Shown one piece after another: positions 1 to 64,000 of a stretch of DNA of 64,000 nt. The stretch lies in IMG/VR virus record IMGVR_UViG_3300045988_112739. One strand, written 5' to 3'. The number at the start of each line of letters is the position of its first letter. Position 1 is the stretch's first letter. The DNA is from a virus. The translations under genes and the position numbers were made by a program. Under the pieces are notes generated by a model, which worked only from the letters and a program-made list of their open reading frames with translations, did no database searches and was not told the DNA's origin.

Positions 1-200
1 TTACATTTATCACATTTTATCTTAACAGATATTAATGAACTTTTAGGTAAATCTATTACCTTTACCATAAGTTTTGTGCCGCTAGTTGTAGTCACACCCC
101 ACGGCTTTTCGCTTTGTGGTATAATATACCCTAAATTTCTATAATATCGAATGCTGTTGGTTGATAAACTTACTTCGACCTCTTTTGTAATAAGCCCCAT
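1..200 (-). CDS. partial CDS (first 66 codons, continues past window start); HNH-type homing-endonuclease-like N-terminus
   Basis: Not in ORF track because it leaves the window. ATG at 200 with AAAGGAAG RBS 8 nt upstream; reads MGLITKEVEVSLSTNSIRYYRNLGYIIPQ...LMVKVIDLPKSSLISVKIKCDKC. Resemblance to N-termini of free-standing phage HNH endonucleases is from memory only. Confidence 0.35.
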   Translation of the reverse strand, partial: MGLITKEVEVSLSTNSIRYYRNLGYIIPQSEKPWGVTTTSGTKLMVKVIDLPKSSLISVKIKCDKC

Positions 201-416
201 TTGCTTTACTTCCTTTCTTTATGCAAAAGGAGTTAATCATGACTTTTGCTTAACCAATTCTCAAAACATTTGTTAAAGTCCTCGTTTCTTTCATATACCC
301 AAAAATGTTTATATGTTATTTTATGTAATCCAGTTAATACATCTTTAAAGCTATGATTTTCAAAATATTTTTTGATTTATGCTATAATAAATAAATATAC
401 TCATTTCTTATTTCCT

Positions 417-788
417 TTACTGAAAAATGTTAGGTAATATAGAATGCAACAAGTATGCAAGAATCCCTGTCCCTAACGCCCCTAAAACGGCGGCAACAGC
501 CCTGTCTACCCATGCAGCCTTGATTTTGTTTGAATTGGTTTTTAAATCCAGAACCTGCTCTGTTAAGCCAGACTGCGTTTCTTTGACGGCGGCAATGTCT
601 GTCTTAATATAAGTCATATCTTGTGCAATTAATCTAACAGATGTAGCAATTTCATGTATAGTCTTGTTTTCCTCTTTAATTGTTTTAATATCGTCTTCAA
701 GGTTATTAATTTTTTCAGTGTTGCTTTTCGCTCTTTCTGCGGTCTCGGTAAGTATCTTTATAATGGTTTCATTATCCATTATCATCAC
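417..788 (-). CDS. coiled-coil protein with C-terminal membrane anchor (XhlA-like lysis accessory?)
   Basis: 123 aa; charged heptad-like N-terminal two thirds, hydrophobic tail AVAAVLGALGTGILAYLL; last gene of the lysis cassette, overlaps the holin-like gene. Confidence 0.45.
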   Translation of the reverse strand: MMIMDNETIIKILTETAERAKSNTEKINNLEDDIKTIKEENKTIHEIATSVRLIAQDMTYIKTDIAAVKETQSGLTEQVLDLKTNSNKIKAAWVDRAVAAVLGALGTGILAYLLHSILPNIFQ

Positions 789-1146
789 TTCCTAAAATCT
801 TTTTCAATTTATCAATAGCTTGTTTAGTATAACTAATAATTGAAGTTATAAAAATACTAACAATTAAAAGAATACTAATAATCTCGTAAGCCTCTTGTGG
901 TAAATCGACCCCACTATACTGGGCGTAGCTAGGAAGCAATGTTACCAAAATAGAAAGAGAACCTAGTCCTACAACAAAGACCAAGAACTTTAATAAACTT
1001 TGAAGCAATTTCTTACAATCAAACTTCTTGCGCAGAGATTTCACATTATACCAAAGACCGAAACAAGTATTCGATAACATTGCTAACCCAAGCAAAATCA
1101 CTGCAAATCCGACTAACATAAGGTTGTGTAATACTAAATCAACCAT
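772..1146 (-). CDS. putative holin (small multi-pass membrane protein)
   Basis: 124 aa with 3-4 hydrophobic segments and charged C-terminus (KLKKILGSDDNG); lies 2 genes downstream of the amidase. Confidence 0.5.
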   Translation of the reverse strand: MVDLVLHNLMLVGFAVILLGLAMLSNTCFGLWYNVKSLRKKFDCKKLLQSLLKFLVFVVGLGSLSILVTLLPSYAQYSGVDLPQEAYEIISILLIVSIFITSIISYTKQAIDKLKKILGSDDNG

Positions 1147-1163
1147 GTTTATCCCTCGCTTTC

Positions 1164-1466
1164 TTAAATTAAGCTAAAGGACAGTTCCGCATAATTTTTT
1201 ATCTTATTATACAACTCTTTGGCTTTCGCCTTAGTCATCTTGTCTGTTGCTACAATTTGATATTTAACACCATTGTCAAAAACTAATCTTATTTCAAATC
1301 CATTTACACCATGTGCAAGTATTTGAGAAAGGACAATTCTTGCTTTGGGTTCTGTTAAACACGTTGCAACACAAAGAGTATATAACTCGTCTAAAATATT
1401 GTTTGGCGAAATCTGCTCTTTAATAACCGTAGTTTCTTTCGCACTTTTATTTCTAATAGATGGCAT
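1164..1466 (-). CDS. hypothetical protein
   Basis: 100-aa ORF packed between endolysin and holin-like gene, same strand. Confidence 0.55.
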   Translation of the reverse strand: MPSIRNKSAKETTVIKEQISPNNILDELYTLCVATCLTEPKARIVLSQILAHGVNGFEIRLVFDNGVKYQIVATDKMTKAKAKELYNKIKNYAELSFSLI

Positions 1467-1472
1467 GAACCA

Positions 1473-2522
1473 TCACCCCTTTAAACTCTGAATATATTGA
1501 AACGGAATATAAGCGAACTTGTTTGGAAATTTCTCACATTCCGGACTAGTAAATTTAACCCATATTGTGCCGTTTTCTGCTGTAACATTACTACCTAAGT
1601 AAACTATAATTTCTGTATTTTTAGGCAATCTTGATATAGTTTTAGCATTGCGTTCTGGCACATATTTAATAGGTGTTCTATCTTTAGTGGTAATATATTT
1701 AGAATAATAAACACTAGGTTTGTATACTAAATTTCCTAAATTGTCAAAAACTTTATATCCTCTATTATAATCAGCAATATTTTTTGCTGTTTCCAGATTG
1801 TTATAAGCACCTATTTGGCTCTCAACATTATCTTTGCTTCTTCTGATTTTATAGGGTATATTTTCTACTGGTTTTTCATATTCTGATAAATATTTCTTGA
1901 CTGTTGTTTTGAATTTATCCCAATGTGGCATAATATAAAGAGGACAAACTTTCGTTACTCCTTTTTCAATATGAGTATTGAGATAATCCACACTACCGTC
2001 AAGTCCTAAATTTTTATTTATCCAGTAAGTATGAGTTCTTAACGCAGAAACGCCTAAATCATTTTCGTGGAGAAAATATGCTGCTAATCTAGCAGTTTTG
2101 TCTTCTGCTATAACATCTGATTGTTTATTTTCATTCATAATGCACTCAATAGCAATATCATCTATTGCGCCAGTATTATAAGTACCTCTTGCATTACACC
2201 ATGCTACCTCATCAAATTCAAGTAACTGCCATACAGAACTTTCATCTACATACAAGTGCGGTCTAACTGAACCCATATTTTCATTATATGTAGCAAGAGT
2301 ATATCTTTCAGCATCATCTTGAATATTATCTAGGTCAGCGGTATTATGAATTGTAACTGTATTCACTTTAGACATTTTTACATTCGCTTTATACAATGCA
2401 TTAGGAGAAAATTTTGCATTTCTAGCTTTAGTAGGGTCTTTCCATTTGAGACCATCTGGAATAATTTTTTGTTTAATCTGTATTCCTGCTATTGTAATTA
2501 TTTTGTCAGGAGTAATCGTCAT
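1473..2522 (-). CDS. endolysin, N-acetylmuramoyl-L-alanine amidase (amidase_2/PGRP type) with C-terminal SH3-like binding region
   Basis: Motifs TIHNTAD, HLYVDES, AWCNARG, IAIECIMNE typical of zinc amidase_2; RBS AAGGTGA before ATG at 2522 (track start 2555 is an upstream alternative). Confidence 0.75.
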   Translation of the reverse strand: MTITPDKIITIAGIQIKQKIIPDGLKWKDPTKARNAKFSPNALYKANVKMSKVNTVTIHNTADLDNIQDDAERYTLATYNENMGSVRPHLYVDESSVWQLLEFDEVAWCNARGTYNTGAIDDIAIECIMNENKQSDVIAEDKTARLAAYFLHENDLGVSALRTHTYWINKNLGLDGSVDYLNTHIEKGVTKVCPLYIMPHWDKFKTTVKKYLSEYEKPVENIPYKIRRSKDNVESQIGAYNNLETAKNIADYNRGYKVFDNLGNLVYKPSVYYSKYITTKDRTPIKYVPERNAKTISRLPKNTEIIVYLGSNVTAENGTIWVKFTSPECEKFPNKFAYIPFQYIQSLKG

Positions 2523-2544
2523 ATGTTTCACCTTTTTAACTATC

Positions 2545-3996
2545 CTATGATTCAATTAAATCGTAAGTTATCTTCATCGTCTGGGCACTAGTTTTTGTTA
2601 CTGGAGTGGCTAGATTATTAATAGTAGCCAAATAAGTGAAGTCTTTATTAAGATACAGTTTTGGCGCATTATAATAGTTGTAACGAGATATAAAATATGG
2701 GTATATATCTGTATATGTATAAATTTGCATATTATCCATATTCGAAATGTTATCTTGCCAATATCCTAGCCTAATAATATCCCCATCTTCGGTTATACAT
2801 TGGTTGTTCTGTAAGAAATGTGCTTTACGTTTCAAATCATAAAGCCTTTCCCATCTCCTATCGCTATAGCTACTGGTCAAATCAAAATTTTTTATGAAAT
2901 TTCCGTTAAAATCCACAGCAGCCAAGCGATAGGAATTCGTGTCAAGTTGAAACCATGCTATAATAAAATTATTCATCAAACAAAATGGTTTATAACCGTT
3001 ATATTTGTAATGAAAATAACTGTTCCCAGTACCCACATTGGCGAATCTTTTGATATAAAAATCATCAGGAAAACTTTGAACATTAATAAGTATTTTTTTA
3101 TCAAGGGCAACAGCTCCTGTTAAAGCATTAATTCTATTACAATTAAACCAAATGTCGTAGTGTATCTTATCTTCTTGTTCTTGATGACCATATCCAATGC
3201 AACGTATAAAACCATCCGAATCTGTATAACTAGTATAATCTCCTGGGTTTGTAATAGATATGTCCTGTGTCTTATATGGCGAACTTGCAGAACTACCACA
3301 ATCACCCCAATTTAATTCTATCTTTTCTGTGTTAAGTATTTTATAATAAGAAAGTCTAAATGTTGTTGTAGACGGATTTGACAAAGAAACAATGGTATCT
3401 TTAGCTACTATCCCTCTAACTCCACCAAATTCGCTTGTTGGAACATCTCCTGGGATATTGTATAAAAGTCTTGACAGGTTGTTATCAAAATTATAAAAAT
3501 TAGTTATCTTAGGATTATAATTATCTGCTACCGAGTCCCAATATTCATTAAGTCCTATATATCCACCTGTGCGACTTGTTAAACAAACGCAAGCGATTGT
3601 CCCGTTTGCACGGTCTGTAGCAAAATCCCACACCAACCGATATCCGTTGCTAAGAGTTCTACACTCTGTCTCATTCAACGTTCCAGTCCATGGGTTAGTT
3701 CCAGAATATACTCTTCCAGCATGTCCAACTGCGCCCTCACCATTTGCATATATCAAATTTGAGTTTTCTTCCTTTTTATTACTAAAAAGAAGTACTCCAC
3801 CCATGGCGTTAGTAGATATAGGTAAAGTGTTGTCAAGAATCGTTTTTATACTTGTATTACACGACACAAATTCAACCGGAAGATTTAAAAGCTTCTGTAC
3901 GGCACTTGTAACCATATTATTTTCTTCTACTACTTGTTCTAACTCCCCGGTTTCCGCGTTAAATAATTCTATTTTTGTACGCCCTTTGATTTTCAT
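2545..3996 (-). CDS. tail fibre / receptor-binding-like structural protein (function inferred from position only)
   Basis: 483-aa ORF, last large gene of tail module immediately before lysis cassette. Confidence 0.4.
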   Translation of the reverse strand: MKIKGRTKIELFNAETGELEQVVEENNMVTSAVQKLLNLPVEFVSCNTSIKTILDNTLPISTNAMGGVLLFSNKKEENSNLIYANGEGAVGHAGRVYSGTNPWTGTLNETECRTLSNGYRLVWDFATDRANGTIACVCLTSRTGGYIGLNEYWDSVADNYNPKITNFYNFDNNLSRLLYNIPGDVPTSEFGGVRGIVAKDTIVSLSNPSTTTFRLSYYKILNTEKIELNWGDCGSSASSPYKTQDISITNPGDYTSYTDSDGFIRCIGYGHQEQEDKIHYDIWFNCNRINALTGAVALDKKILINVQSFPDDFYIKRFANVGTGNSYFHYKYNGYKPFCLMNNFIIAWFQLDTNSYRLAAVDFNGNFIKNFDLTSSYSDRRWERLYDLKRKAHFLQNNQCITEDGDIIRLGYWQDNISNMDNMQIYTYTDIYPYFISRYNYYNAPKLYLNKDFTYLATINNLATPVTKTSAQTMKITYDLIES

Positions 3997-3997
3997 A

Positions 3998-4684
3998 TCA
4001 TTCTCCCTCCAAATAGTTCATAGTATAAGTAAAAGCCCTATTAAAGCTCTTAATGTAAGTATCATAAGCACTTTCTTTAATATTTCCTAATTCGTTCTTA
4101 TACAAAATATTTACCTCACCAGATACTTGACCCATATCAGCAACCGTAAGTTTAATCCTAGACACATCTGATATTTCTACTTTTACAGGGTTAAACGTAT
4201 ATTTAACTCCGCCAAATGTAGCAGTTATTTCAAAAGCTTTTATATTTTCGTTGGCAGAAATACTTGTGATTGGGTTTGTCATTTCAATATATATAGTGGT
4301 GCTATCAGTGCTATACACACTCCCAGTAACACAAGGCATGTTATCTGTTATCCTTGAGGTTGTTAAAACAAAAGAATTAATATAGTGATAAGCCACATTC
4401 TCTGTAAAAGAAATATCTATTGGGGTTTGAACATCATATATAAGTTCATCTTCGATATCCATGGTTTTTAACGCAAAGGGATTAATTTTAAAATACCCAG
4501 TTTTTTCTCTGAAATGCAAATATCCGTCCCATAAATTAGAGGTGTCAATTTTTCTTGCAATGGTTACAGCCATAGCAATAGCATTATTCCATCTCAAGTC
4601 TGTTGCGGCTGTTTTCCAACGCACAGGAATGCTAACATCTGTGTCACTGACAAATTCTATTTTTTTCTCGTTTACATCAGACAT
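3998..4684 (-). CDS. hypothetical tail-tip/baseplate protein
   Basis: 228-aa ORF tightly coupled (2-nt gap) to downstream gene. Confidence 0.5.
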   Translation of the reverse strand: MSDVNEKKIEFVSDTDVSIPVRWKTAATDLRWNNAIAMAVTIARKIDTSNLWDGYLHFREKTGYFKINPFALKTMDIEDELIYDVQTPIDISFTENVAYHYINSFVLTTSRITDNMPCVTGSVYSTDSTTIYIEMTNPITSISANENIKAFEITATFGGVKYTFNPVKVEISDVSRIKLTVADMGQVSGEVNILYKNELGNIKESAYDTYIKSFNRAFTYTMNYLEGE

Positions 4685-4847
4685 TTTTCCCTACTCCTCT
4701 CGCTGTTATGACTATTGTGACGACAAAATTGCAAAAATCTATATCTGCATCTTCGTTTGCCCACTCAATAGTTGCATAGTTATCCCCTCTTATTGCTTTT
4801 ATAATACGACCTTTTTCATCTTTATAAAATTTCAAATCAGGTATCAT
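4677..4847 (-). CDS. small hypothetical protein (56 aa, below track cutoff)
   Basis: ATG 4847 two nt after stop of upstream gene; MIPDLKFYKDEKGRIIKAIRGDNYATIEWANEDADIDF...; fills an otherwise empty 165-nt gap; overlaps next start by 8 nt. Confidence 0.4.
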   Translation of the reverse strand: MIPDLKFYKDEKGRIIKAIRGDNYATIEWANEDADIDFCNFVVTIVITARGVGKNV

Positions 4848-4849
4848 AT

Positions 4850-5254
4850 TTATTCGCCCTCAAAAATCCCAATATATCTTTCAATGCCAGCGTTTGTATG
4901 CACAGAATAATCTATATTGGAATTTATAGTAATTGACGTAATTGGTTCAAGAGAATAACCGCCATCATATCTTGGTTCACCGCAACGCTCTCCAATCCAA
5001 CCTTTTGCAGGATTGCTAGTATAAAAGACTTTTACGCTGTCACCAGACGATAATAGTTCACCTGTCTTATTAAAAAATGTATACTGCGTTTTATTTTCGT
5101 CATCTACAAAGTAAACAAAAGCTTTTAAAGTATTATTATCATATTCTGTTACCACTGCGGCTCTTTGCCGCAAATATCCACAATTATTATTATTTAAATG
5201 TTTTTCTATTCTGTTATCAATTATATCAAGAAATTGCCCCACAGAATCAGCCAT
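4850..5254 (-). CDS. hypothetical tail protein
   Basis: 134-aa ORF in tail-tip gene array. Confidence 0.55.
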   Translation of the reverse strand: MADSVGQFLDIIDNRIEKHLNNNNCGYLRQRAAVVTEYDNNTLKAFVYFVDDENKTQYTFFNKTGELLSSGDSVKVFYTSNPAKGWIGERCGEPRYDGGYSLEPITSITINSNIDYSVHTNAGIERYIGIFEGE

Positions 5255-5258
5255 AAAC

Positions 5259-6509
5259 TCATGTCACCCCCGAAGAATAATATGGTAATACCGCTACATT
5301 AGTAGCAGAAATTTTCATCGAACTTTTATTAAAAGGGAAAGTAATGCTCTGTATTATATGTTTTTCAACAGATTTACTATAGAACTCATCATATATATCA
5401 ATAACTCTATTTACATCTAAATGTGGTAAAAACGTACATTCAATATCCGCGCTAAGTTGTATAATAGACTTCATTTTAAGATAGTATTTAGCATAATCTT
5501 CGCATTTTTGTGGAGAATATGCCATAGCAGTCTCTATGCTTTCTCCTTGCCTAATACCCACTAAAGACACTCTTACAGGAGATTTAGGGTTATCATTAGT
5601 TACAGTGGCGTAGTTGTATACACCTTCATACCCTTCACCAAAAACCATTATCTTATTAATTGCCTTAGATATATCATAAGAAGCAGTATAAGAAATATAG
5701 TCTGATTTATCAGGAGAAAAAAACCACTGAACACCCTGACCTACATACAAATAATCAGTAGTGCCTTTTGTCAGGTTTAAATGTCCATCTGTATCATAAT
5801 AGATATCTGCTCCCAACATCATGGCAAGTTCTATCATCATATCTCCTAAAAAACCGCCAGCACCAACAGTTAAGTCGTATGGTATTGGTTCGTCTTCTAA
5901 CCTACTATCTATAATTGGTATAACAGGGTCAATAGCATATCCATTACCCTTATCTATAGTTAAAATATTACGAATTACATCAGCTATTTTAGGTGTTTGT
6001 TGCTGTAGTTTTTTAAGTTCTTCATCGCTAAGTTGTTCACTATATCTATCTTCTGGTATAACAGAGATTTTATAGTCTACATCAAGAATGGAAGCACCTA
6101 AATCACTAGTAAATGCGGCAAACTTATCAATTCCAGTTATATGAGTTATTTTCTTCTCGCATGAAATATTTTGTACAAAAAATACTCCTTGACTAAACCA
6201 ATAAATATCTCCTGTCGCTTGGTCTTTCAATCCAGTGTAAAGCCTAAATTTTCTATGATACCAAAACATAGAGTTTTCATTAGGTAAATATTTTTGGTCT
6301 ATATTTATTACAGAAAATTCACAAGTTCTACGAACACCTTGTTGATATTTAACAGATATACTACCCTCGCTATCAAGGCTAATATCTTGAGTAATATCCA
6401 TAATAGTAAACTCACTATAATCCAATATCTCAATTTTAAATACTGGATATTTTTGAGGGCGTTTACAAATATCAATATATTTCTGATTATAAAAATTGGT
6501 ATATTCCAA
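5259..6509 (-). CDS. tail-tip / baseplate hub-like protein
   Basis: 416 aa, second gene after tape measure (usual position of Tal/hub proteins); no motif verified. Confidence 0.4.
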   Translation of the reverse strand: MEYTNFYNQKYIDICKRPQKYPVFKIEILDYSEFTIMDITQDISLDSEGSISVKYQQGVRRTCEFSVINIDQKYLPNENSMFWYHRKFRLYTGLKDQATGDIYWFSQGVFFVQNISCEKKITHITGIDKFAAFTSDLGASILDVDYKISVIPEDRYSEQLSDEELKKLQQQTPKIADVIRNILTIDKGNGYAIDPVIPIIDSRLEDEPIPYDLTVGAGGFLGDMMIELAMMLGADIYYDTDGHLNLTKGTTDYLYVGQGVQWFFSPDKSDYISYTASYDISKAINKIMVFGEGYEGVYNYATVTNDNPKSPVRVSLVGIRQGESIETAMAYSPQKCEDYAKYYLKMKSIIQLSADIECTFLPHLDVNRVIDIYDEFYSKSVEKHIIQSITFPFNKSSMKISATNVAVLPYYSSGVT

Positions 6510-6522
6510 TTAAAACGCCCCC

Positions 6523-8670
6523 TTAATTACTTAATATTCTAACCTTACTTATAGGATAAGTTTCTACAAAATCTAATTTTTCTGTTATAGAACGTTCTAC
6601 TGGTTGTGTATTGTCTATTTCGCTATTATGGCTAACTATACTACCAAACCATTTATTTCCTCGATAATCTTTAATCATAACAGGAATACCACTAGCAATC
6701 AACTCTTTTAGATGTTTATAATACACCTCGTCTTTATTAATAACTTCGTTCCAACCATAATTGATAGAGTTCGCAAAATCTTGAGTAAAATTTCTATCAA
6801 AAGTTGTTCCGTCTGGATATTTAACTTCTGTATTGCCTAACTGGAAAGATAATGAAAATGTATCATAAGTCGTTTCCCATGCGGCTGTACTAGCTTTTAC
6901 AGCATAACCCACATAAGTATTCCTGCCAAGATTATGAGATATGCTATGTTTATCTACTACATTAAGTTCAGGTCTGACGATATCTATTACATTGAAACTT
7001 CTTTCAGCATACATATAATCATAATCTATACGTTTATCAGTTTGAACATCAAATCTAGTATAAGCCTGTTCTTGCAAAAAGTAGATTGAATATGTATAAA
7101 AATCTGTATCATAATATTGAGATATCGCGGGAAGATACATTAAACTTGTAGAAGAATCTCCAGTAGATACAAAATCGCAAATATAATACCTATATTTCTT
7201 TCTACTAACAGAATCATAATCTATAAATGTGTTCGTTTGATTGGCTTTAATACTGTTGTATGTTAAAGTAGCTACATAAATGATTTCGTTGCTACCATAT
7301 TCTTGTCTTAATATTTTAGTACCACATAAACCTTTGCTCGGAGCAGTTAGGGCTTTAATATGTTTATATGTTAATTCTATTGCGTTTTTTTCTTTATTAT
7401 ATTTCATAGCAATTGAATTTATATTAGTTTCTGCACTACCACTTGTTATTGCATTAGGCGTTTCTGCCTCAACGTCCCAATTTGTTTGTGTAGTAACATA
7501 TAGTTTTGCTTTATAACTATGCCCTGTAACATATCCTCTAAAAACATATTCTAAAGCACCAATATACATTTTTTCAGAAGTATCAACTAATAAAGAATTG
7601 CTAGTTATATTCCCACTAGTATTTGTTACATCATATATTTCCCATTTTTGATATTTAGTAAAAGATTTAGAATTTAGACTAGCAGTAAATTTAATAACTT
7701 CTGCATCAAACACTCCTTGTAGATTTTCAATTACAGGGGTAGGTTCTGTTTCAAAATAGAAAAATGGACTTTCTATATAACTACAATATAACGTATAATC
7801 TGTACCAACATCAGGAGTTGTACTAAAAGCACTAATTAATTCTACATAACCTAACGATTTTTTATAGGTCTTAATTGCCCGAAACTCTCCATTAATCTCT
7901 AAATAGTAACATGGCTGATTTGTGGTAGGATATGGTAAATCAGTTCTTCCACCAATATGCCCTACTCTATGGTCTGTTGTCTCAGATTCGTCAATAGCTA
8001 TATCTGGAGCGATAAACAAACCATTTTCACTTACTTGAAGTTTAACATTTCTATAAGGTGATATGGTATATTCTGTCCCCTCTGCCACTTCATCAGTTGT
8101 TTCGTTTTTTAATCTTATTCTCGTTTTAACTGGTTTTTGATTTTGGTCTACTCCCACTCTGGCTTCTAATATAATTCTACGTTCGCCATTTACAGTTATC
8201 CAAGATGGTAGTGTTATTGTTTCTGTAGTATCTAAATCTAACATTTTTTTATTTGCTTTCCCATCAGAGCCTAGAACTGTAGCAAGAGTCTTGCCAGAAA
8301 TAAAAGGACTGGCTTTAGTTGTTCCACTTACAACCCTAATATTTGGATTTTTGCTATTTGCAATATCAACATCATCATAAACTCTAACTTTCCATACAAA
8401 TTGTTTATTGTTATTACTTGAAACATTTGTTGCTAACGTGTCTATTTCTTCTGTATTATAGTAGTAAAGCTTTTTTGCTCCTGCGGCGTAATCAGAATAG
8501 ATATTATTGTTCCAAAGATTATTAGTATTCATTTCGTAAATAAAGTAGTCTGCACCAATAGTTCTATCACCATAGAACGTAAATTTAAAAGCGTTTCTTG
8601 CTCTATTAGTCATAGTAGCTGCGTCTATGCTAACATTTTGAGGATAAGCATTTACTATTGAACAATTCAT
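6523..8670 (-). CDS. tail structural protein in the position of the distal tail protein
   Basis: 715 aa, first gene after tape measure. Confidence 0.4.
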   Translation of the reverse strand: MNCSIVNAYPQNVSIDAATMTNRARNAFKFTFYGDRTIGADYFIYEMNTNNLWNNNIYSDYAAGAKKLYYYNTEEIDTLATNVSSNNNKQFVWKVRVYDDVDIANSKNPNIRVVSGTTKASPFISGKTLATVLGSDGKANKKMLDLDTTETITLPSWITVNGERRIILEARVGVDQNQKPVKTRIRLKNETTDEVAEGTEYTISPYRNVKLQVSENGLFIAPDIAIDESETTDHRVGHIGGRTDLPYPTTNQPCYYLEINGEFRAIKTYKKSLGYVELISAFSTTPDVGTDYTLYCSYIESPFFYFETEPTPVIENLQGVFDAEVIKFTASLNSKSFTKYQKWEIYDVTNTSGNITSNSLLVDTSEKMYIGALEYVFRGYVTGHSYKAKLYVTTQTNWDVEAETPNAITSGSAETNINSIAMKYNKEKNAIELTYKHIKALTAPSKGLCGTKILRQEYGSNEIIYVATLTYNSIKANQTNTFIDYDSVSRKKYRYYICDFVSTGDSSTSLMYLPAISQYYDTDFYTYSIYFLQEQAYTRFDVQTDKRIDYDYMYAERSFNVIDIVRPELNVVDKHSISHNLGRNTYVGYAVKASTAAWETTYDTFSLSFQLGNTEVKYPDGTTFDRNFTQDFANSINYGWNEVINKDEVYYKHLKELIASGIPVMIKDYRGNKWFGSIVSHNSEIDNTQPVERSITEKLDFVETYPISKVRILSN

Positions 8671-8711
8671 AAAATCACCACCATTCTAAATATTAAAAGT
8701 ATCACCACTGT

Positions 8712-11700
8712 TTACTGCACAGTGGTGATACCATTTTTGTTTTGTATCTTAGTAACAATTTCAGACCAGAAACTTTCAGCGTCAATGTTTTTGTCAAACT
8801 TAAATTCCATATCACCTGTAAAGGTATAGTTGTTTTTAACTTCTCCTGTGTTAGTAACGTTTGTTATCATATTAGTAGTTGGCTTAGTTTCTGCGAAAGA
8901 TGTAGGTTTAAGTATTTCTGCATATTTGTCAAGGCTAGTCGCCAATGTGGTTACAGAAGTGCCTAATGCAGTCATAATAGACTTCCAGTCAAAAGCAAAT
9001 CCGCTTTTCCCATTAGTAGCATAGCCACCAGAAATAAGATTTGCTTTTGCTTTGTTAAGTTCTTTTTGACTTTGAGCGTCCTCAAATCCTAAATTGATGT
9101 CAACCGCTTTACCATAACGACTACGGAAAGCTTGTTGTTCTTTATCACTTAGATTAAGTAAATCTTTAGCACTTAATGTACTAGCATTTACTCCACGATA
9201 TTGTGCAAGCCAACTTAAAGCAGATTTGACATCTCTTTGATTTTGTATTGTTTCAGGAATGTTACTGAAACTCTCTCCGTATTTCTCTAACCATTCTTTA
9301 CTATCTTCTAAATCTTGTTTTCTATTTTCTTCAAGTTGTTGGTCATATTCCTGTTGTGCTTTCTTAATATCTTTCTTATTAGTAGTCCACTCAAATTGAC
9401 CTGTTTCAGCATTGTATTCACGAACACTTCTTTGTGTCTTAGCTTTATTAAGAGCCTCAAGTTTTTCTTGTAAAGCAATTTGTCTTTGTTGAGCTTCATT
9501 CTTTTTATCAAGCAAATCTATCTCTTTATCTAAAGCATCAATTTCAAGCTGTGCCGCTGCAACAATACCGTTGGCAATATCTTCATAGTATTCTACTTGT
9601 TTAGATAGTACAGTAGATATATCGGATAAAGCGTCCTCAACGGAATAAACAGATTTTTCTATAGTATCTACTATACCATCAGCAGTATCTTCTGCTACTT
9701 CCCCTGTTGCTTCTAGCAAGTCTTTTATTGCACTAATAGAATCAACAACCTGTTGACCGCCAATTATTAGAGATGGATTCTTGGCAATTGTTTCATACCA
9801 CGCTGTAGTGTCTAATGTGTTTAAATCAATAAAATCACTTATTGTTAATTTGCCCGTCAATGCTTGCGCTTCCGTTAGCTTATTAAAATTGTTTAGTATT
9901 TCCTCTTTTGCCGCTGTAACTGTAGCAAAATTCTTTAAATCTATATGATACTGTTTGTTGAATTTGTCCACTAATTCTTTATTACCTAAGATGGCGTTTT
10001 TATAAAAATCGCTACTATAGCTTAATTTTTCAATTTGTGCATTTTTGTAATTTGTTTTATCTTGTTCATATAACTCTTTAAATTTAGAAATAAGTTCTTG
10101 TCTAGTCATTTCTTTACGAAGATACCTGTCAATATATTCTGTTATAGCAGGATAAGCGGATTTCATAGAATCGAGAGTATCTAATGTAATTTGACTGCTC
10201 TCTTGTCCTAATTCATGCATTAGACTATAAGCATCTTTCATACGAGATGTTACAACGTCTAATCGAGAATCAAGCTCCTCGTCAAGATTGACGGAGGCTG
10301 TAGAAGACCCTTGGTCAAACTTATTTGCGAACTCTTCGATAATTTTAGGATAATCTTTTAAGTATTCTTGACATTCTTTTAGTATTTCTATATACCAGCT
10401 TGGAGCATTAGACATTGCTCCTCTCAGCTCTGGCTTTAAGTTGTTGTCCTCGTCAAAAAGCTCGGCAAGTTGATATTTTTCGGCATCGGCTCGTGTTTTA
10501 GAATATTTATTTTCTATTGCAGACTTTGCATCAATGTAATTAGTGTAATTTTTCAAATCAATTCCGTATTTGTTTTTAAATTCTTCCACAAAGCTGGAAT
10601 TCTCGTTAAGCCAACTAGAATAATACTCATCTGTTTTCATATACTTCTTTTGCTGATAATCATAAAAATTATCAATATCGTTATTATAGAACTGCTTAAA
10701 TGCTTTTAATAACTCATCGTTATCAATCATACCCAAACGATATTTCTCAACAATAGAAGCCATACCAGAATACTGGTCTACCATACTACTAAGAATATCT
10801 TCGCTTATAGTACTATCTCCATATCCAGCAACTTCCGCTATAAGTTCACCAGCAGATTTTATAGCTGTGACATATTCGTTGGCAGTAGTTTTAACACCAT
10901 CAACAGCATTGCTAACAATCTGTTTTTCAAGTTCTAATAGTTTGTTTTGGTTTGTTATTTCTAATCTTTGTTCATCAGTAATATCTTTTTGTTTTACCAT
11001 TGTGGCATTATTAATATTCAACTGCTCATCTAAGGTGTCTAACATAGACTGTACATAATCGTTACGAACAGCCTCTATTTTTGCAATATTATCCAATCCA
11101 CCCTGAGTAAGATTTGTTATATCTACACCAGCAGTTTTTAACTCAAACAGTTCCTCTATATCAGGAGTTGTCCCCTCTGAAAGAGCTTTTATTGCATTGT
11201 TAAGTTTTTCTATGTTGTCTACTGCGTTAGTAATTTGTTTTGCATCTGTAGGGAATCCGGCAATTAAATCCGTTGCTGTAATCGTTTCGGTTTTTTGATA
11301 AGTATATCCTAATAGTTCAAGGGAATCCACTATTTCAGAGATACTCATATCAATATCGTTTTTGTCTTTTAAACTTTCTCTAATTCCACCAAGTAAATCA
11401 GTAATTTCTTTATCTTGTGTTTGCTTAATATCTGTAGCAAACATACCTTTTATTTTTTCAGACAACCCGCTACTTTCTACTGCTTTATCAATTAGTATAT
11501 TAGCTTGTGCTTTTTGTTGAGATTTTTCAAATTCTTGTCCTGCTTCTGTAATACTTCTGCCAACAAGTTCTGCAATTCTTTCGTTGCTAGTTAATCCTGT
11601 TGCAGTAGATAATGTTTGCAATAAATTATCTGCAACGGTCTTTAAATCATTGTATGCTTTCTCATCAACTTCTCCAGAACCTGCCAAAGTGTTCATTTGA

Positions 11701-13409
11701 GAAGTAATTTCTGTATACTGGTCTAAAACTTCCCTTACAGTTTGACCCGCATAATCTCCCTCTGTAAACGTTTTAGACAACGAGTCTATCGCTATATTTT
11801 TTGCATTGTCAAGTATTTGTTTGTTTTGCTGATATTCAGTATCTTTTTCTATTGCTTTGATTTCTTGTGAAAGCACGTCTCTAAAACTTTGATAGGCTTC
11901 TTGGTTTTCTTTCGTAATTTCTCCACTAGAAATTTTCTCGTCAATAATTGTTAATAATTGTTTCATATTTTCAACAGTTTGAAAATATGATTCTGACCCA
12001 AACATAAGAGCCTCGTTTGCCAAATAGACCTTGCCACCAAATCCGCTAATTTCTGATTGTAAATCATTTATTACATCAAAATATTTTCTGGCAGCACCAC
12101 TGTCTCCAATTTGTGTGACTGCTCCGTGAAGCTTACCAGTGGTAATGTCTCCGTAATTCCAAAAGCCGATGCTCTTTTCGTAGTCAAAAGCCGTTGCTAC
12201 TTCATCGGAAATATCAGTCCACGTTTCACTCGCACGTTGCTGTGAAATTTGTTTAAGTGTAGCCAAAGTTGTTTCAAGTTTGCCATTTACTACATCAATT
12301 CCGTCTGCTTCTGAACCGTAAGTCTCAACTATTTGGTCTCTACTAGTTAATAATTCTTCTGCCTTTTCGTTTTTAAGAGACGTATCAGATATAGAATCAT
12401 ATTCTTTTTTGAGGTTTTTATATTTTTCTATAAGCTCATCTATAGAAGAAGATGTATCATTATAGGTGTTTATGGTTTCAATCGCGTTATCACGAGCCTG
12501 TTCTGCGGCTTGACGAGCACTCATAATGGCTGTCGCTATGCCTGAAATTGCAATAGATACAATTCCCAAAACTAAATTCAACGTTGACATAGCCGTTGTC
12601 AATCCTTGTGTCGTAAATTGCATTGTCTTTTGTTTTGCTATTGCCCCAGCTAAACTTATAGTTTCCTGCTGGTTGAGTTGTATATTATTTTTTTTTGCCA
12701 TTGCAAAAAGTATTGCCGCTATTTTACCTTGCTTTTGACTTTCTGTTAAACTGTTGTTTGATATTATAGCCTGCATATTAGCAGCAGTTTGCGCATCTGT
12801 GTTTAACAACAGTTGTGCTTGTGCAGTTGTCAACCCCATATCAACTAATTTTTGAGCTTTCTTTTCTGCATTTAAAGCCTTGCTGCTTACAATAACTGCA
12901 ATCTGTTGTTTTTCGTACGCACTTAATGTTTCCCCGTTTTTAGAGATTATTGTATCTAATGTAGCCCAGCTACTTTTTAATCCTGTAATTGTTTGTCTTA
13001 AATTTTTTGTAGGAAGGACTACGTTGTTTAACAAACCTTTAAATCCTTTGCTTAAACTAGATACTAACGCAGGTATTCCTTTAAGAGCCTTAAAAGCAAG
13101 AAAAAACCCTAAAACATTTTGCAATACAGGTGCTTTTGCTGATAAAGCATCTAATACACTAAGCATTCCACTCAATAATGAAACTCCAATTTTAATAGTT
13201 CCACTTTGGTTAAGACCCTGTATAAATTGTTCCCATTGTACAGTTAATTCGTTTATTTTAGCTTCAAGGCTACTCATATAGTGAGTATACTTCTGAGCAG
13301 ATGTACCAGAAGCTTCCATTGTTTTGTTTGTATATTCAAGAACTTTGTCGTAGTTCTGCATTACTGCAATAAAGGTATTTCTTTGATGTACCAATTCTGT
13401 TACTTTCAC
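8712..13409 (-). CDS. tape measure protein, exon 3 (1565 codons)
   Basis: Long coiled-coil/TM-segment ORF; in frame with exon 2 after removal of 13410-13681 (…AIAG|VKVTELVHQRNTF…). The track start at 13409 is the first exon codon (GTG), not an initiation codon. Confidence 0.85.
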   Translation of the reverse strand: MKVTELVHQRNTFIAVMQNYDKVLEYTNKTMEASGTSAQKYTHYMSSLEAKINELTVQWEQFIQGLNQSGTIKIGVSLLSGMLSVLDALSAKAPVLQNVLGFFLAFKALKGIPALVSSLSKGFKGLLNNVVLPTKNLRQTITGLKSSWATLDTIISKNGETLSAYEKQQIAVIVSSKALNAEKKAQKLVDMGLTTAQAQLLLNTDAQTAANMQAIISNNSLTESQKQGKIAAILFAMAKKNNIQLNQQETISLAGAIAKQKTMQFTTQGLTTAMSTLNLVLGIVSIAISGIATAIMSARQAAEQARDNAIETINTYNDTSSSIDELIEKYKNLKKEYDSISDTSLKNEKAEELLTSRDQIVETYGSEADGIDVVNGKLETTLATLKQISQQRASETWTDISDEVATAFDYEKSIGFWNYGDITTGKLHGAVTQIGDSGAARKYFDVINDLQSEISGFGGKVYLANEALMFGSESYFQTVENMKQLLTIIDEKISSGEITKENQEAYQSFRDVLSQEIKAIEKDTEYQQNKQILDNAKNIAIDSLSKTFTEGDYAGQTVREVLDQYTEITSQMNTLAGSGEVDEKAYNDLKTVADNLLQTLSTATGLTSNERIAELVGRSITEAGQEFEKSQQKAQANILIDKAVESSGLSEKIKGMFATDIKQTQDKEITDLLGGIRESLKDKNDIDMSISEIVDSLELLGYTYQKTETITATDLIAGFPTDAKQITNAVDNIEKLNNAIKALSEGTTPDIEELFELKTAGVDITNLTQGGLDNIAKIEAVRNDYVQSMLDTLDEQLNINNATMVKQKDITDEQRLEITNQNKLLELEKQIVSNAVDGVKTTANEYVTAIKSAGELIAEVAGYGDSTISEDILSSMVDQYSGMASIVEKYRLGMIDNDELLKAFKQFYNNDIDNFYDYQQKKYMKTDEYYSSWLNENSSFVEEFKNKYGIDLKNYTNYIDAKSAIENKYSKTRADAEKYQLAELFDEDNNLKPELRGAMSNAPSWYIEILKECQEYLKDYPKIIEEFANKFDQGSSTASVNLDEELDSRLDVVTSRMKDAYSLMHELGQESSQITLDTLDSMKSAYPAITEYIDRYLRKEMTRQELISKFKELYEQDKTNYKNAQIEKLSYSSDFYKNAILGNKELVDKFNKQYHIDLKNFATVTAAKEEILNNFNKLTEAQALTGKLTISDFIDLNTLDTTAWYETIAKNPSLIIGGQQVVDSISAIKDLLEATGEVAEDTADGIVDTIEKSVYSVEDALSDISTVLSKQVEYYEDIANGIVAAAQLEIDALDKEIDLLDKKNEAQQRQIALQEKLEALNKAKTQRSVREYNAETGQFEWTTNKKDIKKAQQEYDQQLEENRKQDLEDSKEWLEKYGESFSNIPETIQNQRDVKSALSWLAQYRGVNASTLSAKDLLNLSDKEQQAFRSRYGKAVDINLGFEDAQSQKELNKAKANLISGGYATNGKSGFAFDWKSIMTALGTSVTTLATSLDKYAEILKPTSFAETKPTTNMITNVTNTGEVKNNYTFTGDMEFKFDKNIDAESFWSEIVTKIQNKNGITTVQ

Positions 13410-13681
13410 CTAAAAGGTTACTGACTATGTATTAAACATAGCGGTCGAAGTTCTTCCAAAAGTGTCTTTACACTTGACCTCAACTCTATATATTTCTATA
13501 TAGTTCAGACTGTATTTTCATCTTTACAGATGTTATCCTCTGCGGTCGTTACGATGAGATTATAAATAATCTTTATCTCGGTATTGTCTACAGCATTATC
13601 TGTTTAGAGTTTCACCGATATAGGATAATTCTGATATCTAAAAGATATCCATATATTTCTATATGTTCGGGCATACATTTT
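13410..13681 (-). ncRNA. probable group I intron (compact, divergent core) in tape measure gene
   Basis: P1: exon CGGGU| pairs with GCCCG 10 nt into the insert (U.G at cleavage site); insert ends CCTTTTAG; all frames closed; hairpins CATATAGAAATATATG and CTATATAGAAATATATAG, TAGACAAT and ACATAGTC elements; excision restores one ORF. Confidence 0.6.
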
Positions 13682-14243
13682 ACCCGCTATTGCAGTCGCA
13701 ATTTGTGCCTGTTCTACGGTATCAAATTCATTCCATCTACGCCCAACATCATCTAGAACATCTTCAAGATTTCTAAATTCTGTTGCACTATTTCTAAGAG
13801 TAATATTATAACGTTTAAGAACCTTTTCGGAATCGTTAATAGCTTCTCCCTCGTCATCAATACTCTTACCAGCTTTTACATTCTGCAAACGAGAGAACAT
13901 TGACTTAAATGCCTGACCTACTGTTTCTGCTGACAATCTAGTGGTTTCACTTGCTGTAGTGAGCATACCCACCATTTTATCAAAGCTAACGCCAGCAGCA
14001 CTAGCAAATGAAGCAGAATACTGGAATGCAGTAGCAAGTTCTTCTGTACTTGTTGCCGCAATAAGGTCGGCATTAACAAGTTTATCTACTACTTCTGCCG
14101 CATCGTCTGCTTCTAATTTATATGAGTTTAAAATTGCAGTTAATTTTTCTGTAGCTTCGCTTGATTCCATTGCACCAAGCGTTGCCATCATAGTAGATGC
14201 TTTAAGTAATTTAGCAGTTTCCTCTGCTGTCTTACCCTGTCTC
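13682..14243 (-). CDS. tape measure protein, exon 2 (core of TP901-type tape-measure domain)
   Basis: RQGKTAEETAKLLKASTMMATLGAMESSEATEKLTAILNSY…AFQYSASFASAAGVSF…; track ORF 13604..14191 has an artificial start and a read-through tail (KMYARTYRN…). Confidence 0.85.
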
Positions 14244-14583
14244 CTGTTATATTAACTAGAGTTCGTCACACTCTAATCTTATAGTTTCCTATAAGCATAG
14301 ACTATATCTTCAATCTAAAAAAGATTGTCCCCCACTTCGATTTAAGGGGTTCTCACCCACGCCATATGACGATTGCGCCCTACTTCTATTGTCCACAAGG
14401 ACTTACGAATAGTCGTTGAACCTTTCTCCTAATAGGAGACTTGGTTGCGGATTGTCCAATATTGATACTTTTTACTATACCTTAATAATTAGTTAAGCCA
14501 TTATAATATTGCTATTATAATTTAGTATATCAATCTCTAAGGAGTTTCCCGCAGTTAAAGGGATTTATAATGACCTAATTAAA
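14244..14583 (-). ncRNA. group I self-splicing intron (IA2-like core) in tape measure gene
   Basis: Minus strand: TTAACTGCGGGAAACTCCTTAGAG, GGACAATCCGC, CAACGACTAT (P7) and GAAGATATAGTC (J8/7-P7', as in Tetrahymena AAGAUAUAGUC). P1 is GGCU|U with AGGUC; ends AATATAACAG. Splice gives …GSVEWL|RQGKTAEE…. Confidence 0.9.
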
Positions 14584-17390
14584 AGCCATTCAACAGACCC
14601 AGAACTCACAATTTCTGTTGTAGTTCCAAGTTCTTTTGCAAGTTCAGAATAACTAGCTAAAGTTTTCCTAACACTAGTATCAGTCTGATTAGTTACCATT
14701 TGTACTTCTGTCATGGTCTTATCGAATTCTTTAGTTTTTTCGATAACGTTTGACAAGCCTTGTCTCATTTCCATGAACAGTCTATTAAATATATTAAAAC
14801 TAAAAGCAACAGCCGCAGTACGTTGGAAACTTGCTTTTAATCTTTCTAACAGTGTCAGTTGCTTACTATTACTCTGATTACTACGAGTTACATTATCTGC
14901 CATTTTAGCATTGGCTTCCGCTACCATATTTGTATAAGTTGAAGTTTTAGCTAATGCATCATTGTCTTTAAGTAGTGCATTATACTGCGCTTGTAACCTA
15001 TCAACAACTGCTTGTTGCTGATTTACAGTAGCATCATTATATGCTCTTGCTTTATACTCTTGAAGTGTAGATTGTGCTTTCTTCAAATTAGTATAAGCAG
15101 TAATCATTTTATTAAGGGTTGCCAAATCACTTTCTTGCTTTGCTTTTATAGTATCGTCTTTTATAGTGGCGTTAGCTTCTGCTACTACGGTTCTTAACTT
15201 TTCATATTGTTCTCTTGTAATACCTAAAGTGGCATTGAAACTCTTCAAAGACATTTGTCCACTTGAAAAATCAATTAAATTTCCAAGTCCACTAGTGCCA
15301 ATTATAGCAGACATCTTATCTTGTACATTTTGATAAGCGGCAGTGTATATACCTTTGTCGCCCTTGCCAGCCTTATTAGTAAGTTTGCCTTGTTCTCTGC
15401 GTAATTCTACATATTCTTGCAAAGATTTAGTTGCTTTAGAATAAACTTCGTTTTCTTGCTTTTGACGTTGAATATCTTTTTCTTTACTATTTGCTACTCT
15501 CTGTAATGTCTGATTATATTCAATATAATTGTTTAGTAATTCTCTTACTCTGTTTGTTAATAACTGAGTGTTTTCAGCACTTCTTAATTCTGTATTATAT
15601 TCAGATAGTTTGGCTTGTGCGATTTTTTGATACTCTGTGGCTTCTTCTATATTTCCTTTTTGCATAGCAGAACGAGATTTTTGCCAAGCCTGATACCTTT
15701 CATTTTCTAATCTTGTTAATTTTGTCACTAAGTTTTGCTGTTGTACGTTTGTATCGCTAGACGTAATTCTATTATATGTATCTGTTGGTATGCGACCATT
15801 ATAAGATTCTATCTGAGTATTTACTTGATTAAGCCTGTTCTGTGTAGTTACAAATTTTTGACTACCCGTTGTCTGTCCAGAAAGTCTACTTTCTAATTTA
15901 GCCCTTTCTGATACTAAATTTGTAAGCTCCTGCTCTAATTGAATTTGTTCTCTTATAACGTTATCTTCGTTTGCTCTTGTTTGAATAGCCCGTTGAATGT
16001 TTTGATTACGTTCCTGTAATTGCCGATTAAGAAAAGAAATACTTTCTGGGTCTTCGGCGTTCCCGTAACCGCTAAAAATAGGGTCTCTACCGCCAGCCAC
16101 CCTACCAGCATTTAATGCGCTTTTCTGAATATTGTTTATTTCAAGCTGATATCTTATTTTGTTTTGTAAAAGATTATCTTCGTTGGCTTCTGCCTCGTAT
16201 AATTTTAATTTCAAATCATACTCTTCTGTGAGTAGTGTTTTATATCTTTCTACCTGGCTGACCTCATCCACATACGTTCTGCTCAAACTAGATGTCCCAC
16301 CACGGCTTAACATCATATCATTAAGTGCTTTAGGGTTTACATTTTGTGGCGTTTTCCCAAATTTATTTGTAATTGTCTGTATATCCTCAGGAGATAAAGT
16401 TATATTTGCACTTTCTCGTCCGCTTATTCTTAATCTAGCGTTTGCTTTTACTAAATTGCCTGTATCGTCAAATACGCCAGTAATCTGCCTAAACAAATTG
16501 CTATAGTTTTTTTTAAATTCGTCAAACCTTTTTCTTGCGTTGATAATTGCGGCATCCGCTTTTTGAGACGCATCTGCTGATATTTTTAATCCCTCTGCTG
16601 TATTTCTATTAAATTCAGACAATTTGGCTCTAGGGTCTTTACTTGCTATAGAGGAATTGTCACTTTCCCCATTATTGCCGCCGCCAGACGGTGAATTTGT
16701 AGATGGATTGCCAGCGTTTTGAGCCGCACCACTTAAAGCATTAGCCGCGTTGCTAACCGCTTGTGCCGCAGTATTTAATGTGGTAGAAGCCCCACTTATA
16801 CTTTGGGAAGTGTTTCCTAAATTAGCATTAGCTGTACCTAAAGCAGAAGCACTATTACCTATATTAGTAGCACTAGTATTTAAACTAGAAGAAGCAGAAT
16901 TAAGGTTCTGAACAGTGGTGTTAAGATTATCAACAGTCTGCATTAATGTTTTATTTAGAGCGTCTGCGTTGGTTGATGTACTCTTCTTATCAGCAGGAGT
17001 TGTTTTTGTCTTTTGAGCTGTAATTACTTTTTCCACTTCTTTAGTAATTGTGGCTAGGTCAGAAGACTTATATCCTGTGCCGCCTATCGTAGCTCTTCCA
17101 GCTTTTGTGTTATAAGTAAACTTTAGACTTTGGTCTGTAATCTGCCTATTGATATCCGTAACGAATTCTGCAAAGTTCTGATAGTCTTTCTTAGATTGTT
17201 CAATCGCCTTTTGTATTGGTTCTCTAAACAGACTTTCTCCTATATTTTTAGTTCCAGAATATTTATTTAAAGCATCAAAAAGCTTCATAATATCATTAGG
17301 AAACTTTGATACTAAATTCTGAAATTGCTGTTCAAATGTACTTGTATCTAATCCTAATTGAACCTTGGCAATTTCTATTTTTTCTGCCAT
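14584..17390 (-). CDS. tape measure protein, exon 1
   Basis: 935 codons of coiled coil plus Ser/Asn/Ala-rich repeats ending …ELAKELGTTTEIVSSGSVEWL, the start of the conserved tape-measure domain. Track tail LIRSL is intron read-through. Confidence 0.8.
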
Positions 17391-17406
17391 ATACTATCTC
17401 ACCACC

Positions 17407-18150
17407 TTATTTCTTCATATCTTTAGCAAAAGCATTAATTTGTGTTTCAGCAATTTGCCATACTTCTTTTCTAACCTTATTTAACTCAGTATCAATCCAT
17501 TTTTGTACTCTCTTAGTGGCATTGGTTGGGTGAATTATCCTGTTCTTAGGGAATTTACCCAAATTACGCCAGCTTTCTCCACCTGTTTCAATGAAGTCTA
17601 TATATGCGCTAAAATCCAAACCCTTATTGATTTTTTGAGTTTGACCGAATAGAGAAGCACTATAATCTACAAACTTTCTGGTATTTCCAGACTGTTTACT
17701 TTCATACATTTTGCTCTCTGTGGCTCTTGCTCTCTTCCCCGATTTTCCTGCAAGCCACCCGGCATGCTCTCCCCATGTTTGTCCAAAACCGGAAAGCTGG
17801 CGATAAGAAGCATTACCATACTCACCATGGTCGCTTGCGCTTATGTCATCTTTGTAGTATACAGTCACAGAATTTTCTCCAACATCATAGCTATAACCTG
17901 TTAAATGAAGTATATCCCCGTGCCCTCTGCTTTGTGCTCTTCTATATTTTTTTGATATACCATTTTTTCTATACCACTCTTTGTTTATTGTATTAGTTTT
18001 GTGTTGAATATCTTTACCAAGTTTATTCAAAAGAATATCGAGGTCATCTTGCGATTTCTTATTTATAACCCTCATACGTCTTTCGACATCTGTGAAAGTA
18101 TATCTATAACGTTTTTCATCAAGTCCCCATGTAATGAATCCGTTTGCCAT
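17407..18150 (-). CDS. hypothetical protein (position of tail assembly chaperone)
   Basis: 247-aa ORF directly upstream of tape measure. Confidence 0.5.
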   Translation of the reverse strand: MANGFITWGLDEKRYRYTFTDVERRMRVINKKSQDDLDILLNKLGKDIQHKTNTINKEWYRKNGISKKYRRAQSRGHGDILHLTGYSYDVGENSVTVYYKDDISASDHGEYGNASYRQLSGFGQTWGEHAGWLAGKSGKRARATESKMYESKQSGNTRKFVDYSASLFGQTQKINKGLDFSAYIDFIETGGESWRNLGKFPKNRIIHPTNATKRVQKWIDTELNKVRKEVWQIAETQINAFAKDMKK

Positions 18151-18154
18151 AAAA

Positions 18155-18778
18155 TCACTCCTGATTTCTATTCATTACCTCATTAGCAGTTTCCTTTTGA
18201 AGATTATTTACAAGCGTATTTAATGTCGGACTGGTTAATAACTGAACTGCATTCAATTTATCCAACACATCTTTATCTAATCCGTTATTAATAATATCAG
18301 CAATTTTTTCAATGTTCTGTAAATTACCATTGGAACAGAATATATCATGTAATTCATTTAATATCCAAACGGTTTCAATTCCACAAATTCTACGAGAAAG
18401 CTTTTTGAATTCATCAACATCGTTTTTACACTGGTCTACTATCATATCATAGAAGCCGCTCGACATTACTAAATCATAATTTTCTGCACTACGTTCCTCG
18501 TTGGCTGAAATAATTCCTGCATACGCATTTAATATAACAAACATACTTTCTACATCATAAGTAATATAGTACGCTTGAACATCTTCATTAGTACTTCTAT
18601 CTGCATCACTTATCAGTTCTGTTAATCTTTTGTTAAACACATTAATCTGTGCATACTTCTGAATAATAGGAAGATAGAATTTAACATCTAATCCTTTGAC
18701 GAGTTCTATGAGTTTGTCAATTCCTACTTCTCCCTTAACATACTGTTCTAATATTAATTTAATATCCCTAAAAAGCAT
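18155..18778 (-). CDS. hypothetical protein (position of tail assembly chaperone)
   Basis: 207-aa acidic ORF upstream of tape measure. Confidence 0.5.
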   Translation of the reverse strand: MLFRDIKLILEQYVKGEVGIDKLIELVKGLDVKFYLPIIQKYAQINVFNKRLTELISDADRSTNEDVQAYYITYDVESMFVILNAYAGIISANEERSAENYDLVMSSGFYDMIVDQCKNDVDEFKKLSRRICGIETVWILNELHDIFCSNGNLQNIEKIADIINNGLDKDVLDKLNAVQLLTSPTLNTLVNNLQKETANEVMNRNQE

Positions 18779-18793
18779 ATTAATTCCCTTTCA

Positions 18794-19831
18794 TTACAAA
18801 TCGCCAAGTTGACTTTGCTTAACTTCTTTAATTCCGTTTTCATCAAAATAATCAGCAAAACTATCCATAGCTTCGTTATCATCGTAAATCGAAATCATCG
18901 CACCGCCACTAGCTTTATTCCAACCTATAAGTTCAATTATTACAGGGTCAGGCAGTTTTTTAGCCCTTAACTGAGAAATTAAGAAGTGTCTAAGGCTATG
19001 GAAATAGAAATCGCAACCCAGTACACTCTCAATTGTTCTAGCCCAGACACTAGCAGTGCTAATTTGTGCCTGACGATAACCCTCTGGGGTTCTGGAAACA
19101 AACAGCCACTCGCTATCTATGCCTAACCGCTTACGCTCTTCCATCCATAAATCATAATATCTCTTAAACTGTTGTATAAAAACATATTTGTACAATAGTT
19201 TGCCACGACTACCTCTACCCTTAGTGGTTATTTTCTCTGGCGTTTTATATAGACAACCAAAAACAATATTGTCATCTGTGAACCAATTAGCCTTAAACCT
19301 TAATAACTCTGCTTTTCTAGCGCCACTAGCACAAGCCAAAGCCATAAAGCAAGCAGCTTGATATTTGCCAAGCTCAACTAATTTTTCAAGACAAGTATCT
19401 ACTTGCTCTTGTGTTAATACGGTCTTTTCTCTTACTGGTTCAATAGCCACCGTTTCTATCTTCTTGACATTATTACGATATCCCTCGTAATCTTCGTCTA
19501 ATATATTTTCTATGAAATTACTAAACGAACTTATAATTGCTCTGACTGTTTTTAACCTATTAGGAGAGGCATCAAGCTCGTTTGTCATATAACTAAAGAA
19601 GCGAACAAACTCTCTCTTCTTAATATCTACAAACACTTTGTTTGCATTGTGTTCTACGTTCCAACAGAAAAACAATTTAAGCACCGCTGTATACTGATAA
19701 ACAGTTTGTGCAGATTTATCAGTACTTATCTTATACTCCCTAAACTCATTCAGCAAATCTTTGTTTTCTTGGTCTACTTGCGCCCAAAGTTCTTCTGAAA
19801 AAGTGGAAGTTCTTTTTGTAGTTCTACTCAT
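18794..19831 (-). CDS. tyrosine recombinase / integrase
   Basis: C-terminal catalytic motifs ACASGARKAELLR, HSLRHFLISQL, GGAMISIYDD (Arg-His-Arg-Tyr pattern). Confidence 0.75.
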   Translation of the reverse strand: MSRTTKRTSTFSEELWAQVDQENKDLLNEFREYKISTDKSAQTVYQYTAVLKLFFCWNVEHNANKVFVDIKKREFVRFFSYMTNELDASPNRLKTVRAIISSFSNFIENILDEDYEGYRNNVKKIETVAIEPVREKTVLTQEQVDTCLEKLVELGKYQAACFMALACASGARKAELLRFKANWFTDDNIVFGCLYKTPEKITTKGRGSRGKLLYKYVFIQQFKRYYDLWMEERKRLGIDSEWLFVSRTPEGYRQAQISTASVWARTIESVLGCDFYFHSLRHFLISQLRAKKLPDPVIIELIGWNKASGGAMISIYDDNEAMDSFADYFDENGIKEVKQSQLGDL

Positions 19832-19838
19832 TCAAAAA

Positions 19839-20354
19839 TCATTCCCTTTCACTCAGTGCCCATAATAATTTATTGACATCATATTTATAGTTTTTAATCT
19901 TTTTAGTTTTTTCAATTACAATACCACCATTATCAATTACATCTTTTTCATTGATTGATTTCTTAGTAGTTCTTGATAAAAAAGAATTAAATTTGTCAAT
20001 ACTCATAAACCAAGTTTTACTGTTTCTGAAATCAAATACAAATCCAGCAGTGACTTTGTTGTATTTTTGAGCATCTGTAAGACCATCTATTTGATGTTTT
20101 TTAATCATTTTACTAGTATCTTTTTTATCGAATTGTATTGAAAAACTTGTTCCGCTTGTGCTTTTTAATTCAAAGCAGAACAGATTAATTCCATTAAACA
20201 TTAATATATCATATGGATTTCTTAGTGTAAACCTAGTGGCAACACTATCCTGTCCGAATGATGTTGCACTGTCCTTTAGTCGCAAATAAAATATATCACT
20301 CGGAACAGATTTTCTAAAATTACTTTCGAAAATCTTACCTTCGTTCATAATCAC
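19839..20354 (-). CDS. RecU-like Holliday-junction resolvase
   Basis: 171 aa; FCFELKST…KKHQIDGL…AGFVFDF resembles the RecU/PrfA E-x-K nuclease core (recollection). Confidence 0.5.
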   Translation of the reverse strand: MIMNEGKIFESNFRKSVPSDIFYLRLKDSATSFGQDSVATRFTLRNPYDILMFNGINLFCFELKSTSGTSFSIQFDKKDTSKMIKKHQIDGLTDAQKYNKVTAGFVFDFRNSKTWFMSIDKFNSFLSRTTKKSINEKDVIDNGGIVIEKTKKIKNYKYDVNKLLWALSERE

Positions 20355-20788
20355 ATTTCCTTTATTATATCCTGTAACGCCGAAATATTTTTTAATATAT
20401 TAAGGCTTTTTCCGTAGTCAACGTTTTGTGAAGAAATAAGTTTATTATATGACACAGATAACTCTTCTACGTTCTTTTCCAATATTTTCTTAGTACCTCC
20501 AAAGTGAGTTTCGGAAGATAATGATATTGTATCTATCTTACCAAAAATATTTCTTAAAAATAACTCCGCATCATCAATGACATATATGGTCTTATCTTTT
20601 CTATTTTTAACGTCTTCCCACAATGCAAAACTTACATCATTTTTAGATATGCCAAGTTCTAACATTTTATTAACCTTGTTGTAGTATTCTGATTTATCTC
20701 GACAGAGAATTGTGTATCCGTTCTCGTAAGCACATTTAATAATTTCTTCTGTCTTACCAGTACCACGACTTCTATAAATTATATTCAT
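20351..20788 (-). CDS. small P-loop protein
   Basis: MNIIYRSRGTGKTEE… (GxGKT); AAGGAG RBS before ATG 20788. The track N-terminal extension to 20857 lacks an RBS. Confidence 0.5.
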   Translation of the reverse strand: MNIIYRSRGTGKTEEIIKCAYENGYTILCRDKSEYYNKVNKMLELGISKNDVSFALWEDVKNRKDKTIYVIDDAELFLRNIFGKIDTISLSSETHFGGTKKILEKNVEELSVSYNKLISSQNVDYGKSLNILKNISALQDIIKEM

Positions 20789-20989
20789 AATATTCTCCTT
20801 GATGGTTCGGTCATCACCCATATATTTTGGCAGTCTATTTATCTTCATGCAGACCAAACAGACATATCAGGCTCAACTAACTTAATGTTGAGCCACTTTC
20901 ACAGAAATTCAAAATTTTGAACCCTTATAAATAAAGGATTTTGAGCTTGATTTTGTGAATAAAATTTAATTTAATATTTTTTAATAAAA

Positions 20990-21508
20990 TTACTCGATTT
21001 TCTTTTCCACAGTTACTATAGTATCATTATGCCACCCACCATGTGCCACCAATAAAATCTCTACTATCTCAAATCCATATTTCTTACCTATTCCACCAGA
21101 ATTCCAACAACAAGTTACTACATAACCATCTTTCTTCATTACCCTGCCTATTTGCTCCTTTTGTTTCGACCAATAACTTGACTGTGTGGTTTCCATATTA
21201 ACTGTCTGACCCATCTTTTTATAGCACTCTGAAACCTGTCTTGGACTATAAGGAGCGTCAAACAGAACCATATCGCAAGATTTATCATCAAACAACTTAA
21301 AAAACTCCAATGAATCTAAATGATAATCTGTATCATATGCAGTATCTAAGTCATTTGTAATCGTACCTAATTTACTTGAATTTGCAAAAGGGTCTAATAT
21401 AATATGCTTCTCAGGCAACTTAGCTATGTACTTATTTATTATCTCTTCAATAGGCTTAATACTAAAAGTATTACTATTTGGCATACACCACACTCTATTA
21501 ATTTCCAT
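20990..21508 (-). CDS. DNA amino-methyltransferase (N6-adenine or N4-cytosine)
   Basis: DPFANS (AdoMet motif I-like) and LFDAPYSPRQ (DPPY-type motif IV). Confidence 0.6.
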   Translation of the reverse strand: MEINRVWCMPNSNTFSIKPIEEIINKYIAKLPEKHIILDPFANSSKLGTITNDLDTAYDTDYHLDSLEFFKLFDDKSCDMVLFDAPYSPRQVSECYKKMGQTVNMETTQSSYWSKQKEQIGRVMKKDGYVVTCCWNSGGIGKKYGFEIVEILLVAHGGWHNDTIVTVEKKIE

Positions 21509-21620
21509 TTTATTTTTCTCCTTTTCTTAAAATTTTGTAATACTTTACAAAATTTTCACTCTTTTATGAAATAAAATAAAATGCTTATTTTAGTCATCAT
21601 AGCCCTAAAAGAAGACGAAG

Positions 21621-22031
21621 TTACTCGTCAGATGTTTCAGACTCAGCAACTTCGTTCTTTTTGTTAATCTTTTTCGGTTTTTCTACTTTATCATAAAGTC
21701 GTTCAGAAAGATTCTTCATCTCATCTACAGGAACGATAAAGTAATCGAACTCGTCTATTGTACGGGTTTTACCATCTGTACAATCAAATTTTCCAAGTTC
21801 AAGGTCGTAACCAGTAATACTAATAGTAAGACCAGAAGTTAATCCCGCTCTTAATACAGTCATACCGTTTCCTCCTTCCAATTCGATTGGAGAATTTTCT
21901 TCTCTTTTTGCTATCATTTGACGATAGCACTCTCTGGAACAACAAAAGTTCTTCCAAGAGTTTTTCTTAATACAATTACTACAAGCGTAGTACTTTTCTC
22001 CACAATTATTACAAATACGATTATAAGTCAT
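21621..22031 (-). CDS. zinc-ribbon protein, function unknown
   Basis: MTYNRICNNCGEKYYACSNCIKKNSWKNFCCSRECY…; GGTGA RBS before ATG 22031. Confidence 0.5.
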   Translation of the reverse strand: MTYNRICNNCGEKYYACSNCIKKNSWKNFCCSRECYRQMIAKREENSPIELEGGNGMTVLRAGLTSGLTISITGYDLELGKFDCTDGKTRTIDEFDYFIVPVDEMKNLSERLYDKVEKPKKINKKNEVAESETSDE

Positions 22032-22048
22032 TGCGTTCACCAACAATA

Positions 22049-22084
22049 TTTATGCAGACACCCCTAAAAGAGTGTCTGCATAAA
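22049..22084 (-). terminator. stem-loop after tail tube gene (terminator/attenuator)
   Basis: TTTATGCAGACAC…GTGTCTGCATAAA, 13-bp stem; weak U tract on minus strand. Confidence 0.45.
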
Positions 22085-22101
22085 TGCACCTGAAATTATT
22101 A

Positions 22102-22758
22102 TCAGGTTGTCTCGTCCTCAGTATATACCTTGAAGGTATAAAGAGTTCTGTCAAGACAGCCCTTAACAAATTCAAGACCAAGGTTCTGTACAACAGGCTC
22201 ACCATCAGCAGAAACGTCAAAGTTCCAGTTACCGTCAACCTGTGCCTGACCCTCAATCTCGCAAGGGAATAACTCACCAGTACATACGTCCTTTGCAATA
22301 CCATAAGCGGTAGCAAGAACAACCGGAGGAATACCGTCAGAGTTTACGGTGATAGTCTGTGCATTAGTATCAGACTTGAAGCTATATGCACAAGCAATCA
22401 TGTCTCCAGCGGTGGGAGCATCTGTGCCAAAAGTAATCTCCTTAGTACCAGAGTCATAAGAGAAAGTCTCTGTTCCAGTAGCAGTAGCAGCTTGTTTATA
22501 AGTCTTAGAATAAGTGCCATCAGCACCTACAATATAAACAAATTTGATTTCGCTACCAGCAGTACCAGTAGCAGTAAACTTAGTCTTGTACTTACCATCA
22601 CTACCTGCCTCAATTACATCATAATATGTAATAGGGGTAGAACCAGTAACAACCTCAGTACCATTCTGAATAGCCAGTACCTCAGTATTAAATGTAGCAA
22701 CAGTTACATTCATAGTGGCTCTACGAGAGTGTGAGAAGCCACCGCCGATATATACGTC
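22102..22758 (-). CDS. major tail (tube) protein-like, exon 3
   Basis: Frame stays open upstream of track ATG: DVYIGGGFSHSRRATMNVTVATFNTEVLAIQNG…; GC-richer codons, followed by stem-loop. Exact 5' boundary (22757-22758) is uncertain. Confidence 0.55.
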   Translation of the reverse strand, partial: DVYIGGGFSHSRRATMNVTVATFNTEVLAIQNGTEVVTGSTPITYYDVIEAGSDGKYKTKFTATGTAGSEIKFVYIVGADGTYSKTYKQAATATGTETFSYDSGTKEITFGTDAPTAGDMIACAYSFKSDTNAQTITVNSDGIPPVVLATAYGIAKDVCTGELFPCEIEGQAQVDGNWNFDVSADGEPVVQNLGLEFVKGCLDRTLYTFKVYTEDETT

Positions 22759-23105
22759 CTTGGTATTTATATGTATTCGCTAAATACATACCATACAACA
22801 AATGTATGCTCATGCTTTCACATGAGAGTAGGTCATATCACAGACTTATTAAAAGTCTTTCCCCATTTCACAGTCGCTTGACTGTTACGCACCGCCGTGC
22901 TGACCGTCGAACCTTACTTGAATAATTTATTCAAGTCTTGGCGGCTGATTGTCCATTATTACAGTACTTAGGCTTGCACCATATACTATCCACATTATTC
23001 TTTCTACTTTCGTCACATTCACGCTTGTTAATTAAAACTACGTTGTAGTTAATGTGGCTCTTAGGAGTTTCCAGCCATTAAAGGAATTTTTCGATACTTT
23101 TCACA
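22759..23105 (-). ncRNA. group I intron B in tail tube gene
   Basis: Minus strand: AAATTCCTTTAATGGCTGGAAACTCCTAAGAG, GGACAATCAGCC, TTCGACGGTCA (P7) with GTGATATGACC (J8/7-P7'), long P9 hairpins, ends …ATATAAATACCAAG(G). 5' splice site is not canonical (no U.G found), so 5' boundary is +/- a few nt. Confidence 0.7.
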
Positions 23106-23117
23106 AAGTAAAGGGAA
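23106..23117 (-). CDS. tail tube gene, putative micro-exon (about 12-13 nt, TTCCCTTTACTT)
   Basis: Left between the homology-defined 3' end of intron A (…AATATAACG) and the start of intron B; 12 nt keeps frame (…VYPTG-FPLL-DVYIGGG…). Confidence 0.4.
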
Positions 23118-23505
23118 CGTTATATTATTCCTGCACCCAATATCTTCCAATAGGTCGTTAATCTATTGCGTTTTTAAAACAGCTCTATATTTCTATAGAC
23201 GTTGAGACTATATCTTCATACATTTTATGTATGCACTCCATTTCGATTTAAAGGGTTCTCACCTACGCACTTGCGCCCTACTCTTATTGCAATTAACCCA
23301 TTGCTAAAAAAGATAGTCGTTGAACCTTTCTCCTAATAGGAGACTTGGTTGCGGATTATCCAATACCAATACTTATTACCATACCTTAGTAGTTAATTAA
23401 GCCATTACTATATTACTATAATAACTTGGTATATTGGTCTCTAAGGAGTTTCCCGCAATTAAAAGTGTTTTCAAATACCAATCAGTATTTGGAGCAGTAT
23501 TATTT
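23118..23505 (-). ncRNA. group I intron A in tail tube gene (paralogue of tape-measure intron 14244-14583)
   Basis: TTAATTGCGGGAAACTCCTTAGAG, GATAATCCGC, GAAGATATAGTC. A 45-nt block (23313-23357) is identical to 14409-14453. P1 is GGGU| with GCUC; ends GAATAATATAACG. Confidence 0.9.
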
Positions 23506-23655
23506 ACCCGTGGGATATACCATTTCCATTGTATTTTCAAGAGAAGTTGTCTTACAGTTAGTAAGATATGCAATAATGCTCTTGTCAACAGGCTTTCTTA
23601 AAAGAATCTCAAATGCCTGCTGCATAGAGAACTGTTTAGGTGTAGCTAAAGCCAT
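23506..23655 (-). CDS. major tail (tube) protein-like, exon 1 (50 codons)
   Basis: GGAG RBS, ATG 23655; MALATPKQFSMQQAFEILLRKPVDKSIIAYLTNCKTTSLENTMEMVYPTG then stop 2 codons into the intron. Confidence 0.65.
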
Positions 23656-23684
23656 AAATTTTCAACTCCATTCATAACATTAGA

Positions 23685-24518
23685 TTAATTAATACTAGAA
23701 GCCCAATTAATCTTTTCCCAATTAATAGGGTGTTTCTTCGTATCAATACAACCAGCATTTAATTTATTCAATGTATCTTGGTAATTACTCATTTTGTTAT
23801 ACCTAAAATACATATCATACAGTGTATAAACAGGCAAATCCCACACAGACGTAGGATTACCCAAATGGCACTCAACAAATGAAACTATAGTGTCAAAGGT
23901 TATATATTGTTTCCTTTGAACTTTTCGTTCATCGTAATCATGCTTTAAGATATATTTCTTTGCTCTTTTGTTGCCACCCTTTAAGAAATCAAAATCCTGA
24001 TTAATCCAATTAATCTGTCTCAACATTTGAGACAAAAGGTTATAACTCATTTCAGCAAATACTATACTATCTTCATTTATAATATAAATATCATTCTCAT
24101 TTTTTACATTATATAATACAGTCTGTTGTGTGTTCTCCCTAGTGATAACAGACAAGGCATATTCGCCTGTTAAACCTAAGAAAAAGTTTAAGGCATCTCT
24201 ATATATATCAGAAACTAAAACACCATCAACTGTAATATCATATTCTTTTAAATATAATTTACAATCCTTTTTCTGACCTACAGCCATACTAAGGAATAAT
24301 GTCCAATCACTTTCTATATCTTCATACCAAACTTGATTTTCACACCATAAAATATCTGCGTATTCTATTCTGCCACAAGTCAATACGCTAACATATGCCC
24401 TATAATTACTATAACCTAGTTTCTCTATATCTCCTAATGTAGGCTGATATAGTGTGAGAAATTTGGTTATACTTTGGGCTGTACCCCTCATCAAAGAAAG
24501 AGTTTCTACTTTATTCAT
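23685..24518 (-). CDS. hypothetical protein
   Basis: ATG 24518 overlaps upstream stop (ATGAATAA coupling). The track N-terminal 53 codons overlap the preceding gene and are discounted. Confidence 0.55.
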   Translation of the reverse strand: MNKVETLSLMRGTAQSITKFLTLYQPTLGDIEKLGYSNYRAYVSVLTCGRIEYADILWCENQVWYEDIESDWTLFLSMAVGQKKDCKLYLKEYDITVDGVLVSDIYRDALNFFLGLTGEYALSVITRENTQQTVLYNVKNENDIYIINEDSIVFAEMSYNLLSQMLRQINWINQDFDFLKGGNKRAKKYILKHDYDERKVQRKQYITFDTIVSFVECHLGNPTSVWDLPVYTLYDMYFRYNKMSNYQDTLNKLNAGCIDTKKHPINWEKINWASSIN

Positions 24519-25182
24519 TTTGATTCTTGCTATGAAAATTTCTAGGCAGATAAGATATTTTAGGGATTTCGACTGCATTTTTGTCAATTTCTTCAACAGG
24601 ATAAACAAGTTTACTATTAATATTTTGGTTCTTAGGCAATCCACCACAGTCAATGTTGCTATTAACACTAACCTCATAAATCATCTGCAAACCGTAGAAA
24701 TAGTTACTATAATCTCTTGGTTGAAAACCACGAGAGTATGGCGCACCAGTAATAGGCAAATCTGTTATCTTGCTATTAAGTATTTTGTCTATTTCAGACA
24801 TAATAAGGTAAGGGCGATATCCCTCTTTTACTTTCCAACATTTTAAATGAGAAATAATATCTATCAAAATATTTACTCTCCTAAACCCAGTATTTTCATC
24901 AACATCATAGCCACCACTTAAATTTACTAAAATAAATGTTTGCTGTTTAGTTTCTGCTTCTGGTATTTTAGGAAGAGGAAATACATTTTTATAAAAAAGA
25001 ACGTCTGTATTCTTTATATCAGGTTGAGAATATACCGAATAATTTAAATCAGGAAAATCGTTCATATTATCAGAACCACTTTCGGGATAATAATAGAGCA
25101 ATTTGCATATATTTTGATTTCTCAAAATCTTTTCTCCGATTATATTATCTACAATTTTAGACAACTCTGAATAATATGGCAT
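24511..25182 (-). CDS. hypothetical head-tail/neck region protein
   Basis: 223-aa ORF, start overlaps upstream stop. Confidence 0.55.
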   Translation of the reverse strand: MPYYSELSKIVDNIIGEKILRNQNICKLLYYYPESGSDNMNDFPDLNYSVYSQPDIKNTDVLFYKNVFPLPKIPEAETKQQTFILVNLSGGYDVDENTGFRRVNILIDIISHLKCWKVKEGYRPYLIMSEIDKILNSKITDLPITGAPYSRGFQPRDYSNYFYGLQMIYEVSVNSNIDCGGLPKNQNINSKLVYPVEEIDKNAVEIPKISYLPRNFHSKNQNE

Positions 25183-26438
25183 TATACTAACCCTCCTAAT
25201 TCTATTTCAAATTCAGTTATTCTAGTATCACTTGTATCACTAACACAAGACACTATTAATCTTTCATCGCTAGGTCTTAAATTAAGCACAGTGAAATGGT
25301 TGCCATCGACATCACTAATTTTGTAATATCTGCTATTCGCACCACTAAAAGTAAATGTGAATACAGCATTTGTGGCAACATTATTTACATATTCATAAAC
25401 GCCAAACGTTTGTCTCGCATTCAACTTAACGAACCTAGAGATAGGACTAATTACTATTTTAGAAACCATAGGTAACACATTAGAAACTTTGACTTGTACT
25501 GCCGAGGTCACATCAGGTTTATTTACCATTGTGGCTATGAAGCCACACTCGCCTAATTTCAACAGTTTAAATTCGCCTGTATATGGGTCTATTTCGGCGA
25601 CACTAGGAGACGTACTCTCCCAAATTACTTCCTCGTCAGTTTCTTCTCCGTCAAGTAAAACTCGTGCGTTTAATTTTCCTGTGAAACCTATAACATTTTC
25701 TATATTACCAGTAGGAATAATAGCAGTATAATTATGTTCAACATAATTAGCTATTCCTAAGTCAAACCTGTCATCGTCAGATATATTGTCAAGGTCAATA
25801 TAAAAATTTATAATCTTTTGAGACTCAGAATTAAATGTCTCTCTTAAATCATAATCTCCACGACTACGAATTTTATAAACACTAGACCCGAATATAAATC
25901 TATTATTTATAGAAACCCTGTCGCTGTAAACATTGTCTTGACAAAAAACTTGCAGTCTACTATTAGCTACTTCCATTTCTGTACTTCTCTGCAACTGTGT
26001 TTCATTAATCTTATAATCAATCACACACGGTTCTTTATGAATGTTTCCATATTTATCCTCTGTATTTATAGTGTTATTACAACGCCTTACATAAACACTA
26101 GAAGTTGCAGTAAGTATATTTTCCAAAGAGTAAACTATCCAAATATTGTTTTCAAACCTATATCTTGTACCCAATTCAGGACAATGTTTAATGTCTGGAA
26201 ATATAATTTTACGATAATCGTCATTAACCCTTTGTCCAGTAGTAGCATCTATAAGAGTTGTAACTCTACATATAATGGGTTTAAATTCTAATGTACCAAA
26301 AGCAATTTCTTCTTCTATACCATTTTTCTGGTATGTAGAAGAATTGGTAAAAGTTTTATCAATTAATGCTTGCATGGCATCGTGCCATCTGTCATACGGT
26401 TCGGGAGTGTTGCTTATAAACGTATCATAATATTTCAT
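25182..26438 (-). CDS. structural protein with C-terminal Big_2-like Ig domains
   Basis: …VIWESTSPSVAEIDPYTGEFKLLKLGECGFIATMVNKPDVTSAVQVKV… matches the bacterial Ig-like group 2 pattern. Confidence 0.45.
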   Translation of the reverse strand: MKYYDTFISNTPEPYDRWHDAMQALIDKTFTNSSTYQKNGIEEEIAFGTLEFKPIICRVTTLIDATTGQRVNDDYRKIIFPDIKHCPELGTRYRFENNIWIVYSLENILTATSSVYVRRCNNTINTEDKYGNIHKEPCVIDYKINETQLQRSTEMEVANSRLQVFCQDNVYSDRVSINNRFIFGSSVYKIRSRGDYDLRETFNSESQKIINFYIDLDNISDDDRFDLGIANYVEHNYTAIIPTGNIENVIGFTGKLNARVLLDGEETDEEVIWESTSPSVAEIDPYTGEFKLLKLGECGFIATMVNKPDVTSAVQVKVSNVLPMVSKIVISPISRFVKLNARQTFGVYEYVNNVATNAVFTFTFSGANSRYYKISDVDGNHFTVLNLRPSDERLIVSCVSDTSDTRITEFEIELGGLV

Positions 26439-26752
26439 ATGTTTCTCCCTTTCTTAACAGCATCAATGCAATAGAATATATTAGACTTCATTTCTTTATG
26501 ATTGATTGTTGATAAATTTTCATTTATCCCGTTTAGTGTACTCACAAGAGAAATGAAGTTTTCAGCTTCTATTAAGTCATTAAACCCTTGAAATTCAAGA
26601 ATTAAATGCTCAATATATGTAGATAACTGCTCATAGTTATCTGTAGACTTTTCATATATTTTTAAGCATGCGAATATTTTTCCAATAATTTTATTAAAAT
26701 AACTATCTATTTCTTCTTCGCTCAAATTTTTAAAATAATCCTTACAAACCAT
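26435..26752 (-). CDS. hypothetical protein
   Basis: Start moved to ATG 26752 (MVCKDYFKNL…), which overlaps the stop of the spliced upstream gene (ATGGTTTGTAA). Confidence 0.5.
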   Translation of the reverse strand: MVCKDYFKNLSEEEIDSYFNKIIGKIFACLKIYEKSTDNYEQLSTYIEHLILEFQGFNDLIEAENFISLVSTLNGINENLSTINHKEMKSNIFYCIDAVKKGRNI

Positions 26753-26898
26753 AGTCACCCACCGCCCACTGTTTGAAATTAGTGTTTGCGAGACCATAAT
26801 CTGTCATATCCTGAGAAGCTATTTCTCTTAGCTTATCTGCATATTCTCTTTTCTCTTTAAGGTTTTTCTCTTCGGAATAATGCTTAAACTTTTCATTA
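26742..26898 (-). CDS. head-tail region protein, exon 2
   Basis: …NEKFKHYSEEKNLKEKREYADKLREIASQDMTDYGLANTNFKQWAVGDYGL*; only open frame downstream of the intron. Exon lengths 347+157=504 nt keep frame. Confidence 0.65.
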
Positions 26899-27189
26899 CT
26901 TTTATATTTAGCTTATCATATAAAAGACCGTTTGGTTTTCTCATAATTTCTTATGAGCATAGACTATATCTTTACCCTGTTACGGGTATTCCCCACTTCG
27001 GAACGCTTGTTCCTAACGGTATCTCAACCGATAGTCGTTGAGGGTTTTCCTTTTCGGAACTTCCCTGCTGATTGTCCAATCTTATAACTTTTCAAACATT
27101 TACATATAAGCGTATTTCATCTTTCTGCTTTAGTATATAAGCTCTAAGGAGTTTCCAGCATTTCAAGGAATTTATGTATAAACTTCCGT
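26899..27189 (-). ncRNA. group I intron in head-tail region gene
   Basis: AAATTCCTTGAAATGCTGGAAACTCCTTAGAG, GGACAATCAGC, CAACGACTAT (P7), AAAGATATAGTC (J8/7-P7'). P1 is UGUAUAAU| with GUUUAUACA; ends AAATATAAAAG. Confidence 0.85.
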
Positions 27190-27536
27190 ATTATACAAGA
27201 CTTTAAACAACGTTGTGTTCTCAAATCATTATCGTTAAGATTTAATTCCATTTGTACAATATCATTGATATTGTATTCTACCCAAGAAATAACCATAAGT
27301 TCAGAGAGAATATTCTTCTCTTTAATACTAAGAGTAAAATTAAACTCTTTTGAGGTAGTATCTACATCTTCTATATTAGGACAATTATGGAATTTGGCTA
27401 TAGCCTTTATAAGAAATGTCTCTAGTAAATCTTCACCAAGTTCAAAATTTTCCTTAAATAAATTCTTTAAGTGATAATCCTGTATAGAGTTTAAAAATAT
27501 GTGATAAATCTCACTAAATTCTGTATTAGCACTCAC
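27190..27536 (-). CDS. head-tail region protein, exon 1
   Basis: Track ORF 27144..27536; tail RKFIHKFLEMLETP is intron read-through. Confidence 0.65.
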
Positions 27537-27561
27537 ATACTTAACCCCCTCTCAATATGGA

Positions 27562-28242
27562 TTACTTGCGACCATCTATCAGTTTCTGTATAGCATTATA
27601 TCCTGCTAATTCATCATTGATATTGATTTTTGTAAGTTTACTAATAAGATTCACTTTGTTAAGGTCAAAACTTTCACCACTAGCTGTTCTATAAACAATA
27701 TTCTGTACAAGAACCTGTTTTTGAGCATCGTTCATAGTGCTAACAATTTCCTCAATCTCTTTGTTAGAACGAGAACAAATATGTGTAATCACATCAAGAT
27801 TAAACAATCTACTATAAACATCTGAAAGCCCTAAATGATATACTGCACTAGGGTCACAAATGTAAAACAGTCCGTTCTCTGCAAAACTACTATCATTATT
27901 AACAATATCAGTTAAACGAGAATATAAGCAACTCTTAGTTTGACCGAATTTATCAAAATGCAAAATACTTCTGCCATCATTAAGATTTAAAGTGCCATAA
28001 CAAAGAGAAACGATTTTAACCTGTTTATCAGGACGTATTTCCTCGATGTTATCCATATTCATGGTAAGAGGAGCCTTTTCAACAGTGGCAGTTTCAGCTA
28101 CAGTTTCCTGTGGCTTGTTCTGAGCCTGTAACATATTTAGAATTAAATCTAATTTGTTTTCAAGCTCTGCGTTTTTCTGTTTAAGTAAATCTAACTCACT
28201 AGACTGAGTTATTTCCGTTTTCTTGCTTGTAGTGCTAGGCAT
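27562..28242 (-). CDS. hypothetical protein downstream of capsid gene
   Basis: AAGGGG RBS before ATG 28242; N-terminal coiled coil. Confidence 0.55.
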   Translation of the reverse strand: MPSTTSKKTEITQSSELDLLKQKNAELENKLDLILNMLQAQNKPQETVAETATVEKAPLTMNMDNIEEIRPDKQVKIVSLCYGTLNLNDGRSILHFDKFGQTKSCLYSRLTDIVNNDSSFAENGLFYICDPSAVYHLGLSDVYSRLFNLDVITHICSRSNKEIEEIVSTMNDAQKQVLVQNIVYRTASGESFDLNKVNLISKLTKININDELAGYNAIQKLIDGRK

Positions 28243-28276
28243 ACAGCAATCCCCTTTCAATCCAAAATAATAAATT

Positions 28277-28304
28277 AGTACAGAGGAATAATATCCTCTG
28301 TACT
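28277..28304 (-). terminator. intrinsic terminator after capsid gene
   Basis: AGTACAGAGGA…TCCTCTGTACT stem followed on the minus strand by AATTTATTATTTT. Confidence 0.65.
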
Positions 28305-28322
28305 AAAATAATATATCGTCAA

Positions 28323-29408
28323 TTAAGACAGCGTAATAAGACCAGCAATAGCATTGGTAGCAATTGCGATACCATAAGACTTATTAATAGTGGTGCTATT
28401 AGTAAGGTTTGCAGTATCAAATGCCTCGATGGTATTGCTATAAGAGTCGCCCTCGTAAACGAGTTTAACAGGCTTCTGAGAAGATGGAGAGATTACATAA
28501 ATCTTCTTGTCATCAAGAGCAAGCTTGTAAGGAGAAGTCCAATCTGCAACCTGGGGCAGTACAAGAGTATCATAACCAAACGCAGTCTGAATATAGCCCA
28601 TCTTTACGAAATCACTATCAATCATGTATCTATAGTTGTTGCCATCAGGCAGGATATTAGAAACTGCAAGCTGAGTACCCATAAATACAGCCTTTGCGCC
28701 ATTGTTATAAGCGGTTACAGTCTGTGCAAGACGAATAGCCTCGTTCTTAGAATAACCAGTTACTTTAAGACCAGTGTTCGCAGTAGCAGGAAGGTCAAGC
28801 ATAGCGGTGTTAAATGCAGTAAAGCACTCCTTGGTAATCTGAGCCTCCAGAGAAAGAATTGCCTTAGTTACAAACTTAGCGATGCTTTCAAGACCACACA
28901 TTACCTTGTAAAGACTTACAGATACGGAAATAGCTCTGTTCTCAGGAACAACAGTAGCCATACCCTCAAACTGCTTCTGGAAGTTTACAGTTCTCTGGTC
29001 TCTACCAGCCTTAGAAATATAGAACAGGTCATTAGGCTCTACAGTAAACTGTGCACTATCACCCCAACCGATATTTCTCTGCTCGGTATAGATACCAATA
29101 CTCTTATCAAGGACATCAGGAATAATCATATCAATAAGAGAGTTTACAACTGCAAAGTAAGCCCACTTAACCATAGGGTTATTAGCCATAGCAGTAGCAT
29201 TAGCAGCACTAAAATCTACATTGGCAAGCTTAGAAACTTCCTTACCAATAAGAGCATTTACCTTGGTCTCCTTCTCAGAGAAAGAAATAGACTTGTCATA
29301 AGTATAACCATCTCTATGCTCAACATCAGAGAGGTACTGATTAAGATAATCAGCAAACGCAATCTTTACGTCAGACTGATTTTCAGAAAAACATACTAAC
29401 TTATTCAT
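28323..29408 (-). CDS. major capsid protein (by position, size and composition)
   Basis: 361 aa after scaffold-like gene; GC-richer codon usage typical of highly expressed virion genes; strong terminator downstream. Fold not verifiable here. Confidence 0.6.
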   Translation of the reverse strand: MNKLVCFSENQSDVKIAFADYLNQYLSDVEHRDGYTYDKSISFSEKETKVNALIGKEVSKLANVDFSAANATAMANNPMVKWAYFAVVNSLIDMIIPDVLDKSIGIYTEQRNIGWGDSAQFTVEPNDLFYISKAGRDQRTVNFQKQFEGMATVVPENRAISVSVSLYKVMCGLESIAKFVTKAILSLEAQITKECFTAFNTAMLDLPATANTGLKVTGYSKNEAIRLAQTVTAYNNGAKAVFMGTQLAVSNILPDGNNYRYMIDSDFVKMGYIQTAFGYDTLVLPQVADWTSPYKLALDDKKIYVISPSSQKPVKLVYEGDSYSNTIEAFDTANLTNSTTINKSYGIAIATNAIAGLITLS

Positions 29409-29430
29409 TTAATTTCCACCTTTCTATAAA

Positions 29431-29964
29431 TTAGTTAATCTCTACTACATATCTGTAAGTAGGCAGAGGAGTCTTAGCAATAGAAGTCTGACCTATGTGC
29501 AGATTATCTGTGCCAACCTTGTGCAGAGAAAGACCTGTACCAGCCGCATCTGCTGCTTCAAGAGCAAACTTATCCGCAGCAGGAACAAGATAATCCTTAG
29601 TGGAAATATCCTTGATAGACTCGGAATAAATCTCAATCTCGTCACCTACGTTGAGGAATGTAGCATCAATCATACGACCAGCGTTGTTGACAAAATATCT
29701 AGGGTCAACAATAATATTCTTCATTTCGAGGTCTCCAACCTTAGTGATAACAACCTCGGGAGAAGTAGCAATCCAAAGACCCTTATCGGTAGCAGCAGCC
29801 TGTTCAGCCACCCAAACATCCTTCTCGCCAATAGTAGTAGACTTCTTAACGAGCTTAAATACAGAACCATTATCAATATCACTAGTGCAAACAGCAGTTC
29901 TATTATAAGAATCAATATTCATAGCTGCTACACGAGTCTTAATTACAACATTATGTAATGCCAT
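29431..29964 (-). CDS. head-associated protein (decoration/auxiliary?)
   Basis: 177 aa, GC-richer codons like capsid gene; ATG 29964 with AAGGTG upstream. Confidence 0.45.
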   Translation of the reverse strand: MALHNVVIKTRVAAMNIDSYNRTAVCTSDIDNGSVFKLVKKSTTIGEKDVWVAEQAAATDKGLWIATSPEVVITKVGDLEMKNIIVDPRYFVNNAGRMIDATFLNVGDEIEIYSESIKDISTKDYLVPAADKFALEAADAAGTGLSLHKVGTDNLHIGQTSIAKTPLPTYRYVVEIN

Positions 29965-29986
29965 GTTATTCAACACACCTTTCAAA

Positions 29987-31744
29987 TTAAATTCTATCCC
30001 AAATACTGCCGCTAGGCTGAGTATTAGGTACGGGCAAGCCCATTCTTACAAAACCAGTAGAATCTGCTCTATCAAATACCTGTGCTTTTACATAATTCTT
30101 CCAAGCATCAATAGAACTGAAATTCTTAAACTCAGACATGAGCTTCTGCTTATCATCTTCTGAGAAAGAGAAACCCTTTTCTGTAATTTCAGACATAACA
30201 CTTTCCATCTGGGACATCTCGGCTTCTCTAGCCATTCGTTCCTCAGTGTCACATTTGAACTTCTTTAAATCCTCATAGTCGCTCATGCTTTCAAGCTTTG
30301 CCATATAAGCATTTTTATCAGCCTCTAAGCGAGCTATAGTGTCAGACATTTCAGCAATCTTAGACATAGCAGTCTCAATACTCATATTCTCTTCTTTATC
30401 GTCATGATTATCTTCCTGCTTATCATCAGAATCATCATCGTGATTACCGTCATCATGCTCATCGTCAGACATTTTTTCAGCAGTTTCGCCACCACACTCA
30501 GCAGAGTTTTCAACCTCGGCTTCCTCTGAATTCTTAATCTCCTCGGTTTCCGAATTATCTACTTCCTCTGTCTTAGTGTCCTTATTATCTTCCATTTTAA
30601 CACCAACAGGTGATACATCGCAGTTGTCTACTTCTGCTAAATTTTCATCAGAATTTTCAATAGGCTGTGTAGTTTCCTCTGTAGAGTTCTCTACAACTTC
30701 CTCACTATTCTTGATTGTATCTTCCATCTTCTGTTCACACCCACTTTCTGACTGATTTATATAATCTGCAAAATATAAACTGAAATCATTTTCCGAAATA
30801 CCAAACTCAGAAAAGTTTTCAGTAGTTAAACCTAATTCTCTATAATGTTTAAGTAAATGCTCTTTAACATTTCCTTGAACAATTCCCTGTTGAGAGGCTC
30901 TTTGGAAAGCCGCTTGCACACCATCTTTATGAACAACAAGTTTGCCATCTCTAATAACATGGTGTGGATATTTGAACTTAGTAATTTCTGGCTCTTTCGA
31001 ACTGAAATCACCAACCAAATATGCTTCTTTTAGCAATGCTCTCTTATTGCTTGCCTTGACGATAGGATTAAACAATTTTCTACGGGGATTGCTCCACGCA
31101 CCACTAACAGCACTTTTAGCACTATTATCTATCTTAATCCCATCAGCAAATTCAATACTATCAAGATATTTAGATTTATCCTTGGAGAATTCCAACAGAG
31201 TAGCCCCACAACCTTTTACAGCAGGAGCGATTGCTTCTCCTAGAATAGTAATACCCTGTACGCAAAAATCCTTTATTATGGGTTTATCACAAAATTCCTG
31301 TTCTTCTACTATAGTACTTATTTCAATACTAACATCTTTAAACCCACCAGCTTTTTCAAACACTTCAATAAGTCTACCACAGTATTTTGTCCATATAAGG
31401 GCTGTTACTGTCATAAAAGTTCTATTATCAACTTGTTCAAAAACCACTGGGTTTTCAGAACTCTCTTTTATAAATCCTACAGGAACTTCATCAGGTTCAT
31501 GTCCTTCAGCATCATCAAGCCATCTATTGTATTTCCACACAATAGGTTTATCATAAACACTATAAGCACATCGCTCAATAACTTCTTTATCAACAGGAAG
31601 CGTATGAGCGTTTTCTCCACTAGCAAAAGCTCTTATTCTCATTTTTCTAAAAAGAGATTTATTAGTATCGTCTATGAACTGGGTAGTATCTACAAATTCT
31701 GCACTATCGACAGAAAAATTAACAGTCTGTTCTATGCTCAACAC
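29987..31744 (-). CDS. scaffolding / prohead-processing-like protein
   Basis: 585 aa: globular N-terminal domain, long D/E-rich linker (…DDEHDDGNHDDDSDDKQEDNHDD…), C-terminal coiled coil. Lies between portal region and capsid. Confidence 0.4.
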   Translation of the reverse strand: MLSIEQTVNFSVDSAEFVDTTQFIDDTNKSLFRKMRIRAFASGENAHTLPVDKEVIERCAYSVYDKPIVWKYNRWLDDAEGHEPDEVPVGFIKESSENPVVFEQVDNRTFMTVTALIWTKYCGRLIEVFEKAGGFKDVSIEISTIVEEQEFCDKPIIKDFCVQGITILGEAIAPAVKGCGATLLEFSKDKSKYLDSIEFADGIKIDNSAKSAVSGAWSNPRRKLFNPIVKASNKRALLKEAYLVGDFSSKEPEITKFKYPHHVIRDGKLVVHKDGVQAAFQRASQQGIVQGNVKEHLLKHYRELGLTTENFSEFGISENDFSLYFADYINQSESGCEQKMEDTIKNSEEVVENSTEETTQPIENSDENLAEVDNCDVSPVGVKMEDNKDTKTEEVDNSETEEIKNSEEAEVENSAECGGETAEKMSDDEHDDGNHDDDSDDKQEDNHDDKEENMSIETAMSKIAEMSDTIARLEADKNAYMAKLESMSDYEDLKKFKCDTEERMAREAEMSQMESVMSEITEKGFSFSEDDKQKLMSEFKNFSSIDAWKNYVKAQVFDRADSTGFVRMGLPVPNTQPSGSIWDRI

Positions 31745-31922
31745 ATTTCACCCCTTCCTGTTTACTAAGATACTTATTGAGTTTTTCTGTTTTAAAATAA
31801 TAATAACCATCATCTTCTATTCCTAAAAGACAAAAGCCATTTTTGATTAATTCATCTGATTTTTGTTTATCACAAATATAAAAATATTTGCTGTTAAACT
31901 CCGCAATGTTGGTTATAAACAT
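31719..31922 (-). CDS. hypothetical protein
   Basis: 67-aa ORF in co-directional array. Confidence 0.45.
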   Translation of the reverse strand: MFITNIAEFNSKYFYICDKQKSDELIKNGFCLLGIEDDGYYYFKTEKLNKYLSKQEGVKCVEHRTDC

Positions 31923-31934
31923 ACCGCCACTTCC

Positions 31935-32174
31935 TTACGGAGCACTGTTGAAGATAATATCCAAATCATAGTCTACGTCAGATATTACTCTAATTGATTT
32001 AGTACCTGAAACTTTGATTACCTCTAATAATTTTGCTTCCAATTCGTCTTCGCTGTTCGTAGAATACTCTACATAAGTTACAACACCTTGGCTGTCAACA
32101 ACTTTATCCATTAAAGGAGACCATAATGTGCGATTCTTCTCTTCTTTAATCAGTGTTAAAATTTTATATGTCAT
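31935..32174 (-). CDS. hypothetical protein
   Basis: 79-aa ORF in co-directional array. Confidence 0.5.
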   Translation of the reverse strand: MTYKILTLIKEEKNRTLWSPLMDKVVDSQGVVTYVEYSTNSEDELEAKLLEVIKVSGTKSIRVISDVDYDLDIIFNSAP

Positions 32175-32188
32175 ACCATTTCACCTCA

Positions 32189-32701
32189 TTACACAGTAAC
32201 ATATTTATCTATCACCGAATCAAGTAGCTGCAACTTATAAGGTTCGCTACCGTAATCAGTGAATAAATCTACTAATGTAATAGAAAGTGCGGTATACTTA
32301 GATAACCTAGAAAGTAAACCATCAAGAAAGATTTTTGTGGTATAATCTCCTACCTCAATAGCTTTATCAACGGTATCATAAATCATTTCTTGAAGTTCAA
32401 GATTTTCATTATAATAGTCTACAATTAAATCTAGCGGAGTATTATAGTCTTTATCTCCTATAGGAGTAGCCCCATAGATTGTAAGCATATCTCTACTCGC
32501 TTGATATCCCGAAATGCTATCTGCAAATTCGTCACCCAAATAAGCGTGTGCCAATGCAGGATGCAATATTTCGGCAGTTCTAGCCATCTTAAATTTAACA
32601 CTCAATAAACTCATGTCTCTGTCTAAAAGTCTATTAAGAGCAAAACATTTAGCTAAAACATCATTCAACATATTATTTAATTCTTCTGAAATCAATCCCA
32701 T
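32189..32701 (-). CDS. four-helix-bundle (Dps/ferritin-like?) protein
   Basis: AGGTGGTGA RBS; …AIEVGDYTTKIFLDGLL… loosely resembles the Dps C-terminal helix. Weak call. Confidence 0.3.
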   Translation of the reverse strand: MGLISEELNNMLNDVLAKCFALNRLLDRDMSLLSVKFKMARTAEILHPALAHAYLGDEFADSISGYQASRDMLTIYGATPIGDKDYNTPLDLIVDYYNENLELQEMIYDTVDKAIEVGDYTTKIFLDGLLSRLSKYTALSITLVDLFTDYGSEPYKLQLLDSVIDKYVTV

Positions 32702-32725
32702 TATTTAATCACCACCTAATCCTGT

Positions 32726-34020
32726 GAACCACACACGAAGCTAAAGCTTCGGTGCTTCTTGCTCAATAGTGCTAACGCACTAAGTATCAACAAGCTATCC
32801 CGACAGTTCCTGCCGTTCTTATATTTTATTAGACCATACTAAGTCCAACATTCATTATATTTATTGCAGCATTTTCATCTCGATTAAGAGTTTTACCACA
32901 TTCACAAGTCCACACTCTATCAGTAAGTGTAAGTTCTTTATTGATTGCTCGGCAGAACCTGCACATCTTACTTGACGGAAACCACTTATCAATTTTAATA
33001 AATTTCTTTCCTCTGTCAACTAACTTATAAGCCAGAATTGTTCTGAACATTCCAAAGCCATTATCGTTGGTTGATTTGCCGAGATTAAGTGATTGAGCTA
33101 TATTTTGCATATTTATATCTTCAACGCAAATATAATCATATTCATTAGCAAGTTGTGTACTTAACTTATGAATCCAATCTTTACGTTGATTAGCAATACG
33201 CTCTTGAACTCTTGCAACTCTTATCTTCTGCTTTTGATAATTGTTACTACCATACTTCATATGTGAAAGTTTTCTTTGTTCTTTAGCAAGAACACTTTGT
33301 ACATTACGATAGAATTTAGGATAATTAGCTTCTCTGCCTTGACTATCGACATAAAAGCTATGACTTGCATAGTCTAATCCTAATGCCTTATTCTTATCTA
33401 ACCGAACATTTGGTATGTACTGCTCATACTCAACAAGAATAGAAACATAATACTTTCCAGAAGGTGTTTTCGTAATGGTTGCAGACTTTATTTTTTGACT
33501 ATTAGAAATGAGTCTATGTTGTCTTATTTTTACAAGACCGATTTTTGGAAGTCTTATTCTTCCATTTTCAATTCTTAGCTTTCCACCTTTATCATTATTG
33601 GTGGTATAACTGTTCTTATCTCTTTTCTTGCTCTTGAATTTAGGAAACCCAACTTTAGGGGTTCTAAAGAAATTGCTATAAGCAGTTTGTAAATTCATCT
33701 GAGCATTAGCAAGAGCTAAACTGTCAACTTCCTTTAACCACTCAAAATCTTCCTTATATTGTGCAGGGGTATTATTGAGCCTTTGCTTTGTTTCATTATA
33801 GAACTTAATCTTATCAGCAAGCATTTTATTGTAGATAAACCTTACACAACCGAAAGTTTTTGCAAACATTATTTCCTGTTCCTTAGTAGGGTATAATCTA
33901 AATTTATAAGCCTTATTTGCCATTACAATCACCCCTTTCTATATTCGTCATTTGCCTCCGCCGTCTAAAACCAGCGGGATTTCTGACATGAACTATACAC
34001 GAAGCTAAAGGTTCGGAGAG
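32726..34020 (-). mobile_element. IS200/IS605-family element carrying tnpB only (no tnpA)
   Basis: Near-identical 20-mers in direct orientation at both ends: ACACGAAGCTAAAGCTTCGG (32733-32752) and ACACGAAGCTAAAGGTTCGG (33997-34016). Each forms a CGAAGC/GCTTCG-type hairpin, as expected for LE/RE. Inserted between portal stop (34029) and RBS of next gene (about 32712-32722). Confidence 0.75.
32829..33923 (-). CDS. tnpB: TnpB (IS605 OrfB) RNA-guided endonuclease family
   Basis: MANKAYKFRLYPTKEQE… N-terminus, zinc finger CRFCRAINKELTLTDRVWTCECGKTLNRD and RuvC-III DENAAINI. Confidence 0.9.
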   Translation of the reverse strand: MANKAYKFRLYPTKEQEIMFAKTFGCVRFIYNKMLADKIKFYNETKQRLNNTPAQYKEDFEWLKEVDSLALANAQMNLQTAYSNFFRTPKVGFPKFKSKKRDKNSYTTNNDKGGKLRIENGRIRLPKIGLVKIRQHRLISNSQKIKSATITKTPSGKYYVSILVEYEQYIPNVRLDKNKALGLDYASHSFYVDSQGREANYPKFYRNVQSVLAKEQRKLSHMKYGSNNYQKQKIRVARVQERIANQRKDWIHKLSTQLANEYDYICVEDINMQNIAQSLNLGKSTNDNGFGMFRTILAYKLVDRGKKFIKIDKWFPSSKMCRFCRAINKELTLTDRVWTCECGKTLNRDENAAINIMNVGLSMV

Positions 34021-34028
34021 TTCTTGGT

Positions 34029-35642
34029 TCAATCCTTTAACTCGTTAGAGCCTCTATCCCAAGAAGCCTCTGTATTATCATTATCACTCATAGGATTAGG
34101 CGGTCTACCAACTTTGCCGCCCACACCTGTTCCTCCTGCTTTTTTAGTATTATCAGAGGTTGCCTCATCTAAAAGAATCATAACCTTGTCTTTTAAACCT
34201 AGAGCTTTAGTAAGTGACAGACTCCTAGTTAATTCAAATGCAGTCATATCAACTGCTCTTGCAGCTTGCTGAACATCAACCAATCCCATTTGAGCGAAAT
34301 CTTTAAATCTTGACATTCTTTCGTTTTTATAATCGGGCAAATCAACATCATGAAATTTAATTCTAAACTTATATGTTTTAGTCTTTTTATTTACGAAATA
34401 TTCCACGAAGTTTTCGAACATAGGATATAGCGAATACAATATATTAACATCTACAGCCGAAGCCAATTTAGACTGGTGAGAGTTTAATTTAGTATTAGAT
34501 AACATAACATCAGCCGAAGCTACACCTTGTTCTGCGACATTTCTATTAGCATCATTTTCTATATTGGTATCACTAGTATCAAACTGCACCGCCTTGATAT
34601 CGTCAAGTGGTAATGCTACAAGACCTATCTGTTTACTTAAACCTTGTCTAGCAACTCCTAAAAACTTACCAAGCATATCAGGAGTCATATTAATTTGATT
34701 TTGAACCTGTCCACTCTTAGCGTCTTTATTAAATCCTATAATACCTACTAACAATTTAGAAGCTTCAATAAAATATTTATCTACTTGCAATTTCCTCACA
34801 ACTCCTGCCGTGCTAATATTAGGAAACAGAGGAGAGAAATAGGGGATTATAGTAGCTATTTCTGGACTAGGCTTGAAACACCAGAATCCATCATCAGGAG
34901 ACGTTTGATGCCAATACACAAAACTAGTATTCCTGTATTCTGCTGATTTACTAGGTTTATATTGTGTAGTAATCTTCTCAAACACATCTCTATACATTTT
35001 CTTGAAAATCTTTGGGTACATATTGATGTCTACACCATAGTTTCCAAAAAACCAATTCATATCATAGTCGAATAAAAGACCATGAGAAAAACGACCAGTT
35101 ATCTTGCAGAATTTAGGAGGTAATTCTTGAAGAGTATATCTTTCGCCATCAGACCTAAGAACACCATAATACACTCCTTGCCTAAACATTTGTCTTAAAA
35201 CAAGCTGAAACTCTTGCTTAAAGTCAAAGCGTGATATGAAATCGTCAAGTATTTGCAAATCCTCTTTCATTTCTTTGCTATTCATATCTTCATCAGTGTA
35301 AGCATTAATAGGGTCAAACACCAAATTAAAGCAAGCCATATCTGGAAGATATCTAAGCATACGCTTATAATACATATTCTGATTTTCTAAACTTTCAGAA
35401 TATGACATAAGAACATCTTCGCTTGATTTAGGATTTGCAAGAGCCTTTTCTATACCATCAAGTGTAGCTTCCATAGGGTTCATGGTTATATTTTTCATCT
35501 GTGCGTTTACAGCATCAGGAGTAAGCAACCCTCTGTTATAATATGAAGACCTATAAGAATTACTAAACTCTAAAAAGTCCCAAGCGTTTAATACTTGATT
35601 AACCTGTTCCTCGGTCAACATTTCTGTATTTTCAGTCAACAA
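34029..35642 (-). CDS. portal protein (by position and size)
   Basis: 537 aa immediately downstream of large terminase; Gly/basic C-terminal tail. Confidence 0.6.
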   Translation of the reverse strand: MLTENTEMLTEEQVNQVLNAWDFLEFSNSYRSSYYNRGLLTPDAVNAQMKNITMNPMEATLDGIEKALANPKSSEDVLMSYSESLENQNMYYKRMLRYLPDMACFNLVFDPINAYTDEDMNSKEMKEDLQILDDFISRFDFKQEFQLVLRQMFRQGVYYGVLRSDGERYTLQELPPKFCKITGRFSHGLLFDYDMNWFFGNYGVDINMYPKIFKKMYRDVFEKITTQYKPSKSAEYRNTSFVYWHQTSPDDGFWCFKPSPEIATIIPYFSPLFPNISTAGVVRKLQVDKYFIEASKLLVGIIGFNKDAKSGQVQNQINMTPDMLGKFLGVARQGLSKQIGLVALPLDDIKAVQFDTSDTNIENDANRNVAEQGVASADVMLSNTKLNSHQSKLASAVDVNILYSLYPMFENFVEYFVNKKTKTYKFRIKFHDVDLPDYKNERMSRFKDFAQMGLVDVQQAARAVDMTAFELTRSLSLTKALGLKDKVMILLDEATSDNTKKAGGTGVGGKVGRPPNPMSDNDNTEASWDRGSNELKD

Positions 35643-35654
35643 AAATCACCTCCA

Positions 35655-36938
35655 TTAATATGACATTATATAACTCAACCAGTCAAGTTGTTGCGGTTGA
35701 ACCAAAGCATCTTCTAATGATTTAGCATAATCCAATCCGTACACTAAGCTCATTACTCTATCCTTACGTCTGCCTGATTTTTCTTTGGCGGAAATATATC
35801 CGCTAACAACTACTCTTTCAAGGTTTACCGCTTCATTAACAAAAGCGGTTGTTTGAACATAAGGATTTAAAATTCTTCTTCTCAAATCCTGGTCTTCAAT
35901 CTTGTAGAATTGATATGTTTTATTAAGATAATCCATAGCATCCTGAGAATCTACCAAGAATGATATTTTATTTGTGTCTATGATATCTCTGGAATGAACA
36001 AGCATTCTACTCTTGTCCTTCGCACTAGTACTAACACTATAAACAACAGGAACAGCGTTAGGACTTATGACTCTGTTAGACTTAACTTCATCATAATTCA
36101 TCGCTGTCCATGCAGGATAGGTAACATCTCTGCCCTCATCATATGTTTCTGTAGTGCAAATATCGAGTACGCCTTGACCTACACCCTGTCCATCAACAAC
36201 AGCATAGTCACAATCAAATTCGTAAAATAATTGTTTTAGTCGTTTAGCCTGTATAAGAGAGTTTTGTCCATGACAGCTTTCGGCATAAGACAATATACGT
36301 TTATACCCACCACTATCAGGAATTAATCTCATTATCCAAAATGCAGTATTATCGTTTGCTTTGCTTTCTACAAGGGCTATATCCATACAAAGAAGTCTAA
36401 TTTCGTTAGGCAATTTTTCTTGCCAATACGGGAATTTGGTTTTGTTATCTTTGTATGTAATATATTCTTCATCACTCATACAAACCATTGCCCTGACGTT
36501 TTCTCTACGTTTTTCGAGTTCTCTGTATTTATAGAAAGCGTTATTATTATTTCTTTCAGGTAAACATAAATATTCGGCACATAGAATGTCTCTGGACTCA
36601 GGGTTATCTTTAAAAGATTGTTCAACAATATCTCTAGAAATATATCTATTCTTAACACCAAGTTGATATGGTAAAGCAACTGTCATATAAGACATATTGT
36701 CCTGCTCCATATTCTTTATATATTCTAAAAAGTATTGATAAGACCATTCGTCAGCACCTCTAATAGAACTTAGATATAGTTGCTTATTAGCTTCTTCCGG
36801 CAATTCCGACCTTTCTTTAGGAGACAAATCCATGTATGTAGGAGTTCTTATGCTCGTCAAGAAAGGAACAAATACTCTTTGTATAATTTCTTTATCAGTT
36901 CTAACAAACTCATCTACAATAAGAATATTGCATCGTGC
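35655..36938 (-). CDS. terL: terminase large subunit, exon 2 (Walker B + nuclease domain)
   Basis: Begins ARCNILIVDEFVRTDKE (Walker B hhhhDE). The track start GTG 36941 is taken as the last 3 intron nt; an alternative 3' splice site lies 12 nt upstream. Confidence 0.75.
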   Translation of the reverse strand, partial: ARCNILIVDEFVRTDKEIIQRVFVPFLTSIRTPTYMDLSPKERSELPEEANKQLYLSSIRGADEWSYQYFLEYIKNMEQDNMSYMTVALPYQLGVKNRYISRDIVEQSFKDNPESRDILCAEYLCLPERNNNNAFYKYRELEKRRENVRAMVCMSDEEYITYKDNKTKFPYWQEKLPNEIRLLCMDIALVESKANDNTAFWIMRLIPDSGGYKRILSYAESCHGQNSLIQAKRLKQLFYEFDCDYAVVDGQGVGQGVLDICTTETYDEGRDVTYPAWTAMNYDEVKSNRVISPNAVPVVYSVSTSAKDKSRMLVHSRDIIDTNKISFLVDSQDAMDYLNKTYQFYKIEDQDLRRRILNPYVQTTAFVNEAVNLERVVVSGYISAKEKSGRRKDRVMSLVYGLDYAKSLEDALVQPQQLDWLSYIMSY

Positions 36939-37191
36939 CACATTGTTATCCTATGAGTTTTTTATCTCATAGTTCTTATAGTTTTATTCCTATAAGTTCG
37001 GCGTACCTTTTCATCTTTATAAGATGTCGGAGACTCTTGGAGTTATTATACTCTAACTAGTAGTTTCAAACTCTACGCTCTGTGCGTGTTAATCTTTTTA
37101 ATTATTAACTTCCGCTCTGATTAGCATTTCAGCCTTCCAGTTTTTTCTCCAATTTCAATTATATATCACTATATAATCAGGCGCATAATTC
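36939..37191 (-). ncRNA. probable group I intron in terL
   Basis: P1 is CUUGGU| with GCCUG, the same arrangement as intron 45525-45777. P2 hairpin is ATTATATAGTGATATATAAT. Candidate P7 is GAGCGTAGAG with GGTACGCC. P9 hairpin CTTATAGGAATAAAACTATAAG resembles CTTATAGGAAACTATAAG of intron 14244-14583. No ORF; excision restores …NENALG|ARCNILIVDEF. Confidence 0.55.
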
Positions 37192-37689
37192 ACCAAGCGC
37201 ATTTTCATTATACGGTACAGTAATAATTTCTGAACCATTATGAAACAATATTCTACTCTCGTTTTGACCTATCTTAACATCAGCAATTTCTGCCCTAAGA
37301 TTAGGGCTTGCTCTCATAAATTCTTGAACTTTTTTTATAAATCTTGAACTCTGCCCCTTAGTAGGTGCTACAACTACAACTTTTTGGTCTGGATATAATC
37401 CACATCGTTGTAGCGCAAAAAGCAATGAAATCGTTGACTTCGCGAGTCCGCGCGAAGCTACAAAAATAAAATTGGAATAAAAATTCATAAGGTATATTAT
37501 AACTTTCTGGAAATCATAAAGCCTTAATCCTAAATACTCCGTTATATATCTATGAGGATTGGCTCTCCAATAGGCAATCCAATCCTCGCAACTTTCATTA
37601 TATTTCTGCGTTTTAGTGAGATTTCTTTTGTCTTTTCTTCTTTTGATTATTATTTTTTTACTATCATTCTGTGTTTCCATCAGACTCAC
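37192..37689 (-). CDS. terL: terminase large subunit, exon 1 (Walker A ATPase part)
   Basis: …FVASRGLAKSTISLLFAL… (Walker A-like GxxKST), …VVVVAPTKGQ…; tail ELCA is intron read-through. Confidence 0.75.
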
Positions 37690-38701
37690 CTGTTTCTGAT
37701 ACTACCTTTTCTACTTTTGTTTCAGCATTTAATTGCTTTAAATCATTTATTATATCAATGCTATATTTATCATACAGTTCATCAAATCGTTTAGTATAAG
37801 CGTTTTCCCTACCCAAAGCCCTAAATAGATTGCCTGTAAATGCCGCAATAATCATTTTAATATTGTCAATATCTGCTAAGTCATCATCTACGGTTTTTAT
37901 GGGTCTATGCATTTCTATATCTTTTGTTGTTATACCAACTGTTTTAGTTTCTGCCTCATCGTTTTGTAATTCTATAAGACCACTATTTCTAAGTAAGTCT
38001 TGTAGAGTCTTTACTTTCTTATCTACAGCTTCAGAATTCTCTCTATCTTTACGAATGTCTAAGCACTGCAAACAAACTTCTTTTACCATAATATCTATTG
38101 ATTTTTCTGTTATACCATTAAGCTTATCAGACCAATCAAGATATTCAGTTTCAAGATATGCTAAATCTTCATTACTGAAATTACCCCACTTTTGAATAAG
38201 CTCATCAGTGTCATACTCAATAATTTCATATTTATCAGTATCTATTTCTTTATTTTTAGGTTGTCTCTTTACCTTAGTTATTTCAGCGAAAGAAACAATA
38301 CCATCTATCTTGTCTTCACCTTGGCTATCGTCAAAAGTATTTCCCCAACCATTGTTATTGGCAAAAGCTATATTTTGCATATAAGCCTGTACTAAATAAT
38401 CTTCTCCATACATAGTAGACTTCGGGTTCTTAATCGTTTCCAAAGCACCTTGATATGCAGTGTGGTTATATGGTACGTCTATTTTTCTACACATATAATA
38501 TATAGCTAGATTAGGAGATTTAAATTTTTTTAAATAGTTAGGATATATTACATTTTTGACACAATCCTTACAATATGGTATTTTGCCAAATGTTTTATGC
38601 ATTTTATCCTGAGTAACATAAAAGTTAGCCTGATTTTTTGCACCACAGCATATACAAGTCAACTTTAATGGCTCATCGTTTTTTATTGTTTGTCTAGCCA
38701 T
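37664..38701 (-). CDS. zinc-ribbon protein upstream of terL (possible small terminase)
   Basis: CICCGAKNQ…CKDCVKN near N-terminus; position only. Confidence 0.35.
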   Translation of the reverse strand: MARQTIKNDEPLKLTCICCGAKNQANFYVTQDKMHKTFGKIPYCKDCVKNVIYPNYLKKFKSPNLAIYYMCRKIDVPYNHTAYQGALETIKNPKSTMYGEDYLVQAYMQNIAFANNNGWGNTFDDSQGEDKIDGIVSFAEITKVKRQPKNKEIDTDKYEIIEYDTDELIQKWGNFSNEDLAYLETEYLDWSDKLNGITEKSIDIMVKEVCLQCLDIRKDRENSEAVDKKVKTLQDLLRNSGLIELQNDEAETKTVGITTKDIEMHRPIKTVDDDLADIDNIKMIIAAFTGNLFRALGRENAYTKRFDELYDKYSIDIINDLKQLNAETKVEKVVSETGESDGNTE

Positions 38702-38714
38702 TTACTCACGACCT

Positions 38715-39938
38715 TTACAGCATAACAGGATATACACACTCTATACCATCAGAATTGCATACACAAACCGTTTGAGATGGTTTACCAGACAACCTTTTTT
38801 CGATAGTATGAGAATCTCCACTTCCAGCAAGTGAGCCGCCCTGTACCACACGGATTCCACTTTCGTCACTAAAAGCGGGATAATGCCTGTGCCCCATGCA
38901 AACAGCATATGGCTTATATCCTATCATCATAATCAAACTAGCAATAGATGATTTTGACATAGAATCATAATCCCCGTGTACACTTATATATTTATTCTCT
39001 CTAATAGTAAGTTGAGATATCCCAGTATCAAGGTTGTCATCTACCATATGAAAATTCTCTATATGAGAAAGCGAATTGCCAACAGCCCAAGACACTAAGT
39101 CATCAAGTCTTTCATCATGGAGAGCCAAATTCTTGTCAGATTCGAGTCTTGAATGATTACCTGAAACACTTGTAAAGTAAACGTTTTTTGCTGTTTTAGT
39201 AAGTTCATAGCAAAATGAACTGATAAGCTCTGTCGCTATTTTAACTTGCTGTATAACATTTTCTCTATTGGTAACTTGAATACTACGATGTATTGAACCA
39301 GATATCAAATCTCCACACAAACTTACATATATATTTTCAGCGTTGTGTAACTTTTGAATTTTAACAATTTTACTTAAATATTTATTTAATCTCTCTGTCG
39401 CAACTGCTGTATTATAAACACCAAATGCACTGTCAAAAGTCTGCCCAAAATGAGTGTCAGAAAGCATTACTAACAAATCATTATCACTAGTGTTTCTAAC
39501 TTCATCTACAAAAGGCATTGAAAGCTCATTCCACGATTTATCTGTTACAGAAAACTGCACTCTGCCAATTTCGGAAAGTTTCTGTTCAAGATAATCAAGT
39601 TTCTGGTTTACCCTAGCGGCAACATAATTCTGCCTGTTCCAAGCGTTGCGTTCATCTCTAAACTGTATTTTTGCCTGTTCAAGCTCTCTTTTCTTTTCAT
39701 TCATTTCTTCTAAAACAGAAGAATCACCAACAATTCTATTTTTGTTAGCTTCAAACATTTTCTTAAATGCGGCATATGTCTTACGGTATTTAGATTCTGT
39801 GTATTCATATCCTAAAAGCTTATTAAGAATATCAGCACACTCCTGCCAAGTTCCTATAAGACCATTAGCCTTATCTTCGCAGACCCTATACAGAAGCTCT
39901 TCTTCTGACTCGTCTACCTGTCTTCTATACTCTTTCAT
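38715..39938 (-). CDS. calcineurin-like metallophosphoesterase with N-terminal extra domain
   Basis: Motifs LSDTHFG, CGDLISG, SGNHSRLE, VHGDYD, GHRHYP. Confidence 0.7.
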   Translation of the reverse strand: MKEYRRQVDESEEELLYRVCEDKANGLIGTWQECADILNKLLGYEYTESKYRKTYAAFKKMFEANKNRIVGDSSVLEEMNEKKRELEQAKIQFRDERNAWNRQNYVAARVNQKLDYLEQKLSEIGRVQFSVTDKSWNELSMPFVDEVRNTSDNDLLVMLSDTHFGQTFDSAFGVYNTAVATERLNKYLSKIVKIQKLHNAENIYVSLCGDLISGSIHRSIQVTNRENVIQQVKIATELISSFCYELTKTAKNVYFTSVSGNHSRLESDKNLALHDERLDDLVSWAVGNSLSHIENFHMVDDNLDTGISQLTIRENKYISVHGDYDSMSKSSIASLIMMIGYKPYAVCMGHRHYPAFSDESGIRVVQGGSLAGSGDSHTIEKRLSGKPSQTVCVCNSDGIECVYPVML

Positions 39939-40022
39939 AGTATAAATTCCCCTTCTAATTACTTATGACGATTTGTCATATGCAAGCCCTCGCTATTGCA
40001 AAGGCTCGTATATAACGCATAA

Positions 40023-40331
40023 TCATTTCTTAAATACAAACGTATTCACTTCATATGCGACTTTCTCTTCCCACTGGTGATACATTTGCTCAAATATATC
40101 ATAAGAATCTTTATATACACTCTCAGCACTTTCACCAGCCGCTAATCTCTCATTGTGCATTTTCTCCAATTGAGTATGCAAGAAATCATAATGACGCAAC
40201 TCATCTTTAGACATTTCATGTAACTTAGTAGCTACAGTCTGGTCTTTACAAGATTTTGCCATTCTAATATAATGTTCTGCCATTTCAATTTCATCAAGCA
40301 TATACTTAGTCATTTTCCGTTCCATAGACAT
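40023..40331 (-). CDS. hypothetical helical protein
   Basis: AGGTGA RBS before ATG 40331. Confidence 0.5.
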   Translation of the reverse strand: MSMERKMTKYMLDEIEMAEHYIRMAKSCKDQTVATKLHEMSKDELRHYDFLHTQLEKMHNERLAAGESAESVYKDSYDIFEQMYHQWEEKVAYEVNTFVFKK

Positions 40332-40340
40332 AACAATCAC

Positions 40341-40586
40341 CTATTTATTAGACTGTGAAGATGTTAATATGTCTATAATTGTTTGCTGACCTTGTTGTAT
40401 TTCTTTCAGTAAATGAACTGTCTCTTGAAGCAATTCGTTGCTTTTATCGTTTTCTTCTATTGCCAATATCTTTTTATTAATTTCAAAATTCTTTAGATTT
40501 ATATTTAATATTGCAACACTAAGACTAGTGGTAGTAAGGTCTGTCAATGTATTCAGATTAGAACTATTGATTATCATTGTTACCAC
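40341..40586 (-). CDS. hypothetical coiled-coil protein
   Basis: 81-aa ORF. Confidence 0.45.
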   Translation of the reverse strand: MVTMIINSSNLNTLTDLTTTSLSVAILNINLKNFEINKKILAIEENDKSNELLQETVHLLKEIQQGQQTIIDILTSSQSNK

Positions 40587-40863
40587 CCAACAATCTGATT
40601 ATATCTTCATTTTGCTGTATAATAGTCTTATTCTGTTCTATACTAATATTTAGTGCTTCCAAAGTTTTATTTAATATTTCATTTGTTTGTTTATTTAATT
40701 GTTCTTCTATATGATTTGTCTGCAATTCTATATCGTGATTTAGTTGAGCATAAGTACCAGCTTTTGTAGACTGATATATATTATAAAACTGACTAACATT
40801 AGCTAATCCACTAACTAAATCAGAATTTAAGAAAGACATCAAATCAGAAGTTTGGATTACCAT
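40564..40863 (-). CDS. hypothetical coiled-coil protein
   Basis: 99-aa ORF. Confidence 0.45.
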   Translation of the reverse strand: MVIQTSDLMSFLNSDLVSGLANVSQFYNIYQSTKAGTYAQLNHDIELQTNHIEEQLNKQTNEILNKTLEALNISIEQNKTIIQQNEDIIRLLGGNNDNQ

Positions 40864-40869
40864 AAGGCA

Positions 40870-41478
40870 TCACTCGCCATCTATAAGTTTCCAAATCTGC
40901 GATATTATACTAGAACAACAATCTGTTACCATAATCACTGTTCCAATCATACCACACGCAATCATATTGGCGTAAACAGAATATCCTAAAACAATCAAGC
41001 CTACCGCTATTGCAGTTAATATTGCAAGTGACACTATATATTTAGCGCGAAATCGTTTATCTCTAATTTTACCCTGACTAATACTATATTCACTAGGTTT
41101 AGGACATAAAGGAATAATTCCCACAGATGGAATTAATGCAATCCCTAAGAGCAACCATGAATTATAACTAAAGGTCAAACCTAGTGCAACTAAAAGCAAA
41201 TATAATATATTAGAAGTAAAATAACATTGTTTAAAAGTTTTGCAGTGATATCCTCCTGCAAACGAACGCAATATCATATAAGTAACAACACAAATAACAT
41301 AAGGTAAGAAAATTCCTAAAAGCAAAGATATAATAACACCAGTGCCATTAGTTAAAAGTTGAGAAAGTATAAGAAATATAGAATATTCATATACTTCTAT
41401 ATCTTCTTCATTTTCCCCTCTACCTATTTTCTTTGCAATATCTTTAGACTTGTTTTCTATATAAGTAAAAATGTCCAT
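40870..41478 (-). CDS. agrB: AgrB-like membrane peptidase (autoinducing-peptide maturation)
   Basis: About 200 aa, multi-pass; LRSFAGGYHCKTFKQCYFTS has the AgrB R-x-x-A-G-G-x-H…C signature with His and Cys 7 residues apart. Start taken at second ATG (41478), which has AGGA 9 nt upstream. Confidence 0.7.
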   Translation of the reverse strand: MDIFTYIENKSKDIAKKIGRGENEEDIEVYEYSIFLILSQLLTNGTGVIISLLLGIFLPYVICVVTYMILRSFAGGYHCKTFKQCYFTSNILYLLLVALGLTFSYNSWLLLGIALIPSVGIIPLCPKPSEYSISQGKIRDKRFRAKYIVSLAILTAIAVGLIVLGYSVYANMIACGMIGTVIMVTDCCSSIISQIWKLIDGE

Positions 41479-41502
41479 TAAAAACATTCCTAAAATTAAA
41501 GT

Positions 41503-41531
41503 AAAAAGAGGGGTATTAAGCCCCTCTTTTT
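41503..41531 (-). terminator. intrinsic terminator/attenuator between agrD-like and agrB-like genes
   Basis: AAAAAGAGGGG…CCCCTCTTTTT; U tract on the minus strand; 25 nt upstream of the agrB-like start. Confidence 0.6.
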
Positions 41532-41557
41532 AGTCTATAATGTCTATAATGAAAGGT

Positions 41558-41677
41558 TTACTGCTTTTCAGCAATAGCCTTTGCTACCTTACTCGGTACT
41601 TTGGGCTGATAGGCATTCATTGAAGTAAACGCCTGTTCAACAGAATTTACAGCCATCTTTTTGAGAAACTTTTTCAT
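41558..41677 (-). CDS. agrD: AgrD-like autoinducing-peptide precursor (39 aa, below track cutoff)
   Basis: AGGAAG RBS; MKKFLKKMAVNSVEQAFTSMNAYQPKVPSKVAKAIAEKQ. It has an amphipathic leader, the candidate ring SMNAY and a Y-Q-P-x-x-P tail, as in clostridial AgrD (e.g. …CLWFTHQPEEPKSL). Ser replaces the usual Cys. Confidence 0.55.
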   Translation of the reverse strand: MKKFLKKMAVNSVEQAFTSMNAYQPKVPSKVAKAIAEKQ

Positions 41678-42134
41678 ATAAGCACTTCCTTTTGTATAAT
41701 ATAAATATTAAAAGTAATTGAATTACTCTTAATATCAGATTAAAAATGAATTCGTAAATCTTATCAGTAAAACAATTTGTGAAAGTTTCATCAACAAACA
41801 TATTGTTTATCCACGACAATATAGCCACTGTTGCAAATAAAAATGCCGTAGACAGCCAACAGATTACAAATTTATATTTATACCTTTTAAGAGTAAATAT
41901 ATACAATATAATTGGCATAATTATTATTGCTACAAATATATTATATGTTAACTGCCACACAGGACTTTCAAGGAGCATATTAGGGTATTGAACTACAAAA
42001 TTCAAAGCACCTAATATGTAGGAATCAAGTATGATTCTAGTCTTTGTCTTTGTTCCACTACATACATTGCAGAACAATAAAATAATAAACGCCTCTAAAG
42101 GATTATATAAAAGTAAACTTGGTAAAAATGACAT
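41637..42134 (-). CDS. multi-pass membrane protein
   Basis: 165 aa, about 5 hydrophobic segments; 3' end overlaps the agrD-like start by 41 nt. Confidence 0.5.
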   Translation of the reverse strand: MSFLPSLLLYNPLEAFIILLFCNVCSGTKTKTRIILDSYILGALNFVVQYPNMLLESPVWQLTYNIFVAIIIMPIILYIFTLKRYKYKFVICWLSTAFLFATVAILSWINNMFVDETFTNCFTDKIYEFIFNLILRVIQLLLIFILYKRKCLYEKVSQKDGCKFC

Positions 42135-42466
42135 TAAAAATTTCCTCTATTACTTATCCAACACAACAGGTCATACCAACAATTATCTCCTGCAAAAAAC
42201 TTGTCAAGTTTGTGATAGCCATTGTTGTTGATATTGCTTTCTAAAAGTTCGATACATACATTATCTTTAGATATATATGCAATATATGATTTTGTATTGT
42301 ATGTTATATACAAAGCATCTTCTCCATTGTGTTTACCAACAGAAAATAACTTAATATCAAAAATAGTTTCACACATAGAAGTCACATTTTCTCTGCACAA
42401 GCCGTTTTCAAGAGAATATCTGGCAATCCATTTTAAACTACGATTAGATAAGCTACTTCTTCTCAA
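42134..42466 (-). CDS. hypothetical protein
   Basis: 110-aa ORF, start/stop coupled to neighbours. Confidence 0.5.
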   Translation of the reverse strand: MRRSSLSNRSLKWIARYSLENGLCRENVTSMCETIFDIKLFSVGKHNGEDALYITYNTKSYIAYISKDNVCIELLESNINNNGYHKLDKFFAGDNCWYDLLCWISNRGNF

Positions 42467-42827
42467 TGTTCATCTCACCGAGTTTCTTATACAATTTCAT
42501 AATCATATTTTGAGTTGTCATATGGCTACGGCTATTATTATCCTCAATATCACAAATATCATTATAGATATTCCTAATAAACCGCTCCAACTTTTCTACT
42601 TTTCCTAACAACAATATCAAAATTGCTGTTAATACTAATATTCCTATTAACACTAGCGTAAGCAATAATTTATCGTTAGATGTTAGGATTAATTCTTCAT
42701 TAGGTAAATAGCAACTAGCATAATATATTATACTAGCCAACACAAATGTGATTACCGCTCCGATTCCAACTGAGCGTAAGATTTTTATAATGTGCATGAT
42801 TAATTTCCTCATATTAGGATTTAACAT
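42453..42827 (-). CDS. membrane protein
   Basis: 124 aa with two hydrophobic segments; first gene after promoter 42847-42884. Confidence 0.5.
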   Translation of the reverse strand: MLNPNMRKLIMHIIKILRSVGIGAVITFVLASIIYYASCYLPNEELILTSNDKLLLTLVLIGILVLTAILILLLGKVEKLERFIRNIYNDICDIEDNNSRSHMTTQNMIMKLYKKLGEMNIEKK

Positions 42828-42846
42828 ATTCTTATATCCTAATCTT

Positions 42847-42884
42847 ATTATATCATAAACTCAAAGCTTTGTCAAGTCATTTTT
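42847..42884 (-). promoter_or_regulatory. sigma-A type promoter (conserved phage early promoter family)
   Basis: Minus strand AAAATGACTTGACAA-N-TGATATAAT: TTGACA (42875-42870), 17-nt spacer, TATAAT (42852-42847). Confidence 0.7.
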
Positions 42885-43074
42885 GGATATTATTTTTATT
42901 TCTCGTCCATTGCTCTAAGAACACCGCTAAATCAGGAGTTCTTTCAAATATCCAACAGGTCTTATTTTCTCTAACATGAACAAAACTTGTTTTGACAGAA
43001 AAGCCATTAAGCTCTAAATACTCTTTTAAATTAGGTGAATAACAAGAAAAATATTCTTCCTTAGAATATCTCAT
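42877..43074 (-). CDS. hypothetical protein
   Basis: 65-aa ORF. Confidence 0.45.
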   Translation of the reverse strand: MRYSKEEYFSCYSPNLKEYLELNGFSVKTSFVHVRENKTCWIFERTPDLAVFLEQWTRNKNNIQK

Positions 43075-43224
43075 ATAGTATCACCTACCATACTAGTTCT
43101 TACATAAATTGCTTTGTACACCAAAGTCATCAATCAAAATCACCCTTTCAAAAATTTATAAATATTATAGATACCATTCAGCGTTCTTCACAGAACGTTC
43201 AAAGATGTCTATAATGTGATAATA

Positions 43225-43701
43225 TTACTTTTCTTTAACCCATTTTGTTTTACCAAATATGTTTTTCTTTTCAACATAATGTTCGGCATTAGGGTCATAA
43301 ACTTCCATTTCATTTTTACTTAAAACTTCAACTTCTGGATTATCTATTTCATTTTCTGAAAGAGAACTATTAACATCTTTAGTAGTCAAAGTCTGTAAGA
43401 TTTTATCTAGTTTGGCATTTAATTCGGTATAGCAAGTGTCTAATTCTGTTTTTAGTTCCGAAATTTTAATTTCTTGCGCAGAAGAAGCTTGCTGCAACTG
43501 AATTTCAACTGCTTTTTGATTCTCAGCACTCGTTTGATAATCTTTATAGAAAGCACTTATAAATTTGGCGAGATTATCAAAGTTATCCCCTATATGTGCA
43601 GTTGTACAATGGGGAGATTTACTGCAAATAAATTTATAATTACAAACGGCACATCTGTTGCCATTAGCACCGCAATTATTCTGTACACTATTTAATCCCA
43701 T
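43225..43701 (-). CDS. Cys-rich N-terminus / coiled-coil protein
   Basis: …CGANGNRCAVCNYKFICSKSPHCTTAH… then coiled coil. Confidence 0.5.
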   Translation of the reverse strand: MGLNSVQNNCGANGNRCAVCNYKFICSKSPHCTTAHIGDNFDNLAKFISAFYKDYQTSAENQKAVEIQLQQASSAQEIKISELKTELDTCYTELNAKLDKILQTLTTKDVNSSLSENEIDNPEVEVLSKNEMEVYDPNAEHYVEKKNIFGKTKWVKEK

Positions 43702-43703
43702 AA

Positions 43704-44126
43704 TCAGCCACCGCTAGTCTCAACAGCAACCTCTATAGGGTCTTTGGACGTTGATGGGTCTACCCATTCATTCATATATCTATCAGCAGGACACATACAA
43801 CTAAGAATCCTAATTGTATTATATACGCTGTCAAACTGACAAGCTATACATCTGCGATTAGAAGCATACCCCTGTAATTCAACAGCAGTTACAGGCTTGT
43901 TGAGTCTGTCAATTAAGGAATAAATATTAGTACTATTATTGTCAGTAAGTATAAGTCTAGCATTATACTCTGAAACCGCAAAAGGATTATTTATAATCAT
44001 ATTAAAATTATAAAACCGTCTAGGATATCTTCTATTTTCGATACCATCTGCGGGAGTTGCTGTCATTAATACATCATCGGATGTGGTAAGGGCAGAACTA
44101 GTTACTACTACAGTAGGATAAGGCAT
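43704..44126 (-). CDS. hypothetical protein
   Basis: 140-aa ORF coupled to downstream gene. Confidence 0.5.
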   Translation of the reverse strand: MPYPTVVVTSSALTTSDDVLMTATPADGIENRRYPRRFYNFNMIINNPFAVSEYNARLILTDNNSTNIYSLIDRLNKPVTAVELQGYASNRRCIACQFDSVYNTIRILSCMCPADRYMNEWVDPSTSKDPIEVAVETSGG

Positions 44127-44165
44127 AACAATTACCTCTTGTTAAAGTTATATCCTATAATGTAA

Positions 44166-44459
44166 TTATTTCAACGATTCTTTCTGTTCTTTTACTTTCT
44201 TTCTATATTCTTCGATTTTGTCATTTACCATCATTTTTGCGATATCAGCGGCTTCGTCTACATTTCCATCTGTACCAAACAGCCATGTTAATGCAGTTTC
44301 TATTCCAATATCTGCATATCCCAATATTTTGTTTTCAAACATACTAAGAATAGGTGTAACATTCATACCTATCTTATTTCCAATAGTGGGAAGTTGATTA
44401 TAAATTTTCATAACTTCTCGTTCAAGGATTTGCCTTGCAATTTCTTTATCACTTATCAT
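44166..44459 (-). CDS. hypothetical protein
   Basis: 97-aa ORF. Confidence 0.5.
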   Translation of the reverse strand: MISDKEIARQILEREVMKIYNQLPTIGNKIGMNVTPILSMFENKILGYADIGIETALTWLFGTDGNVDEAADIAKMMVNDKIEEYRKKVKEQKESLK

Positions 44460-44955
44460 TATTATTTACACCCTCTGCCTTACTAAGCTCTAGTAATCGT
44501 TTCTGTATCACATCATCTTGCATTAATTGTTGTATTTTAGCAAGATTTTGAGTCTCTTCTTCTGAAAACTTGTCTCTTATATTTCTAAAAGTAGCAAGTA
44601 GTCTTTCAAAAGACATAGAACCCTCTTTTGTTTGTAATACTTGTGGGCGTATAATTTGCTCTATGGCGTGTTGTATTTGCTTATCACACTCAGCCATAGC
44701 CGCCTTAAATTCGCTATCATTTAATATTTTATTTTGTATTGTAGGAGAACACCTAGAAAATTCGTTTTCAAATTCTACATAGGGGTCAGATACTATTTGC
44801 TGCATTTGCTGTTGCACTTGTTGTAATTGACTAGGGTCGTATCCCGTTCTTTTTAATTGCTGAACATATTCCCATTCTTGTGGAGAAACTTGTGGCAATG
44901 GAGTCTTGGGGACGTTATACCCAGAGATTAACGGATTTTGAGGACTTAAAGCCAT
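44449..44955 (-). CDS. Gln-rich hypothetical protein
   Basis: 168 aa, …PSQLQQVQQQMQQ…; GGAAGTG RBS. Confidence 0.5.
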   Translation of the reverse strand: MALSPQNPLISGYNVPKTPLPQVSPQEWEYVQQLKRTGYDPSQLQQVQQQMQQIVSDPYVEFENEFSRCSPTIQNKILNDSEFKAAMAECDKQIQHAIEQIIRPQVLQTKEGSMSFERLLATFRNIRDKFSEEETQNLAKIQQLMQDDVIQKRLLELSKAEGVNNNDK

Positions 44956-45005
44956 TATATCACTTCCACGATTAAAGAAGTGTATAATGTCTATAATGTA
45001 AATAA

Positions 45006-45524
45006 TTAGAAGTTGTTATATCCACAACCGCAGCCACAGCCGTCATTGTAAGTGTTGCAACCACAATAACCATTTACAGTGTAAGGATATACCTGTCTAC
45101 TACCAAGAAGCAGAGTAGAACCAGTGTAAGGGTCTGCAAGCTGACTAGGAGCAAGGAACTTGCTTGCCTTAACAAAGTCGCAAGTAGCCGCCTTAATCTT
45201 ATAATCAGTAAGGACATCGTTAGTGTTGAATCTAGTATCAACACAACCGAATTGCTGGTCGATAAGTTTGCCCTCATAGTAAGAACGCATCTGCTCAATC
45301 TCAAAGTTCTTAGCAATAGAAGTCTCGTCAATAGCTACTCTCTGTTCAAGAGCACAAATTCTATCAGAAACCCCCTGTGCATAGTTGAAGAACTCTTTCA
45401 TGTCAGAAATAGTATTGTTGTAATACTCTTTCTCAGTAACGTTAGCCGCATTAGTATTTCCACCAAGCAGACCATTACCATTAAGAGCACCACCAGCGAG
45501 AGCACCTAAAGCTGTACCAATAAT
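45006..45524 (-). CDS. Gly-rich/Cys-rich protein, exon 2
   Basis: Frame open upstream of track ATG to 45524: IIGTALGALAGGALNGNGLLGGNTNAANVTEKEYYNNTISDMKEFF…; C-terminus GYCGCNTYNDGCGCGCGYNNF. Confidence 0.65.
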   Translation of the reverse strand: MIGTALGALAGGALNGNGLLGGNTNAANVTEKEYYNNTISDMKEFFNYAQGVSDRICALEQRVAIDETSIAKNFEIEQMRSYYEGKLIDQQFGCVDTRFNTNDVLTDYKIKAATCDFVKASKFLAPSQLADPYTGSTLLLGSRQVYPYTVNGYCGCNTYNDGCGCGCGYNNF

Positions 45525-45777
45525 CGTTTATTCTTATATTACTATAAGCACTGACTATATCTTACCTAGAATACTAGGAAAATCTGTTTCGAACGTTGTG
45601 TCAATAAACGTCCTACTCTCCCGATGCGGAGATAGTCGATACATCGCCCATTACTAAAAGTAATGTATGACACGGTATTATCCTATAAGTTGGTACACTT
45701 AATATAGGACTTCACCGTTAGCATCTTAAAGATACCCCATTGACGAAATGGATAAGATTTAACAGGCATTATTACAT
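45525..45777 (-). ncRNA. group I intron in Gly/Cys-rich protein gene
   Basis: P1 is CUUGGU| with GCCUG. Core elements: GCTAACGGTGAAGTCC, GATAATACCGTG, ATCGACTATC (P7), AAGATATAGTC (J8/7-P7'). Ends AATATAAGAATAAACG. Confidence 0.8.
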
Positions 45778-45861
45778 ACCAAGAGTTAATCCTGCGTTAG
45801 CCTTACCGTTGGAAGCGGCATTGAACTCGCCCTCTGTTCCTGTTGCTGTTTTTACTAACAT
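45778..45861 (-). CDS. Gly-rich/Cys-rich protein, exon 1 (28 codons)
   Basis: GGTGA RBS, ATG 45861; MLVKTATGTEGEFNAASNGKANAGLTLG. Joins in frame to IIGTALGALAGG…. Confidence 0.6.
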
Positions 45862-45919
45862 ACTAATCACCATATAATTATATGATTATATAATGTTATT
45901 ATGTGGATAAATATATAAT

Positions 45920-45947
45920 AAAGGCTCACCCCAAGGAATGAGCCTTT
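45920..45947 (-). terminator. stem-loop after Hsp20-like gene
   Basis: AAAGGCTCA…TGAGCCTTT; A/T-rich downstream on minus strand. Confidence 0.45.
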
Positions 45948-45958
45948 AATTATTTTGA

Positions 45959-46339
45959 TTAAATCCTTGTAACCTTGATAGTGTTTTCTACGGGCTTCTT
46001 TACCGTAATATAAATATAAGTCATGCCATTGAGAGACTTATATTCAACCTTTTCTATGTTGTTAATTACGTCCTTTGCAACAGAACACTCATAATCAATA
46101 GAATAGGTTTCACCATCGCACTTTGTTTCACCCTTGACCTTGATACTGTTACTTGTTATAGTAATGTGTACATCGTCGGGTGCAACACCTACACTTCTGC
46201 AAGCACACTTGTAACCCTTGTCAGTCTTGTGCCAAGACATAGGAGACATATCCTTAGTCTTTGCAGAATTGTATCTTACAATAGGCTTGTCAAAAATTCT
46301 CATAAAATCGTCATCAAAAAAATTCATTAAACTTTCCAT
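45959..46339 (-). CDS. small heat-shock protein (Hsp20/alpha-crystallin-like)
   Basis: 126 aa; …VAPDDVHITITSNSIKVKGETK…EKVEYKSLNGMTYIYITVKK follows the alpha-crystallin domain pattern. Confidence 0.55.
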   Translation of the reverse strand: MESLMNFFDDDFMRIFDKPIVRYNSAKTKDMSPMSWHKTDKGYKCACRSVGVAPDDVHITITSNSIKVKGETKCDGETYSIDYECSVAKDVINNIEKVEYKSLNGMTYIYITVKKPVENTIKVTRI

Positions 46340-46458
46340 AAAAACACCTCAAAAAAATAAAAAATATACATTGAATCAATATGACCCAAAGGGTGTCAAT
46401 TTTGCTTTTGTTTAGGGATAAGTACAAAATTGTCACATACTAAAACCATAACCCTATA

Positions 46459-46534
46459 TGGAGCTGATATCAGGAATCGAACCCGAAACATTCTGATTAC
46501 AAAACAGATACTCTGCCTATTGAGTTATATCAGC
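46459..46534 (-). tRNA. tRNA-Thr (anticodon UGU), CCA encoded
   Basis: Hand-folded cloverleaf. Acceptor GCTGATA/TATCAGC, D stem ACTC/GAGT, anticodon arm TCTGT-TTTGTAA-TCAGA (31-39 U-U mismatch), T arm TCGGG-TTCGATT-CCTGA. Confidence 0.85.
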
Positions 46535-46804
46535 ATCGCATAACGTCCGCAGAACAGTGTTGTACACCACCTAGTTTTTTACAGAGATAATAGTTGGGTA
46601 ATTACTCCCACCATACAAACGTAAACATAACTAATTATGCTATTCGGTGGACAACGATGGATTTGCACCATCACCAAAAGGTCTACTACAAGGTCGCCCA
46701 TATTGTCCTAGAAATCTAGGACAAACTATCTATAACGCTGTAACGTAGCGTAGCGATGAGTCCAAGCACTTTAAGCTTCAACGAGAGGCTTGCTTGGCTC
46801 TCTC

Positions 46805-46892
46805 TGGTGAGAGGAGTAGGAGTCGAACCTACGGTGTTTCTAACGTACTTGATTTACAGTCAAGCGTCTTCACCAACTAGACATATCCTCCC
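46805..46892 (-). tRNA. tRNA-Tyr (anticodon GUA), long variable arm, CCA encoded
   Basis: Acceptor GGGAGGA/TCCTCTC, anticodon arm CTTGA-CTGTAAA-TCAAG, variable arm TACGTTAGAAACACCGTA, T arm GTAGG-TTCGACT-CCTAC. Confidence 0.85.
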
Positions 46893-46922
46893 ATATCTAG
46901 GGGTGACTAGCACCCCTTATCT

Positions 46923-47192
46923 TTATCGACCAATTCTCTTAAAATCAGCGGACAGCTTTGCCTTTACCTTCTTGTGAGCAGGAGACATTACCTTCTCGCC
47001 AGTCTTAGGATTTCTCTTCTCAGCAGCCTCTACATCTACAAGAGAATAAGAAATATCAAGAGCCTTGAAACTCTCACCATCAGAAACTGTAGTCTTAACT
47101 GCTACTTCAAGAGCATCGACAATCTCCTTAACCTTCTTCTGAGGAACACCTGTTGCCTCTGCTGTCTTCTTAATAATCTGCTTACTAGTCAT
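46923..47192 (-). CDS. HU/IHF-family DNA-binding protein
   Basis: MTSKQIIKKTAEATGVPQKKVKEIVDAL…RNPKTGEKVMSPAHKKVKAKLSADFK; AAAGGGA RBS before ATG 47192. Confidence 0.8.
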   Translation of the reverse strand: MTSKQIIKKTAEATGVPQKKVKEIVDALEVAVKTTVSDGESFKALDISYSLVDVEAAEKRNPKTGEKVMSPAHKKVKAKLSADFKRIGR

Positions 47193-47411
47193 AATAAAAT
47201 TCCCTTTCATTCCAATTAAATTATTTATATAATAACTTTACAAGACACGATTTAGCACTTACCACACTGTGGTCATTGACTTCGGAGCAACCCTACTGCT
47301 TTTGGATAGTCATTATAACTGAAGTTATAGCAACTATCCATCTAAACAAATACTATTTATTTATCATCTTTAAAGCTTTGCAGTTAGCGTGTCTTTCGTT
47401 ATTACTCTTAT

Positions 47412-47449
47412 ATTATATCACAAAAACACTTGTTTGTCAAGTCATTTTT
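47412..47449 (-). promoter_or_regulatory. sigma-A type promoter (same family)
   Basis: AAAATGACTTGACAA…TGTGATATAAT: TTGACA 47440-47435, 17-nt spacer, TATAAT 47417-47412. Followed by a leader of about 210 nt before the HU gene. Confidence 0.7.
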
Positions 47450-47453
47450 GAAA

Positions 47454-47849
47454 TTATATTATATTTTTCTGAGAAACTTCATAATTATACTTTGCAGTGT
47501 CTTTAGCCGTCTTCGACTGTAATTCTGCAATCTTATAATTAGAATCAATGATACTCTTGTTACTCTCGTTTTCACTAATATAACTAAGAGCCATACTAGG
47601 CGTAATACCTACGTTTACTAAAGCAGTAATCATACCACAAACTCTTGACACATCATTAATCCCTCTCTGGAATTCCTTAGTATCAAACTTAGACTTAGAC
47701 ACCTCTTCTGCTGAAATACCAATAATCTCATCAACAAGATATGTCGGTTCATGTGTTGCATCGCAGCAATCTATCACATCAGAAATATCTACAGCCTGTG
47801 CATCAACTACTTCTTCATTTACAATTTTCTCGTCCATAACGTACCTCAC
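47454..47849 (-). CDS. hypothetical protein
   Basis: 131-aa ORF coupled to clpP-like gene. Confidence 0.5.
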   Translation of the reverse strand: MRYVMDEKIVNEEVVDAQAVDISDVIDCCDATHEPTYLVDEIIGISAEEVSKSKFDTKEFQRGINDVSRVCGMITALVNVGITPSMALSYISENESNKSIIDSNYKIAELQSKTAKDTAKYNYEVSQKNII

Positions 47850-48433
47850 ACAATCTTATCAGCGATTCCTAATTCAATAGCTTCTTTTGCTGAAAAATAT
47901 TTATCTATTTTTCTTTCCTGCCATGAAATTAAATCTTCTCTAGGAATAGACGTATGACTACAAATAAGGTCATATATCTCTTCTCTAATTACTTCGGTTT
48001 CCGCTAAGTCTTCTCTCATCTGCTGAGCCTTTCCATAAGTACCAGTAGATACATCATGTACCATATATCTAGCGTGTCTATATGCTCTACGTTCAGTTCC
48101 AGAAATAGCCAGCATAAACCCCATACTATAAGCCCTACCTATATTGGTAGTAATAATATGATATCCATTTTCTATCATAGATTCTATAAAAGAAATCAAA
48201 GTTAAACCATCTTCACAACAACCGCCATTGCTATTAATAAGAATTTCAATAGGCTTCTTTTGACCCAAGGTTTCATCAACCTCTATGAGCCTGTTAAGGT
48301 AATACATGGTTTCCATAACGCTACTTTCATTTACTGTATCATAAAAGAAAATCTTGCGTTGTTTCATAGCCATAGATAGCCTCATCTGAGAGATAAGACT
48401 ATTCTCTGGCTGATATATATAATCATCATTCAT
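47846..48433 (-). CDS. clpP: ClpP-family serine protease
   Basis: …ILINSNGG…GRAYSMGFMLAISG…RYMVHDVSTG… (Ser and His motifs of ClpP). Confidence 0.75.
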   Translation of the reverse strand: MNDDYIYQPENSLISQMRLSMAMKQRKIFFYDTVNESSVMETMYYLNRLIEVDETLGQKKPIEILINSNGGCCEDGLTLISFIESMIENGYHIITTNIGRAYSMGFMLAISGTERRAYRHARYMVHDVSTGTYGKAQQMREDLAETEVIREEIYDLICSHTSIPREDLISWQERKIDKYFSAKEAIELGIADKIV

Positions 48434-48445
48434 TCAACAATATCC

Positions 48446-49678
48446 TCAAAGTCTATCAGCGATTTCAGCTATCTTACTTCTCCAAACGTTCTGTAAATCG
48501 ACATATCCAAAAACTTCTTCCCCAGCAAAAGTTTCTACAACTCTTCTGAGACCGTTATTGCTTTCATATGTCTGACTATCAGTCTGCTTGAAGTCGCCCT
48601 CTATAAATACTTTTGCACCAGAACTTACTCTGGACAAACAAATTTTTATTAAATCTGTAGTGGTATTCTCTGCTTCTGTAATCCAAAGCATTTCGTTATC
48701 AGTAATCTCCATACCACGACAATCTGCCATAGGTACAAGTTTTATTTTACCGCTACTAATATAGTTGTCTACAATATATCTATCACCAAACTTAGTAATA
48801 AGAATATTGCCTATATTAGACTGCATAGCTTTTTCAACAACAGAACCAGTATAATAACCAAGTTCAGAAGCCCCCCTAACAGGACAAGGGTTAAACAGTA
48901 TTACTAACCTTTCATACTTTCCTGTCTCTATTAAGTGCATAGCTATCATAAGGCTAAGAAGGCTCTTACCACTACCAGCCTTACCCGTGATACAAGTAAT
49001 TGTATTATTCATAAGGCTATCAATAGCCATTCGTTGGTATACATCTTTGGCTTTCATCTTATCGCCAAAGAACATGGTTTTTATATTTTTACTTGCGACA
49101 GTAGAATATTTTTCTCCATCCCACTTAACCATATCACAATAATCTCCGTTGGAGTTATTTATAATAAGATATTGGTTAGCAAGACAACCAAAAATATTCT
49201 CGTTAGGATTTTCATATATAGAAGCCATTTCCTCGTCGGTAGCATTTACGGTGTCATAGCCTAAATACTTCTTTTCAGAAATACACTCCAATGTTGATAT
49301 ACCTAATATTTCTGCTTTAATCTTAACATTGAAATCATATGTCAAAATACTAGCAGAGTTTCTACAAGCACAGGTTACAATGATATCATCGTTCATTGTG
49401 TTTAAGCAATAAGTTTCCGGCGACTGTTTAATCTTCTCAGAAATATCTTTATTGAAATCAAACGTAATGTTCGATTTGTTTCTCTCTATTGCTTTAATAG
49501 CCTGTCTTGCCTGCCTAGCTTTAGAATAATCTTTATTAGTTTTGAGATTATCAAGTTCCTCAATAGTAGCAATATTGAATATAACCTGATAATTTTCTTT
49601 CAGTAGATTGTCAATAACACTGTTATCATTCATAACAGCACAGGTATCTACTACAACTTTCCGCTTGTTATCGTCCAT
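48446..49678 (-). CDS. PIN-domain + PhoH-like ATPase (YlaK-type)
   Basis: N-terminal VVVDTCAVMND (PIN acidic motif); Walker A ITGKAGSGKS; PhoH-like C-terminal region. Confidence 0.75.
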   Translation of the reverse strand: MDDNKRKVVVDTCAVMNDNSVIDNLLKENYQVIFNIATIEELDNLKTNKDYSKARQARQAIKAIERNKSNITFDFNKDISEKIKQSPETYCLNTMNDDIIVTCACRNSASILTYDFNVKIKAEILGISTLECISEKKYLGYDTVNATDEEMASIYENPNENIFGCLANQYLIINNSNGDYCDMVKWDGEKYSTVASKNIKTMFFGDKMKAKDVYQRMAIDSLMNNTITCITGKAGSGKSLLSLMIAMHLIETGKYERLVILFNPCPVRGASELGYYTGSVVEKAMQSNIGNILITKFGDRYIVDNYISSGKIKLVPMADCRGMEITDNEMLWITEAENTTTDLIKICLSRVSSGAKVFIEGDFKQTDSQTYESNNGLRRVVETFAGEEVFGYVDLQNVWRSKIAEIADRL

Positions 49679-49695
49679 GATTTCTCCTCTCTGGA

Positions 49696-49869
49696 TTACT
49701 TAGTTAATCCAAGAAATATAAGGATAGGTCTACTTTCTACGACATAATATTTCTTTCTGTCGGACTTCTTCTTGGCAGAAGTAATACGATAGTTCTTATC
49801 GCTCTTGCCGTCCTTAATAAGCTTTGCCTTTCTCAGTCTTTCGAAATCATCGCGGTTTACGTTAATCAT
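49696..49869 (-). CDS. small basic protein
   Basis: GAGGAA RBS before ATG 49869 (MINVNRDDFERLRKAKL…). Track start 49932 lacks an RBS. Confidence 0.45.
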   Translation of the reverse strand: MINVNRDDFERLRKAKLIKDGKSDKNYRITSAKKKSDRKKYYVVESRPILIFLGLTK

Positions 49870-50016
49870 GTATAAATTCCTCACAATTTTAAAATTTTGT
49901 TGAACTGGAAATTTTCTATCTTTCCTTTTCATTATATATTTTGGGGGCTACAAGCTTAGAAATCTTATATAAATATTGGTATTACAATCAATCTCTATTT
50001 TATAGCCCTCTAAATA

Positions 50017-50718
50017 TCACTTACAACTAGCACAGAATTTCTGACTATTACTCTTCTTGGGAACTACCAATCCACATTTTTGACAGGTCATATAACCATT
50101 AGGATTAAAATATCTAAAATACTGATAATTCAAATTTCTATAATCAGTAATCTTTAATGCTGTATCATCACCTTGTAATATCTTATCCGTAAACGAATAC
50201 ATCACCTTTGTAGCAACTGCACCTCTAGGCTTACTAACGCATAAAGTAAGCAATCCTAAATCATAAAGGCTATCTATCATAGAGTTGAAATCTGTTCCCG
50301 ACCAAGACAATCCTGCAAGCCTAAATACTTCTCGTTCGTTTATATAAAAACGATTATTGTCATTGAACTTAAACAAACACAGCATAACGAAAGCAAATAC
50401 TTGCAAGCTCTTAGTACTAAGAGATGAAATTGTTTTCAATTCATATTCACTAAAGGATAATTCTCTGCGTTTAAGTTCCGGATTGTTCTTAGCCATAGAA
50501 ATCATAATATTTATCTTGGCTTGCTTAACCTCGTAATTACCGCCACTATCAAGAATAATAAGTTTTCTACAGAGTTTAGAATAGACTTCCTTTTCATCTA
50601 AACCCTGAGAAAAGTATAATTTTGCAAGAACAATTCCTTTTTTTATTATGTTATAGGTTGTATCTATTTCTTGATTATTAAGTTCTAAAGCATAATTATA
50701 TTCATCAAAAACAATCAT
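50017..50718 (-). CDS. hypothetical protein with C-terminal zinc ribbon, translationally coupled to the polymerase gene
   Basis: ATGA overlap with polymerase stop; …CQKCGLVVPKKSNSQKFCASCK. Confidence 0.55.
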   Translation of the reverse strand: MIVFDEYNYALELNNQEIDTTYNIIKKGIVLAKLYFSQGLDEKEVYSKLCRKLIILDSGGNYEVKQAKINIMISMAKNNPELKRRELSFSEYELKTISSLSTKSLQVFAFVMLCLFKFNDNNRFYINEREVFRLAGLSWSGTDFNSMIDSLYDLGLLTLCVSKPRGAVATKVMYSFTDKILQGDDTALKITDYRNLNYQYFRYFNPNGYMTCQKCGLVVPKKSNSQKFCASCK

Positions 50719-51611
50719 ATTAAGTTCACTTCCTTTATCGAATATCTCTTGCCTAAGTAATCTACGCCGTTTTCATCAAATATAGGATACTCTACTTTAG
50801 TGGCTTTAGATTTTAAGTTTTCTACAACTATATCTCCAAATGTTTCCCAAATAAAAATCTTGGATTTTGTACTAAAATATCTATAATAAATATCTATAAC
50901 ATAATCGCAAGTCTTTCTGGCATCTGAACAAATAGATGTAATCTTGTTTTCGTATTCCTCGATAAGCGTTGTTATCTCTTGTGCATAACACTCTATGTCA
51001 TCTGTAGGAGTAAACATAATATCTGTTTCGACAGATTTTCTTTCTGCAATTATTCCAGCGTGACGTTTATGGAATTCTTTTATAATTGCTTTTAATTGAT
51101 TGTATAATTCTTTATCGTCTAAGTCATAATTACCAGACATAAGGACTTTATAATCAAAAGGTTGTCCTTGTTTTTTCCACTTGTTGTCAAATTCTGTATC
51201 TTCTACATACTCTGCAAGTATATTCATAATACATCTATTTTTAAGCAAAGGAGAAAATCTATTGTATTGATATAAGAACTTGCTTTCTTCGGAAGTCTTA
51301 TTTTTCTTTCGCATAAGTTCCGTAAGGTCACACTTAAACATAACTCTACAAAGCTGTTTGTAGTTTCTTTTACTAACATTGTAGTGTGTCATTATTTTAG
51401 GATAAACATATCCAAAGAAATATGGTTTTTTATCTGCGCAAATTCTATTGTTAAACGCAATTTCTTGATTTTTAAGAATTGCAGCTCTTTTTTCTTCTTC
51501 TGGCATATCTTCTGTTATTGAAACGTACTTTTGCTTTTTATTCCAGTATTTAGGAGGTGGCACAAAGACATCACCTTTGGCACTATCAATTGCCGTAAAA
51601 CTCCACACTTT
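50715..51611 (-). CDS. DPBB RNA polymerase (YonO/RdRP-like), exon 4
   Basis: Track ORF 50715..51614. In-frame 3' splice candidates after G at 51621, 51612 or 51603, so the 5' boundary is uncertain by about 9 nt either way. Confidence 0.7.
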   Translation of the reverse strand, partial: KVWSFTAIDSAKGDVFVPPPKYWNKKQKYVSITEDMPEEEKRAAILKNQEIAFNNRICADKKPYFFGYVYPKIMTHYNVSKRNYKQLCRVMFKCDLTELMRKKNKTSEESKFLYQYNRFSPLLKNRCIMNILAEYVEDTEFDNKWKKQGQPFDYKVLMSGNYDLDDKELYNQLKAIIKEFHKRHAGIIAERKSVETDIMFTPTDDIECYAQEITTLIEEYENKITSICSDARKTCDYVIDIYYRYFSTKSKIFIWETFGDIVVENLKSKATKVEYPIFDENGVDYLGKRYSIKEVNLI

Positions 51612-51937
51612 CATGTGGTACAGACTATATCTTCATCTTTCTCTATTGAGTTAAGATGTTCGGCACTTCCACTAAATGAATTTCACATTTAGTGTACCAA
51701 ATTCATAGGCATATCACTTGGACTTAGCCCGTGTTTTGTAGTCGTTTGACTTTCAAAATCGTTTCTGATTAAGCTTAGCACAGGATTGTCATATCAAAAA
51801 AAAGATTTAGACTTCCCTGTTAGCATGGCTATTATCTATCATTTCCTATAGATACTAAACGTTAGCCATACACCCTAGATTTCTAGGTTCACCGAATTTT
51901 TAGCTATATATTTCTATATAGCGGTAGCAACAAATCT
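51612..51937 (-). ncRNA. group I intron X3 in RNA polymerase gene
   Basis: P1 is GGUAGU| with GCUACC (6 bp incl. U.G). P2 is GCTATATAGAAATATATAGC. Core elements: 24-nt block GGTGAACCTAGAAATCTAGGGTGT, GCTAACAGGGAAG / GACAATCCTGTGC (P4), AAACGACTAC (P7), GAAGATATAGTC. Confidence 0.9.
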
Positions 51938-52213
51938 ACTACCTTGGTAAAAACGAAGTAAAGATATACGTTTTTTTATTTCTTTGTATTCATTACTATC
52001 TTCTGGATAATTAGCTAACATAGCTATAAGACTAGAAGCTATATTAGTAATAAATCCTATTTTAGTATTGAAACTTTTGGTGTCCATTGTGGCAAAGTTA
52101 TTTGCACTTATTCTTTGTTCTTTTGCTTTTTTCTTTTCGTAAGTTATTGTTGGCTGATTGTCAATTACTGCATTGACTACATACTTATTGTCTGTAACTA
52201 AAAATAAATCTCC
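51938..52213 (-). CDS. DPBB RNA polymerase, exon 3 (92 codons)
   Basis: GDLFLVTDNKYVVNAVIDNQPTITYEKKKAKEQRISANNFATMDTKSF…RISLLRFYQGS; only open frame between introns; length divisible by 3. Confidence 0.8.
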
Positions 52214-52559
52214 CTTTTATACCCTGACTTTCGCCATACTTTAACGCTGATTTAACAGCGGGAATAGACTATATCTTCATCTATTTTCATAGATGTGTGG
52301 CACTTCGATTTAAGAGGATTTCACTCACTGAGAATTTCACTCAGCCCTACTTCTATTGTTCTTTTTAGGATAGAACTAAAGAATAGTCGTTTAACGATTT
52401 TGTTCGCACAGGATTGTCATGTCATAAGATTTAGATTTCCCCTGTTAGCATATCTTCTATTTACCATTTCCTGTAAATCCTAACGTAAGACATACACCCT
52501 AGATTTCTAGGTTCACCACAATATCATATATCATTGCTGAATATATGAGACTAAATTCA
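52214..52559 (-). ncRNA. group I intron X2 in RNA polymerase gene
   Basis: Same 24-nt block (52494-52517). Core elements: GCTAACAGGGGAA / GACAATCCTGTGC, AAACGACTAT, GAAGATATAGTC, P9 hairpin CGCTGTTAAATCAGCG. Ends AGGGTATAAAAG. P1 is only GAU| with GUC. Confidence 0.9.
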
Positions 52560-52565
52560 ATCGTA
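52560..52565 (-). CDS. DPBB RNA polymerase, 6-nt micro-exon TACGAT (Tyr-Asp) or duplication scar
   Basis: Lies between the terminal G of X1 (52566) and the first nt of X2 (52559). In frame; yields D-A-D-Y-D-G-D. Confidence 0.55.
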
Positions 52566-52864
52566 CATTTATACCCCAATTTTCATTGTACTTTAACGCT
52601 GATTTAACAGCGGGATTTGACTATCTCTTTATCTGCTGTTGCAGATATGTGGCACTACGGAATAATGAATTTCACATTAAACCTCTTGAACTCTCGTTCG
52701 TTTAGTCGATACACCTTTCCTTTGTTAAGGACTTGGCACGATATCATCATGTATAATAAATTATATTTAGACTTTCATCGTTAGCCAGCTTGAAGCTGAC
52801 ACCCTAGATTTCTAGGTTCACCACATTCTTAACCAATATTACTATTGGCTCGGACTGACATTTT
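52566..52864 (-). ncRNA. group I intron X1 in RNA polymerase gene
   Basis: P1 is CGGAU| with GUCCG. P2 is CCAATAGTAATATTGG. Core elements: 24-nt block (52799-52822), TATCGACTAAAC (P7), AGAGATAGTC, P9 hairpin CGCTGTTAAATCAGCG. Ends GGGGTATAAATG. Confidence 0.9.
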
Positions 52865-54553
52865 ATCCGCATCGGAGGCGTTTATCGCTTCCATTCCCCA
52901 TATGTTAAGTATATTACCACTATAAATATACTTAAACCACTCTTTACACTCGTCTGAATGATTTATAAAACATTTTTGATTTTCTGAAAAGTCTACTAAA
53001 GGAGACCGCATAAGTGCAACTACATTCGTTCCTTTATCAACCCATCTTTTATTCCAACATTCTCTTTTTCCAAGCAAACCATGAACTTCCATACCTAATG
53101 CGTGTTCGCATAAAGCATAAAGGTCTGGGATAGAAAAGTCATAGCTTCCCTCTACCAAAAGCTTACCAATTTTAGTTTGTCTTACTTTCTTTTCTAGCAT
53201 AAGATTAATTTTATTTCTTATATAGCTGTCGTTAAGTATTGCATCATTATACATTAGTGCTTTTGCAATAGAAGAATCTTGATTTTTTTCAATCGAAGTG
53301 TATTCATCGTCTTCGTCATGGCTTCCTAAAAGAAACAACATGGAATAAAGTTTATCTCCAGTCATTATCTTTTTTATCCAATCTAATGAAAAATCTGCTA
53401 ACTGTTTTATACTTTCCTCTGTAAATTTATTGGACTGGACATATTGATAATTCATAGGAGTGTAAATGTTGTTTTGCTTTTTAGTTACTCTTGCTACACC
53501 AAAGATATGATTGAACTTTTGGTGATAGTACATATACTGTTGCCAATTCTCATATTTCTTTGCCATTTTAAATTGACTTTTAGTAAGTATGACATCAATA
53601 TCATCAATGTTATACTCCACACCCCAAAGGTCTGTAATGACTTCTTTGTGTGCAACTTCTTTTGCAAATTTATGAAAATCAAATATTGATACAAGTCCTT
53701 TTATCCAGCAAGACCTAAGGATAAACGAAGCAGGAAGATAATCTAATTTCAAATCTTCTTGCCAAAGTTTAGCCATTTCGGGACTAATCATTCCTGCACC
53801 ATCAAAGGCGTTGATTTCGAAATCCATTATTTTATCTTGAACATCTTTTTCACCTTTAGGATTATCATAAATCCATTTTATATTCTGGTCTTTTAATGTG
53901 TATTCAAAATCATTAACTACACATATTCTGGGTTTTCTAACCTGTCTTGTCGCACTAGTATAGAGTGCGAAGTATGCGCTGAACTTGGCGAGGTTAATTT
54001 TACCTATACTCTGTCTTGTCAAACCACACATCATTGTTCGTTCTAGCAAATTATGAATACTAGAATCGACAAATATCGCAGAGTTTCTTCTCAACTGTCC
54101 TGCTCCTGCGCATAAACGGATATAGTGTGTAGTTACAGCTTTACCTCCTAAATCTACCGTAACTGTAAATCCATTTTTGCAAAGGTCTTTGTAATCTTTT
54201 TTAGTGGTGTCTACTTTTACTGATACTATTTCTGGAACAAACAGTAAATTTTCGATTTCCTTTTGTATCTCTAAAATTTCATTTGAATGTTCGTTACTTT
54301 CATTTAATTGCTTTAAGTGATTTCTTTTAGAATACAAATTTTGAATGTATTCTTTTTCGAATGGTCTTTCTTGAATTTGTCGTATAAATCTAAGAAGTTG
54401 ATTGTCTCCTAAAGCAACCATCATACCCAGCTCTTTTGCAGAACGCAAGGTAAATCTCATAGATTTATCATTGCTCATGATATATGATGTGTTTATCTTT
54501 AGGACATTAAACAAATCCATTTTAGCCAATTTATCAGTCCTTTCAATAGACAT
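52865..54553 (-). CDS. DPBB RNA polymerase (YonO/RdRP-like), exon 1 (563 codons)
   Basis: Ends …VVALMRSPLVDFSENQ…WGMEAINASDAD. Track tail KMSVRANSNIG is intron read-through. Compare eukaryotic RDR …NPCLHPGD…SGSDLDGDLYFV… (recollection). Confidence 0.7.
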
Positions 54554-54576
54554 TTGTAGCCACTTGCTACGTTTAT

Positions 54577-54614
54577 ATTATATCACAAATTATTTATTTT
54601 GTCAAGTCATTTTA
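54577..54614 (-). promoter_or_regulatory. sigma-A type promoter of the polymerase gene (same family)
   Basis: AAAATGACTTGACAA…TGTGATATAAT: TTGACA 54605-54600, 17-nt spacer, TATAAT 54582-54577; ATG at 54553. Confidence 0.7.
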
Positions 54615-54818
54615 TTAAAAAATTATTTTTTTCAAAAAAAATATATTATAATAAAGTATTATAATAATATATATAATATAAATAATATTTCTAAACATGA
54701 AGTTTATATACAATATATTTTTATCTTTAAATATAAAGTTTATAAAGAAGTTTATATTATATTTATATTTATCTTAACAATAATTATATATTAGAATTAA
54801 ATAATATATATTTCTTTT

Positions 54819-54848
54819 AGTAAATAGAAAATATATTTTCTATTTACT
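54819..54848. repeat. perfect 30-bp palindrome in AT-rich control region
   Basis: AGTAAATAGAAAATA|TATTTTCTATTTACT. Confidence 0.9.
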
Positions 54849-54912
54849 ACATTAGTTCTTAGAATAAGAAGTTTATAATATTTTTTTATTTCTTGGTATT
54901 TATATTATATAT

Positions 54913-54951
<39 letters not shown>

Positions 54952-54991
54952 ATAAATAATAAATATATATCTAAATATTAATATTAATCAT

Positions 54992-55019
54992 GGGGTTTCC
55001 TCTGGGGTTTTAGGGGTTT
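54992..55019 (+). repeat. three GGGGTTT(T) direct repeats (iteron-like)
   Basis: GGGGTTTCCTCTGGGGTTTTAGGGGTTTT; a fourth degenerate copy AGGGTTTT near 55056. Confidence 0.8.
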
Positions 55020-55163
55020 TTGAAACGAGAGTTTTACAGGTGTTTCTGCATTTTAGGGTTTTCGAAATTAGTGTTGTAACAAAAAATATTTTTCAAAAGT
55101 GAAACTTTTTTGTAACTTCGTAGGACTACTATATTAGAGAAAAATATTTTATATAATTTTTTT

Positions 55164-55201
55164 AAAAACGACTTGACAAAATTAAAATTTTGTGATATAA
55201 T
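55164..55201 (+). promoter_or_regulatory. sigma-A type promoter of the plus-strand early arm (same family)
   Basis: AAAACGACTTGACAAA…TGTGATATAAT: TTGACA 55173-55178, 17-nt spacer, TATAAT 55196-55201; AAAGGAGG RBS and ATG 55222 follow. Confidence 0.7.
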
Positions 55202-55221
55202 TAAGTATAAAGGAGGATATA

Positions 55222-55446
55222 ATGAGATTAAGAAAATGGTTTGAAAAACTTATATTTGTTCCGTGGTTTATAGTTAAAACTAATACACAATACAAAAGAA
55301 AACTCAAAATTTATGGCAAAATAACATATAAAGATGTAGAAGAATTTTATCGCAATTTAAACAGATTGTATGTGCATAACTATTGCTTATTTCGGCAATA
55401 TATTACTTGCTTTGTATTTTTATGTAAAAGGTGGAATAAGATTTGA
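55222..55446 (+). CDS. hypothetical early protein
   Basis: Strong RBS AAAGGAGG; 74 aa. Confidence 0.6.
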   Translation: MRLRKWFEKLIFVPWFIVKTNTQYKRKLKIYGKITYKDVEEFYRNLNRLYVHNYCLFRQYITCFVFLCKRWNKI

Positions 55447-56012
55447 AAACAGTTATCTTTAGCGTGTTTCCAGCGTGTGGCAAAACATGGTTGTTTAAAA
55501 ACCAAAAGAAGTTTGGTTTAAAAATATTAGATAGTGATAGCAGTGAATTTAGTTGGATTAAGATAATAGACGAAGACGATAGACAAAGGAATTGTAATAA
55601 TCCAGATTATATGCCTAAATATATAAAAGAAAGAAACCCAGATTTTCCCAATAACTATATTAATCATATTAAAGAAAATATAGGCAAATATGATTATATT
55701 TTTGTTAGTAGCCATGATGTTGTTAGAAATGCTTTGGATGAAGAGGGAATTAGTTTTGTAATTGTTTATCCGAGTATAGATTTGAAATCTGAATGGGTTG
55801 GTCGTTGTTTTGCTAGGGAACAAAATGGCGAAAGTGGTTGTACTACGAAAATTATGAATGATAACTATGATAAATGGATAAAAGAATGTGTTTTTGTAGC
55901 AGAAACTCACCCGCATATTATATTAGGGCGCAACGAATATCTTAGTGATTATTTAATGAAAAATGACACTAGATATGGGTATATGATGAGAAATTGGGGG
56001 ATAGAAAAATGA
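55443..56012 (+). CDS. P-loop NTPase / kinase-like protein
   Basis: Walker A FPACGKTW; TTG start overlapping upstream stop with AGGTGG RBS. Confidence 0.55.
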   Translation: MKTVIFSVFPACGKTWLFKNQKKFGLKILDSDSSEFSWIKIIDEDDRQRNCNNPDYMPKYIKERNPDFPNNYINHIKENIGKYDYIFVSSHDVVRNALDEEGISFVIVYPSIDLKSEWVGRCFAREQNGESGCTTKIMNDNYDKWIKECVFVAETHPHIILGRNEYLSDYLMKNDTRYGYMMRNWGIEK

Positions 56013-56023
56013 TAAGAAGGAGT

Positions 56024-56304
56024 GATAAAACTGAATATATTAAGTCTTTTTGACAGTATGGCTTGCGGAATTTTATATATTCGATTTACACATTGGGCAT
56101 AAAGCAATTTTAACTTTTTGACAATCACCTGTTTTTACTCTTAAAGAAAAGCACGAAGCAATAATACACAATTGGAACAAAGTGGTTACAAAGAAAGATT
56201 GCAATATTTTATGCCATAACTACGATGGATATAAACCTATAATGGCAAGAATTATTGATAAAGCAAAAGAACTTGATATATCTGTTGCAGATGTATTTTT
56301 TTAA
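56024..56304 (+). pseudogene. patchwork of decayed gene remnants (C5-methyltransferase N-terminus fused to a truncated metallophosphoesterase)
   Basis: (V)IKLNILSLFDSMACG = motif I (LFxGxxxG) of C5 MTases. A +1 shift then gives IFDLHIGHKAILTF*, followed after an in-frame TGA by …KEKHEAIIHNWNKVVTKKD… (MPP motifs I-II). The GD/GNHD core is missing. Confidence 0.5.
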
Positions 56305-56329
56305 TCAATTTAGAGGGTGAGTTTAGAAA

Positions 56330-56578
56330 ATGAGTATTGATAAAATGATTTCAGCAAAAGAAGCACATGAACAAACAACAAATAACAAGAGGGCTATCTT
56401 GAATCGTGAACTATTTGAGATAGAAGGCAAAATCAAAGATGCCATAAAATATGGAAGATTTGAATGTATGATTGATTCTCCTGTTTCTGAAGAAGCTATG
56501 AACATTCTTAAAGAATGTGGTTATGAGATAAAGCAAGGAAATCAATACAATATATGTTATACAGACATTAAATGGTAA
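56330..56578 (+). CDS. hypothetical protein
   Basis: 82 aa, RBS AGAGGGTGA. Confidence 0.6.
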   Translation: MSIDKMISAKEAHEQTTNNKRAILNRELFEIEGKIKDAIKYGRFECMIDSPVSEEAMNILKECGYEIKQGNQYNICYTDIKW

Positions 56579-56588
56579 GGAAATAAAT

Positions 56589-56858
56589 ATGACTAATTCA
56601 ATAAATCACAAATGCCCTTATTGTGGTTACACAACAGAATTTGACTGTTGGAGGAAGAATGATAAGGGTGAATTTGAAACAGCGACTATTCAAGGTGATG
56701 AATCATTCATAATTATTAAAAGCTGTGAGCCTGATACTTATGCTTTTAGAACTGATACAAAAAGAAAAGCTGATTGGGGTTCTCCTGTTTATGAAAAAAT
56801 TTTACTTTTAGGGTGTCCGAAATGCGGGGGTATTTCGTTTACTAAAGATTTTTATTAA
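56589..56858 (+). CDS. zinc-ribbon protein
   Basis: CPYCG…CPKCG. Confidence 0.6.
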   Translation: MTNSINHKCPYCGYTTEFDCWRKNDKGEFETATIQGDESFIIIKSCEPDTYAFRTDTKRKADWGSPVYEKILLLGCPKCGGISFTKDFY

Positions 56859-56878
56859 AGATTTTAAGGAGACAAATA

Positions 56879-57109
56879 ATGAAATCTAGTATTACTAACA
56901 GAAATGAAAAAACATCTGAAATTTCAAGAATAAATCTGGCACATTATGGGTTAAGTATGGCTGTTATGAAAGAGGTTAATCCTTGCTTATATTGGCATGA
57001 TGCTTCTAAGTCGCTTAATTCTGTGCCGTTTGACGATAATACATTAACGATTGACTTTAATGATACGCGTGAAATAGAATTTCTTATTCAAACGTTGCAG
57101 AGTTTTTAA
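56879..57109 (+). CDS. hypothetical protein
   Basis: RBS TAAGGAGA. Confidence 0.55.
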   Translation: MKSSITNRNEKTSEISRINLAHYGLSMAVMKEVNPCLYWHDASKSLNSVPFDDNTLTIDFNDTREIEFLIQTLQSF

Positions 57110-57167
57110 GTACATGCAAAGGACAATGCGTATATAGAAAAGAAACTTGGAAAGACGATAATCGTTA

Positions 57168-57497
57168 ATGGGAGACATTTATGGCAAAATGGTTAATCAG
57201 ACAATAGCAGAGAAAATACGTCAAAGACGATTGCAGATTTTGGTACATAGTTTTATTTATTATGATTTAGATGACAACATAATAGACGATGCTACATGGT
57301 CTAAATGGGCTTTTGAATTAAAAGATTTGCAAGAAAAATTTCCAGAAATAGCTGATAAAGTAATTTATGCAGATACTTTTAGAAATTTTGATGGTTCTAG
57401 TGGTTGTGATTTAAACTATAGAACGCCCGAAATAATGAATAAAGCATATCAACTTTTGAGGTATAGAGATGAACATGGAGGACAAAATGACGATTAA
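57168..57497 (+). CDS. protein resembling the N-terminal (Ia) helical domain of NAD-dependent DNA ligase
   Basis: …LQILVHSFIYYDLDDNIIDDATWSKWAFELKDLQEKFPEI… follows the LigA pattern Yy…isD.eYD.l…L..lE..fPe (recollection). Confidence 0.35.
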   Translation: MGDIYGKMVNQTIAEKIRQRRLQILVHSFIYYDLDDNIIDDATWSKWAFELKDLQEKFPEIADKVIYADTFRNFDGSSGCDLNYRTPEIMNKAYQLLRYRDEHGGQNDD

Positions 57498-58515
57498 TCA
57501 AATTAAAGAAAAATTAAAATCTAAAGACTACGATTTTTTAAGAACTGATAAAAATTTAGGAAACAACATTATATTATTGACTATTGGCGGCTCTTATGCT
57601 TACGGAACAAATAACGAAAACAGTGATATTGATATTAGAGGCTGTGCATTAAATACAAAAATGCAAATTCTAACTAATCAAAATTTTGAGCAAAGAGTCG
57701 ATGTAAATACAGATACTACAATCTATGCTTTTAATAAATTGGTTTCTTTGCTTAGTAGCGTAAATCCTAATACAATAGAACTGTTAGGAAACAAACCAGA
57801 ACATTATTTTTATGTTCACCCTATGGGGCAGGAGTTGCTTGACAATTCACATTTATTTCTTTCCAAAAGAGCCATATATTCTTTTGGTGGATATGCTTCG
57901 CAACAGTTAAGAAGATTATCAAATAAAGCTAATAGAGAAGTGTGTCAATCCGAAAGAGAAGAATATATCTTGAAATCTGTGGAAAATTCTTTTTATAAAA
58001 TTAAACAGAACTATTGTCAATTCCCAGATGATAGTATCAAGCTTTATGCAGACACATCTGATAGAGAGGGTTATGATACAGAAATTTTTATGGACGTTAA
58101 TTTAAAGCATTATCCTCTTAGGGATTATAAAGATATTTGGGCTGAAATGAATAGTGTCGTAAAATCATATAATAAAATGGGCAAAAGAAATCAATATGCA
58201 ATAGAGCGTGGTAAACTGGCTAAACATATGATGCACTTAATTAGGCTTTACTTAATGTGTTTTGATATTCTTGAAAAAGAACAGATAATTACTTATAGAG
58301 ATAAAGACCATGATTTTCTAATGGATATTAGAAATGGTGAATATCTTGATAAAGACAATCAGCCTATTGAGGAATTTTATGAAATGATTGACAAGTTAGA
58401 ACAAAGACTAAAATATGATAGCGTAAACACTAGTCTCCCAGATAATCCTAATTACAATAAAATTAATGAGTTTGTTGCTAGTGTAAACGAGAGGGTAGTG
58501 AAAGGTGAGTTCTAA
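57487..58515 (+). CDS. nucleotidyltransferase-fold protein (Pol-beta superfamily, RlaP-like)
   Basis: TIGGSYAYGTNNENSDIDIRGC = GS-x(n)-SD-x-D NTase signature; GGAGG RBS before ATG 57487. Confidence 0.6.
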   Translation: MTINQIKEKLKSKDYDFLRTDKNLGNNIILLTIGGSYAYGTNNENSDIDIRGCALNTKMQILTNQNFEQRVDVNTDTTIYAFNKLVSLLSSVNPNTIELLGNKPEHYFYVHPMGQELLDNSHLFLSKRAIYSFGGYASQQLRRLSNKANREVCQSEREEYILKSVENSFYKIKQNYCQFPDDSIKLYADTSDREGYDTEIFMDVNLKHYPLRDYKDIWAEMNSVVKSYNKMGKRNQYAIERGKLAKHMMHLIRLYLMCFDILEKEQIITYRDKDHDFLMDIRNGEYLDKDNQPIEEFYEMIDKLEQRLKYDSVNTSLPDNPNYNKINEFVASVNERVVKGEF

Positions 58516-58807
58516 AGATTTAAATAGTCAATTGATTTCTATTATTACTAAAGCAAAGCAAGAATATCCTAGGTCGTGGACGAAACTTACAGAAGAAGAG
58601 TTTATTTCTAAACAGATACTGAAAACAGAATTTGTTCCACCTAACGAAGCAGAATGGCAAGATGTTCCTAATTTGTACTTTAGTAAACGGTGTTCTAATT
58701 GTCATAGATTTGTGTATTATGATTACTACAAGCATGAAGAAGATACAAAGTGTCCATATAAATATTGTCCATTTTGTGGCAGTTTAATGAAGGGTGATTA
58801 TATATGA
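58505..58807 (+). CDS. zinc-ribbon protein
   Basis: CSNCH…CPYKYCPFCG; GTG start overlapping upstream stop. Confidence 0.5.
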   Translation: MSSKDLNSQLISIITKAKQEYPRSWTKLTEEEFISKQILKTEFVPPNEAEWQDVPNLYFSKRCSNCHRFVYYDYYKHEEDTKCPYKYCPFCGSLMKGDYI

Positions 58808-59187
58808 AGTTTCCATTAATGACGGTTTTGGTTGTCACTGATGAACCTAAGAAATGGGCGAATAATTTGACAAAATTTTTGAATCAAAAGTATGTTATCA
58901 GCAAGCACTATAGGCATTCCACATTTTCTTATGATATACATACACCTTTGTATTGTTTTATGATTACTAGCGATGCAGAACATTTTGCAAGAGCCTATAG
59001 GTTTAACTTTGTGATTTATGACAAACTTGTAGACAAGGATATTAGAAAGCACTTACAAGTTGAGACTAACGATATCTATACAAATCGTTGTTGGATTGAT
59101 TTGGAAAATGAGACGGATTATCCAGTAACAAATTTACATTGGTATCAGAAGTTGTGGTCTAGGATTAAGGGAATATTTAGAGGTTGA
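58804..59187 (+). CDS. hypothetical protein
   Basis: 127 aa, ATGA-type coupling. Confidence 0.55.
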   Translation: MKFPLMTVLVVTDEPKKWANNLTKFLNQKYVISKHYRHSTFSYDIHTPLYCFMITSDAEHFARAYRFNFVIYDKLVDKDIRKHLQVETNDIYTNRCWIDLENETDYPVTNLHWYQKLWSRIKGIFRG

Positions 59188-59307
59188 CAAATGAAGATTG
59201 CTGATTTACAAAAGGCTGTTTATTTAACGTCTTCACATTTGGAAGAATTTACAAGGTGTCATCCAAAGCAGATTGTAGCATCGTGTAATTTATTCTAAGA
59301 TTATTAT

Positions 59308-59341
59308 GCTAGGACTACTTTTCTATAGTCCTAGCATTTTA
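59308..59341 (+). terminator. intrinsic terminator
   Basis: GCTAGGACTA…TAGTCCTAGC stem followed by ATTTT. Confidence 0.7.
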
Positions 59342-59379
59342 CAAAATGACTTGACAAATTGATATATTTGTGATATGAT
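59342..59379 (+). promoter_or_regulatory. sigma-A type promoter (same family)
   Basis: AAAATGACTTGACAAA…TGTGATATGAT: TTGACA 59351-59356, 17-nt spacer, TATGAT 59374-59379. Confidence 0.7.
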
Positions 59380-59408
59380 ATATTCATAAAATATAAGGAG
59401 ATTGGTTT

Positions 59409-59636
59409 ATGGACTTGGATAATATTAAAGATGTCGAAGTATTAAAAACAGAATTAAAGAAGTATATGGTTAAAATAAAAACTCCTATTGAATGTGATAG
59501 TCGTTTTAAAGTAGGACACTGGTATAGATTTAGTCGAGACGAAATTGCTGTTATTGTATATTGTGATGACGAAGATGGTTATTTTACAGCATCACTTAGT
59601 ACTGCGAGGAAGTATTTAGACTTTGGAAACAATTAA
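59409..59636 (+). CDS. hypothetical protein
   Basis: RBS TAAGGAGA; 75 aa. Confidence 0.6.
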   Translation: MDLDNIKDVEVLKTELKKYMVKIKTPIECDSRFKVGHWYRFSRDEIAVIVYCDDEDGYFTASLSTARKYLDFGNN

Positions 59637-59640
59637 TAAA

Positions 59641-60054
59641 ATGAACAAAATGATTTGTCGAGGGAAAGACCTTCGTAGTGAAGTGTGGCATAAAGGTTTT
59701 TATGTTTATTACTATAACGATATAACTAATGAAGATAAAGCATTTATACTAACTTATGATGGCAGTAGTGATGTCACAGGAGATGCGTGGTTTAAATGGC
59801 ATATCGTTGACCCTATAACAGTTGGTCGTTATATTGAGCAGCAAGATGCATATGGAACAGAAATATTCGAAGGTGATATTATTAAATACGATGATTATTA
59901 TGGCGTTGTATTGTTCGATAATGATGATGCACAGTATATGATACGTTTTACTAATGGAGAAAGAGAATATTTCTGTAATATGTGTAGTGCTGACTGTGAA
60001 GTTTGTGGAAATATCTACGATGACCCTGAATGGGAAATTTGGTATGGGAAATAA
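59641..60054 (+). CDS. YopX-family protein
   Basis: …RGKDLRSEVWHKGFYVYY…VGRYIEQQDAYGTEIFEGDIIKYDD…GNIYDDPE matches the YopX pattern. Confidence 0.55.
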   Translation: MNKMICRGKDLRSEVWHKGFYVYYYNDITNEDKAFILTYDGSSDVTGDAWFKWHIVDPITVGRYIEQQDAYGTEIFEGDIIKYDDYYGVVLFDNDDAQYMIRFTNGEREYFCNMCSADCEVCGNIYDDPEWEIWYGK

Positions 60055-60074
60055 ATAAGAAATAAGGAGTACTG

Positions 60075-60347
60075 ATGAGTAATAAGATTGTTTGGAAGCA
60101 TGATGAAGAAAAAGATTATTATGAGCTGATGTTCAACAACGAGCATGTATTAAGGTTCGCAGTTAATACAGATGAGGGTTATTTTTTCTGGGTGTCAGAA
60201 ATGTTGAATGTAGAGTATGAGTGCGGAAATTTTCACAGCATAGAAGAAACTAAGGAAGAATTAGAAGATATATATGAAACTTGGTTAGAAGAACGCAGAG
60301 ACCATTACGATGAGTTATGTGACCTTTGGTATTCGGAAAGAGGATAA
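60075..60347 (+). CDS. hypothetical acidic protein
   Basis: RBS TAAGGAG. Confidence 0.6.
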   Translation: MSNKIVWKHDEEKDYYELMFNNEHVLRFAVNTDEGYFFWVSEMLNVEYECGNFHSIEETKEELEDIYETWLEERRDHYDELCDLWYSERG

Positions 60348-60348
60348 T

Positions 60349-60753
60349 ATGAACATTATTAATAGCAAAATAAAGGCGGTACATCCACATATAATTGCAA
60401 AAAAGACATATAGTAGAGACCTTGGCAAAAATATTAATTATTACGAGATTGAATATTACGATATGTCAGATAATGTATGGCATGAAGGATTTGGGTCTTC
60501 GTGTTTGAGTATGGTTCAAAAGTGGCTTCATGAATATTTTGAAGTGGTTGAAGGAGATATTGCTCCTGTGGCTCGTGGTTCATGGAAAGCAATTTCACAA
60601 AGTGAAATGTTTGGGTCTGATGCATGGATGATAGGTTGCGATTCAGCCGCTACATATATCTGTACCAATTGCGGAAAAGATGCCATATACGATATTGATA
60701 AAGAATTTGTCTTGTCAGACTATTGTCCTAACTGTGGGGCAAAGATGGGGTGA
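60349..60753 (+). CDS. hypothetical protein with C-terminal zinc ribbon
   Basis: CTNCG…CPNCG; ATG 60349 right after upstream stop. Confidence 0.55.
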   Translation: MNIINSKIKAVHPHIIAKKTYSRDLGKNINYYEIEYYDMSDNVWHEGFGSSCLSMVQKWLHEYFEVVEGDIAPVARGSWKAISQSEMFGSDAWMIGCDSAATYICTNCGKDAIYDIDKEFVLSDYCPNCGAKMG

Positions 60754-60757
60754 TAAT

Positions 60758-61189
60758 ATGCCAATAAATGATGATTTATCAATAGAATATCATATTCCAG
60801 AAGATATTAAAAAGAAAATTCCTGAATATTTTTATCAAGCATTTTTTGGGGAATTAATTTCGGTGTTTGGTTTTCAGTGTTTAGTTCCTATAAATAAACG
60901 ACCCAGTTTATATTCAAAGCAAATAGAAGATTACCTAATAAGCATAAGCGAATCGGGTGGTTGGTATGCGGCGTTTAAACAGAGTTGTATTAAACTTGAT
61001 TTGAAATGGTTAATTGAGTATTACGAATCTTTATCATGGTATGACAGCGATTTATTCGACAACGAAATAGTGAATGAAATTATAATTCATTTTGTTAATA
61101 ACAGGCAAACCAACAATTCATATTATAAACATTTGTTTCAAAAAAATGGGTGTAATTTGTTTAGGAGACGTAATGAAAAAGAAATTTAA
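60758..61189 (+). CDS. hypothetical protein
   Basis: GGGGTGA RBS before ATG 60758; the track extension overlaps the previous gene. Confidence 0.55.
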   Translation: MPINDDLSIEYHIPEDIKKKIPEYFYQAFFGELISVFGFQCLVPINKRPSLYSKQIEDYLISISESGGWYAAFKQSCIKLDLKWLIEYYESLSWYDSDLFDNEIVNEIIIHFVNNRQTNNSYYKHLFQKNGCNLFRRRNEKEI

Positions 61190-61394
61190 TGACGTTATAA
61201 ACGGAGATGTCATATATTTTAGTAATATTAAATATATTGTAAGAGACACTCCGATAAAAATTAAAAATACATGGTGGATATTTGTTCAATTATATGAAGC
61301 AAAAGATGATGTATGCACCTATACTAACAGTGGATTAGAGAAAATAAATATCAATGACGAGGTTGAATGTGAGGGGAACATAAATGACATTTAA
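61173..61394 (+). CDS. hypothetical protein
   Basis: AGGAG RBS before ATG 61173. Confidence 0.55.
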   Translation: MKKKFNDVINGDVIYFSNIKYIVRDTPIKIKNTWWIFVQLYEAKDDVCTYTNSGLEKININDEVECEGNINDI

Positions 61395-61842
61395 AATAGA
61401 ACATAGAGATTTGTTTTCCGTTCCCAAAGATTATTCTTTAGTACATTGCATAAGTGCTGATTTTGTTTTAGGAGCAGGAATAGCAAAAGAATTTAATAAG
61501 CGTGGAGTTAAAAACGAATTACTAAGAAGATATGGGGATTATGCAAATAGCTCTGTATGGATAGGCAAAGCATTAGAGACTCATGCAACAGATTGGAACT
61601 GGGAATATAATTTAGTTACGAAAGGACATTATTGGGGTAAACCGAATTATGTTACACTTGAAATGTGTCTTAAAAATCTTAGAGATGTATATGTTAACCA
61701 CAACGAACATTTAGCACCTAAACTTGCAATGCCATGGCTGGGTTGTGGGTTGGATAAGTTAGAAAGATGGAAGGTTGAAGTTCTTATAAAAGATGTGTTT
61801 AAGAATTGTGATGTGGAAATATTAATATGTGATTGGGGTTAA
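61384..61842 (+). CDS. macro-domain (ADP-ribose binding/hydrolase) protein
   Basis: …HRDLFSVPKDYSLVHCISADFVLGAGIAKEF…MPWLGCGLD… follows the macro domain pattern. Confidence 0.55.
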   Translation: MTFKIEHRDLFSVPKDYSLVHCISADFVLGAGIAKEFNKRGVKNELLRRYGDYANSSVWIGKALETHATDWNWEYNLVTKGHYWGKPNYVTLEMCLKNLRDVYVNHNEHLAPKLAMPWLGCGLDKLERWKVEVLIKDVFKNCDVEILICDWG

Positions 61843-61843
61843 T

Positions 61844-62098
61844 ATGAAAGATATCAATGTTAAGACGTTGGACATAAAGCCTTTTGACACGATAGTTGTT
61901 GAATTTAACCCGAATGAAATATCCATCGAAACGTTAAATCAGTATGTGGATATTTTTCGAAATAAATATCCTAAGAATCATATTGTATTCTTGCCAAACT
62001 GTTTAAGCATATCTAGTAGCGAAGGCATAGATACGATAACAAAGTGGATAAAATTAGCAGAAGACGCTATTGATAGGATAAAAACGTCTATTATATGA
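61844..62098 (+). CDS. hypothetical protein
   Basis: 85 aa. Confidence 0.5.
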   Translation: MKDINVKTLDIKPFDTIVVEFNPNEISIETLNQYVDIFRNKYPKNHIVFLPNCLSISSSEGIDTITKWIKLAEDAIDRIKTSII

Positions 62099-62113
62099 AG
62101 GTGTATTTAATAT

Positions 62114-62332
62114 ATGGAATATGAGATAGATGGATATAAAGTGTATTTGTCTTGGAGCGATGAAGATAACAATTTTATTGTAGAAGTACCAGAGCTTTCG
62201 GGCTGTATGTCAGATGGTAAAACTGTAGAAGAAGCTTTGGCAAATACACATATAGTTATAGATGAATGGTTGCAGATAGCATGGGAAGATTATTATTTCG
62301 GTAAATCTAGGGAGAATTATGATAGAACTTAA
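62114..62332 (+). CDS. HicB-like antitoxin-fold protein (no hicA partner seen)
   Basis: …YKVYLSWSDEDNNFIVEVPELSGCMSDGKTVEEALANTHIVIDEWL… typical HicB/UPF0150 N-domain. Confidence 0.6.
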   Translation: MEYEIDGYKVYLSWSDEDNNFIVEVPELSGCMSDGKTVEEALANTHIVIDEWLQIAWEDYYFGKSRENYDRT

Positions 62333-62537
62333 ACAATATCAATGTGAGATTTGCAAAACTGTTTATAAAGATAGAGAAAAATGTTGGAAGTGTGAAAGTT
62401 CACATAAGAAAATAGTTACGGTAGTACCTACGACATACAAGCCATATAAAGATGAAAACAATACAGGTTTTTATCCTAGTAAAATATCGGTTACCTTTAG
62501 TGATGGTAATTCTATTTTTTATCGACCAGATGTGTAA
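62319..62537 (+). CDS. zinc-ribbon protein
   Basis: CEICK…CWKCE. Confidence 0.55.
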   Translation: MIELKQYQCEICKTVYKDREKCWKCESSHKKIVTVVPTTYKPYKDENNTGFYPSKISVTFSDGNSIFYRPDV

Positions 62538-62549
62538 AGGATGGTTTTA

Positions 62550-63104
62550 ATGAATAAGAAGTGTTTGATTGTTAATTTGTTTGGTGCTCCATCTGCTGGG
62601 AAGAGTACTGGTGCGGCATATATATTTGCTAAGTTAAAGATGGCAGGATATAATGCCGAACTTGTAACAGAATTTGCTAAGGATATGTGTTGGGAAGAAA
62701 ACGATATTGCTTTGAGTCCAGATGGGCAAATATATATTTATGGACAACAGTGCTATAGACTTTTAAAGGTCAGAGACAAAGTTGATGTTGTTATTACCGA
62801 TAGCCCTTTATTTCTTAGTATATTCTATAATAAATCATTAGGAGATAGTTTTAAGAGCGTTGTTCTTGATTGTTTTAACTCTTATGATAATGTGAATTTT
62901 TTTCTTGAACGTGCAAAGCCTTATAATCCTACTGGTAGACTCCAAACAGAGGCAGAGAGCGATATTATATGTAATGAAATGAGAAATAAACTGATTGAAA
63001 ATAGTATTCCTTTCGAAGTGTTCAAGGGGAATATAGAGGGATATGACAGTATTTATAATAAAGTAATATCTTTGTTAAGTGCTAGGAGAGAAAGCAATGA
63101 GTAA
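62550..63104 (+). CDS. P-loop ATPase/kinase-like protein
   Basis: Walker A GAPSAGKST; Walker B-like VVITDSP. Confidence 0.6.
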   Translation: MNKKCLIVNLFGAPSAGKSTGAAYIFAKLKMAGYNAELVTEFAKDMCWEENDIALSPDGQIYIYGQQCYRLLKVRDKVDVVITDSPLFLSIFYNKSLGDSFKSVVLDCFNSYDNVNFFLERAKPYNPTGRLQTEAESDIICNEMRNKLIENSIPFEVFKGNIEGYDSIYNKVISLLSARRESNE

Positions 63105-63312
63105 GAAAGTACCTAGAGGTTGCTGTAATTGTTTGTATTCTGCGATATCAAATCCAGATAATATTAAGCATTGTGGTAGAAAGGCTGGATATTCTAAGCC
63201 TGTATCTGATACAGAATGGCATAGAACTAGTTGTAAGAACTGGGAATATGATGGTATATCAGATGGGTTTGATGCAGAAGAAGAATATACTAAGTGGTGT
63301 GAAAGAAACTAG
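63097..63312 (+). CDS. Cys-rich hypothetical protein
   Basis: AGGAGA RBS before ATG 63097. Confidence 0.5.
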   Translation: MSKKVPRGCCNCLYSAISNPDNIKHCGRKAGYSKPVSDTEWHRTSCKNWEYDGISDGFDAEEEYTKWCERN

Positions 63313-63323
63313 GTGACATTGTT

Positions 63324-63575
63324 ATGAGTTCGGAAGATATATATATGATATGTGTATGTATTTTAATTGGATTGTTTATGGCAATTGTTGGAATAAAAAT
63401 AATTATACAGGCAATATTACAAGAGGTGTTTAATTTTAAACATGGATATTGTAGCAAATGTCATCACAAGTTAAAATATGAAAAGTATATTGATAATGTA
63501 TTCTATGGCTGTAGTAAATGTGATAATTTTGTAAAAGTTAAGCATAATGTTATAAAGGAGAACAAATATGAGTAA
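63324..63575 (+). CDS. membrane-anchored zinc-ribbon protein
   Basis: N-terminal TM ICVCILIGLFMAIVGIKIII; CSKCH…CSKCD. Confidence 0.55.
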   Translation: MSSEDIYMICVCILIGLFMAIVGIKIIIQAILQEVFNFKHGYCSKCHHKLKYEKYIDNVFYGCSKCDNFVKVKHNVIKENKYE

Positions 63576-63858
63576 AGAAGTAATATCTAAGTTTGGAACT
63601 GTGAAGCATTGGCTTAATTATTCACAGATAACCGAGATGTCAACTAGATTTTCTAAGTTTGAAGAAAAGTTAATCTTATGTGACATTAAGAATAATACTA
63701 TTGCTAATCCTAAATCAGCACTTAATACCCTTTCACTCCATATAACATCTGGAGATAGAATAGAACTGATTGTTATGGGTGAATGGTTACAGTCTACTAA
63801 GAACACTACAAAGGAAGTTGTTGACTCCCTAAGTGAATATGTAGATTTTGATGAATAA
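63568..63858 (+). CDS. hypothetical protein
   Basis: AAGGAGA RBS; last gene of plus arm. Confidence 0.55.
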   Translation: MSKEVISKFGTVKHWLNYSQITEMSTRFSKFEEKLILCDIKNNTIANPKSALNTLSLHITSGDRIELIVMGEWLQSTKNTTKEVVDSLSEYVDFDE

Positions 63859-63864
63859 AATTTT

Positions 63865-63900
63865 ATCCACTACTTGAAAAATAGTAGTGGATTTTCTTTT
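63865..63900 (+). terminator. intrinsic terminator (bidirectional position)
   Basis: ATCCACTACT…AGTAGTGGAT followed by TTTTCTTTT. Confidence 0.7.
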
Positions 63901-63902
63901 GT

Positions 63903-64000
63903 CTAAAAATAGCTTCCCTTATTCTTAGCCTTATTGTTATAACAAAGTCCCATAGCTCTTACGTTTCTCTTACCCTCATCAAGATACCCACCAATGTTCT
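63903..64000 (-). CDS. partial CDS (C-terminal 32 codons of a convergent minus-strand gene entering from beyond the window)
   Basis: Open frame …NIGGYLDEGKRNVRAMGLCYNNKAKNKGSYF* ending at TAG 63905-63903. Confidence 0.4.
   Translation of the reverse strand, partial: NIGGYLDEGKRNVRAMGLCYNNKAKNKGSYF

Follow-up and report, generated by a model that had tools for sequence, protein, structure and literature searches.

The tail-tube gene orf142 of the Staphylococcus phage Twort is interrupted by three IA2 introns, and nrdE of the same phage also carries introns. Twort resembles the locus described here in that a tail-tube gene holds several small IA-type introns free of ORFs, two similar ones placed around a short exon, with exon skipping possible (PMC10136302, PMC11878797). 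Prophages of the Bacillus cereus group carry introns in the same gene targets (TMP-IVS1/2/3, term-IVS1/2 and tail tube); similar introns occur there at different sites with adapted P1/guide sequences, and most are ORF-less (PMC2504315). The crAss-like Zeta phages, with genomes of 145-192 kb, have as many as 14 introns each (PMC7886860), and Jug phages an average of 18.5 per 360-402 kb genome, many of them ∼200 nt, with terL in 2-3 pieces (PMC12880540). Earlier publications thus already cover both gut phages dense in introns and the presence of introns in TMP, terL and tail-tube genes, and the Zeta and Jug counts outdate the figure of three to five introns per phage given for comparison in the initial annotation of this DNA.

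Here we analyzed a viral DNA stretch of 64,000 nucleotides (the window). It holds ten inserts in six genes, all on the minus strand: two each in the tape-measure and YomU-type tail-tube genes, three in a YonO-type RNA polymerase gene, and one each in the genes for a small virion-module protein, the large terminase and a Gly/Cys-rich small protein (Table 1). With high confidence, the window is assigned to an SPβ-like tailed phage in which six genes carry ten ORF-less, IA-like group I introns, totaling 3,199 nt after correction (∼3.1 kb had been estimated). A gut-type metagenome setting is suggested by the source of its nearest relatives. The micro-exons are unusually short, and in tube2 the 5' splice site lies after an A, which is unexplained. 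The local density, ten introns per 64 kb window or per 39.5 kb span, is the highest that we found among published cases.

Results

The initial annotation had proposed that six genes contain at least ten ORF-less group I introns, which form sequence families, and had suggested a scan with the Rfam model RF00028; the proposal was upheld by that scan, by homologues and by terL covariation. RF00028 matched eight of the ten inserts, those of ht, TMP1 and tube1 above the gathering score and five further ones at full length with E between 9e-9 and 4e-5. The Gly insert gave a weak full-length match when scanned alone, so that six matched inserts score below the gathering threshold, and the terL insert gave none, even when a 301-nt stretch was scanned alone at E up to 10. 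Ribozyme-like cores were seen directly: on the gene strand the strings (A/G)AGATATAGTC and AACGACTA are almost confined to the inserts within the window, and the core motifs, correctly assigned from the outset, fit P5'/P4', J6/7-P7 and J8/7-P7' of the RF00028 alignment. As first described, each insert closes all three reading frames, all ten end in G, and none contains a homing-endonuclease ORF. No HNH, GIY-YIG or LAGLIDADG motif was found in any frame of the window, and a supposed HNH-like gene at position 200 turned out to be a 66-aa fragment with no Pfam match and only a PHROG of unknown function. The reported sequence repeats were also confirmed, namely a 45-nt block identical between 14409-14453 and 23313-23357, a 24-nt block identical in all three RNAP inserts, and the hairpin TATAGAAATATA, which occurs four times (TMP2 twice, tube1 and RNAP3 once each). 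TMP1, tube1 and ht form family A.

Table 1. Exons and introns of the six interrupted genes, in order of transcription within each gene.
Feature	Position	Strand	Basis
Tape-measure exon 1	14584..17390	-	part of spliced ORF
Intron TMP1, 340 nt, family A	14244..14583	-	RF00028 73.8 bits
Tape-measure exon 2	13682..14243	-	Pfam PF10145
Intron TMP2, 290 nt, related to terL type	13392..13681	-	RF00028 38 bits, E = 2.6e-6
Tape-measure exon 3	8712..13391	-	L021 junction and spliced ORF
YomU-type tail-tube exon 1, 50 codons, ends ...YPTG	23506..23655	-	homologues with Pfam YomU_Tube
Intron tube1, 368 nt, family A	23138..23505	-	RF00028 73.2 bits
Tail-tube micro-exon GGTGCAGGAA, 10 nt	23128..23137	-	L020/L021 alignment
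Intron tube2, 370 nt, sub-family with large P5 extension	22758..23127	-	RF00028 33.9 bits, E = 4e-5
Tail-tube exon 3	22102..22757	-	collinearity with homologues
Small virion-module gene (phrog_3853) exon 1	27225..27536	-	PHROG match
Intron ht, 336 nt, family A	26889..27224	-	RF00028 83 bits
Small virion-module gene exon 2	26742..26888	-	spliced-product length
terL exon 1	37192..37689	-	homologue junction
Intron terL, 253 nt, compact, unrecognised by RF00028	36939..37191	-	intron-less alleles and covariation
terL exon 2	35655..36938	-	starts just before Walker B motif ILIVDE
Gly/Cys-rich gene exon 1	45778..45873	-	P0153
Intron Gly, 253 nt	45525..45777	-	RF00028 20.9 bits, E = 0.0025 alone
Gly/Cys-rich gene exon 2	45006..45524	-	P0153 collinearity
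YonO-type RNAP exon 1, ends ...SDAD (first catalytic Asp)	52865..54553	-	PF05183, phrog_8308
Intron RNAP1, 299 nt	52566..52864	-	RF00028 36.4 bits, E = 7e-6
RNAP micro-exon TACGAT, 6 nt, Tyr-Asp (second catalytic Asp)	52560..52565	-	DYDGD restored
Intron RNAP2, 346 nt	52214..52559	-	RF00028 43.6 bits, E = 5e-8
RNAP exon 3, starts GDLF (third catalytic Asp)	51938..52213	-	homologue alignment
Intron RNAP3, 344 nt	51594..51937	-	RF00028 46.1 bits, E = 9e-9
RNAP exon 4	50715..51593	-	spliced protein

Once corrected, every one of the ten junctions lines up to the codon with uninterrupted homologues, and the spliced ORFs are continuous in 6/6 genes. The original boundaries held for TMP1, terL, Gly, RNAP1 and RNAP2. 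The other five had to be moved, from 13410-13681 (TMP2), 23118-23505 (tube1), 22759-23105 (tube2), 26899-27189 (ht, the head-tail intron) and 51612-51937 (RNAP3), to the positions in Table 1; the earlier limits had kept the frame but left spurious residues (VKVTEL in the tape measure, FPLL and an N-to-D change in the tube, 15 aa in the head-tail protein and KVWSFT in the polymerase). In nine introns, the base before the 5' splice site is a U able to pair with a G in P1, a helix of 3-7 bp (only 3 bp in terL and RNAP2). The exception, tube2, had been named at the outset, and it follows an A even with the corrected boundaries.

The spliced tape-measure ORF encodes 2682 aa, and PF10145 spans the spliced region in a single stretch (aa 916-1123). 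The TMP1 junction, SSGSVEWL^RQGKTAEE (^, splice junction), is collinear with uninterrupted L021, and its P1, AAUGGCU/GGUCAUU, places U.G at the splice site. TMP2 has the P1 CGGGU/GCCCG, and its 3' splice site was shifted by 18 nt because L021 reads AISG^VHQRN. In the small virion-module gene the junction NLNDND^FKHYSEE is found in 11/11 aligned homologues, and the spliced product, at 152 aa, equals the homologues in length; P1 is AAUGAU/GUUGUU, and the helix previously taken for P1 is P2. The Gly intron carries an exact AAGATATAGTC core, and its junction AGLTLG^IIGTALG lines up with P0153, an uninterrupted homologue that starts MVISMLVK and is 97% identical to the Gly/Cys-rich protein.

The polymerase gene was identified by Pfam PF05183 (E = 4e-15), phrog_8308 (E = 1e-106) and tblastn matches to SPβ yonO, and its spliced protein has 949 aa. 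The codons of its three catalytic Asp residues sit in three different exons, one of them the 6-nt micro-exon. This micro-exon restores DYDGD, for which a gap-free alignment was obtained with DFDYD in the protein of Bacillus phage BUCT082, which is uninterrupted, and with DADFD^GD in L001. RNAP1 has the P1 CGGAU/GUCCG, and L001 is contiguous there (SDADFD); the L001 orthologue of RNAP2, at the same site, has a 229-aa HNH ORF in P6. For RNAP3 (P1, GGUAGU/GCUACC), the 3' splice site was shifted by 18 nt because L001 reads RFYQGQ^AIDHAKG.

The spliced tube protein has 271 aa, is collinear with uninterrupted homologues of ∼270 aa and is predicted to include ...YPTGGAGNVYIG... The tube1 orthologue in L020 is 96.7% identical and ends ...GATATTG^GGTGCAGG; P1 of tube1 is GGGU/GCUC. 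The micro-exon, earlier read as FPLL, supplies the codons G-A-G and one further base, the first of the N codon. The reading GGNGCNGGNAAYGTATAT = GAGNVY is shared by L021, which is intron-less, and L020, which has a single intron and is without tube2; residues G and N are conserved at ≥90% in 18 aligned homologues. These two relatives set the boundaries of tube2, whose RF00028 match begins at 23136. The 5' splice site so defined by the protein comes after an A, no in-frame boundary model puts a U at -1, and the best P1, GGAAU/GUUCC, has its U.G wobble one nucleotide inside the intron.

This non-U site with its displaced wobble could mean that one or more inserts, above all tube2, have decayed and are splicing-defective, the genes either lacking activity or being expressed poorly, like those of a degenerating prophage, or else depending on a helper in trans. 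The absence of endonuclease ORFs from all ten introns, which would fit a late stage of the homing cycle, and the several scores below the gathering threshold point the same way. We consider such decay improbable, however, as the six spliced ORFs are all intact and conserved, and the tube architecture is repeated in several independent metagenome contigs with an identical capsid gene. Moreover, the non-U 5' geometry is shared by a related intron in L026, which suggests that the sub-family tolerates it and that it is no sign of decay.

The sequence families inside the genome had been taken as a sign of intragenomic spread by reverse splicing or trans-acting endonucleases. In favor of this, RNAP1 and RNAP2 follow two GAU codons 6 nt apart and have similar guide sequences (GUCCG, GUC) and common 3' ends. 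Paralogues within the genome are, however, just 54-77% identical, whereas cross-phage orthologues reach 97% (tube1 versus L020); TMP1 is slightly nearer to another phage's intron at a different TMP site (77%) than to tube1 of the same genome (73.5%). Partial evidence thus suggests that the window's copies would not form clades exclusive of other phages' copies, and no endonuclease gene was detected in the window. Recent spread within the genome is therefore not supported as the source of the ten introns and appears unlikely; reverse splicing is possible for the RNAP1/RNAP2 pair only. Presence/absence polymorphism among relatives was observed directly: both tube introns and TMP2 are absent from L021, RNAP1 and RNAP3 from L001 and the Gly intron from P0153, and terL has 0, 1 or 3 introns. 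In relatives (L001, L023, L025, L026), these intron families occur in versions that contain HNH, inserted at the same site or a neighbouring one, which points to a shared pool of homing introns that circulate between related phages, from which the present introns would derive, the endonuclease ORF having been lost or never gained.

Being short, having a P1 of only 3 bp, lacking the AACGACTA and GATATAGTC strings and finding no RF00028 match, the terL element, and possibly TMP2, might instead be another compact structured RNA, that is, a new self-splicing class or a protein-dependent intron. The insertion site is exact, with no insert in L013, L015, L016 and L017 and homologous inserts in L012 and L018. 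Across six copies, 189/189 cells were paired and 19/32 pairs had changed on both sides, a value reached by 0/500 shuffles. The fold comprises a P3/P7 pseudoknot, both strands of which covary, P6, a P7.1-like hairpin, P8 and two P9 hairpins, and the helices follow one another as in group I (P3, P4-P6, P7, insert, P3', P8, P7', P9). With its sites fixed by intron-less alleles, the intron is seen to start after a U and to end in G. Its 3' half can be aligned to TMP2, which RF00028 recognises, with a similar P8-J8/7-P7'-P9 segment; the 3' end of TMP2, GUAACAGAAUUG, also resembles the terL-family terminus. Phage subtypes are under-represented in RF00028 (PMC11878797). A different RNA class has accordingly only a slim chance of being correct.

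That the inserts stay in the RNA, the genes being truly split or read by translational bypassing, is scarcely credible: PHROGs 'half-gene' families do end at an RNAP intron site, more likely through annotation of interrupted genes, but 6-nt and 10-nt exons are impossible as independent genes, inserts of 253-370 nt with ribozyme cores are far longer than known bypass gaps, and the split points lie inside catalytic motifs (DxDxD) or just before Walker B.

Discussion

ORF-less group I introns are the best explanation for all ten inserts, and the micro-exons cannot be expressed otherwise than by RNA splicing. Self-splicing is predicted from the sequences. According to established group I chemistry, the intron RNA would fold into a P3-P9 core and its internal guide sequence would pair with the 5' exon (P1, with U.G at the cleavage site); exogenous guanosine would cut the 5' splice site, after which the terminal G of the intron would dock and the exons would be ligated. 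The resulting mRNAs would correspond codon for codon to the uninterrupted homologues. Where micro-exons of 6 and 10 nt are involved, splicing would presumably have to be ordered or cooperative.

The introns of T4 (td, nrdB, nrdD) and SPβ (bnrdE, bnrdF) share with the window an IA-type core, a AAGAUAUAGUC-like J8/7-P7', a P7.1/P7.2 insertion and placement at conserved catalytic sites, but they usually carry homing-endonuclease ORFs and target nucleotide-metabolism genes. Prophages of the B. cereus group have at most ∼3 introns each, with no RNAP target or micro-exons reported there. The short exon of Twort, at 23 nt, is longer than those of the window (10 nt in tube, 6 nt in RNAP); the window also differs from Twort in having ten introns in ∼40 kb and in belonging to an SPβ-like lineage. 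Zeta and Jug phages likewise have core genes massively infested by group I introns; they are Bacteroidota phages, often with endonuclease ORFs and inteins, whereas the window is SPβ-like with low G+C, its introns are all ORF-less and their local density is higher.

Group I introns in the window

The ten inserts that the initial annotation had described as ORF-less group I introns were located in the genes for the tape measure (TMP1, TMP2), the YomU-type tail tube (tube1, tube2), a head-tail protein (ht), TerL, a Gly/Cys-rich protein (Gly) and a YonO-type RNA polymerase (RNAP1-3). Each insert closed all three reading frames. The repeats listed earlier, namely a 45-nt block and a 24-nt block, each identical among its copies, together with the TATAGAAATATA hairpins, were found exactly as described, and the core strings AGATATAGTC and AACGACTA on the gene strand were nearly confined to the inserts. 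A search with the Rfam model RF00028 matched nine of the ten inserts: three scored above the gathering score (ht, TMP1 and tube1), and six scored below it yet were statistically significant. Among the latter, the RNAP3, RNAP2, TMP2, RNAP1 and tube2 matches were full-length and correctly oriented, with E values of 9e-9 to 4e-5, and the Gly insert, scanned alone, had an E value of 0.0025 and contained the exact J8/7-P7' string. The terL insert gave no RF00028 match. In the RF00028 alignments, ht, TMP1 and tube1 carried inserts of 34-73 nt at the P7-P3' interval, which is the place of P7.1/P7.2 in subgroup IA.

All ten corrected introns ended in a terminal G (omega-G). In nine of them the 5' splice site followed a U that can pair as U.G to the internal guide, within P1 helices of 3-7 bp; the corrected head-tail P1 was AAUGAU/GUUGUU. 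The single intron without a U at this position was tube2, where the exon ended in A. After precise excision, the reading frame was collinear with uninterrupted homologues at all ten junctions. Based on the RF00028 matches, the covariation within the terL type and the collinear junctions, we conclude that all ten inserts can be assigned to the group I introns, as initially proposed, with guanosine-dependent self-splicing itself only predicted. That the intron feature is real is well supported. No further introns were found in the window with the core motifs, with blastn of all ten introns or with an nhmmer profile of the terL family. Besides the introns, two non-coding gaps exceeded 200 nt, the first of which was without RF00028 signal.

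Splice sites and predicted products

Every junction was compared with uninterrupted homologues, and the resulting coordinates are listed in the table (splice and insertion sites are marked by an arrow). The boundaries of TMP1, terL, Gly, RNAP1 and RNAP2 were exact as initially placed and were confirmed by the related locus L021 (TMP1), by the DNA of four intron-less alleles (terL), by the 97%-identical uninterrupted homologue P0153 (Gly), and by the related locus L001 together with the Bacillus phage BUCT082 (RNAP1 and RNAP2). Those of TMP2, tube1, tube2, ht and RNAP3 were wrong. The 3' splice sites of TMP2 and RNAP3 both lay 18 nt beyond their earlier positions; the corresponding sequences were AISG↓VHQRN in L021 and RFYQGQ↓AIDHAKG in L001. 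The earlier version of the head-tail intron left 15 surplus residues, and the hairpin that had been drawn as its P1 is in fact P2, an assignment already implied by the Rfam alignment. Tube homologues read YPTG-G(A/R)GN-VYIGGGF, and DNA alignment with the intron-less L021 and the one-intron L020 fixed the end of tube1, the micro-exon GGTGCAGGAA and the extent of tube2.

The corrected introns totaled 3,199 nt. The spliced ORFs encoded 2682 (TMP), 271 (tube), 152 (head-tail), 593 (terL), ~200 (Gly) and 949 aa (RNAP), and the predicted spliced peptides included ...YPTGGAGNVYIG... in the tube, a virion protein, and ...SDADYDGDLF... in the RNA polymerase. As half of the initial placements were wrong, restoration of an in-frame ORF alone misplaces splice sites. 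Annotation pipelines break such intron-bearing genes into fragments.

Coordinates of the corrected introns, micro-exons and other features (window positions unless stated otherwise)
Feature	Coordinates	Strand	Predicted junction	RF00028 (bits)	Remarks
TMP1 intron	14244-14583	-	14584↓14243	73.8	
TMP2 intron	13392-13681	-	13682↓13391	38	
tube1 intron	23138-23505	-	23506↓23137	73.2	
tube2 intron	22758-23127	-	23128↓22757	33.9	
ht intron	26889-27224	-	27225↓26888	83	
terL intron	36939-37191	-	37192↓36938	none	
Gly intron	45525-45777	-	45778↓45524	20.9	
RNAP1 intron	52566-52864	-	52865↓52565	36.4	
RNAP2 intron	52214-52559	-	52560↓52213	43.6	
RNAP3 intron	51594-51937	-	51938↓51593	46.1	
Tube micro-exon	23128-23137	-			10 nt
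RNAP middle exon	52560-52565	-			6 nt
ORF fragment off window start	1-200	-			MGLITKEVEVSLSTNSIRYYRNLGYIIP...KCDKC; phrog_5104 (function not known), no Pfam family
Tyrosine recombinase gene	18794-19831	-			Phage_integrase and SAM-like N-terminal domain
TnpB / IS605 OrfB gene	32829-33932	-			Pfam OrfB_IS605, HTH_OrfB_IS605, Cas12f1-like_TNB
tRNA-Thr(UGU)	46459-46534	-			Phage-encoded, within a 580-nt non-coding stretch
tRNA-Tyr(GUA)	46805-46892	-			Phage-encoded, within the same stretch
Accessory genes near RNAP	47846-49678 (-), 57469-58515 (+)				ClpP-family protease, PIN-PhoH fusion, RlaP-like nucleotidyltransferase
Non-coding gaps >200 nt	47210-47454, 54553-55222				
L012 terL introns	L012 2680-3010, 3855-4187				One at the window's site; one terL-type inside Walker A (ASRGLA↓KST); third 370-nt, RF00028-positive, after ...PESRDI

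The terL intron type

The terL type was analyzed in six homologous copies, three at the terL position of the window's intron (the window itself, L012, L018) and three at a Walker-A site in terL of relatives (L012, L013, L015). Of the 37 pairs given by RNAalifold, 24 showed compensatory changes. When the P7 pseudoknot was added to the structure, 189/189 cells were paired and 19 of 32 pairs had double-sided changes; none of 500 shuffles reached the observed value, and slid controls paired only 26-42%. P7 varied between GCGUA/UACGC and GCAUA/UAUGC, and P3, which was 7 bp long in every copy, was covarying too. The covariation supported a P3/P7 pseudoknot with P8 between P3' and P7', which is the helix order of group I introns. 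A covarying hairpin occupied the same P7-P3' place as the extra helices of subgroup IA, and the P8-to-P9 segment could be aligned to TMP2, itself recognized by RF00028. We conclude that the terL type is a compact group I intron family that is missed by the Rfam model. The close relative L012 (IMGVR_UViG_3300045988_131220), whose terL was 98% identical by tblastn, had three terL introns, of which the window has only the first, at the shared site.

The tail tube gene

The upstream exon of tube2 ended in A (GGAA↓UAAUAUAACGUUCC; predicted spliced junction GGAA↓ACGU), and 'virtually all' group I introns are described as preceded by U (PMC2504315). The best P1, GGAAU/GUUCC, placed the U.G wobble one nucleotide into the intron, and a U at -1 occurred in no in-frame model. 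All combinations of the upstream omega-G (23136-23138), the 5' splice site and the downstream omega-G (22758/22759) were tried. The sole all-canonical tube model was rejected, as it gave VQEY instead of the conserved GAGN and its tube1 3' splice site differed from the obligatory one of L020; the tube1 P10 pairing GGU/ACU also speaks against a shifted tube1 3' splice site. A canonical U for tube2 was rejected likewise, as every in-frame model that keeps the L020-type tube1 splice site has a micro-exon ending in A. A related intron in L026 follows G or C and is thus also non-U (L026 ~146-175; window counterpart 23127-23100, minus strand), and for a member of the tube2 sub-family in L023 a canonical drawing is possible. 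The inferred cleavage was four base pairs from the P1 base in all three introns.

The start of the YomU-type tube gene (its first ~60 codons) is a hot spot for introns, and the relatives together showed at least five distinct insertion sites (L023 200-2500; L025 1-500; L026 100-1140). These sites were SGL↓ENT, MEMV↓YP, YPTG↓GA, inside the N codon, and VYIG↓GGF, and the micro-exons between them measured 10, 21 and 25 nt.

Micro-exons and the RNA polymerase

The RNA polymerase gene reads GAU, intron, UACGAU, intron, GGAGAU, so that the three aspartates of the catalytic DxDxD motif lie in three exons. In the literature that we found, the shortest natural exons flanked by group I introns measured 23 nt in Twort orf142 and 34 nt in Coxiella, both of which are subject to exon skipping (PMC10136302); the middle exon of 6 nt and the 10-nt exon of the tube gene are shorter still. 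We infer that skipping of the 6-nt exon would keep the frame (SDAD↓GDLF) and leave D-A-D-G-D, still a DxDxD motif. A joint reading, which we regard as improbable, is that tandem ribozymes only 6 nt (RNAP) or 10 nt (tube) apart may need splicing in a fixed order or in cooperation, that tube2 and its L026 relative may cleave without a preceding U, at a position set by the distance from the P1 base, and that the choice of splicing could tune the phage's own transcription enzyme through skipping of the 6-nt exon. If true, the cleavage of tube2 would be a naturally occurring case outside the U.G rule. The 6- and 10-nt exons are good substrates for studies of ordered or cooperative ribozyme splicing.

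No earlier report of introns in YonO-type polymerases was found in the literature. This single-subunit RNA polymerase is an addition to the intron targets, with a separate exon for each catalytic aspartate. PHROGs contained two 'half' RNA polymerase families (phrog_25339 and phrog_35857), one of which stops at residue 563 of the window's polymerase, exactly the first intron site, while the other begins at 588. This suggests that intron-bearing YonO-type genes of deposited phages are annotated as separate proteins, for example in Clostridium phage c-st and in the Enterocloster phages CB457P1/P2 and CB473P1/P2/P3, where the polymerase matches were in several pieces.

Phage identity and neighboring genes

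The minus strand carried the genes from 1 to ~54.5 kb, and the strand switched at ~54.6-55.2 kb; the GC skew changed sign at the divergent intergenic region of 54.6-55.2 kb. Megablast of 12 kb of the window against the phage collection matched no close deposited phage DNA, and the phage assignment is based only on searches at the protein level and on Pfam assignments for neighboring genes. For the RNA polymerase, the Pfam match was PF05183, and the tblastn matches were to yonO genes carried by SPβ-like Bacillus phages, by Enterocloster phages and by Clostridium phage c-st. In metagenome contigs, the families YonJ_N, YonG_N, YonD_N, YomX_C, YomW, YomV_2nd and YomU_Tube were present beside an identical capsid gene. 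From the yonO and PF05183 matches and these neighbors it follows that the window belongs to an SPβ-like phage. Among deposited records, MT835481 (human faeces) was the nearest, with 49% identity in the RNA polymerase.

The TnpB gene was a variable insertion between virion genes: the near-identical contigs L002, L003 and L005 carried it, and L004 and L006 lacked it. An IStron, in which a group I ribozyme is combined with an IS605-family element, was rejected for this gene: it has only 96 nt upstream, shows no RF00028 signal and lies between genes. The tyrosine recombinase gene was located within the tail module, with the tube and chaperone genes on one side and the tape-measure gene on the other, and had the same position in L002, L003 and L021.

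Mobility and origin of the introns

The related locus L008 had no terL intron, the window has one and L012 had three, and the TMP intron site of L021 differed from both TMP sites of the window. HNH_3 ORFs were found in the P6 loop of homologous introns, in the tube gene of L023, L025 and L026 and, at exactly the RNAP2 site, in L001. An intron-encoded homing endonuclease ORF was absent from all ten inserts, and no endonuclease motif or gene was detected in the window; the HNH-like gene previously placed at 200 had no Pfam match and gave only phrog_5104 in PHROGs. Rfam matches in the relatives were few because endonuclease ORFs split the ribozymes there, and these introns were read by eye.

Identity to TMP1 was 77% for the L021 intron, which lies elsewhere in TMP, and 73.5% for tube1 of the same genome; tube1 was 97% identical to its L020 orthologue. 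These observations fit a pool of homing introns common to related phages, with guides adapted to each site and endonuclease genes lost; guide sequences fitted to each insertion site have been described (PMC2504315). The recent intragenomic spread suggested by the initial annotation was not supported, as TMP1 is nearer to the L021 intron than to tube1 and versions with HNH exist in relatives. RNAP1 and RNAP2 are the only pair whose arrangement resembles a local duplication to a similar target, because each is preceded by GAU and their guides are alike.

Comparison with known intron-rich phages

Introns in TMP, terL and tail-tube genes have already been published (PMC2504315; Twort), and the two-core pattern AACGACTA-N95-120-GATATAGTC occurred in at least 119 viral contig stretches. 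The introns are therefore a known kind of feature, of which the micro-exons, the non-U splice site and the compact family missed by Rfam are of specialist interest. The earlier baseline of intron-rich phages is outdated, since phages with more introns are known: crAss-like Zeta phages have up to 14 introns per 145-192 kb genome (PMC7886860) and Jug phages on average 18.5 introns per 360-402 kb genome (PMC12880540). With ten introns in 64 kb, or one per 4 kb of the affected span, the window is locally 2-3x denser than Zeta and Jug phages, a figure that applies to this window. Intron-dense phage genomes are thereby extended from the crAss-like and Jug phages of Bacteroidota to a low-G+C SPβ-like lineage.

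What the first reader, a model, noticed from the sequence alone, without database searches (positions are those of the whole stretch)
22759..23505. Tandem group I introns in the tail-tube gene separated by a micro-exon of about 12 nt
Exon 1 (23655-23506, MALATPKQ…MEMVYPTG) is followed by intron A. By homology to the other family members, which end AATATAAC(A)G, intron A ends at …GAATAATATAACG (23118).

The core of intron B (AAATTCCTTTAATGGCTGGAAACTCC…) starts only about 30 nt later. Its guide region forms a perfect hairpin with the intervening TACTTT (TACTTT-GTGA-AAAGTA). This leaves TTCCCTTTACTT(T) as the only possible exon.

Twelve nt (FPLL) keeps the frame into DVYIGGGFSHSRRATMNVTVATF…. Intron B would then use a U-A rather than a U.G pair at its 5' splice site, which is very unusual.

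This is the second closely spaced intron pair in the window.
Basis: partly seen in the sequence, partly recalled or inferred. Interest (0 to 1): 0.7.

Follow-up and report, generated by a model that had tools for sequence, protein, structure and literature searches.

The report
Tandem self-splicing introns, ten-base exon

Summary
The core of the finding holds, but the anatomy needs correcting. Two group I introns interrupt the YomU_Tube-family gene on the minus strand.

- Intron A is 23505..23138 (368 nt; Rfam 73 bits).
- Intron B is 23127..22758 (370 nt; Rfam 34 bits, below the curated cut-off). B belongs to a subfamily with strong covariation: 53 of 70 pairs are compensatory.
- The micro-exon is GGTGCAGGAA (23137..23128, 10 nt). 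It is not TTCCCTTTACTT.

Evidence for the micro-exon:
- Intron-less homologues read YPTG-GAG-N-VYIGGGF, and Asn is present in 95 of 95.
- Natural alleles carry A without B, B without A, A+B+C, and a B-less GGAAAC.

The spliced CDS is 271 aa.

One anomaly remains. Frame, the invariant Asn and the intron-less alleles all place B's 5' splice site after an A that pairs with U. The U·G wobble sits one base inside the intron. Canonical cutting would shift the frame. A related intron at another site in the same gene (Z) has the same design. No RNA data were available, so cDNA is needed.

Tandem phage introns are already known (Twort, 23-nt exon), so this is a new variant of a known kind. The N-terminal roughly 65 codons of the gene are an intron hotspot.

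The parts
23506..23655 (-). Exon 1 of the tube gene (50 codons, ...MEMVYPTG, ends ACGGGT)
   Evidence: ORF and translation. Aligns to residues 1-50 of intron-less homologues. In allele L146, which lacks intron A, it is contiguous with the micro-exon.
23138..23505 (-). Intron A, group I, 368 nt, no ORF. Begins AAATAATACTGCTCC and ends GAAGATATTG.
   Evidence: Rfam RF00028, 73.2 bits against a gathering score of 50. Absent exactly at these borders in L146. Present with the same 3' border in L002, L003, L004, L005, L144 and L125.
23492..23495 (-). Intron A guide sequence GCUC. It pairs with exon GGGU (U23506.G23495 wobble = canonical 5' splice site). UACU (23499..23496) can pair with GGUG of the micro-exon (P10).
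   Evidence: MFE and centroid fold. Exon/guide covariation with the A-type intron of L143 (ACAGGU/GCCUGU). The P10 pairing is read from the sequence.
23128..23137 (-). Micro-exon GGTGCAGGAA (10 nt): Gly-Ala-Gly plus the first base of Asn55
   Evidence: Homologue motif YPTG-G[AR]G-N-VYIGGGF. Contiguous with exon 1 in L146 and with exon 3 in L002, L004, L005 and L156. The spliced CDS is in frame, 271 aa.
22758..23127 (-). Intron B, group I (IA2-like with P7.1/P7.2), 370 nt, no ORF. Begins TAATATAACGTTCCC and ends AAATACCAAGG.
   Evidence: Rfam 33.9 bits, E 6.6e-5 for the whole window, below the gathering score. Subfamily covariation. Compensatory changes against allele B' in L155. Absent exactly at these borders in L156. 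The copy in L146 carries an HNH ORF.
23114..23118 (-). Intron B internal guide sequence GUUCC. UUCC pairs with GGAA of the micro-exon, and G23118 pairs with the intron's first base U23127.
Evidence: Centroid fold. B-plus alleles always have GGA (not GGC) for Gly54, which is what the pairing needs.
23095..23110 (-). P2 hairpin of intron B (UACUUU-GUGA-AAAGUA, GNRA loop).
   Evidence: In L155 it becomes UACUCU-GUAA-GGAGUA: the pairs are compensated and the GNRA loop is kept.
22831..22905 (-). P7 of intron B (GGUCA 22905..22901 with UGACC 22835..22831), enclosing P7.1, P7.2, P3' and P8. Its first G-C pair occupies the position of the guanosine-binding pair.
   Evidence: Coordinates. P7 covaries with the family form GACUA/UAGUC, and the G-C pair at the guanosine-binding position (assignment from my own knowledge) is invariant in 27 of 27.
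22102..22757 (-). Exon 3 (AC GTA TAT ATC GGC ... = (N)VYIGGGFSHSRR... to the stop codon)
   Evidence: The 203-aa ORF inside it is found identical on 9 contigs.

Best explanation
Two separate, ORF-less group I ribozymes of the IA2-like kind common in phages interrupt codons 51-55 of a YomU_Tube-family virion gene. This is the putative tail tube of an SPbeta-like gut phage.

Each intron removes itself:
- Intron A (23505..23138) is canonical. Its 5' splice site follows U23506, which is wobble-paired to G23495. Its last base is G23138.
- Intron B (23127..22758) ends with G22758.

The 10-nt micro-exon GGUGCAGGAA is kept in the mRNA. Its 5' part (GGUG) can pair with A's guide region (P10). Its 3' part (GGAA) pairs with B's guide GUUCC (P1). 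Ligation gives ...YPTG GAG N VYIGGGF..., a 271-aa protein.

Both introns are mobile elements, or remnants of them. Relatives carry any combination of A, B and further introns, some with HNH endonuclease ORFs.

Shown:
- both ribozyme folds
- the DNA-level borders, from presence/absence alleles
- frame and motif restoration

Inferred, with no RNA data:
- that splicing occurs at exactly these bonds
- in particular, that B is cut after A23128, which is Watson-Crick paired to U23117, rather than after the wobble-paired U23127
For: **Rfam.** Hits for both cores.

**Fold of intron B.**
- A 27-member alignment of B-type introns shows 96.9% of cells paired, against 34-40% in the slid controls. 53 of 70 pairs have compensatory changes, and 0 of 500 shuffles reach the observed values.
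- Window B against the diverged allele B' (L155) shows compensated pairs in P2, P4, P5 extension, P7.2, P8, P9, P9.1 and P9.2.

**Borders.**
- L146 lacks A and reads CCAACAGGT^GGCGCAGGAA|TAATATAACG.
- L002, L004, L005 and L144 have A, then GGTGCAGGCAA(T/C)GT... with no B.
- L156 has an A-type intron, then GGTGCAGGAAACGTATATGTG. That is exactly the predicted ligation product.
- L003 has A+B+C.

**Coding.**
- Homologues have G-x-G-N between YPTG and VYIGG, and Asn is present in 95 of 95.
- Only the 23128|22757 junction gives Asn in frame. The other registers give Asp, Ile or a frameshift.

**3' end.** The P7 G-C pair at the guanosine-binding position is invariant. Unambiguous relatives end ...GG| (L107). 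Both point to G22758 as the terminal G.

**Viability.** The identical A+B locus is on 9 contigs from several samples.

**Fold prediction.** The GGAAU/GUUCC and P2 hairpins are in the centroid structure.
Against: - No cDNA, RNA-seq or in vitro splicing data exist. No spliced-transcript protein appeared among the homologues; the best full-length hit is 84% identical.
- Intron B scores below Rfam's gathering score (33.9 against 50).
- The deduced 5' splice site of B breaks the rule that group I introns follow a U in a U.G pair (PMC2504315). A purine at position -1 abolished Anabaena intron activity (PMC12355055).
- The U.G pair one position downstream should compete as a cleavage site. Cutting there, with G22758 as the terminal G, gives a frameshift and a stop codon.
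- P1 of B is only 4-5 bp. The short hairpin folds are not better than shuffled sequence (z -0.56 and -1.4).
- The label 'tail tube' rests on a precomputed Pfam family name (PF27173) and on PHROG 2729 'virion structural protein'. It does not rest on a structure.
Confidence: 0.8

Rival explanations
1. Intron A runs to 23118, the micro-exon is TTCCCTTTACTT (FPLL), TACTTT/AAAGTA is P1 of intron B, and exon 3 starts with Asp at 22758.
For: - The frame is kept.
- The hairpin is real, and it even shows a compensated change in L155 that would be synonymous in the FPLL frame (CTT to CTC).
Against: - Alleles with A and no B continue directly from ...GATATTG into GGTGCAGGCAATGT.
- The allele without A has GGCGCAGGAA contiguous with exon 1.
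- No homologue has FPLL or a five-residue spacer, and G-x-G-N is universal.
- The hairpin has a conserved GNRA loop and sits where P2 sits in related introns.
Confidence: 0.02
2. The same two introns and micro-exon region, but intron B is spliced in another register.
- Either at the canonical wobble (GGAAU|), with the 3' cut after A22757. This gives an 11-nt micro-exon and Ile55.
- Or one base upstream on both sides (GGA|...CCAAG|GAC). This gives a 9-nt micro-exon and Asp55.
For: - The U23127.G23118 wobble is the textbook cleavage signal, and it is in the predicted P1.
- Both registers keep the frame.
- The 3' ends of all B and Z alleles read AGGA.
Against: - Ile or Asp would replace an Asn that is invariant in 95 of 95 homologues.
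- The Ile register needs a terminal A. Yet the P7 G-C pair at the guanosine-binding position is invariant in the family, and clear relatives end in ...GG| (L107).
- Neither product matches any intron-less allele, whereas GGAAAC does (L156).
- The Asp register still has a purine at position -1.
Confidence: 0.13
3. Intron B, or the pair, is not accurately removed. Either exon skipping joins 23506 to 22757, or canonical cutting gives a frameshifted mRNA. The gene would then be defective, or expressed only as the 203-aa ORF starting at Met69.
For: - Exon skipping by tandem group I introns is documented in Twort orf142, Coxiella 23S rRNA and the SIOphi terminase gene.
- The canonical splice-site rules applied to B give a frameshift.
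Against: - Skipping would also break the frame (GGT|ACG TAT...; read from the sequence).
- The N-terminal 68 residues are highly conserved among homologues.
- The identical locus recurs on 9 contigs, and B occurs in three different intron combinations.
- B shows purifying selection on its helices.
Confidence: 0.04

Closest known systems
Staphylococcus phage Twort orf142, introns 2 and 3 (Landthaler & Shub 1999, as summarised in PMC10136302)
   Same: Several IA2-type group I introns lie in one phage gene. A very short internal exon is flanked by two ribozymes and must serve one intron's 3' side and the next intron's 5' side.
   Different: The Twort exon is 23 nt; this one is 10 nt, and relatives have 15 and 18 nt. 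Twort shows exon skipping, which here would break the frame. Twort's splicing was shown experimentally; here it is inferred. The two introns here are not close copies of each other (A-type and B-type).
Bastillevirinae phage introns: the phiNIT1 RNR small exon between two introns, and exon skipping in the SIOphi terminase gene (PMC11878797)
   Same: Bacillus-type phages with two or three group I introns per gene. A small exon between two introns was found only by cDNA reads.
   Different: The genes differ (polymerase, terminase, RNR rather than a virion tube protein). The exon length is not given in the text I read. Those junctions were verified by cDNA.
Mini-exons between group I introns in fungal and other mitochondrial genes such as cox1 (PMC10352661)
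   Same: Exons shorter than about 4 codons lie between group I introns. They are found by noticing conserved residues missing from the exon model, which is how this one was located.
   Different: Those are organellar and often depend on proteins for splicing. They are reported to occur regularly there, whereas the shortest phage exon I found reported is 23 nt.
Canonical members of the same B/C intron subfamily. Example: the intron in a family-B DNA polymerase gene in L107 (IMG/VR), ...TTGAAT|TAATGGATAGTTCAC...AACGG|TCT
   Same: They share the core, the P5-extension signature GTGACGAAAGTAGAAA, a GUUC-type guide, an intron start of UAA and a 3' end of ...GG.
   Different: In L107 the exon ends with the wobble U (K-ICLN|SLYG). 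In intron B, and in intron Z, that exon U is missing and the intron's own first U pairs with the guide G.

Membership tests
Group I intron (RF00028): intron A | Covariance-model score at or above Rfam's gathering score | tested here: met
   73.2 bits against 50; E 1.1e-16
Group I intron (RF00028): intron A | 5' splice site after a U that is wobble-paired to G of the guide (P1), and a terminal G at the 3' end | tested here: met
   ACGGGU|, with U23506.G23495. Ends ...AUAUUG (G23138). The borders are fixed by the A-less allele L146.
Group I intron (RF00028): intron B | Covariance-model score at or above Rfam's gathering score | tested here: not met
   33.9 bits against 50. E 1.3e-6 in the local search and 6.6e-5 for the whole window.
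Group I intron: intron B | Conserved core helices P3-P9, including the P3/P7 pseudoknot, supported by covariation | tested here: met
   27 subfamily members: 96.9% of cells paired, 53 of 70 pairs compensatory, slid controls 34-40%. B against B' also shows compensations.
Group I intron: intron B | Guanosine-binding G-C pair in P7 and a terminal G | tested here: met
   The P7 first pair G-C is present in 27 of 27. The intron ends ...CCAAGG, and relatives with unambiguous junctions end ...GG|.
Group I intron: intron B | 5' splice site immediately 3' of a U in a U.G wobble pair | tested here: not met
   The only register that restores the frame, Asn55 and the intron-less sequence is GGAA|U. There position -1 is A, paired with U, and the U.G wobble is at +1. 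This is an inference from DNA, not from RNA.
Group I intron: both introns | Self-splicing with guanosine addition | not testable with these tools
   Needs in vitro transcription and splicing, or cDNA.
Mobile (homing) intron | Precise presence/absence polymorphism among close alleles, and an endonuclease ORF | tested here: met
   Presence/absence combinations of A, B, C and Z are seen in L002, L003, L004, L005, L125, L144, L146, L155 and L156. HNH_3 ORFs lie inside B (L146), C (L005, L144) and Z (L157). The window copies have no ORF.
Twintron (intron nested within an intron) | One intron lies inside the other, so the outer one cannot fold until the inner one is removed | tested here: not met
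   A and B are adjacent, not nested. Each occurs alone in other alleles.
Subgroup IA2 | P7.1/P7.2 insertion between P7 and P3' | tested here: inconclusive
   Two covarying hairpins occupy that position in B (22900..22889 and 22884..22871). No formal subgroup classifier was run.
Phage tail tube protein (PF27173 YomU_Tube) | Match to the family profile; tube fold | tested here: inconclusive
   The PF27173 label is precomputed for all homologues, and the neighbours are YomV, YomW and YomX. The local Pfam copy gave no hit. PHROG 2729 is 'virion structural protein'. There was no PDB sequence match. No structure was predicted.

The most novel reading that the evidence does not exclude
Intron B, and the related intron Z found at codon 44/45 of the same gene in other phages, are natural group I ribozymes whose 5' cleavage occurs one nucleotide upstream of the conserved U.G wobble. 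The cut follows a purine that is Watson-Crick paired to the guide (GGAA|U...G-UUCC). This would be an exception to the near-universal rule for choosing the 5' splice site. Cutting by the canonical rule would kill an essential virion gene.
Probability: 0.55. Interest if true: 0.8.

Novelty: new variant of a known kind. Interest (0 to 1): 0.6.

Why it matters
**Annotation.** Gene callers split this essential virion gene into a 51-aa and a 203-aa ORF and lose a conserved motif. The same happens in dozens of metagenomic relatives. Micro-exons of 10-18 nt between phage introns are invisible to standard pipelines.

**Mechanism.** Ten nucleotides is close to the minimum that can serve both as the P10 partner of one ribozyme and as the P1 partner of the next. 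The locus is therefore a natural test case for how tandem ribozymes avoid exon skipping and interference.

**Splice-site rule.** If the deduced 5' junction of intron B (and of Z) is confirmed, it is a natural exception to the U.G splice-site rule. It could be dissected with a 400-nt transcript.

**Evolution.** At least eight insertion sites, all but one within the first 65 or so codons of one gene, and up to three introns in a row, document intense intron and homing-endonuclease traffic in a structural gene of gut phages.

Tried and rejected
The argument from a family motif AATATAAC(A)G fails. Only one other intron of the window (14278-14620) ends that way. The other matches in the window are not next to any intron.
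- **Canonical splice-site pairs for B.** I enumerated every pair with U at -1 and G at the 3' end. All give frameshifts, a loss of the NVYIG segment with the invariant Tyr57, or insertions of 2-9 residues with a 3' site inside the P9.2 loop (reasoning; the key registers are translated).
- **More B alleles by scanning.** The B leader AATATAACGTTCCCTTTAC gave only chance hits in JGI metagenome contigs and none in IMG/VR.
- **L060 as a third offset case.** L060 is B's closest relative. I rejected it because a canonical solution exists 3 nt downstream (...TGTATG|GGAAAT).
- **Phage database by DNA.** No relative, only an unrelated Staphylococcus phage intron fragment. tblastn gave one intron-less homologue at 42% identity.
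- **Protein family checks.** The local Pfam scan and the PDB sequence search gave nothing for the tube protein.
- **Twort paper.** The original paper (PMC22036) is not held, so its exon size is taken from PMC10136302.
- **Intron C.** I could not settle its register (GGAG| or GGAGC|), nor the -1 base (C or G) of the A-type intron of L054.

Full report
**What is in the sequence**

The gene lies on the minus strand. Exon 1 (23655..23506) encodes MALATPKQ...MEMVYPTG and ends ACGGGT. Rfam's group I model matches 23531..23183 at 73.2 bits, above the gathering score of 50. With permissive filters it also matches 23136..22809 at 33.9 bits, with E 1.3e-6 locally and 6.6e-5 for the whole window. The window holds eight such hits in all, every one on the minus strand.

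**Where the exon between them is**

A search with the joined protein found 221 relatives. All carry the precomputed Pfam label PF27173 (YomU_Tube), and many are full-length and uninterrupted. Aligned, they read ...MEMVYPTG-G[A/R]G-N-VYIGGGF.... Only four residues lie between YPTG and VYIGG. Asn is present in 95 of the 95 homologues that carry the motif.

The window has GGTGCAGGAA at 23137..23128.

Joining 23655..23506, 23137..23128 and 22757..22102 gives an 816-nt CDS of 271 aa that reads ...YPTGGAGNVYIGGGFSHSRR.... That is one residue too long, and no homologue resembles it.

**Natural alleles fix the DNA borders**

| Locus | Intron content | Sequence at the site |
|---|---|---|
| L002, L004 | A, no B | ...GATATTG\|GGTGCAGGCAATGT(A/G)TA... 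|
| L005, L144, L125 | A plus a third intron C in codon 60, no B | |
| L146 | no A; B carries an HNH ORF; C present | CCAACAGGTGGCGCAGGAA\|TAATATAACGTTCCC |
| L003 | A, B (98.6% identical) and C in tandem, micro-exons of 10 nt and (in the GGAG\| register) 15 nt | |
| L156 | A-type intron, no B | GGTGCAGGAAACGTATATGTG |
| L155 | A-type intron plus a diverged B' | GGCGCAGGAA\|TAATATAATGTTCCC...ATAAAGG\|ATACATATGTGGGT (again gives Asn, AAT) |

The L156 sequence is exactly the predicted exon-exon product. The window's own arrangement is 100% identical in L152, L153 and L154, and its 203-aa ORF occurs on 9 contigs from several samples. This is therefore a circulating phage and not an assembly accident.

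Together these alleles show three things:
- Intron A is 23505..23138.
- Intron B is the insert TAAT...AAGG (23127..22758).

**Intron B is a real, constrained ribozyme**

A 16-mer from its P5 extension (GTGACGAAAGTAGAAA) hit at least 119 IMG/VR contigs. By blastn, nearly all of them carry B/C-type introns.

I aligned 27 non-redundant copies.
- RNAalifold found compensatory changes in 50 of 65 predicted pairs.
- With the P7 pseudoknot added, 96.9% of cells are paired, against 34-40% when the partners are slid.
- 53 of 70 pairs have changes on both sides, and no shuffle out of 500 reaches the observed values.
- The P7 G-C pair at the position of the guanosine-binding site is invariant in 27 of 27. 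B's own P7 (GGUCA/UGACC) is a triple compensation of the family's GACUA/UAGUC.
- Window B against B' of L155 shows compensated pairs in P2, P4, P5 extension, P7.2, P8, P9, P9.1 and P9.2.

The GNRA loop is kept, and the hairpin sits where P2 sits in the family. It is P2, not P1.

B's guide sequence is GUUCC (23118..23114), which pairs with GGAA(U). B-plus alleles always use GGA for Gly54, whereas four of the five B-less alleles use GGC. That is consistent with the pairing.

**Intron A is canonical**

U23506 pairs with G23495 (GGGU/GCUC). The A-type intron of L143 covaries (ACAGGU/GCCUGU). The last base is G23138. The bases just 5' of the guide G (UACU) can pair with GGUG, the start of the micro-exon (P10; read from the sequence).

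The 10-nt exon can therefore serve A's P10 with its first four bases and B's P1 with its last four. That is an inference about mechanism and has not been shown.

**The unexplained point: B's 5' splice site**

[quoted passage not shown] In the Anabaena intron the -1 base must be a pyrimidine (PMC12355055).

In B the U.G pair is U23127.G23118. Cutting there, with G22758 as the terminal G, gives GGAAU-ACG, which is a frameshift and a stop codon. The frame-preserving alternatives are:
- GGAA|...GG|AC, which gives Asn
- GGA|...AG|GAC, which gives Asp
- GGAAU|...GGA|C, which gives Ile and needs a terminal A

Four points favour the first register:
- Asn is invariant.
- The P7 G-C pair at the guanosine-binding position is invariant.
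- Clear relatives end in ...GG|, for example L107 in a family-B DNA polymerase K-ICLN|SLYG motif (the motif assignment is my own knowledge).
- Its product is identical to an intron-less allele (L156).

At the DNA level the insertion [T...G] in GGAA^A is unambiguous.

A related intron, Z, sits at codon 44/45 in L125, L002 and the 66%-identity lineage L157. It has the same design: ATGGAA|TAA...GTTCCC......AGG|ATGGT. The window itself is the Z-less allele, ATGGAAATGG.

So two related introns appear to be cut one base 5' of the wobble U, after an A paired with U.

Other family members are canonical: L107, three introns of L143, L139, and the window's introns at 14278-14620 and 13486-13691. The A-type intron of L054 (C or G at -1) and intron C (G or C at -1) also lack a U. 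I put about 0.75 on the Asn register. Only RNA data can settle it.

**Context and comparison**

The neighbouring genes carry the labels YomV, YomW and YomX, which points to an SPbeta-like tail module. PHROG 2729 calls the protein a virion structural protein.

Across relatives, the first 65 or so codons hold introns at about codons 39/40, 44/45, 46/47, 50/51, 55, 60 and 62/63. Another lies near codon 229.

Known comparisons:
- Tandem group I introns with short exons occur in Twort orf142 (23 nt) and Coxiella 23S rRNA (34 nt) (PMC10136302).
- They also occur in Bastillevirinae phages (PMC11878797).
- Mini-exons under four codons are reported to occur regularly in mitochondrial genes (PMC10352661).

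The finding is therefore a new variant of a known kind: a shorter phage exon, a dense hotspot and a probable non-canonical splice site.

**Verdict**

The corrected coordinates are given above. Interest is 0.6.

Noticed in passing
window 51450-53050 (-): Three group I hits lie in one gene (52598-52840, 52246-52497, 51602-51947). The first two cores are only about 100 nt apart, so another micro-exon (about 4-11 nt, near 52575-52590) is likely.
   Followed up: partly
window 13486-13691 and 14278-14620 (-): Two group I introns in a tape-measure-like gene. Both have canonical junctions by inspection: GCGGGT|...GAATTG|GTACAT and TGGCT|...ATAACAG|GAGACAG. The second is the only other intron in the window that ends AATATAACAG.
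   Followed up: partly
L125:721-1130, L002:1-120, L157:1250-2510: Intron Z at codon 44/45 of the tube gene in other phages has the same guide (GUUCC), the same exon end (GGAA) and the same one-base offset from the U.G wobble as intron B. It leaves an 18-nt micro-exon (ATGGTTTATCCCACGGGT) before intron A.
   Followed up: partly
L003:2555-2971, L005:159-1122, L144, L146: A third intron (C) in codon 60 of the same gene. L003 has A+B+C in tandem. The C copies in L005 and L144 carry an HNH_3 ORF. No frame-preserving register puts a U at -1 (GGAG| or GGAGC|).
   Followed up: partly
L054:3889-4270 (and L104): An A-type intron in a tube gene 52% identical to this one follows ...ACCGGC. Position -1 is therefore C, paired with the guide G (a C-G pair instead of U.G), or G in the alternative register.
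   Followed up: partly
IMG/VR loci L006-L124: The 16-mer GTGACGAAAGTAGAAA marks a widespread subfamily of phage group I introns. Several contigs carry two or more copies.
   Followed up: partly
tube-gene relatives: P0002-P0117; L139, L141, L143: Truncated ORF calls and tblastn show intron insertion sites at about codons 39/40, 44/45, 46/47, 50/51, 55, 60, 62/63 and 229 of this one protein family.
   Followed up: partly
window 46462-46534 and 46808-46892 (-): Two tRNA genes (Rfam 64 and 58 bits).
   Followed up: no
window 26940-27218 (-): The best-scoring group I intron of the window (83 bits), in another gene.
   Followed up: no
window 20990-21508 (-): A 172-aa ORF with DPF...DAPYSP motifs that resemble a DNA methyltransferase. 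It gave no hit in the local Pfam scan.
   Followed up: no
L003:4803-5840, L005, L146, L152: A tyrosine-recombinase gene (PF00589) sits about 2 kb downstream of the tube gene in all close relatives, inside the structural module.
   Followed up: no

Follow-up and report, generated by a model that had tools for sequence, protein, structure and literature searches.

The 64,000-nucleotide stretch of viral DNA that we analysed (hereafter the window) has the gene content of a phage, with portal, terminase and tape measure genes together with YonJ, YonG and a YonO-type polymerase, and the cassette described here comes from an SPbeta-like phage of a pig or human gut community. The cassette lies entirely on the minus strand and runs in the order orf124, orf110, X, agrD, a conserved hairpin and agrB. 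The first gene, orf124 (42453..42827, minus strand), encodes a conserved protein with two transmembrane segments and a C-terminal helical region; orf110 (42134..42466, minus strand), likewise conserved in the cassette, encodes a soluble protein with a G-D/E-S/N-C-W motif. Homologues of both are found in the related loci L009, L011, L013, L015, L017 and L024, those of orf124 at the matching position and those of orf110 directly upstream of X. Searches of Pfam, NCBIfam and PHROGs returned no family match for orf110 and nothing above threshold for orf124, whose family matches were all sub-threshold. Upstream of orf124 lies a sigma-70-type promoter-like site (42847..42875, minus strand; TTGACA, 17 nt, TG-TATAAT, the TG being an extended -10), which is the sole 12/12 match between positions 40000 and 46500 and is a consensus match only.

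The last gene of the cassette, agrB (40870..41478, minus strand), encodes a predicted AgrB-family membrane cysteine endopeptidase/cyclase of 202 aa, which starts with MDIF and contains FAGGYH-CKTFKQ-C, the signature by which the initial annotation had recognised it. The profile search agrees: the protein scores 103.1 bits against Pfam PF04647 (cutoff 23), with residues 15-186 on model positions 2-180 of 185. R71, G75, G76, H78, C85 and P126 are invariant in an alignment of 15 AgrB sequences that includes phiCDHM1 and three annotated bacterial AgrBs; R71, G75/G76, H78 and C85 are the counterparts of S. aureus R70, G75, H77 and C84, which are needed for activity (PMC10196373). The start at MDIF is common to all relatives, and AGGAA precedes the ATG by 8 nt. 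Judged by its sequence, this ORF codes for a genuine AgrB in which no catalytic residue is missing, with a predicted activity. It is adjoined by an AgrD-type gene, a 39-aa ORF whose stop lies 79 nt upstream of the agrB start, and the two genes are neighbours in 11 other loci as well.

This small ORF (41558..41677, minus strand) is translated as MKKFLKKMAVNSVEQAFTSMNAYQPKVPSKVAKAIAEKQ and comprises a 17-aa polar leader, Thr18, the variable residues S-M-N-A, YQPKVP and a charged tail. It had been proposed as an AgrD-type precursor gene with a good ribosome-binding site, placed ahead of agrB, and the site, the gene order and the family assignment all hold up. AAGGAAG stands 7 nt before the ATG at 41677, and an SD-like motif precedes the agrD ATG in 10/11 loci, with GGAGG lying inside the fused ORF of L017. 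The ORF is kept in more than 35 related sequences, and pairwise dN/dS is 0.05-0.29 (about 0.1), with synonymous sites near saturation. Because it is conserved in so many relatives and has so low a dN/dS, the ORF is more than a chance occurrence; on these measures it is a real coding sequence under purifying selection.

Five orthologues of the peptide pass the NCBIfam model TIGR04223 with 21.3-30.8 bits (cutoff 19): those 77-79% identical to the window peptide score 21.3-27.4 bits and the L011 peptide 30.8 bits, while five other related peptides gave no score in a search with this model. The window peptide scores 16.2 bits (E = 0.009), and this sub-cutoff value counts against the explanation that we favour below. 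One relative, P0103, carries the name AgrD in nr/UniRef; phage agr genes as such, and the labelling of relatives of the window peptide as AgrD, are thus already known. The tail, YQPKVPSKVAKAIAEKQ, fits the x-[E/Q]-P-x-x-P recognition motif of the charged AgrD C-terminus, and YQPKVP resembles YQPKAP of M. pectinilyticus, HQPKVP of P. sordellii and NQPKMP of phiCDHM1, all of them in AgrDs that adjoin annotated AgrBs (our reference AgrDs were taken from annotated plasmids and phiCDHM1). A word-indexed search with the peptide profile recovered phage-type Thr peptides only and no Cys-type AgrDs. In an AF2 model of a fused relative, the peptide is laid out as helix, coil and helix. By the profile matches of its orthologues and by its own motif, we assign the product of the small ORF to the AgrD family. 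An AgrD is expected to have Cys (or Ser) five residues before the cleavage site and the window peptide has Thr18 there; we therefore treat it as an AgrD variant and not as a standard member.

The initial annotation had chosen Ser19 as the nucleophile, which would give a Ser-lactone ring S-M-N-A-Y and a peptide chemistry unlike that of phiCDHM1. Ser19 is present in the window copy, and Ser lactones are known as AIPs from S. pseudintermedius and E. faecalis (PMC12312760), but relatives have A, F, I, N or T in its place, whereas the preceding column is Thr in 36/38 related peptides (23/25 and 13/13) and Ser in the other two (P0032 and P0070). In the AgrDs of M. pectinilyticus (C-GWKI-YQPKAP) and P. 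sordellii (C-MGYI-HQPKVP) the residue that aligns with Thr18 is Cys, and in the phiCDHM1 AgrD, which is Cys-less as well, it is Ser. Moreover, a ring ending at Tyr23 breaks the [Y/H/N]-Q-P-K-x-P frame common to the AgrDs that adjoin annotated AgrBs, and it contradicts the rule that had been used to propose it, a five-residue ring followed by Y-Q-P. We regard the assignment to Ser19 as extremely improbable. The predicted nucleophile is the conserved Thr18, one residue earlier, which makes T-S-M-N-A the predicted ring, with YQPKVP after it. The four residues after the Thr are hypervariable (SMNA, ALNA, AMNS, AMNQ, FMNQ, IMNQ, NFAH, TLNH, SLNF, LFTH, VRLV and others).

A literature search for a threonine AgrD or AIP returned nothing relevant, and we know of no threonine-lactone AIP that has been described. 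The AIPs listed in a 2025 primer are all thiolactones, apart from the Ser lactones of S. pseudintermedius and E. faecalis (PMC12312760). In the latter, the S. pseudintermedius AIP and the E. faecalis GBAP made from FsrD, oxygen replaces sulphur as predicted here (PMC12312760); they differ in that the residue is Ser and each lactone was shown chemically, whereas formation of a Thr lactone by AgrB is here a prediction only. The secondary alcohol of Thr is a poorer nucleophile, so the product could also be linear.

The leader is the second respect in which the precursor departs from ordinary AgrDs. Its 17 residues have a helical moment of 0.50 (references 0.36-0.70), but the maximum 11-residue hydrophobicity is 0.11 versus 0.58-0.95 in four reference AgrDs, and it differs from the amphipathic, membrane-inserting N-terminus of about 24 residues expected of an AgrD. 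By these values the precursor has lost the hydrophobic leader core of ordinary AgrDs.

Upstream of agrD, and overlapping it by 41 nt in another frame, lies the gene for a 165-aa membrane protein with five transmembrane segments (41637..42134, minus strand), which we call X and which the initial annotation had missed. Pfam, NCBIfam and PHROG searches with X gave no match. An AF2 model (pLDDT 92.8) has five helices; a search with it found no PDB fold match, and BFVD gave one viral match, an uncharacterised member of the same family. The family comprises 82 representatives in an HMM search, with lengths of 39-206 aa and no kinase among them (0/82). Conserved polar residues of X are N11, E14, Q49, E128 and N132. 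We considered X as a divergent AgrB, which we reject (hhalign 0.7%), and as the sensor module of an AgrC, which finds no support, since alignment of the X family with 4 AgrC-like proteins gave 0.1% in hhalign (the AgrC alignment being shallow) and none of the 82 HMM matches exceeds 206 aa. As far as these searches reach, X is a novel 5-TM protein, and agrD overlaps the 3' end of its gene or is nested in it. Since the AgrD leader is short, polar and without a hydrophobic core, X may deliver the peptide to the membrane. A functional analogy, and no more than that, is offered by MroQ, the CPBP-type membrane protease of S. aureus that removes the AgrD leader and is needed besides AgrB for AIP maturation (PMC12312760). 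Like MroQ, X is polytopic, and it might carry out a comparable second membrane step or the export step; in contrast to MroQ, it lacks a conserved His, matches no CPBP/Abi family in Pfam and consists of five helices in about 160 aa.

The close association of X and agrD admits another explanation, namely that AgrB cleaves without cyclising, that the AgrD-like sequence is the cytoplasmic C-terminal tail of X, and that AgrB matures or regulates X, with the product linear or kept on X. X and the peptide form one in-frame ORF in about 20/82 family representatives and in 7/10 near relatives (in the L013 type, for example, the predicted fusion has 192 aa), although they are in separate frames in the window; the C-terminus of X is cytoplasmic by the positive-inside rule, which puts it on the same side as the AgrB residues R70, G75 and H77, located near the active site on the cytoplasmic side (PMC10196373), and Thr is a weak nucleophile. 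However, several members have the peptide out of the frame of X, so that it can be made only alone: the window, L011, L024, P0019 and the group of 43-aa peptides P0102-P0113. Even within the fused ORFs an SD-like motif persists, and the Met at the peptide start is invariant in every X-peptide fused protein. Furthermore, four hypervariable residues after an invariant hydroxyl residue are the signature of an AIP ring and not of a tail. We therefore consider it quite unlikely that the peptide is an appendage of X.

Two conserved non-coding elements separate agrD from agrB, both of them pointed out before and both present. A G+C-rich hairpin, found by a terminator scan and either terminator-like or an attenuating stem-loop, occupies 41502..41532 on the minus strand and has 12 pairs, 5 of them G-C. 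It is kept in position, with differing stem sequences, in nine loci, the relatives being L001, L003, L009, L010, L011, L013, L015 and L017. Between the agrD stop and the hairpin lies an exact tandem 9-mer, ATTATAGAC ATTATAGAC (41533..41550, minus strand), which recurs in 8 related loci; among these is L011, with an AgrB of only 35% identity. An Rfam search with hairpin and repeat returned no family. The terminator-like hairpin stands directly 5' of agrB, with no obvious promoter after it, so that the expression of agrB is hard to account for, and this too counts against the explanation that we favour.

The cassette occupies the same genomic slot in twelve contigs of an SPbeta-like gut-phage lineage, the window included. 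X (with or without agrD) is followed by agrB in the window, L009, L010, L011, L013, L014, L015, L016, L017, L025 and L026; L001 has agrD and then agrB, and this contig ends before X. YonJ, YonG, HU or YonO-type genes lie near the cassette in all twelve except the two shortest, L010 and L014. The order is preserved among phages with AgrBs that share only 26-35% identity with that of the window. Compared in this way, the cassette is a lineage-wide feature of a divergent phage lineage and not a one-off, an aspect that the initial annotation had missed. Among GenBank phages we found no DNA nearly identical to the window, and pattern searches of 185,579 species-representative genomes gave no match for X and only two distant bacterial AgrBs for AgrB. 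The ten family members that we looked up in clusters all come from metagenome assemblies.

Not all close relatives have retained the cassette. A block of 4.4 kb (41542..45940, assigned to neither strand) with about ten ORFs, among them orf124, orf110, X and agrD, is present in the window and absent from six 95%-identical contigs (L002-L007), in which, by blastn against the window, position 45941 is joined directly to 41541. These six close relatives have lost X and agrD and retained agrB; the cassette is therefore dispensable and agrB may have another role, which counts against the explanation that we favour below. One could read this deletion, the transposase inserted after agrD in L024, and the different frames of X and agrD in the window, unlike most near relatives, as signs of lost function in a decaying remnant of a captured agr locus. 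However, the peptide is under strong purifying selection, the catalytic residues of AgrB are intact, the arrangement in separate frames recurs with intact ORFs in independent divergent lineages (L011, L024 and P0019), and synteny is conserved among phages with highly divergent AgrBs. Decay is thus a very unlikely explanation.

The explanation that we favour, and to which we assign a probability of roughly 0.6, is that this locus of the phage is a biosynthetic cassette whose product is a cyclic peptide of the AgrD type. AgrD would have its own SD and ATG for translation and would use them also where the X frame runs into it, and X, as a fusion or as a partner, would bring the peptide to the membrane. 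AgrB would then cut between Ala22 and Tyr23, releasing YQPKVPSKVAKAIAEKQ and leaving an acyl-enzyme on Cys85, which the side-chain hydroxyl of Thr18 would attack to close a macrolactone of five residues, c(T-S-M-N-A), carrying a short tail at its N-terminus. Calculated from standard residue masses, the neutral monoisotopic mass would be 504.200 for the TSMNA ring without tail and 522.211 for its linear counterpart, a difference of 18.011 Da. The hairpin would reduce read-through into agrB and so keep the precursor in excess over the enzyme, as in other ribosomal-peptide operons. With canonical staphylococcal and clostridial agrBD this scheme shares the enzyme family and its catalytic residues, and a precursor in three parts: a leader, a five-residue ring with four variable positions and a charged proline-motif tail. 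In canonical systems, too, the preceding gene may run in frame into agrD, as in the AgrB-AgrD fusion on a P. sordellii plasmid (...QGGSK-MKKYLL...). The differences are that the window has Thr for Cys, that agrB lies downstream of agrD behind a hairpin, that the usual position of agrB is held by the unrelated membrane protein X, and that agrCA is absent.

The absence of a receptor, which the initial annotation had reported for the window, extends to the related loci. We searched the window and 8 related phage loci with phmmer, taking every stop-to-stop ORF of 50 aa or more: four AgrC queries gave no match with E <= 1 among these 921 ORFs, and three LytTR queries representing AgrA found no match. 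Precomputed Pfam calls list no AgrC, AgrA or HATPase and no TPR family in the 47-64 kb part of the window, and no HATPase in the related loci. With both AgrC and AgrA absent from the window, the locus is not a complete agrBDCA system, and their absence here and in the related loci, which counts against the explanation that we favour, leaves a signalling role putative. The released peptide is nevertheless most likely a diffusible signal or interference molecule. Its reader would lie outside the window, as an AgrC/AgrA pair of the host or a receptor elsewhere in the phage genome; possibly X acts as the reader together with the two proteins encoded upstream in the cassette.

The peptide might instead be a weapon or quorum-quencher, which blocks the agr receptors of competitors or acts as a bacteriocin, with X serving in immunity or export on the model of the SPbeta sublancin operon. 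A RiPP bacteriocin operon that includes a membrane immunity protein is present in SPbeta, and this precedent, the lack of a cognate receptor nearby, the accessory nature of a cassette that is lost in close relatives and the strong stand-alone sigma-70-like promoter (a consensus match) would all fit such a role. We nonetheless consider it unlikely, as the cassette has neither an ABC transporter nor a bacteriocin-type (double-glycine) leader, and the variation of the ring resembles that among agr specificity groups.

To our knowledge, phage agr genes have been known since phiCDHM1, and their function has never been worked out. The comparison is with the agr3 locus of this Clostridioides difficile phage (Hargreaves et al. 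2014, PMC3901668), whose AgrD has a P-X-X-P motif on record (PMC3901668). Both phages carry AgrB and AgrD and no AgrA; both AgrDs are Cys-less with a hydroxyl at the ring-closing column (Ser28 in phiCDHM1, Thr18 in the window), and the recognition motifs are nearly identical (NQPKMPKSL in phiCDHM1, YQPKVPSKV in the window, YQPKMPKSL in L011). The initial annotation had set the window apart from phiCDHM1, and this stands for the gene order and the absence of AgrC but not for the peptide chemistry. The phiCDHM1 order is agrC-agrB-agrD, including a histidine kinase, whereas the window has X-agrD-hairpin-agrB and no kinase. phiCDHM1 is a 54-kb myovirus with the locus in its lysogeny and lysis region, whereas the window is SPbeta-like with a YonO-type polymerase; the phiCDHM1 leader is long and hydrophobic, that of the window short and polar; and the window has the novel 5-TM partner X. 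The two AgrBs are only 21% identical.

A peptide module in an SPbeta-like phage also recalls the arbitrium system (AimR-AimP-AimX) of Bacillus SPbeta-group phages. The arbitrium AimP is a linear secreted hexapeptide that is sensed by an intracellular TPR receptor, and it has no relation to the cassette of the window in sequence or mechanism; no AimR-like gene was noticed, and the logic of the two would be comparable if the window peptide is a phage signal.

The cassette shows that phage agr genes are not an isolated capture, for it is conserved, in synteny, in an entire lineage of large gut phages. From the conserved Thr or Ser at the position of Cys one would predict lactone AIPs, among them a previously undescribed Thr-lactone. 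How the peptide is delivered to AgrB and how it is exported are open questions in agr biology (PMC12312760, PMC10196373), and X, which evolves together with AgrD and in some cases is fused to it, offers a concrete candidate for the delivery or export step. The diversity of rings among related phages constitutes a natural set of putative specificity groups, which may be used to ask whether peptides of the agr type serve gut phages for communication or for interference with the signalling of their hosts. It is conceivable, if doubtful, that a widespread SPbeta-like gut-phage lineage makes a Thr-lactone autoinducer, with X as its receptor or as the partner for membrane delivery, leader removal or export, and that it does so to send a signal of its own or to hijack the agr system of the host. 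If this were the case, then TSMNA, TAMNQ, TNFAH, TTLNH and the other ring variants would represent specificity groups, and the peptide would be either a phage communication signal functionally like arbitrium or a means of hijacking host agr sensing.

On the minus strand of the window, a 165-aa ORF (X, 41637-42134), a 39-aa ORF encoding MKKFLKKMAVNSVEQAFTSMNAYQPKVPSKVAKAIAEKQ (41558-41677), the tandem 9-mer motif ATTATAGACATTATAGAC (41533-41550, an exact match), a G+C-rich, terminator-like hairpin (41502-41532) and a 202-aa ORF that starts at MDIF and contains FAGGYHCKTFKQC (40870-41478) follow one another. The initial annotation had placed and transcribed the agrB and small ORFs, the motif and the hairpin correctly but had missed the 41-nt overlap between the small ORF and the end of the 165-aa ORF before it. 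Its identification of the 202-aa protein as AgrB is almost certainly right: the Pfam AgrB profile matches with 103.1 bits (cutoff 23) over essentially the whole model, and the IMG gene call already labels the protein "accessory gene regulator B". R71, G75, G76, H78, C85 and P126 are invariant in an alignment of 15 AgrB sequences (the window, nine proteins from homologue searches, the related phage loci L011 and L017, the C. difficile phage phiCDHM1, and three annotated bacterial AgrBs). The peptidase activity of S. aureus AgrB requires R70, G75, H77 and C84 (PMC10196373), all of which have counterparts among these invariant residues, and, judged by its sequence, the enzyme seems to be intact.

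The small ORF is very probably the gene of an AgrD-family precursor, as had been proposed. The same peptide adjoins AgrB in six related loci (L001, whose AgrB is 57% identical, L009, L010, L013, L015 and L016), and phage MT835481 (L011) has a 43-aa version beside an AgrB with only 35% identity to the window's. When the window copy was aligned with its orthologues from L001, L009, L010, L013 and L015, 64-98% of the synonymous sites differed and only 16-19% of the non-synonymous sites, and dN/dS was 0.05-0.29 over all pairs where it could be estimated. Five orthologues exceed the cutoff of 19 bits for the AgrD model NCBIfam TIGR04223 (22.3, 21.3, 27.4, 25.7 and 30.8 bits), whereas the window's own copy, at 16.2 bits, stays below it; one relative (P0103) is already titled "AgrD [Siphoviridae sp. 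ctyvQ1]" in nr and UniRef. In the phage peptides the leader comprises only 17-20 aa, and the hydrophobic core that ordinary AgrDs have there is missing: the maximal 11-residue hydrophobicity is about 0.1, versus 0.58-0.95 in four reference AgrDs.

Alignments of 25 related peptides, plus 13 more, reveal a shared pattern of leader, A-x-T, four hypervariable residues, and then [Y/G/N/L]-[Q/E]-P-K-[V/L/M]. The Thr of this pattern, Thr18 in window numbering, is present in 36 of the 38 peptides and replaced by Ser in the other two (P0032 and P0070). The same column holds Cys in reference AgrDs found beside annotated AgrBs, those of M. pectinilyticus (...R-C-GWKI-YQPKAP) and P. sordellii (...T-C-MGYI-HQPKVP). 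The ring SMNAY, closed by Ser19, that the initial annotation suggested is thus one residue off, since position 19 varies among the relatives (A, F, I, N, T and others) and Thr18 is kept. By homology, the ring would be T18-S-M-N-A22, with AgrB cutting before Tyr23. We put the probability that Thr18 is the ring-closing residue, giving a lactone, at roughly 0.55. As AIP rings, a 2025 primer (PMC12312760) lists only thiolactones, plus Ser lactones from S. pseudintermedius and E. faecalis; a Thr-closed AIP is not known to have been described, and Thr closure is here a prediction.

phiCDHM1 (PMC3901668) is a known carrier of phage agr genes, which reviews also mention (PMC11945551). The published AgrD of this phage (MNKILYKFMKFFGGVAIAIAFISANTTSVWYINQPKMPKSLKKKL; HG531805, 26176-26310, minus strand) contains P-X-X-P at residues 35-38, in agreement with its published description (PMC3901668); the GenBank CDS starts eight codons downstream of the start of the paper's 45-aa ORF. 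It is without any Cys and places Ser28, preceded by T26 and T27, in the Thr18 column, and because of this it is predicted to be of the lactone type itself. The contrast in peptide chemistry that had been drawn between this phage and the window therefore fails: both peptides carry a hydroxyl residue in the ring-closing column.

X has no match in Pfam, NCBIfam or PHROG. An exhaustive HMM search gave 82 cluster representatives of its family, all of 39-206 aa and none of kinase length; the ten members looked up were all metagenomic. The AF2 model of X is a five-helix bundle (pLDDT 92.8) with no counterpart in the PDB, and its sole viral structure match is an uncharacterised family member. Profile-profile comparisons gave no sign of kinship with AgrB or with AgrC-like kinases (0.7% and 0.1%, respectively). 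The loop charges (GTKTKTR and KRYKYK positive, ESP and VDETFTNCFTD acidic) suggest an N-out, C-in topology, which would place the most conserved residues (N11, E14, Q49, N65, E128 and N132) in the outer halves of the helices. Specific roles for X are all doubtful; a membrane contact provided by X would agree with the short, polar leader of the peptide, which lacks a hydrophobic core.

In the window, in L011 and L024, and for the related P0019, the genes of X and agrD lie in different frames and share 29-41 nt. They form one in-frame ORF of 183-206 aa in nine loci (L001, L009, L010, L013, L015, L016, L017, L025 and L026), as they do in some 20 of the 82 family representatives. Even in these fusions the Met at the peptide start is invariant, and a Shine-Dalgarno-like motif lies about 7-12 nt 5' of the peptide ATG in 10 of 11 loci; L017 has a perfect GGAGG within the fused ORF upstream of this ATG. 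We conclude that agrD, nested in or overlapping the X gene, probably has a start site of its own; the long fusion may be used as well. In the AF2 model of a fused protein the X part is confident, and the appended part (helix 153-168, coil 169-181, helix 182-191) is flexible, with pLDDT 50-60. A bacterial precedent for the run-on is found on a P. sordellii plasmid (NZ_CP080292, 2429-3154), where AgrB and AgrD form one in-frame ORF of 241 aa (...QGGSK-MKKYLL...) annotated as 'AgrD family cyclic lactone autoinducer peptide'. On one side of this ORF lies an AgrC/LytTR pair, on the other a gene for a LanM lanthipeptide synthetase.

Two uncharacterised genes, orf124 (two TM helices and a helical tail) and orf110 (soluble, with a conserved G-[DE]-[SN]-C-W motif), occupy 42134-42827 on the minus strand and always precede X in related phages (L009, L011, L013, L015, L017 and L024); both may be part of one functional unit with X. 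Just upstream of orf124, at 42875-42847 on the minus strand, lies the only perfect match to a sigma-70-type promoter consensus in the region (TTGACA, 17 nt, TG-TATAAT). The hairpin between agrD and agrB, one of only three terminator-like sites in 40000-46500, is present in every locus with differing stem sequences. It probably acts as an attenuating terminator that keeps the precursor in excess of the enzyme, as in other ribosomal-peptide operons; alternatively, it could be a processing or stabilising element. Eight related loci retain the tandem 9-mer behind agrD, amid non-coding DNA that is otherwise not conserved. Its form ATTATAGA[AC] recurs on the minus strand of the window just after stop codons in intergenic DNA (41533-41550, 43198-43215 and 44980-45006); it could serve as an operator, or as a promoter read by a phage polymerase. 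L017 has it behind the endolysin gene (16857-16874) instead of agrD. Two small ORFs of 99 and 81 aa lie 3' of agrB (40341-40863, minus strand), with counterparts in most related loci (98 and 73, 91 and 74, 86 and 79 aa); L025 is without them and has YonJ directly 3' of agrB.

The window DNA is, by its gene content, phage of the SPbeta type. Portal, terminase, tape measure and exonuclease are among its PHROG matches, and Pfam calls precomputed for contigs that are identical or related add YonJ, YonG, YonD, PhoH, ClpP, HU and a YonO-type RdRP-fold polymerase. The marker for an SPbeta-like phage is a 574-aa protein with a eukaryotic-type RdRP fold domain (PF05183; 52829-54553, minus strand) that resembles the SPbeta YonO RNA polymerase; L017 has a 926-aa version. 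Two phage-borne tRNA genes lie near the agr locus on the minus strand, tRNA-Thr(TGT) at 46459-46534 and tRNA-Tyr(GTA) at 46805-46892, and between them a match to the abiF RNA family (46761-46797) is sub-threshold (28.3 bits, gathering score 37). No close DNA match was found among GenBank phages and no prophage of this type in species-representative genomes; every relative stems from a metagenome assembly, of pig or human gut or another source.

The slot of the cassette, between HU/HSP20-like and YonJ/YonG genes, is constant even with AgrBs only 26-35% identical to the window's. Six contigs (L002-L007), about 95% identical to the window, are without 41542-45940, a block of 4.4 kb and about ten ORFs that includes orf124, orf110, X and agrD. 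They keep the hairpin and agrB, and the terminator after the HSP20-like gene is directly joined to this hairpin, leaving an orphan agrB. Window positions 40293-40778 are also missing in L003-L005. In the 98-kb related viral contig IMGVR_UViG_3300045988_131220 (L024), a 370-aa TnpB/IS605 OrfB-like ORF (3647-4759) lies directly 3' of the agrD-like ORF, where agrB is expected. Judged by the lack of this block in the six contigs and by the TnpB-like gene, the cassette is accessory and evolutionarily mobile.

Neither the window, itself part of a source contig of about 96 kb, nor eight related phage loci showed an AgrC- or AgrA-like protein, and the precomputed Pfam calls list none, which bears out the absence of both from the window that had been noted at the outset. 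The biological function could be either signalling or interference. Database pipelines had already labelled relatives of both AgrB and AgrD. What appears to be new is that Thr (sometimes Ser) is conserved in a large phage family where the ring closes, together with the shortened, polar AgrD leader, the 5-TM partner X whose gene overlaps or is fused with agrD, and the D-hairpin-B order inside a conserved five-gene cassette of SPbeta-like gut phages.
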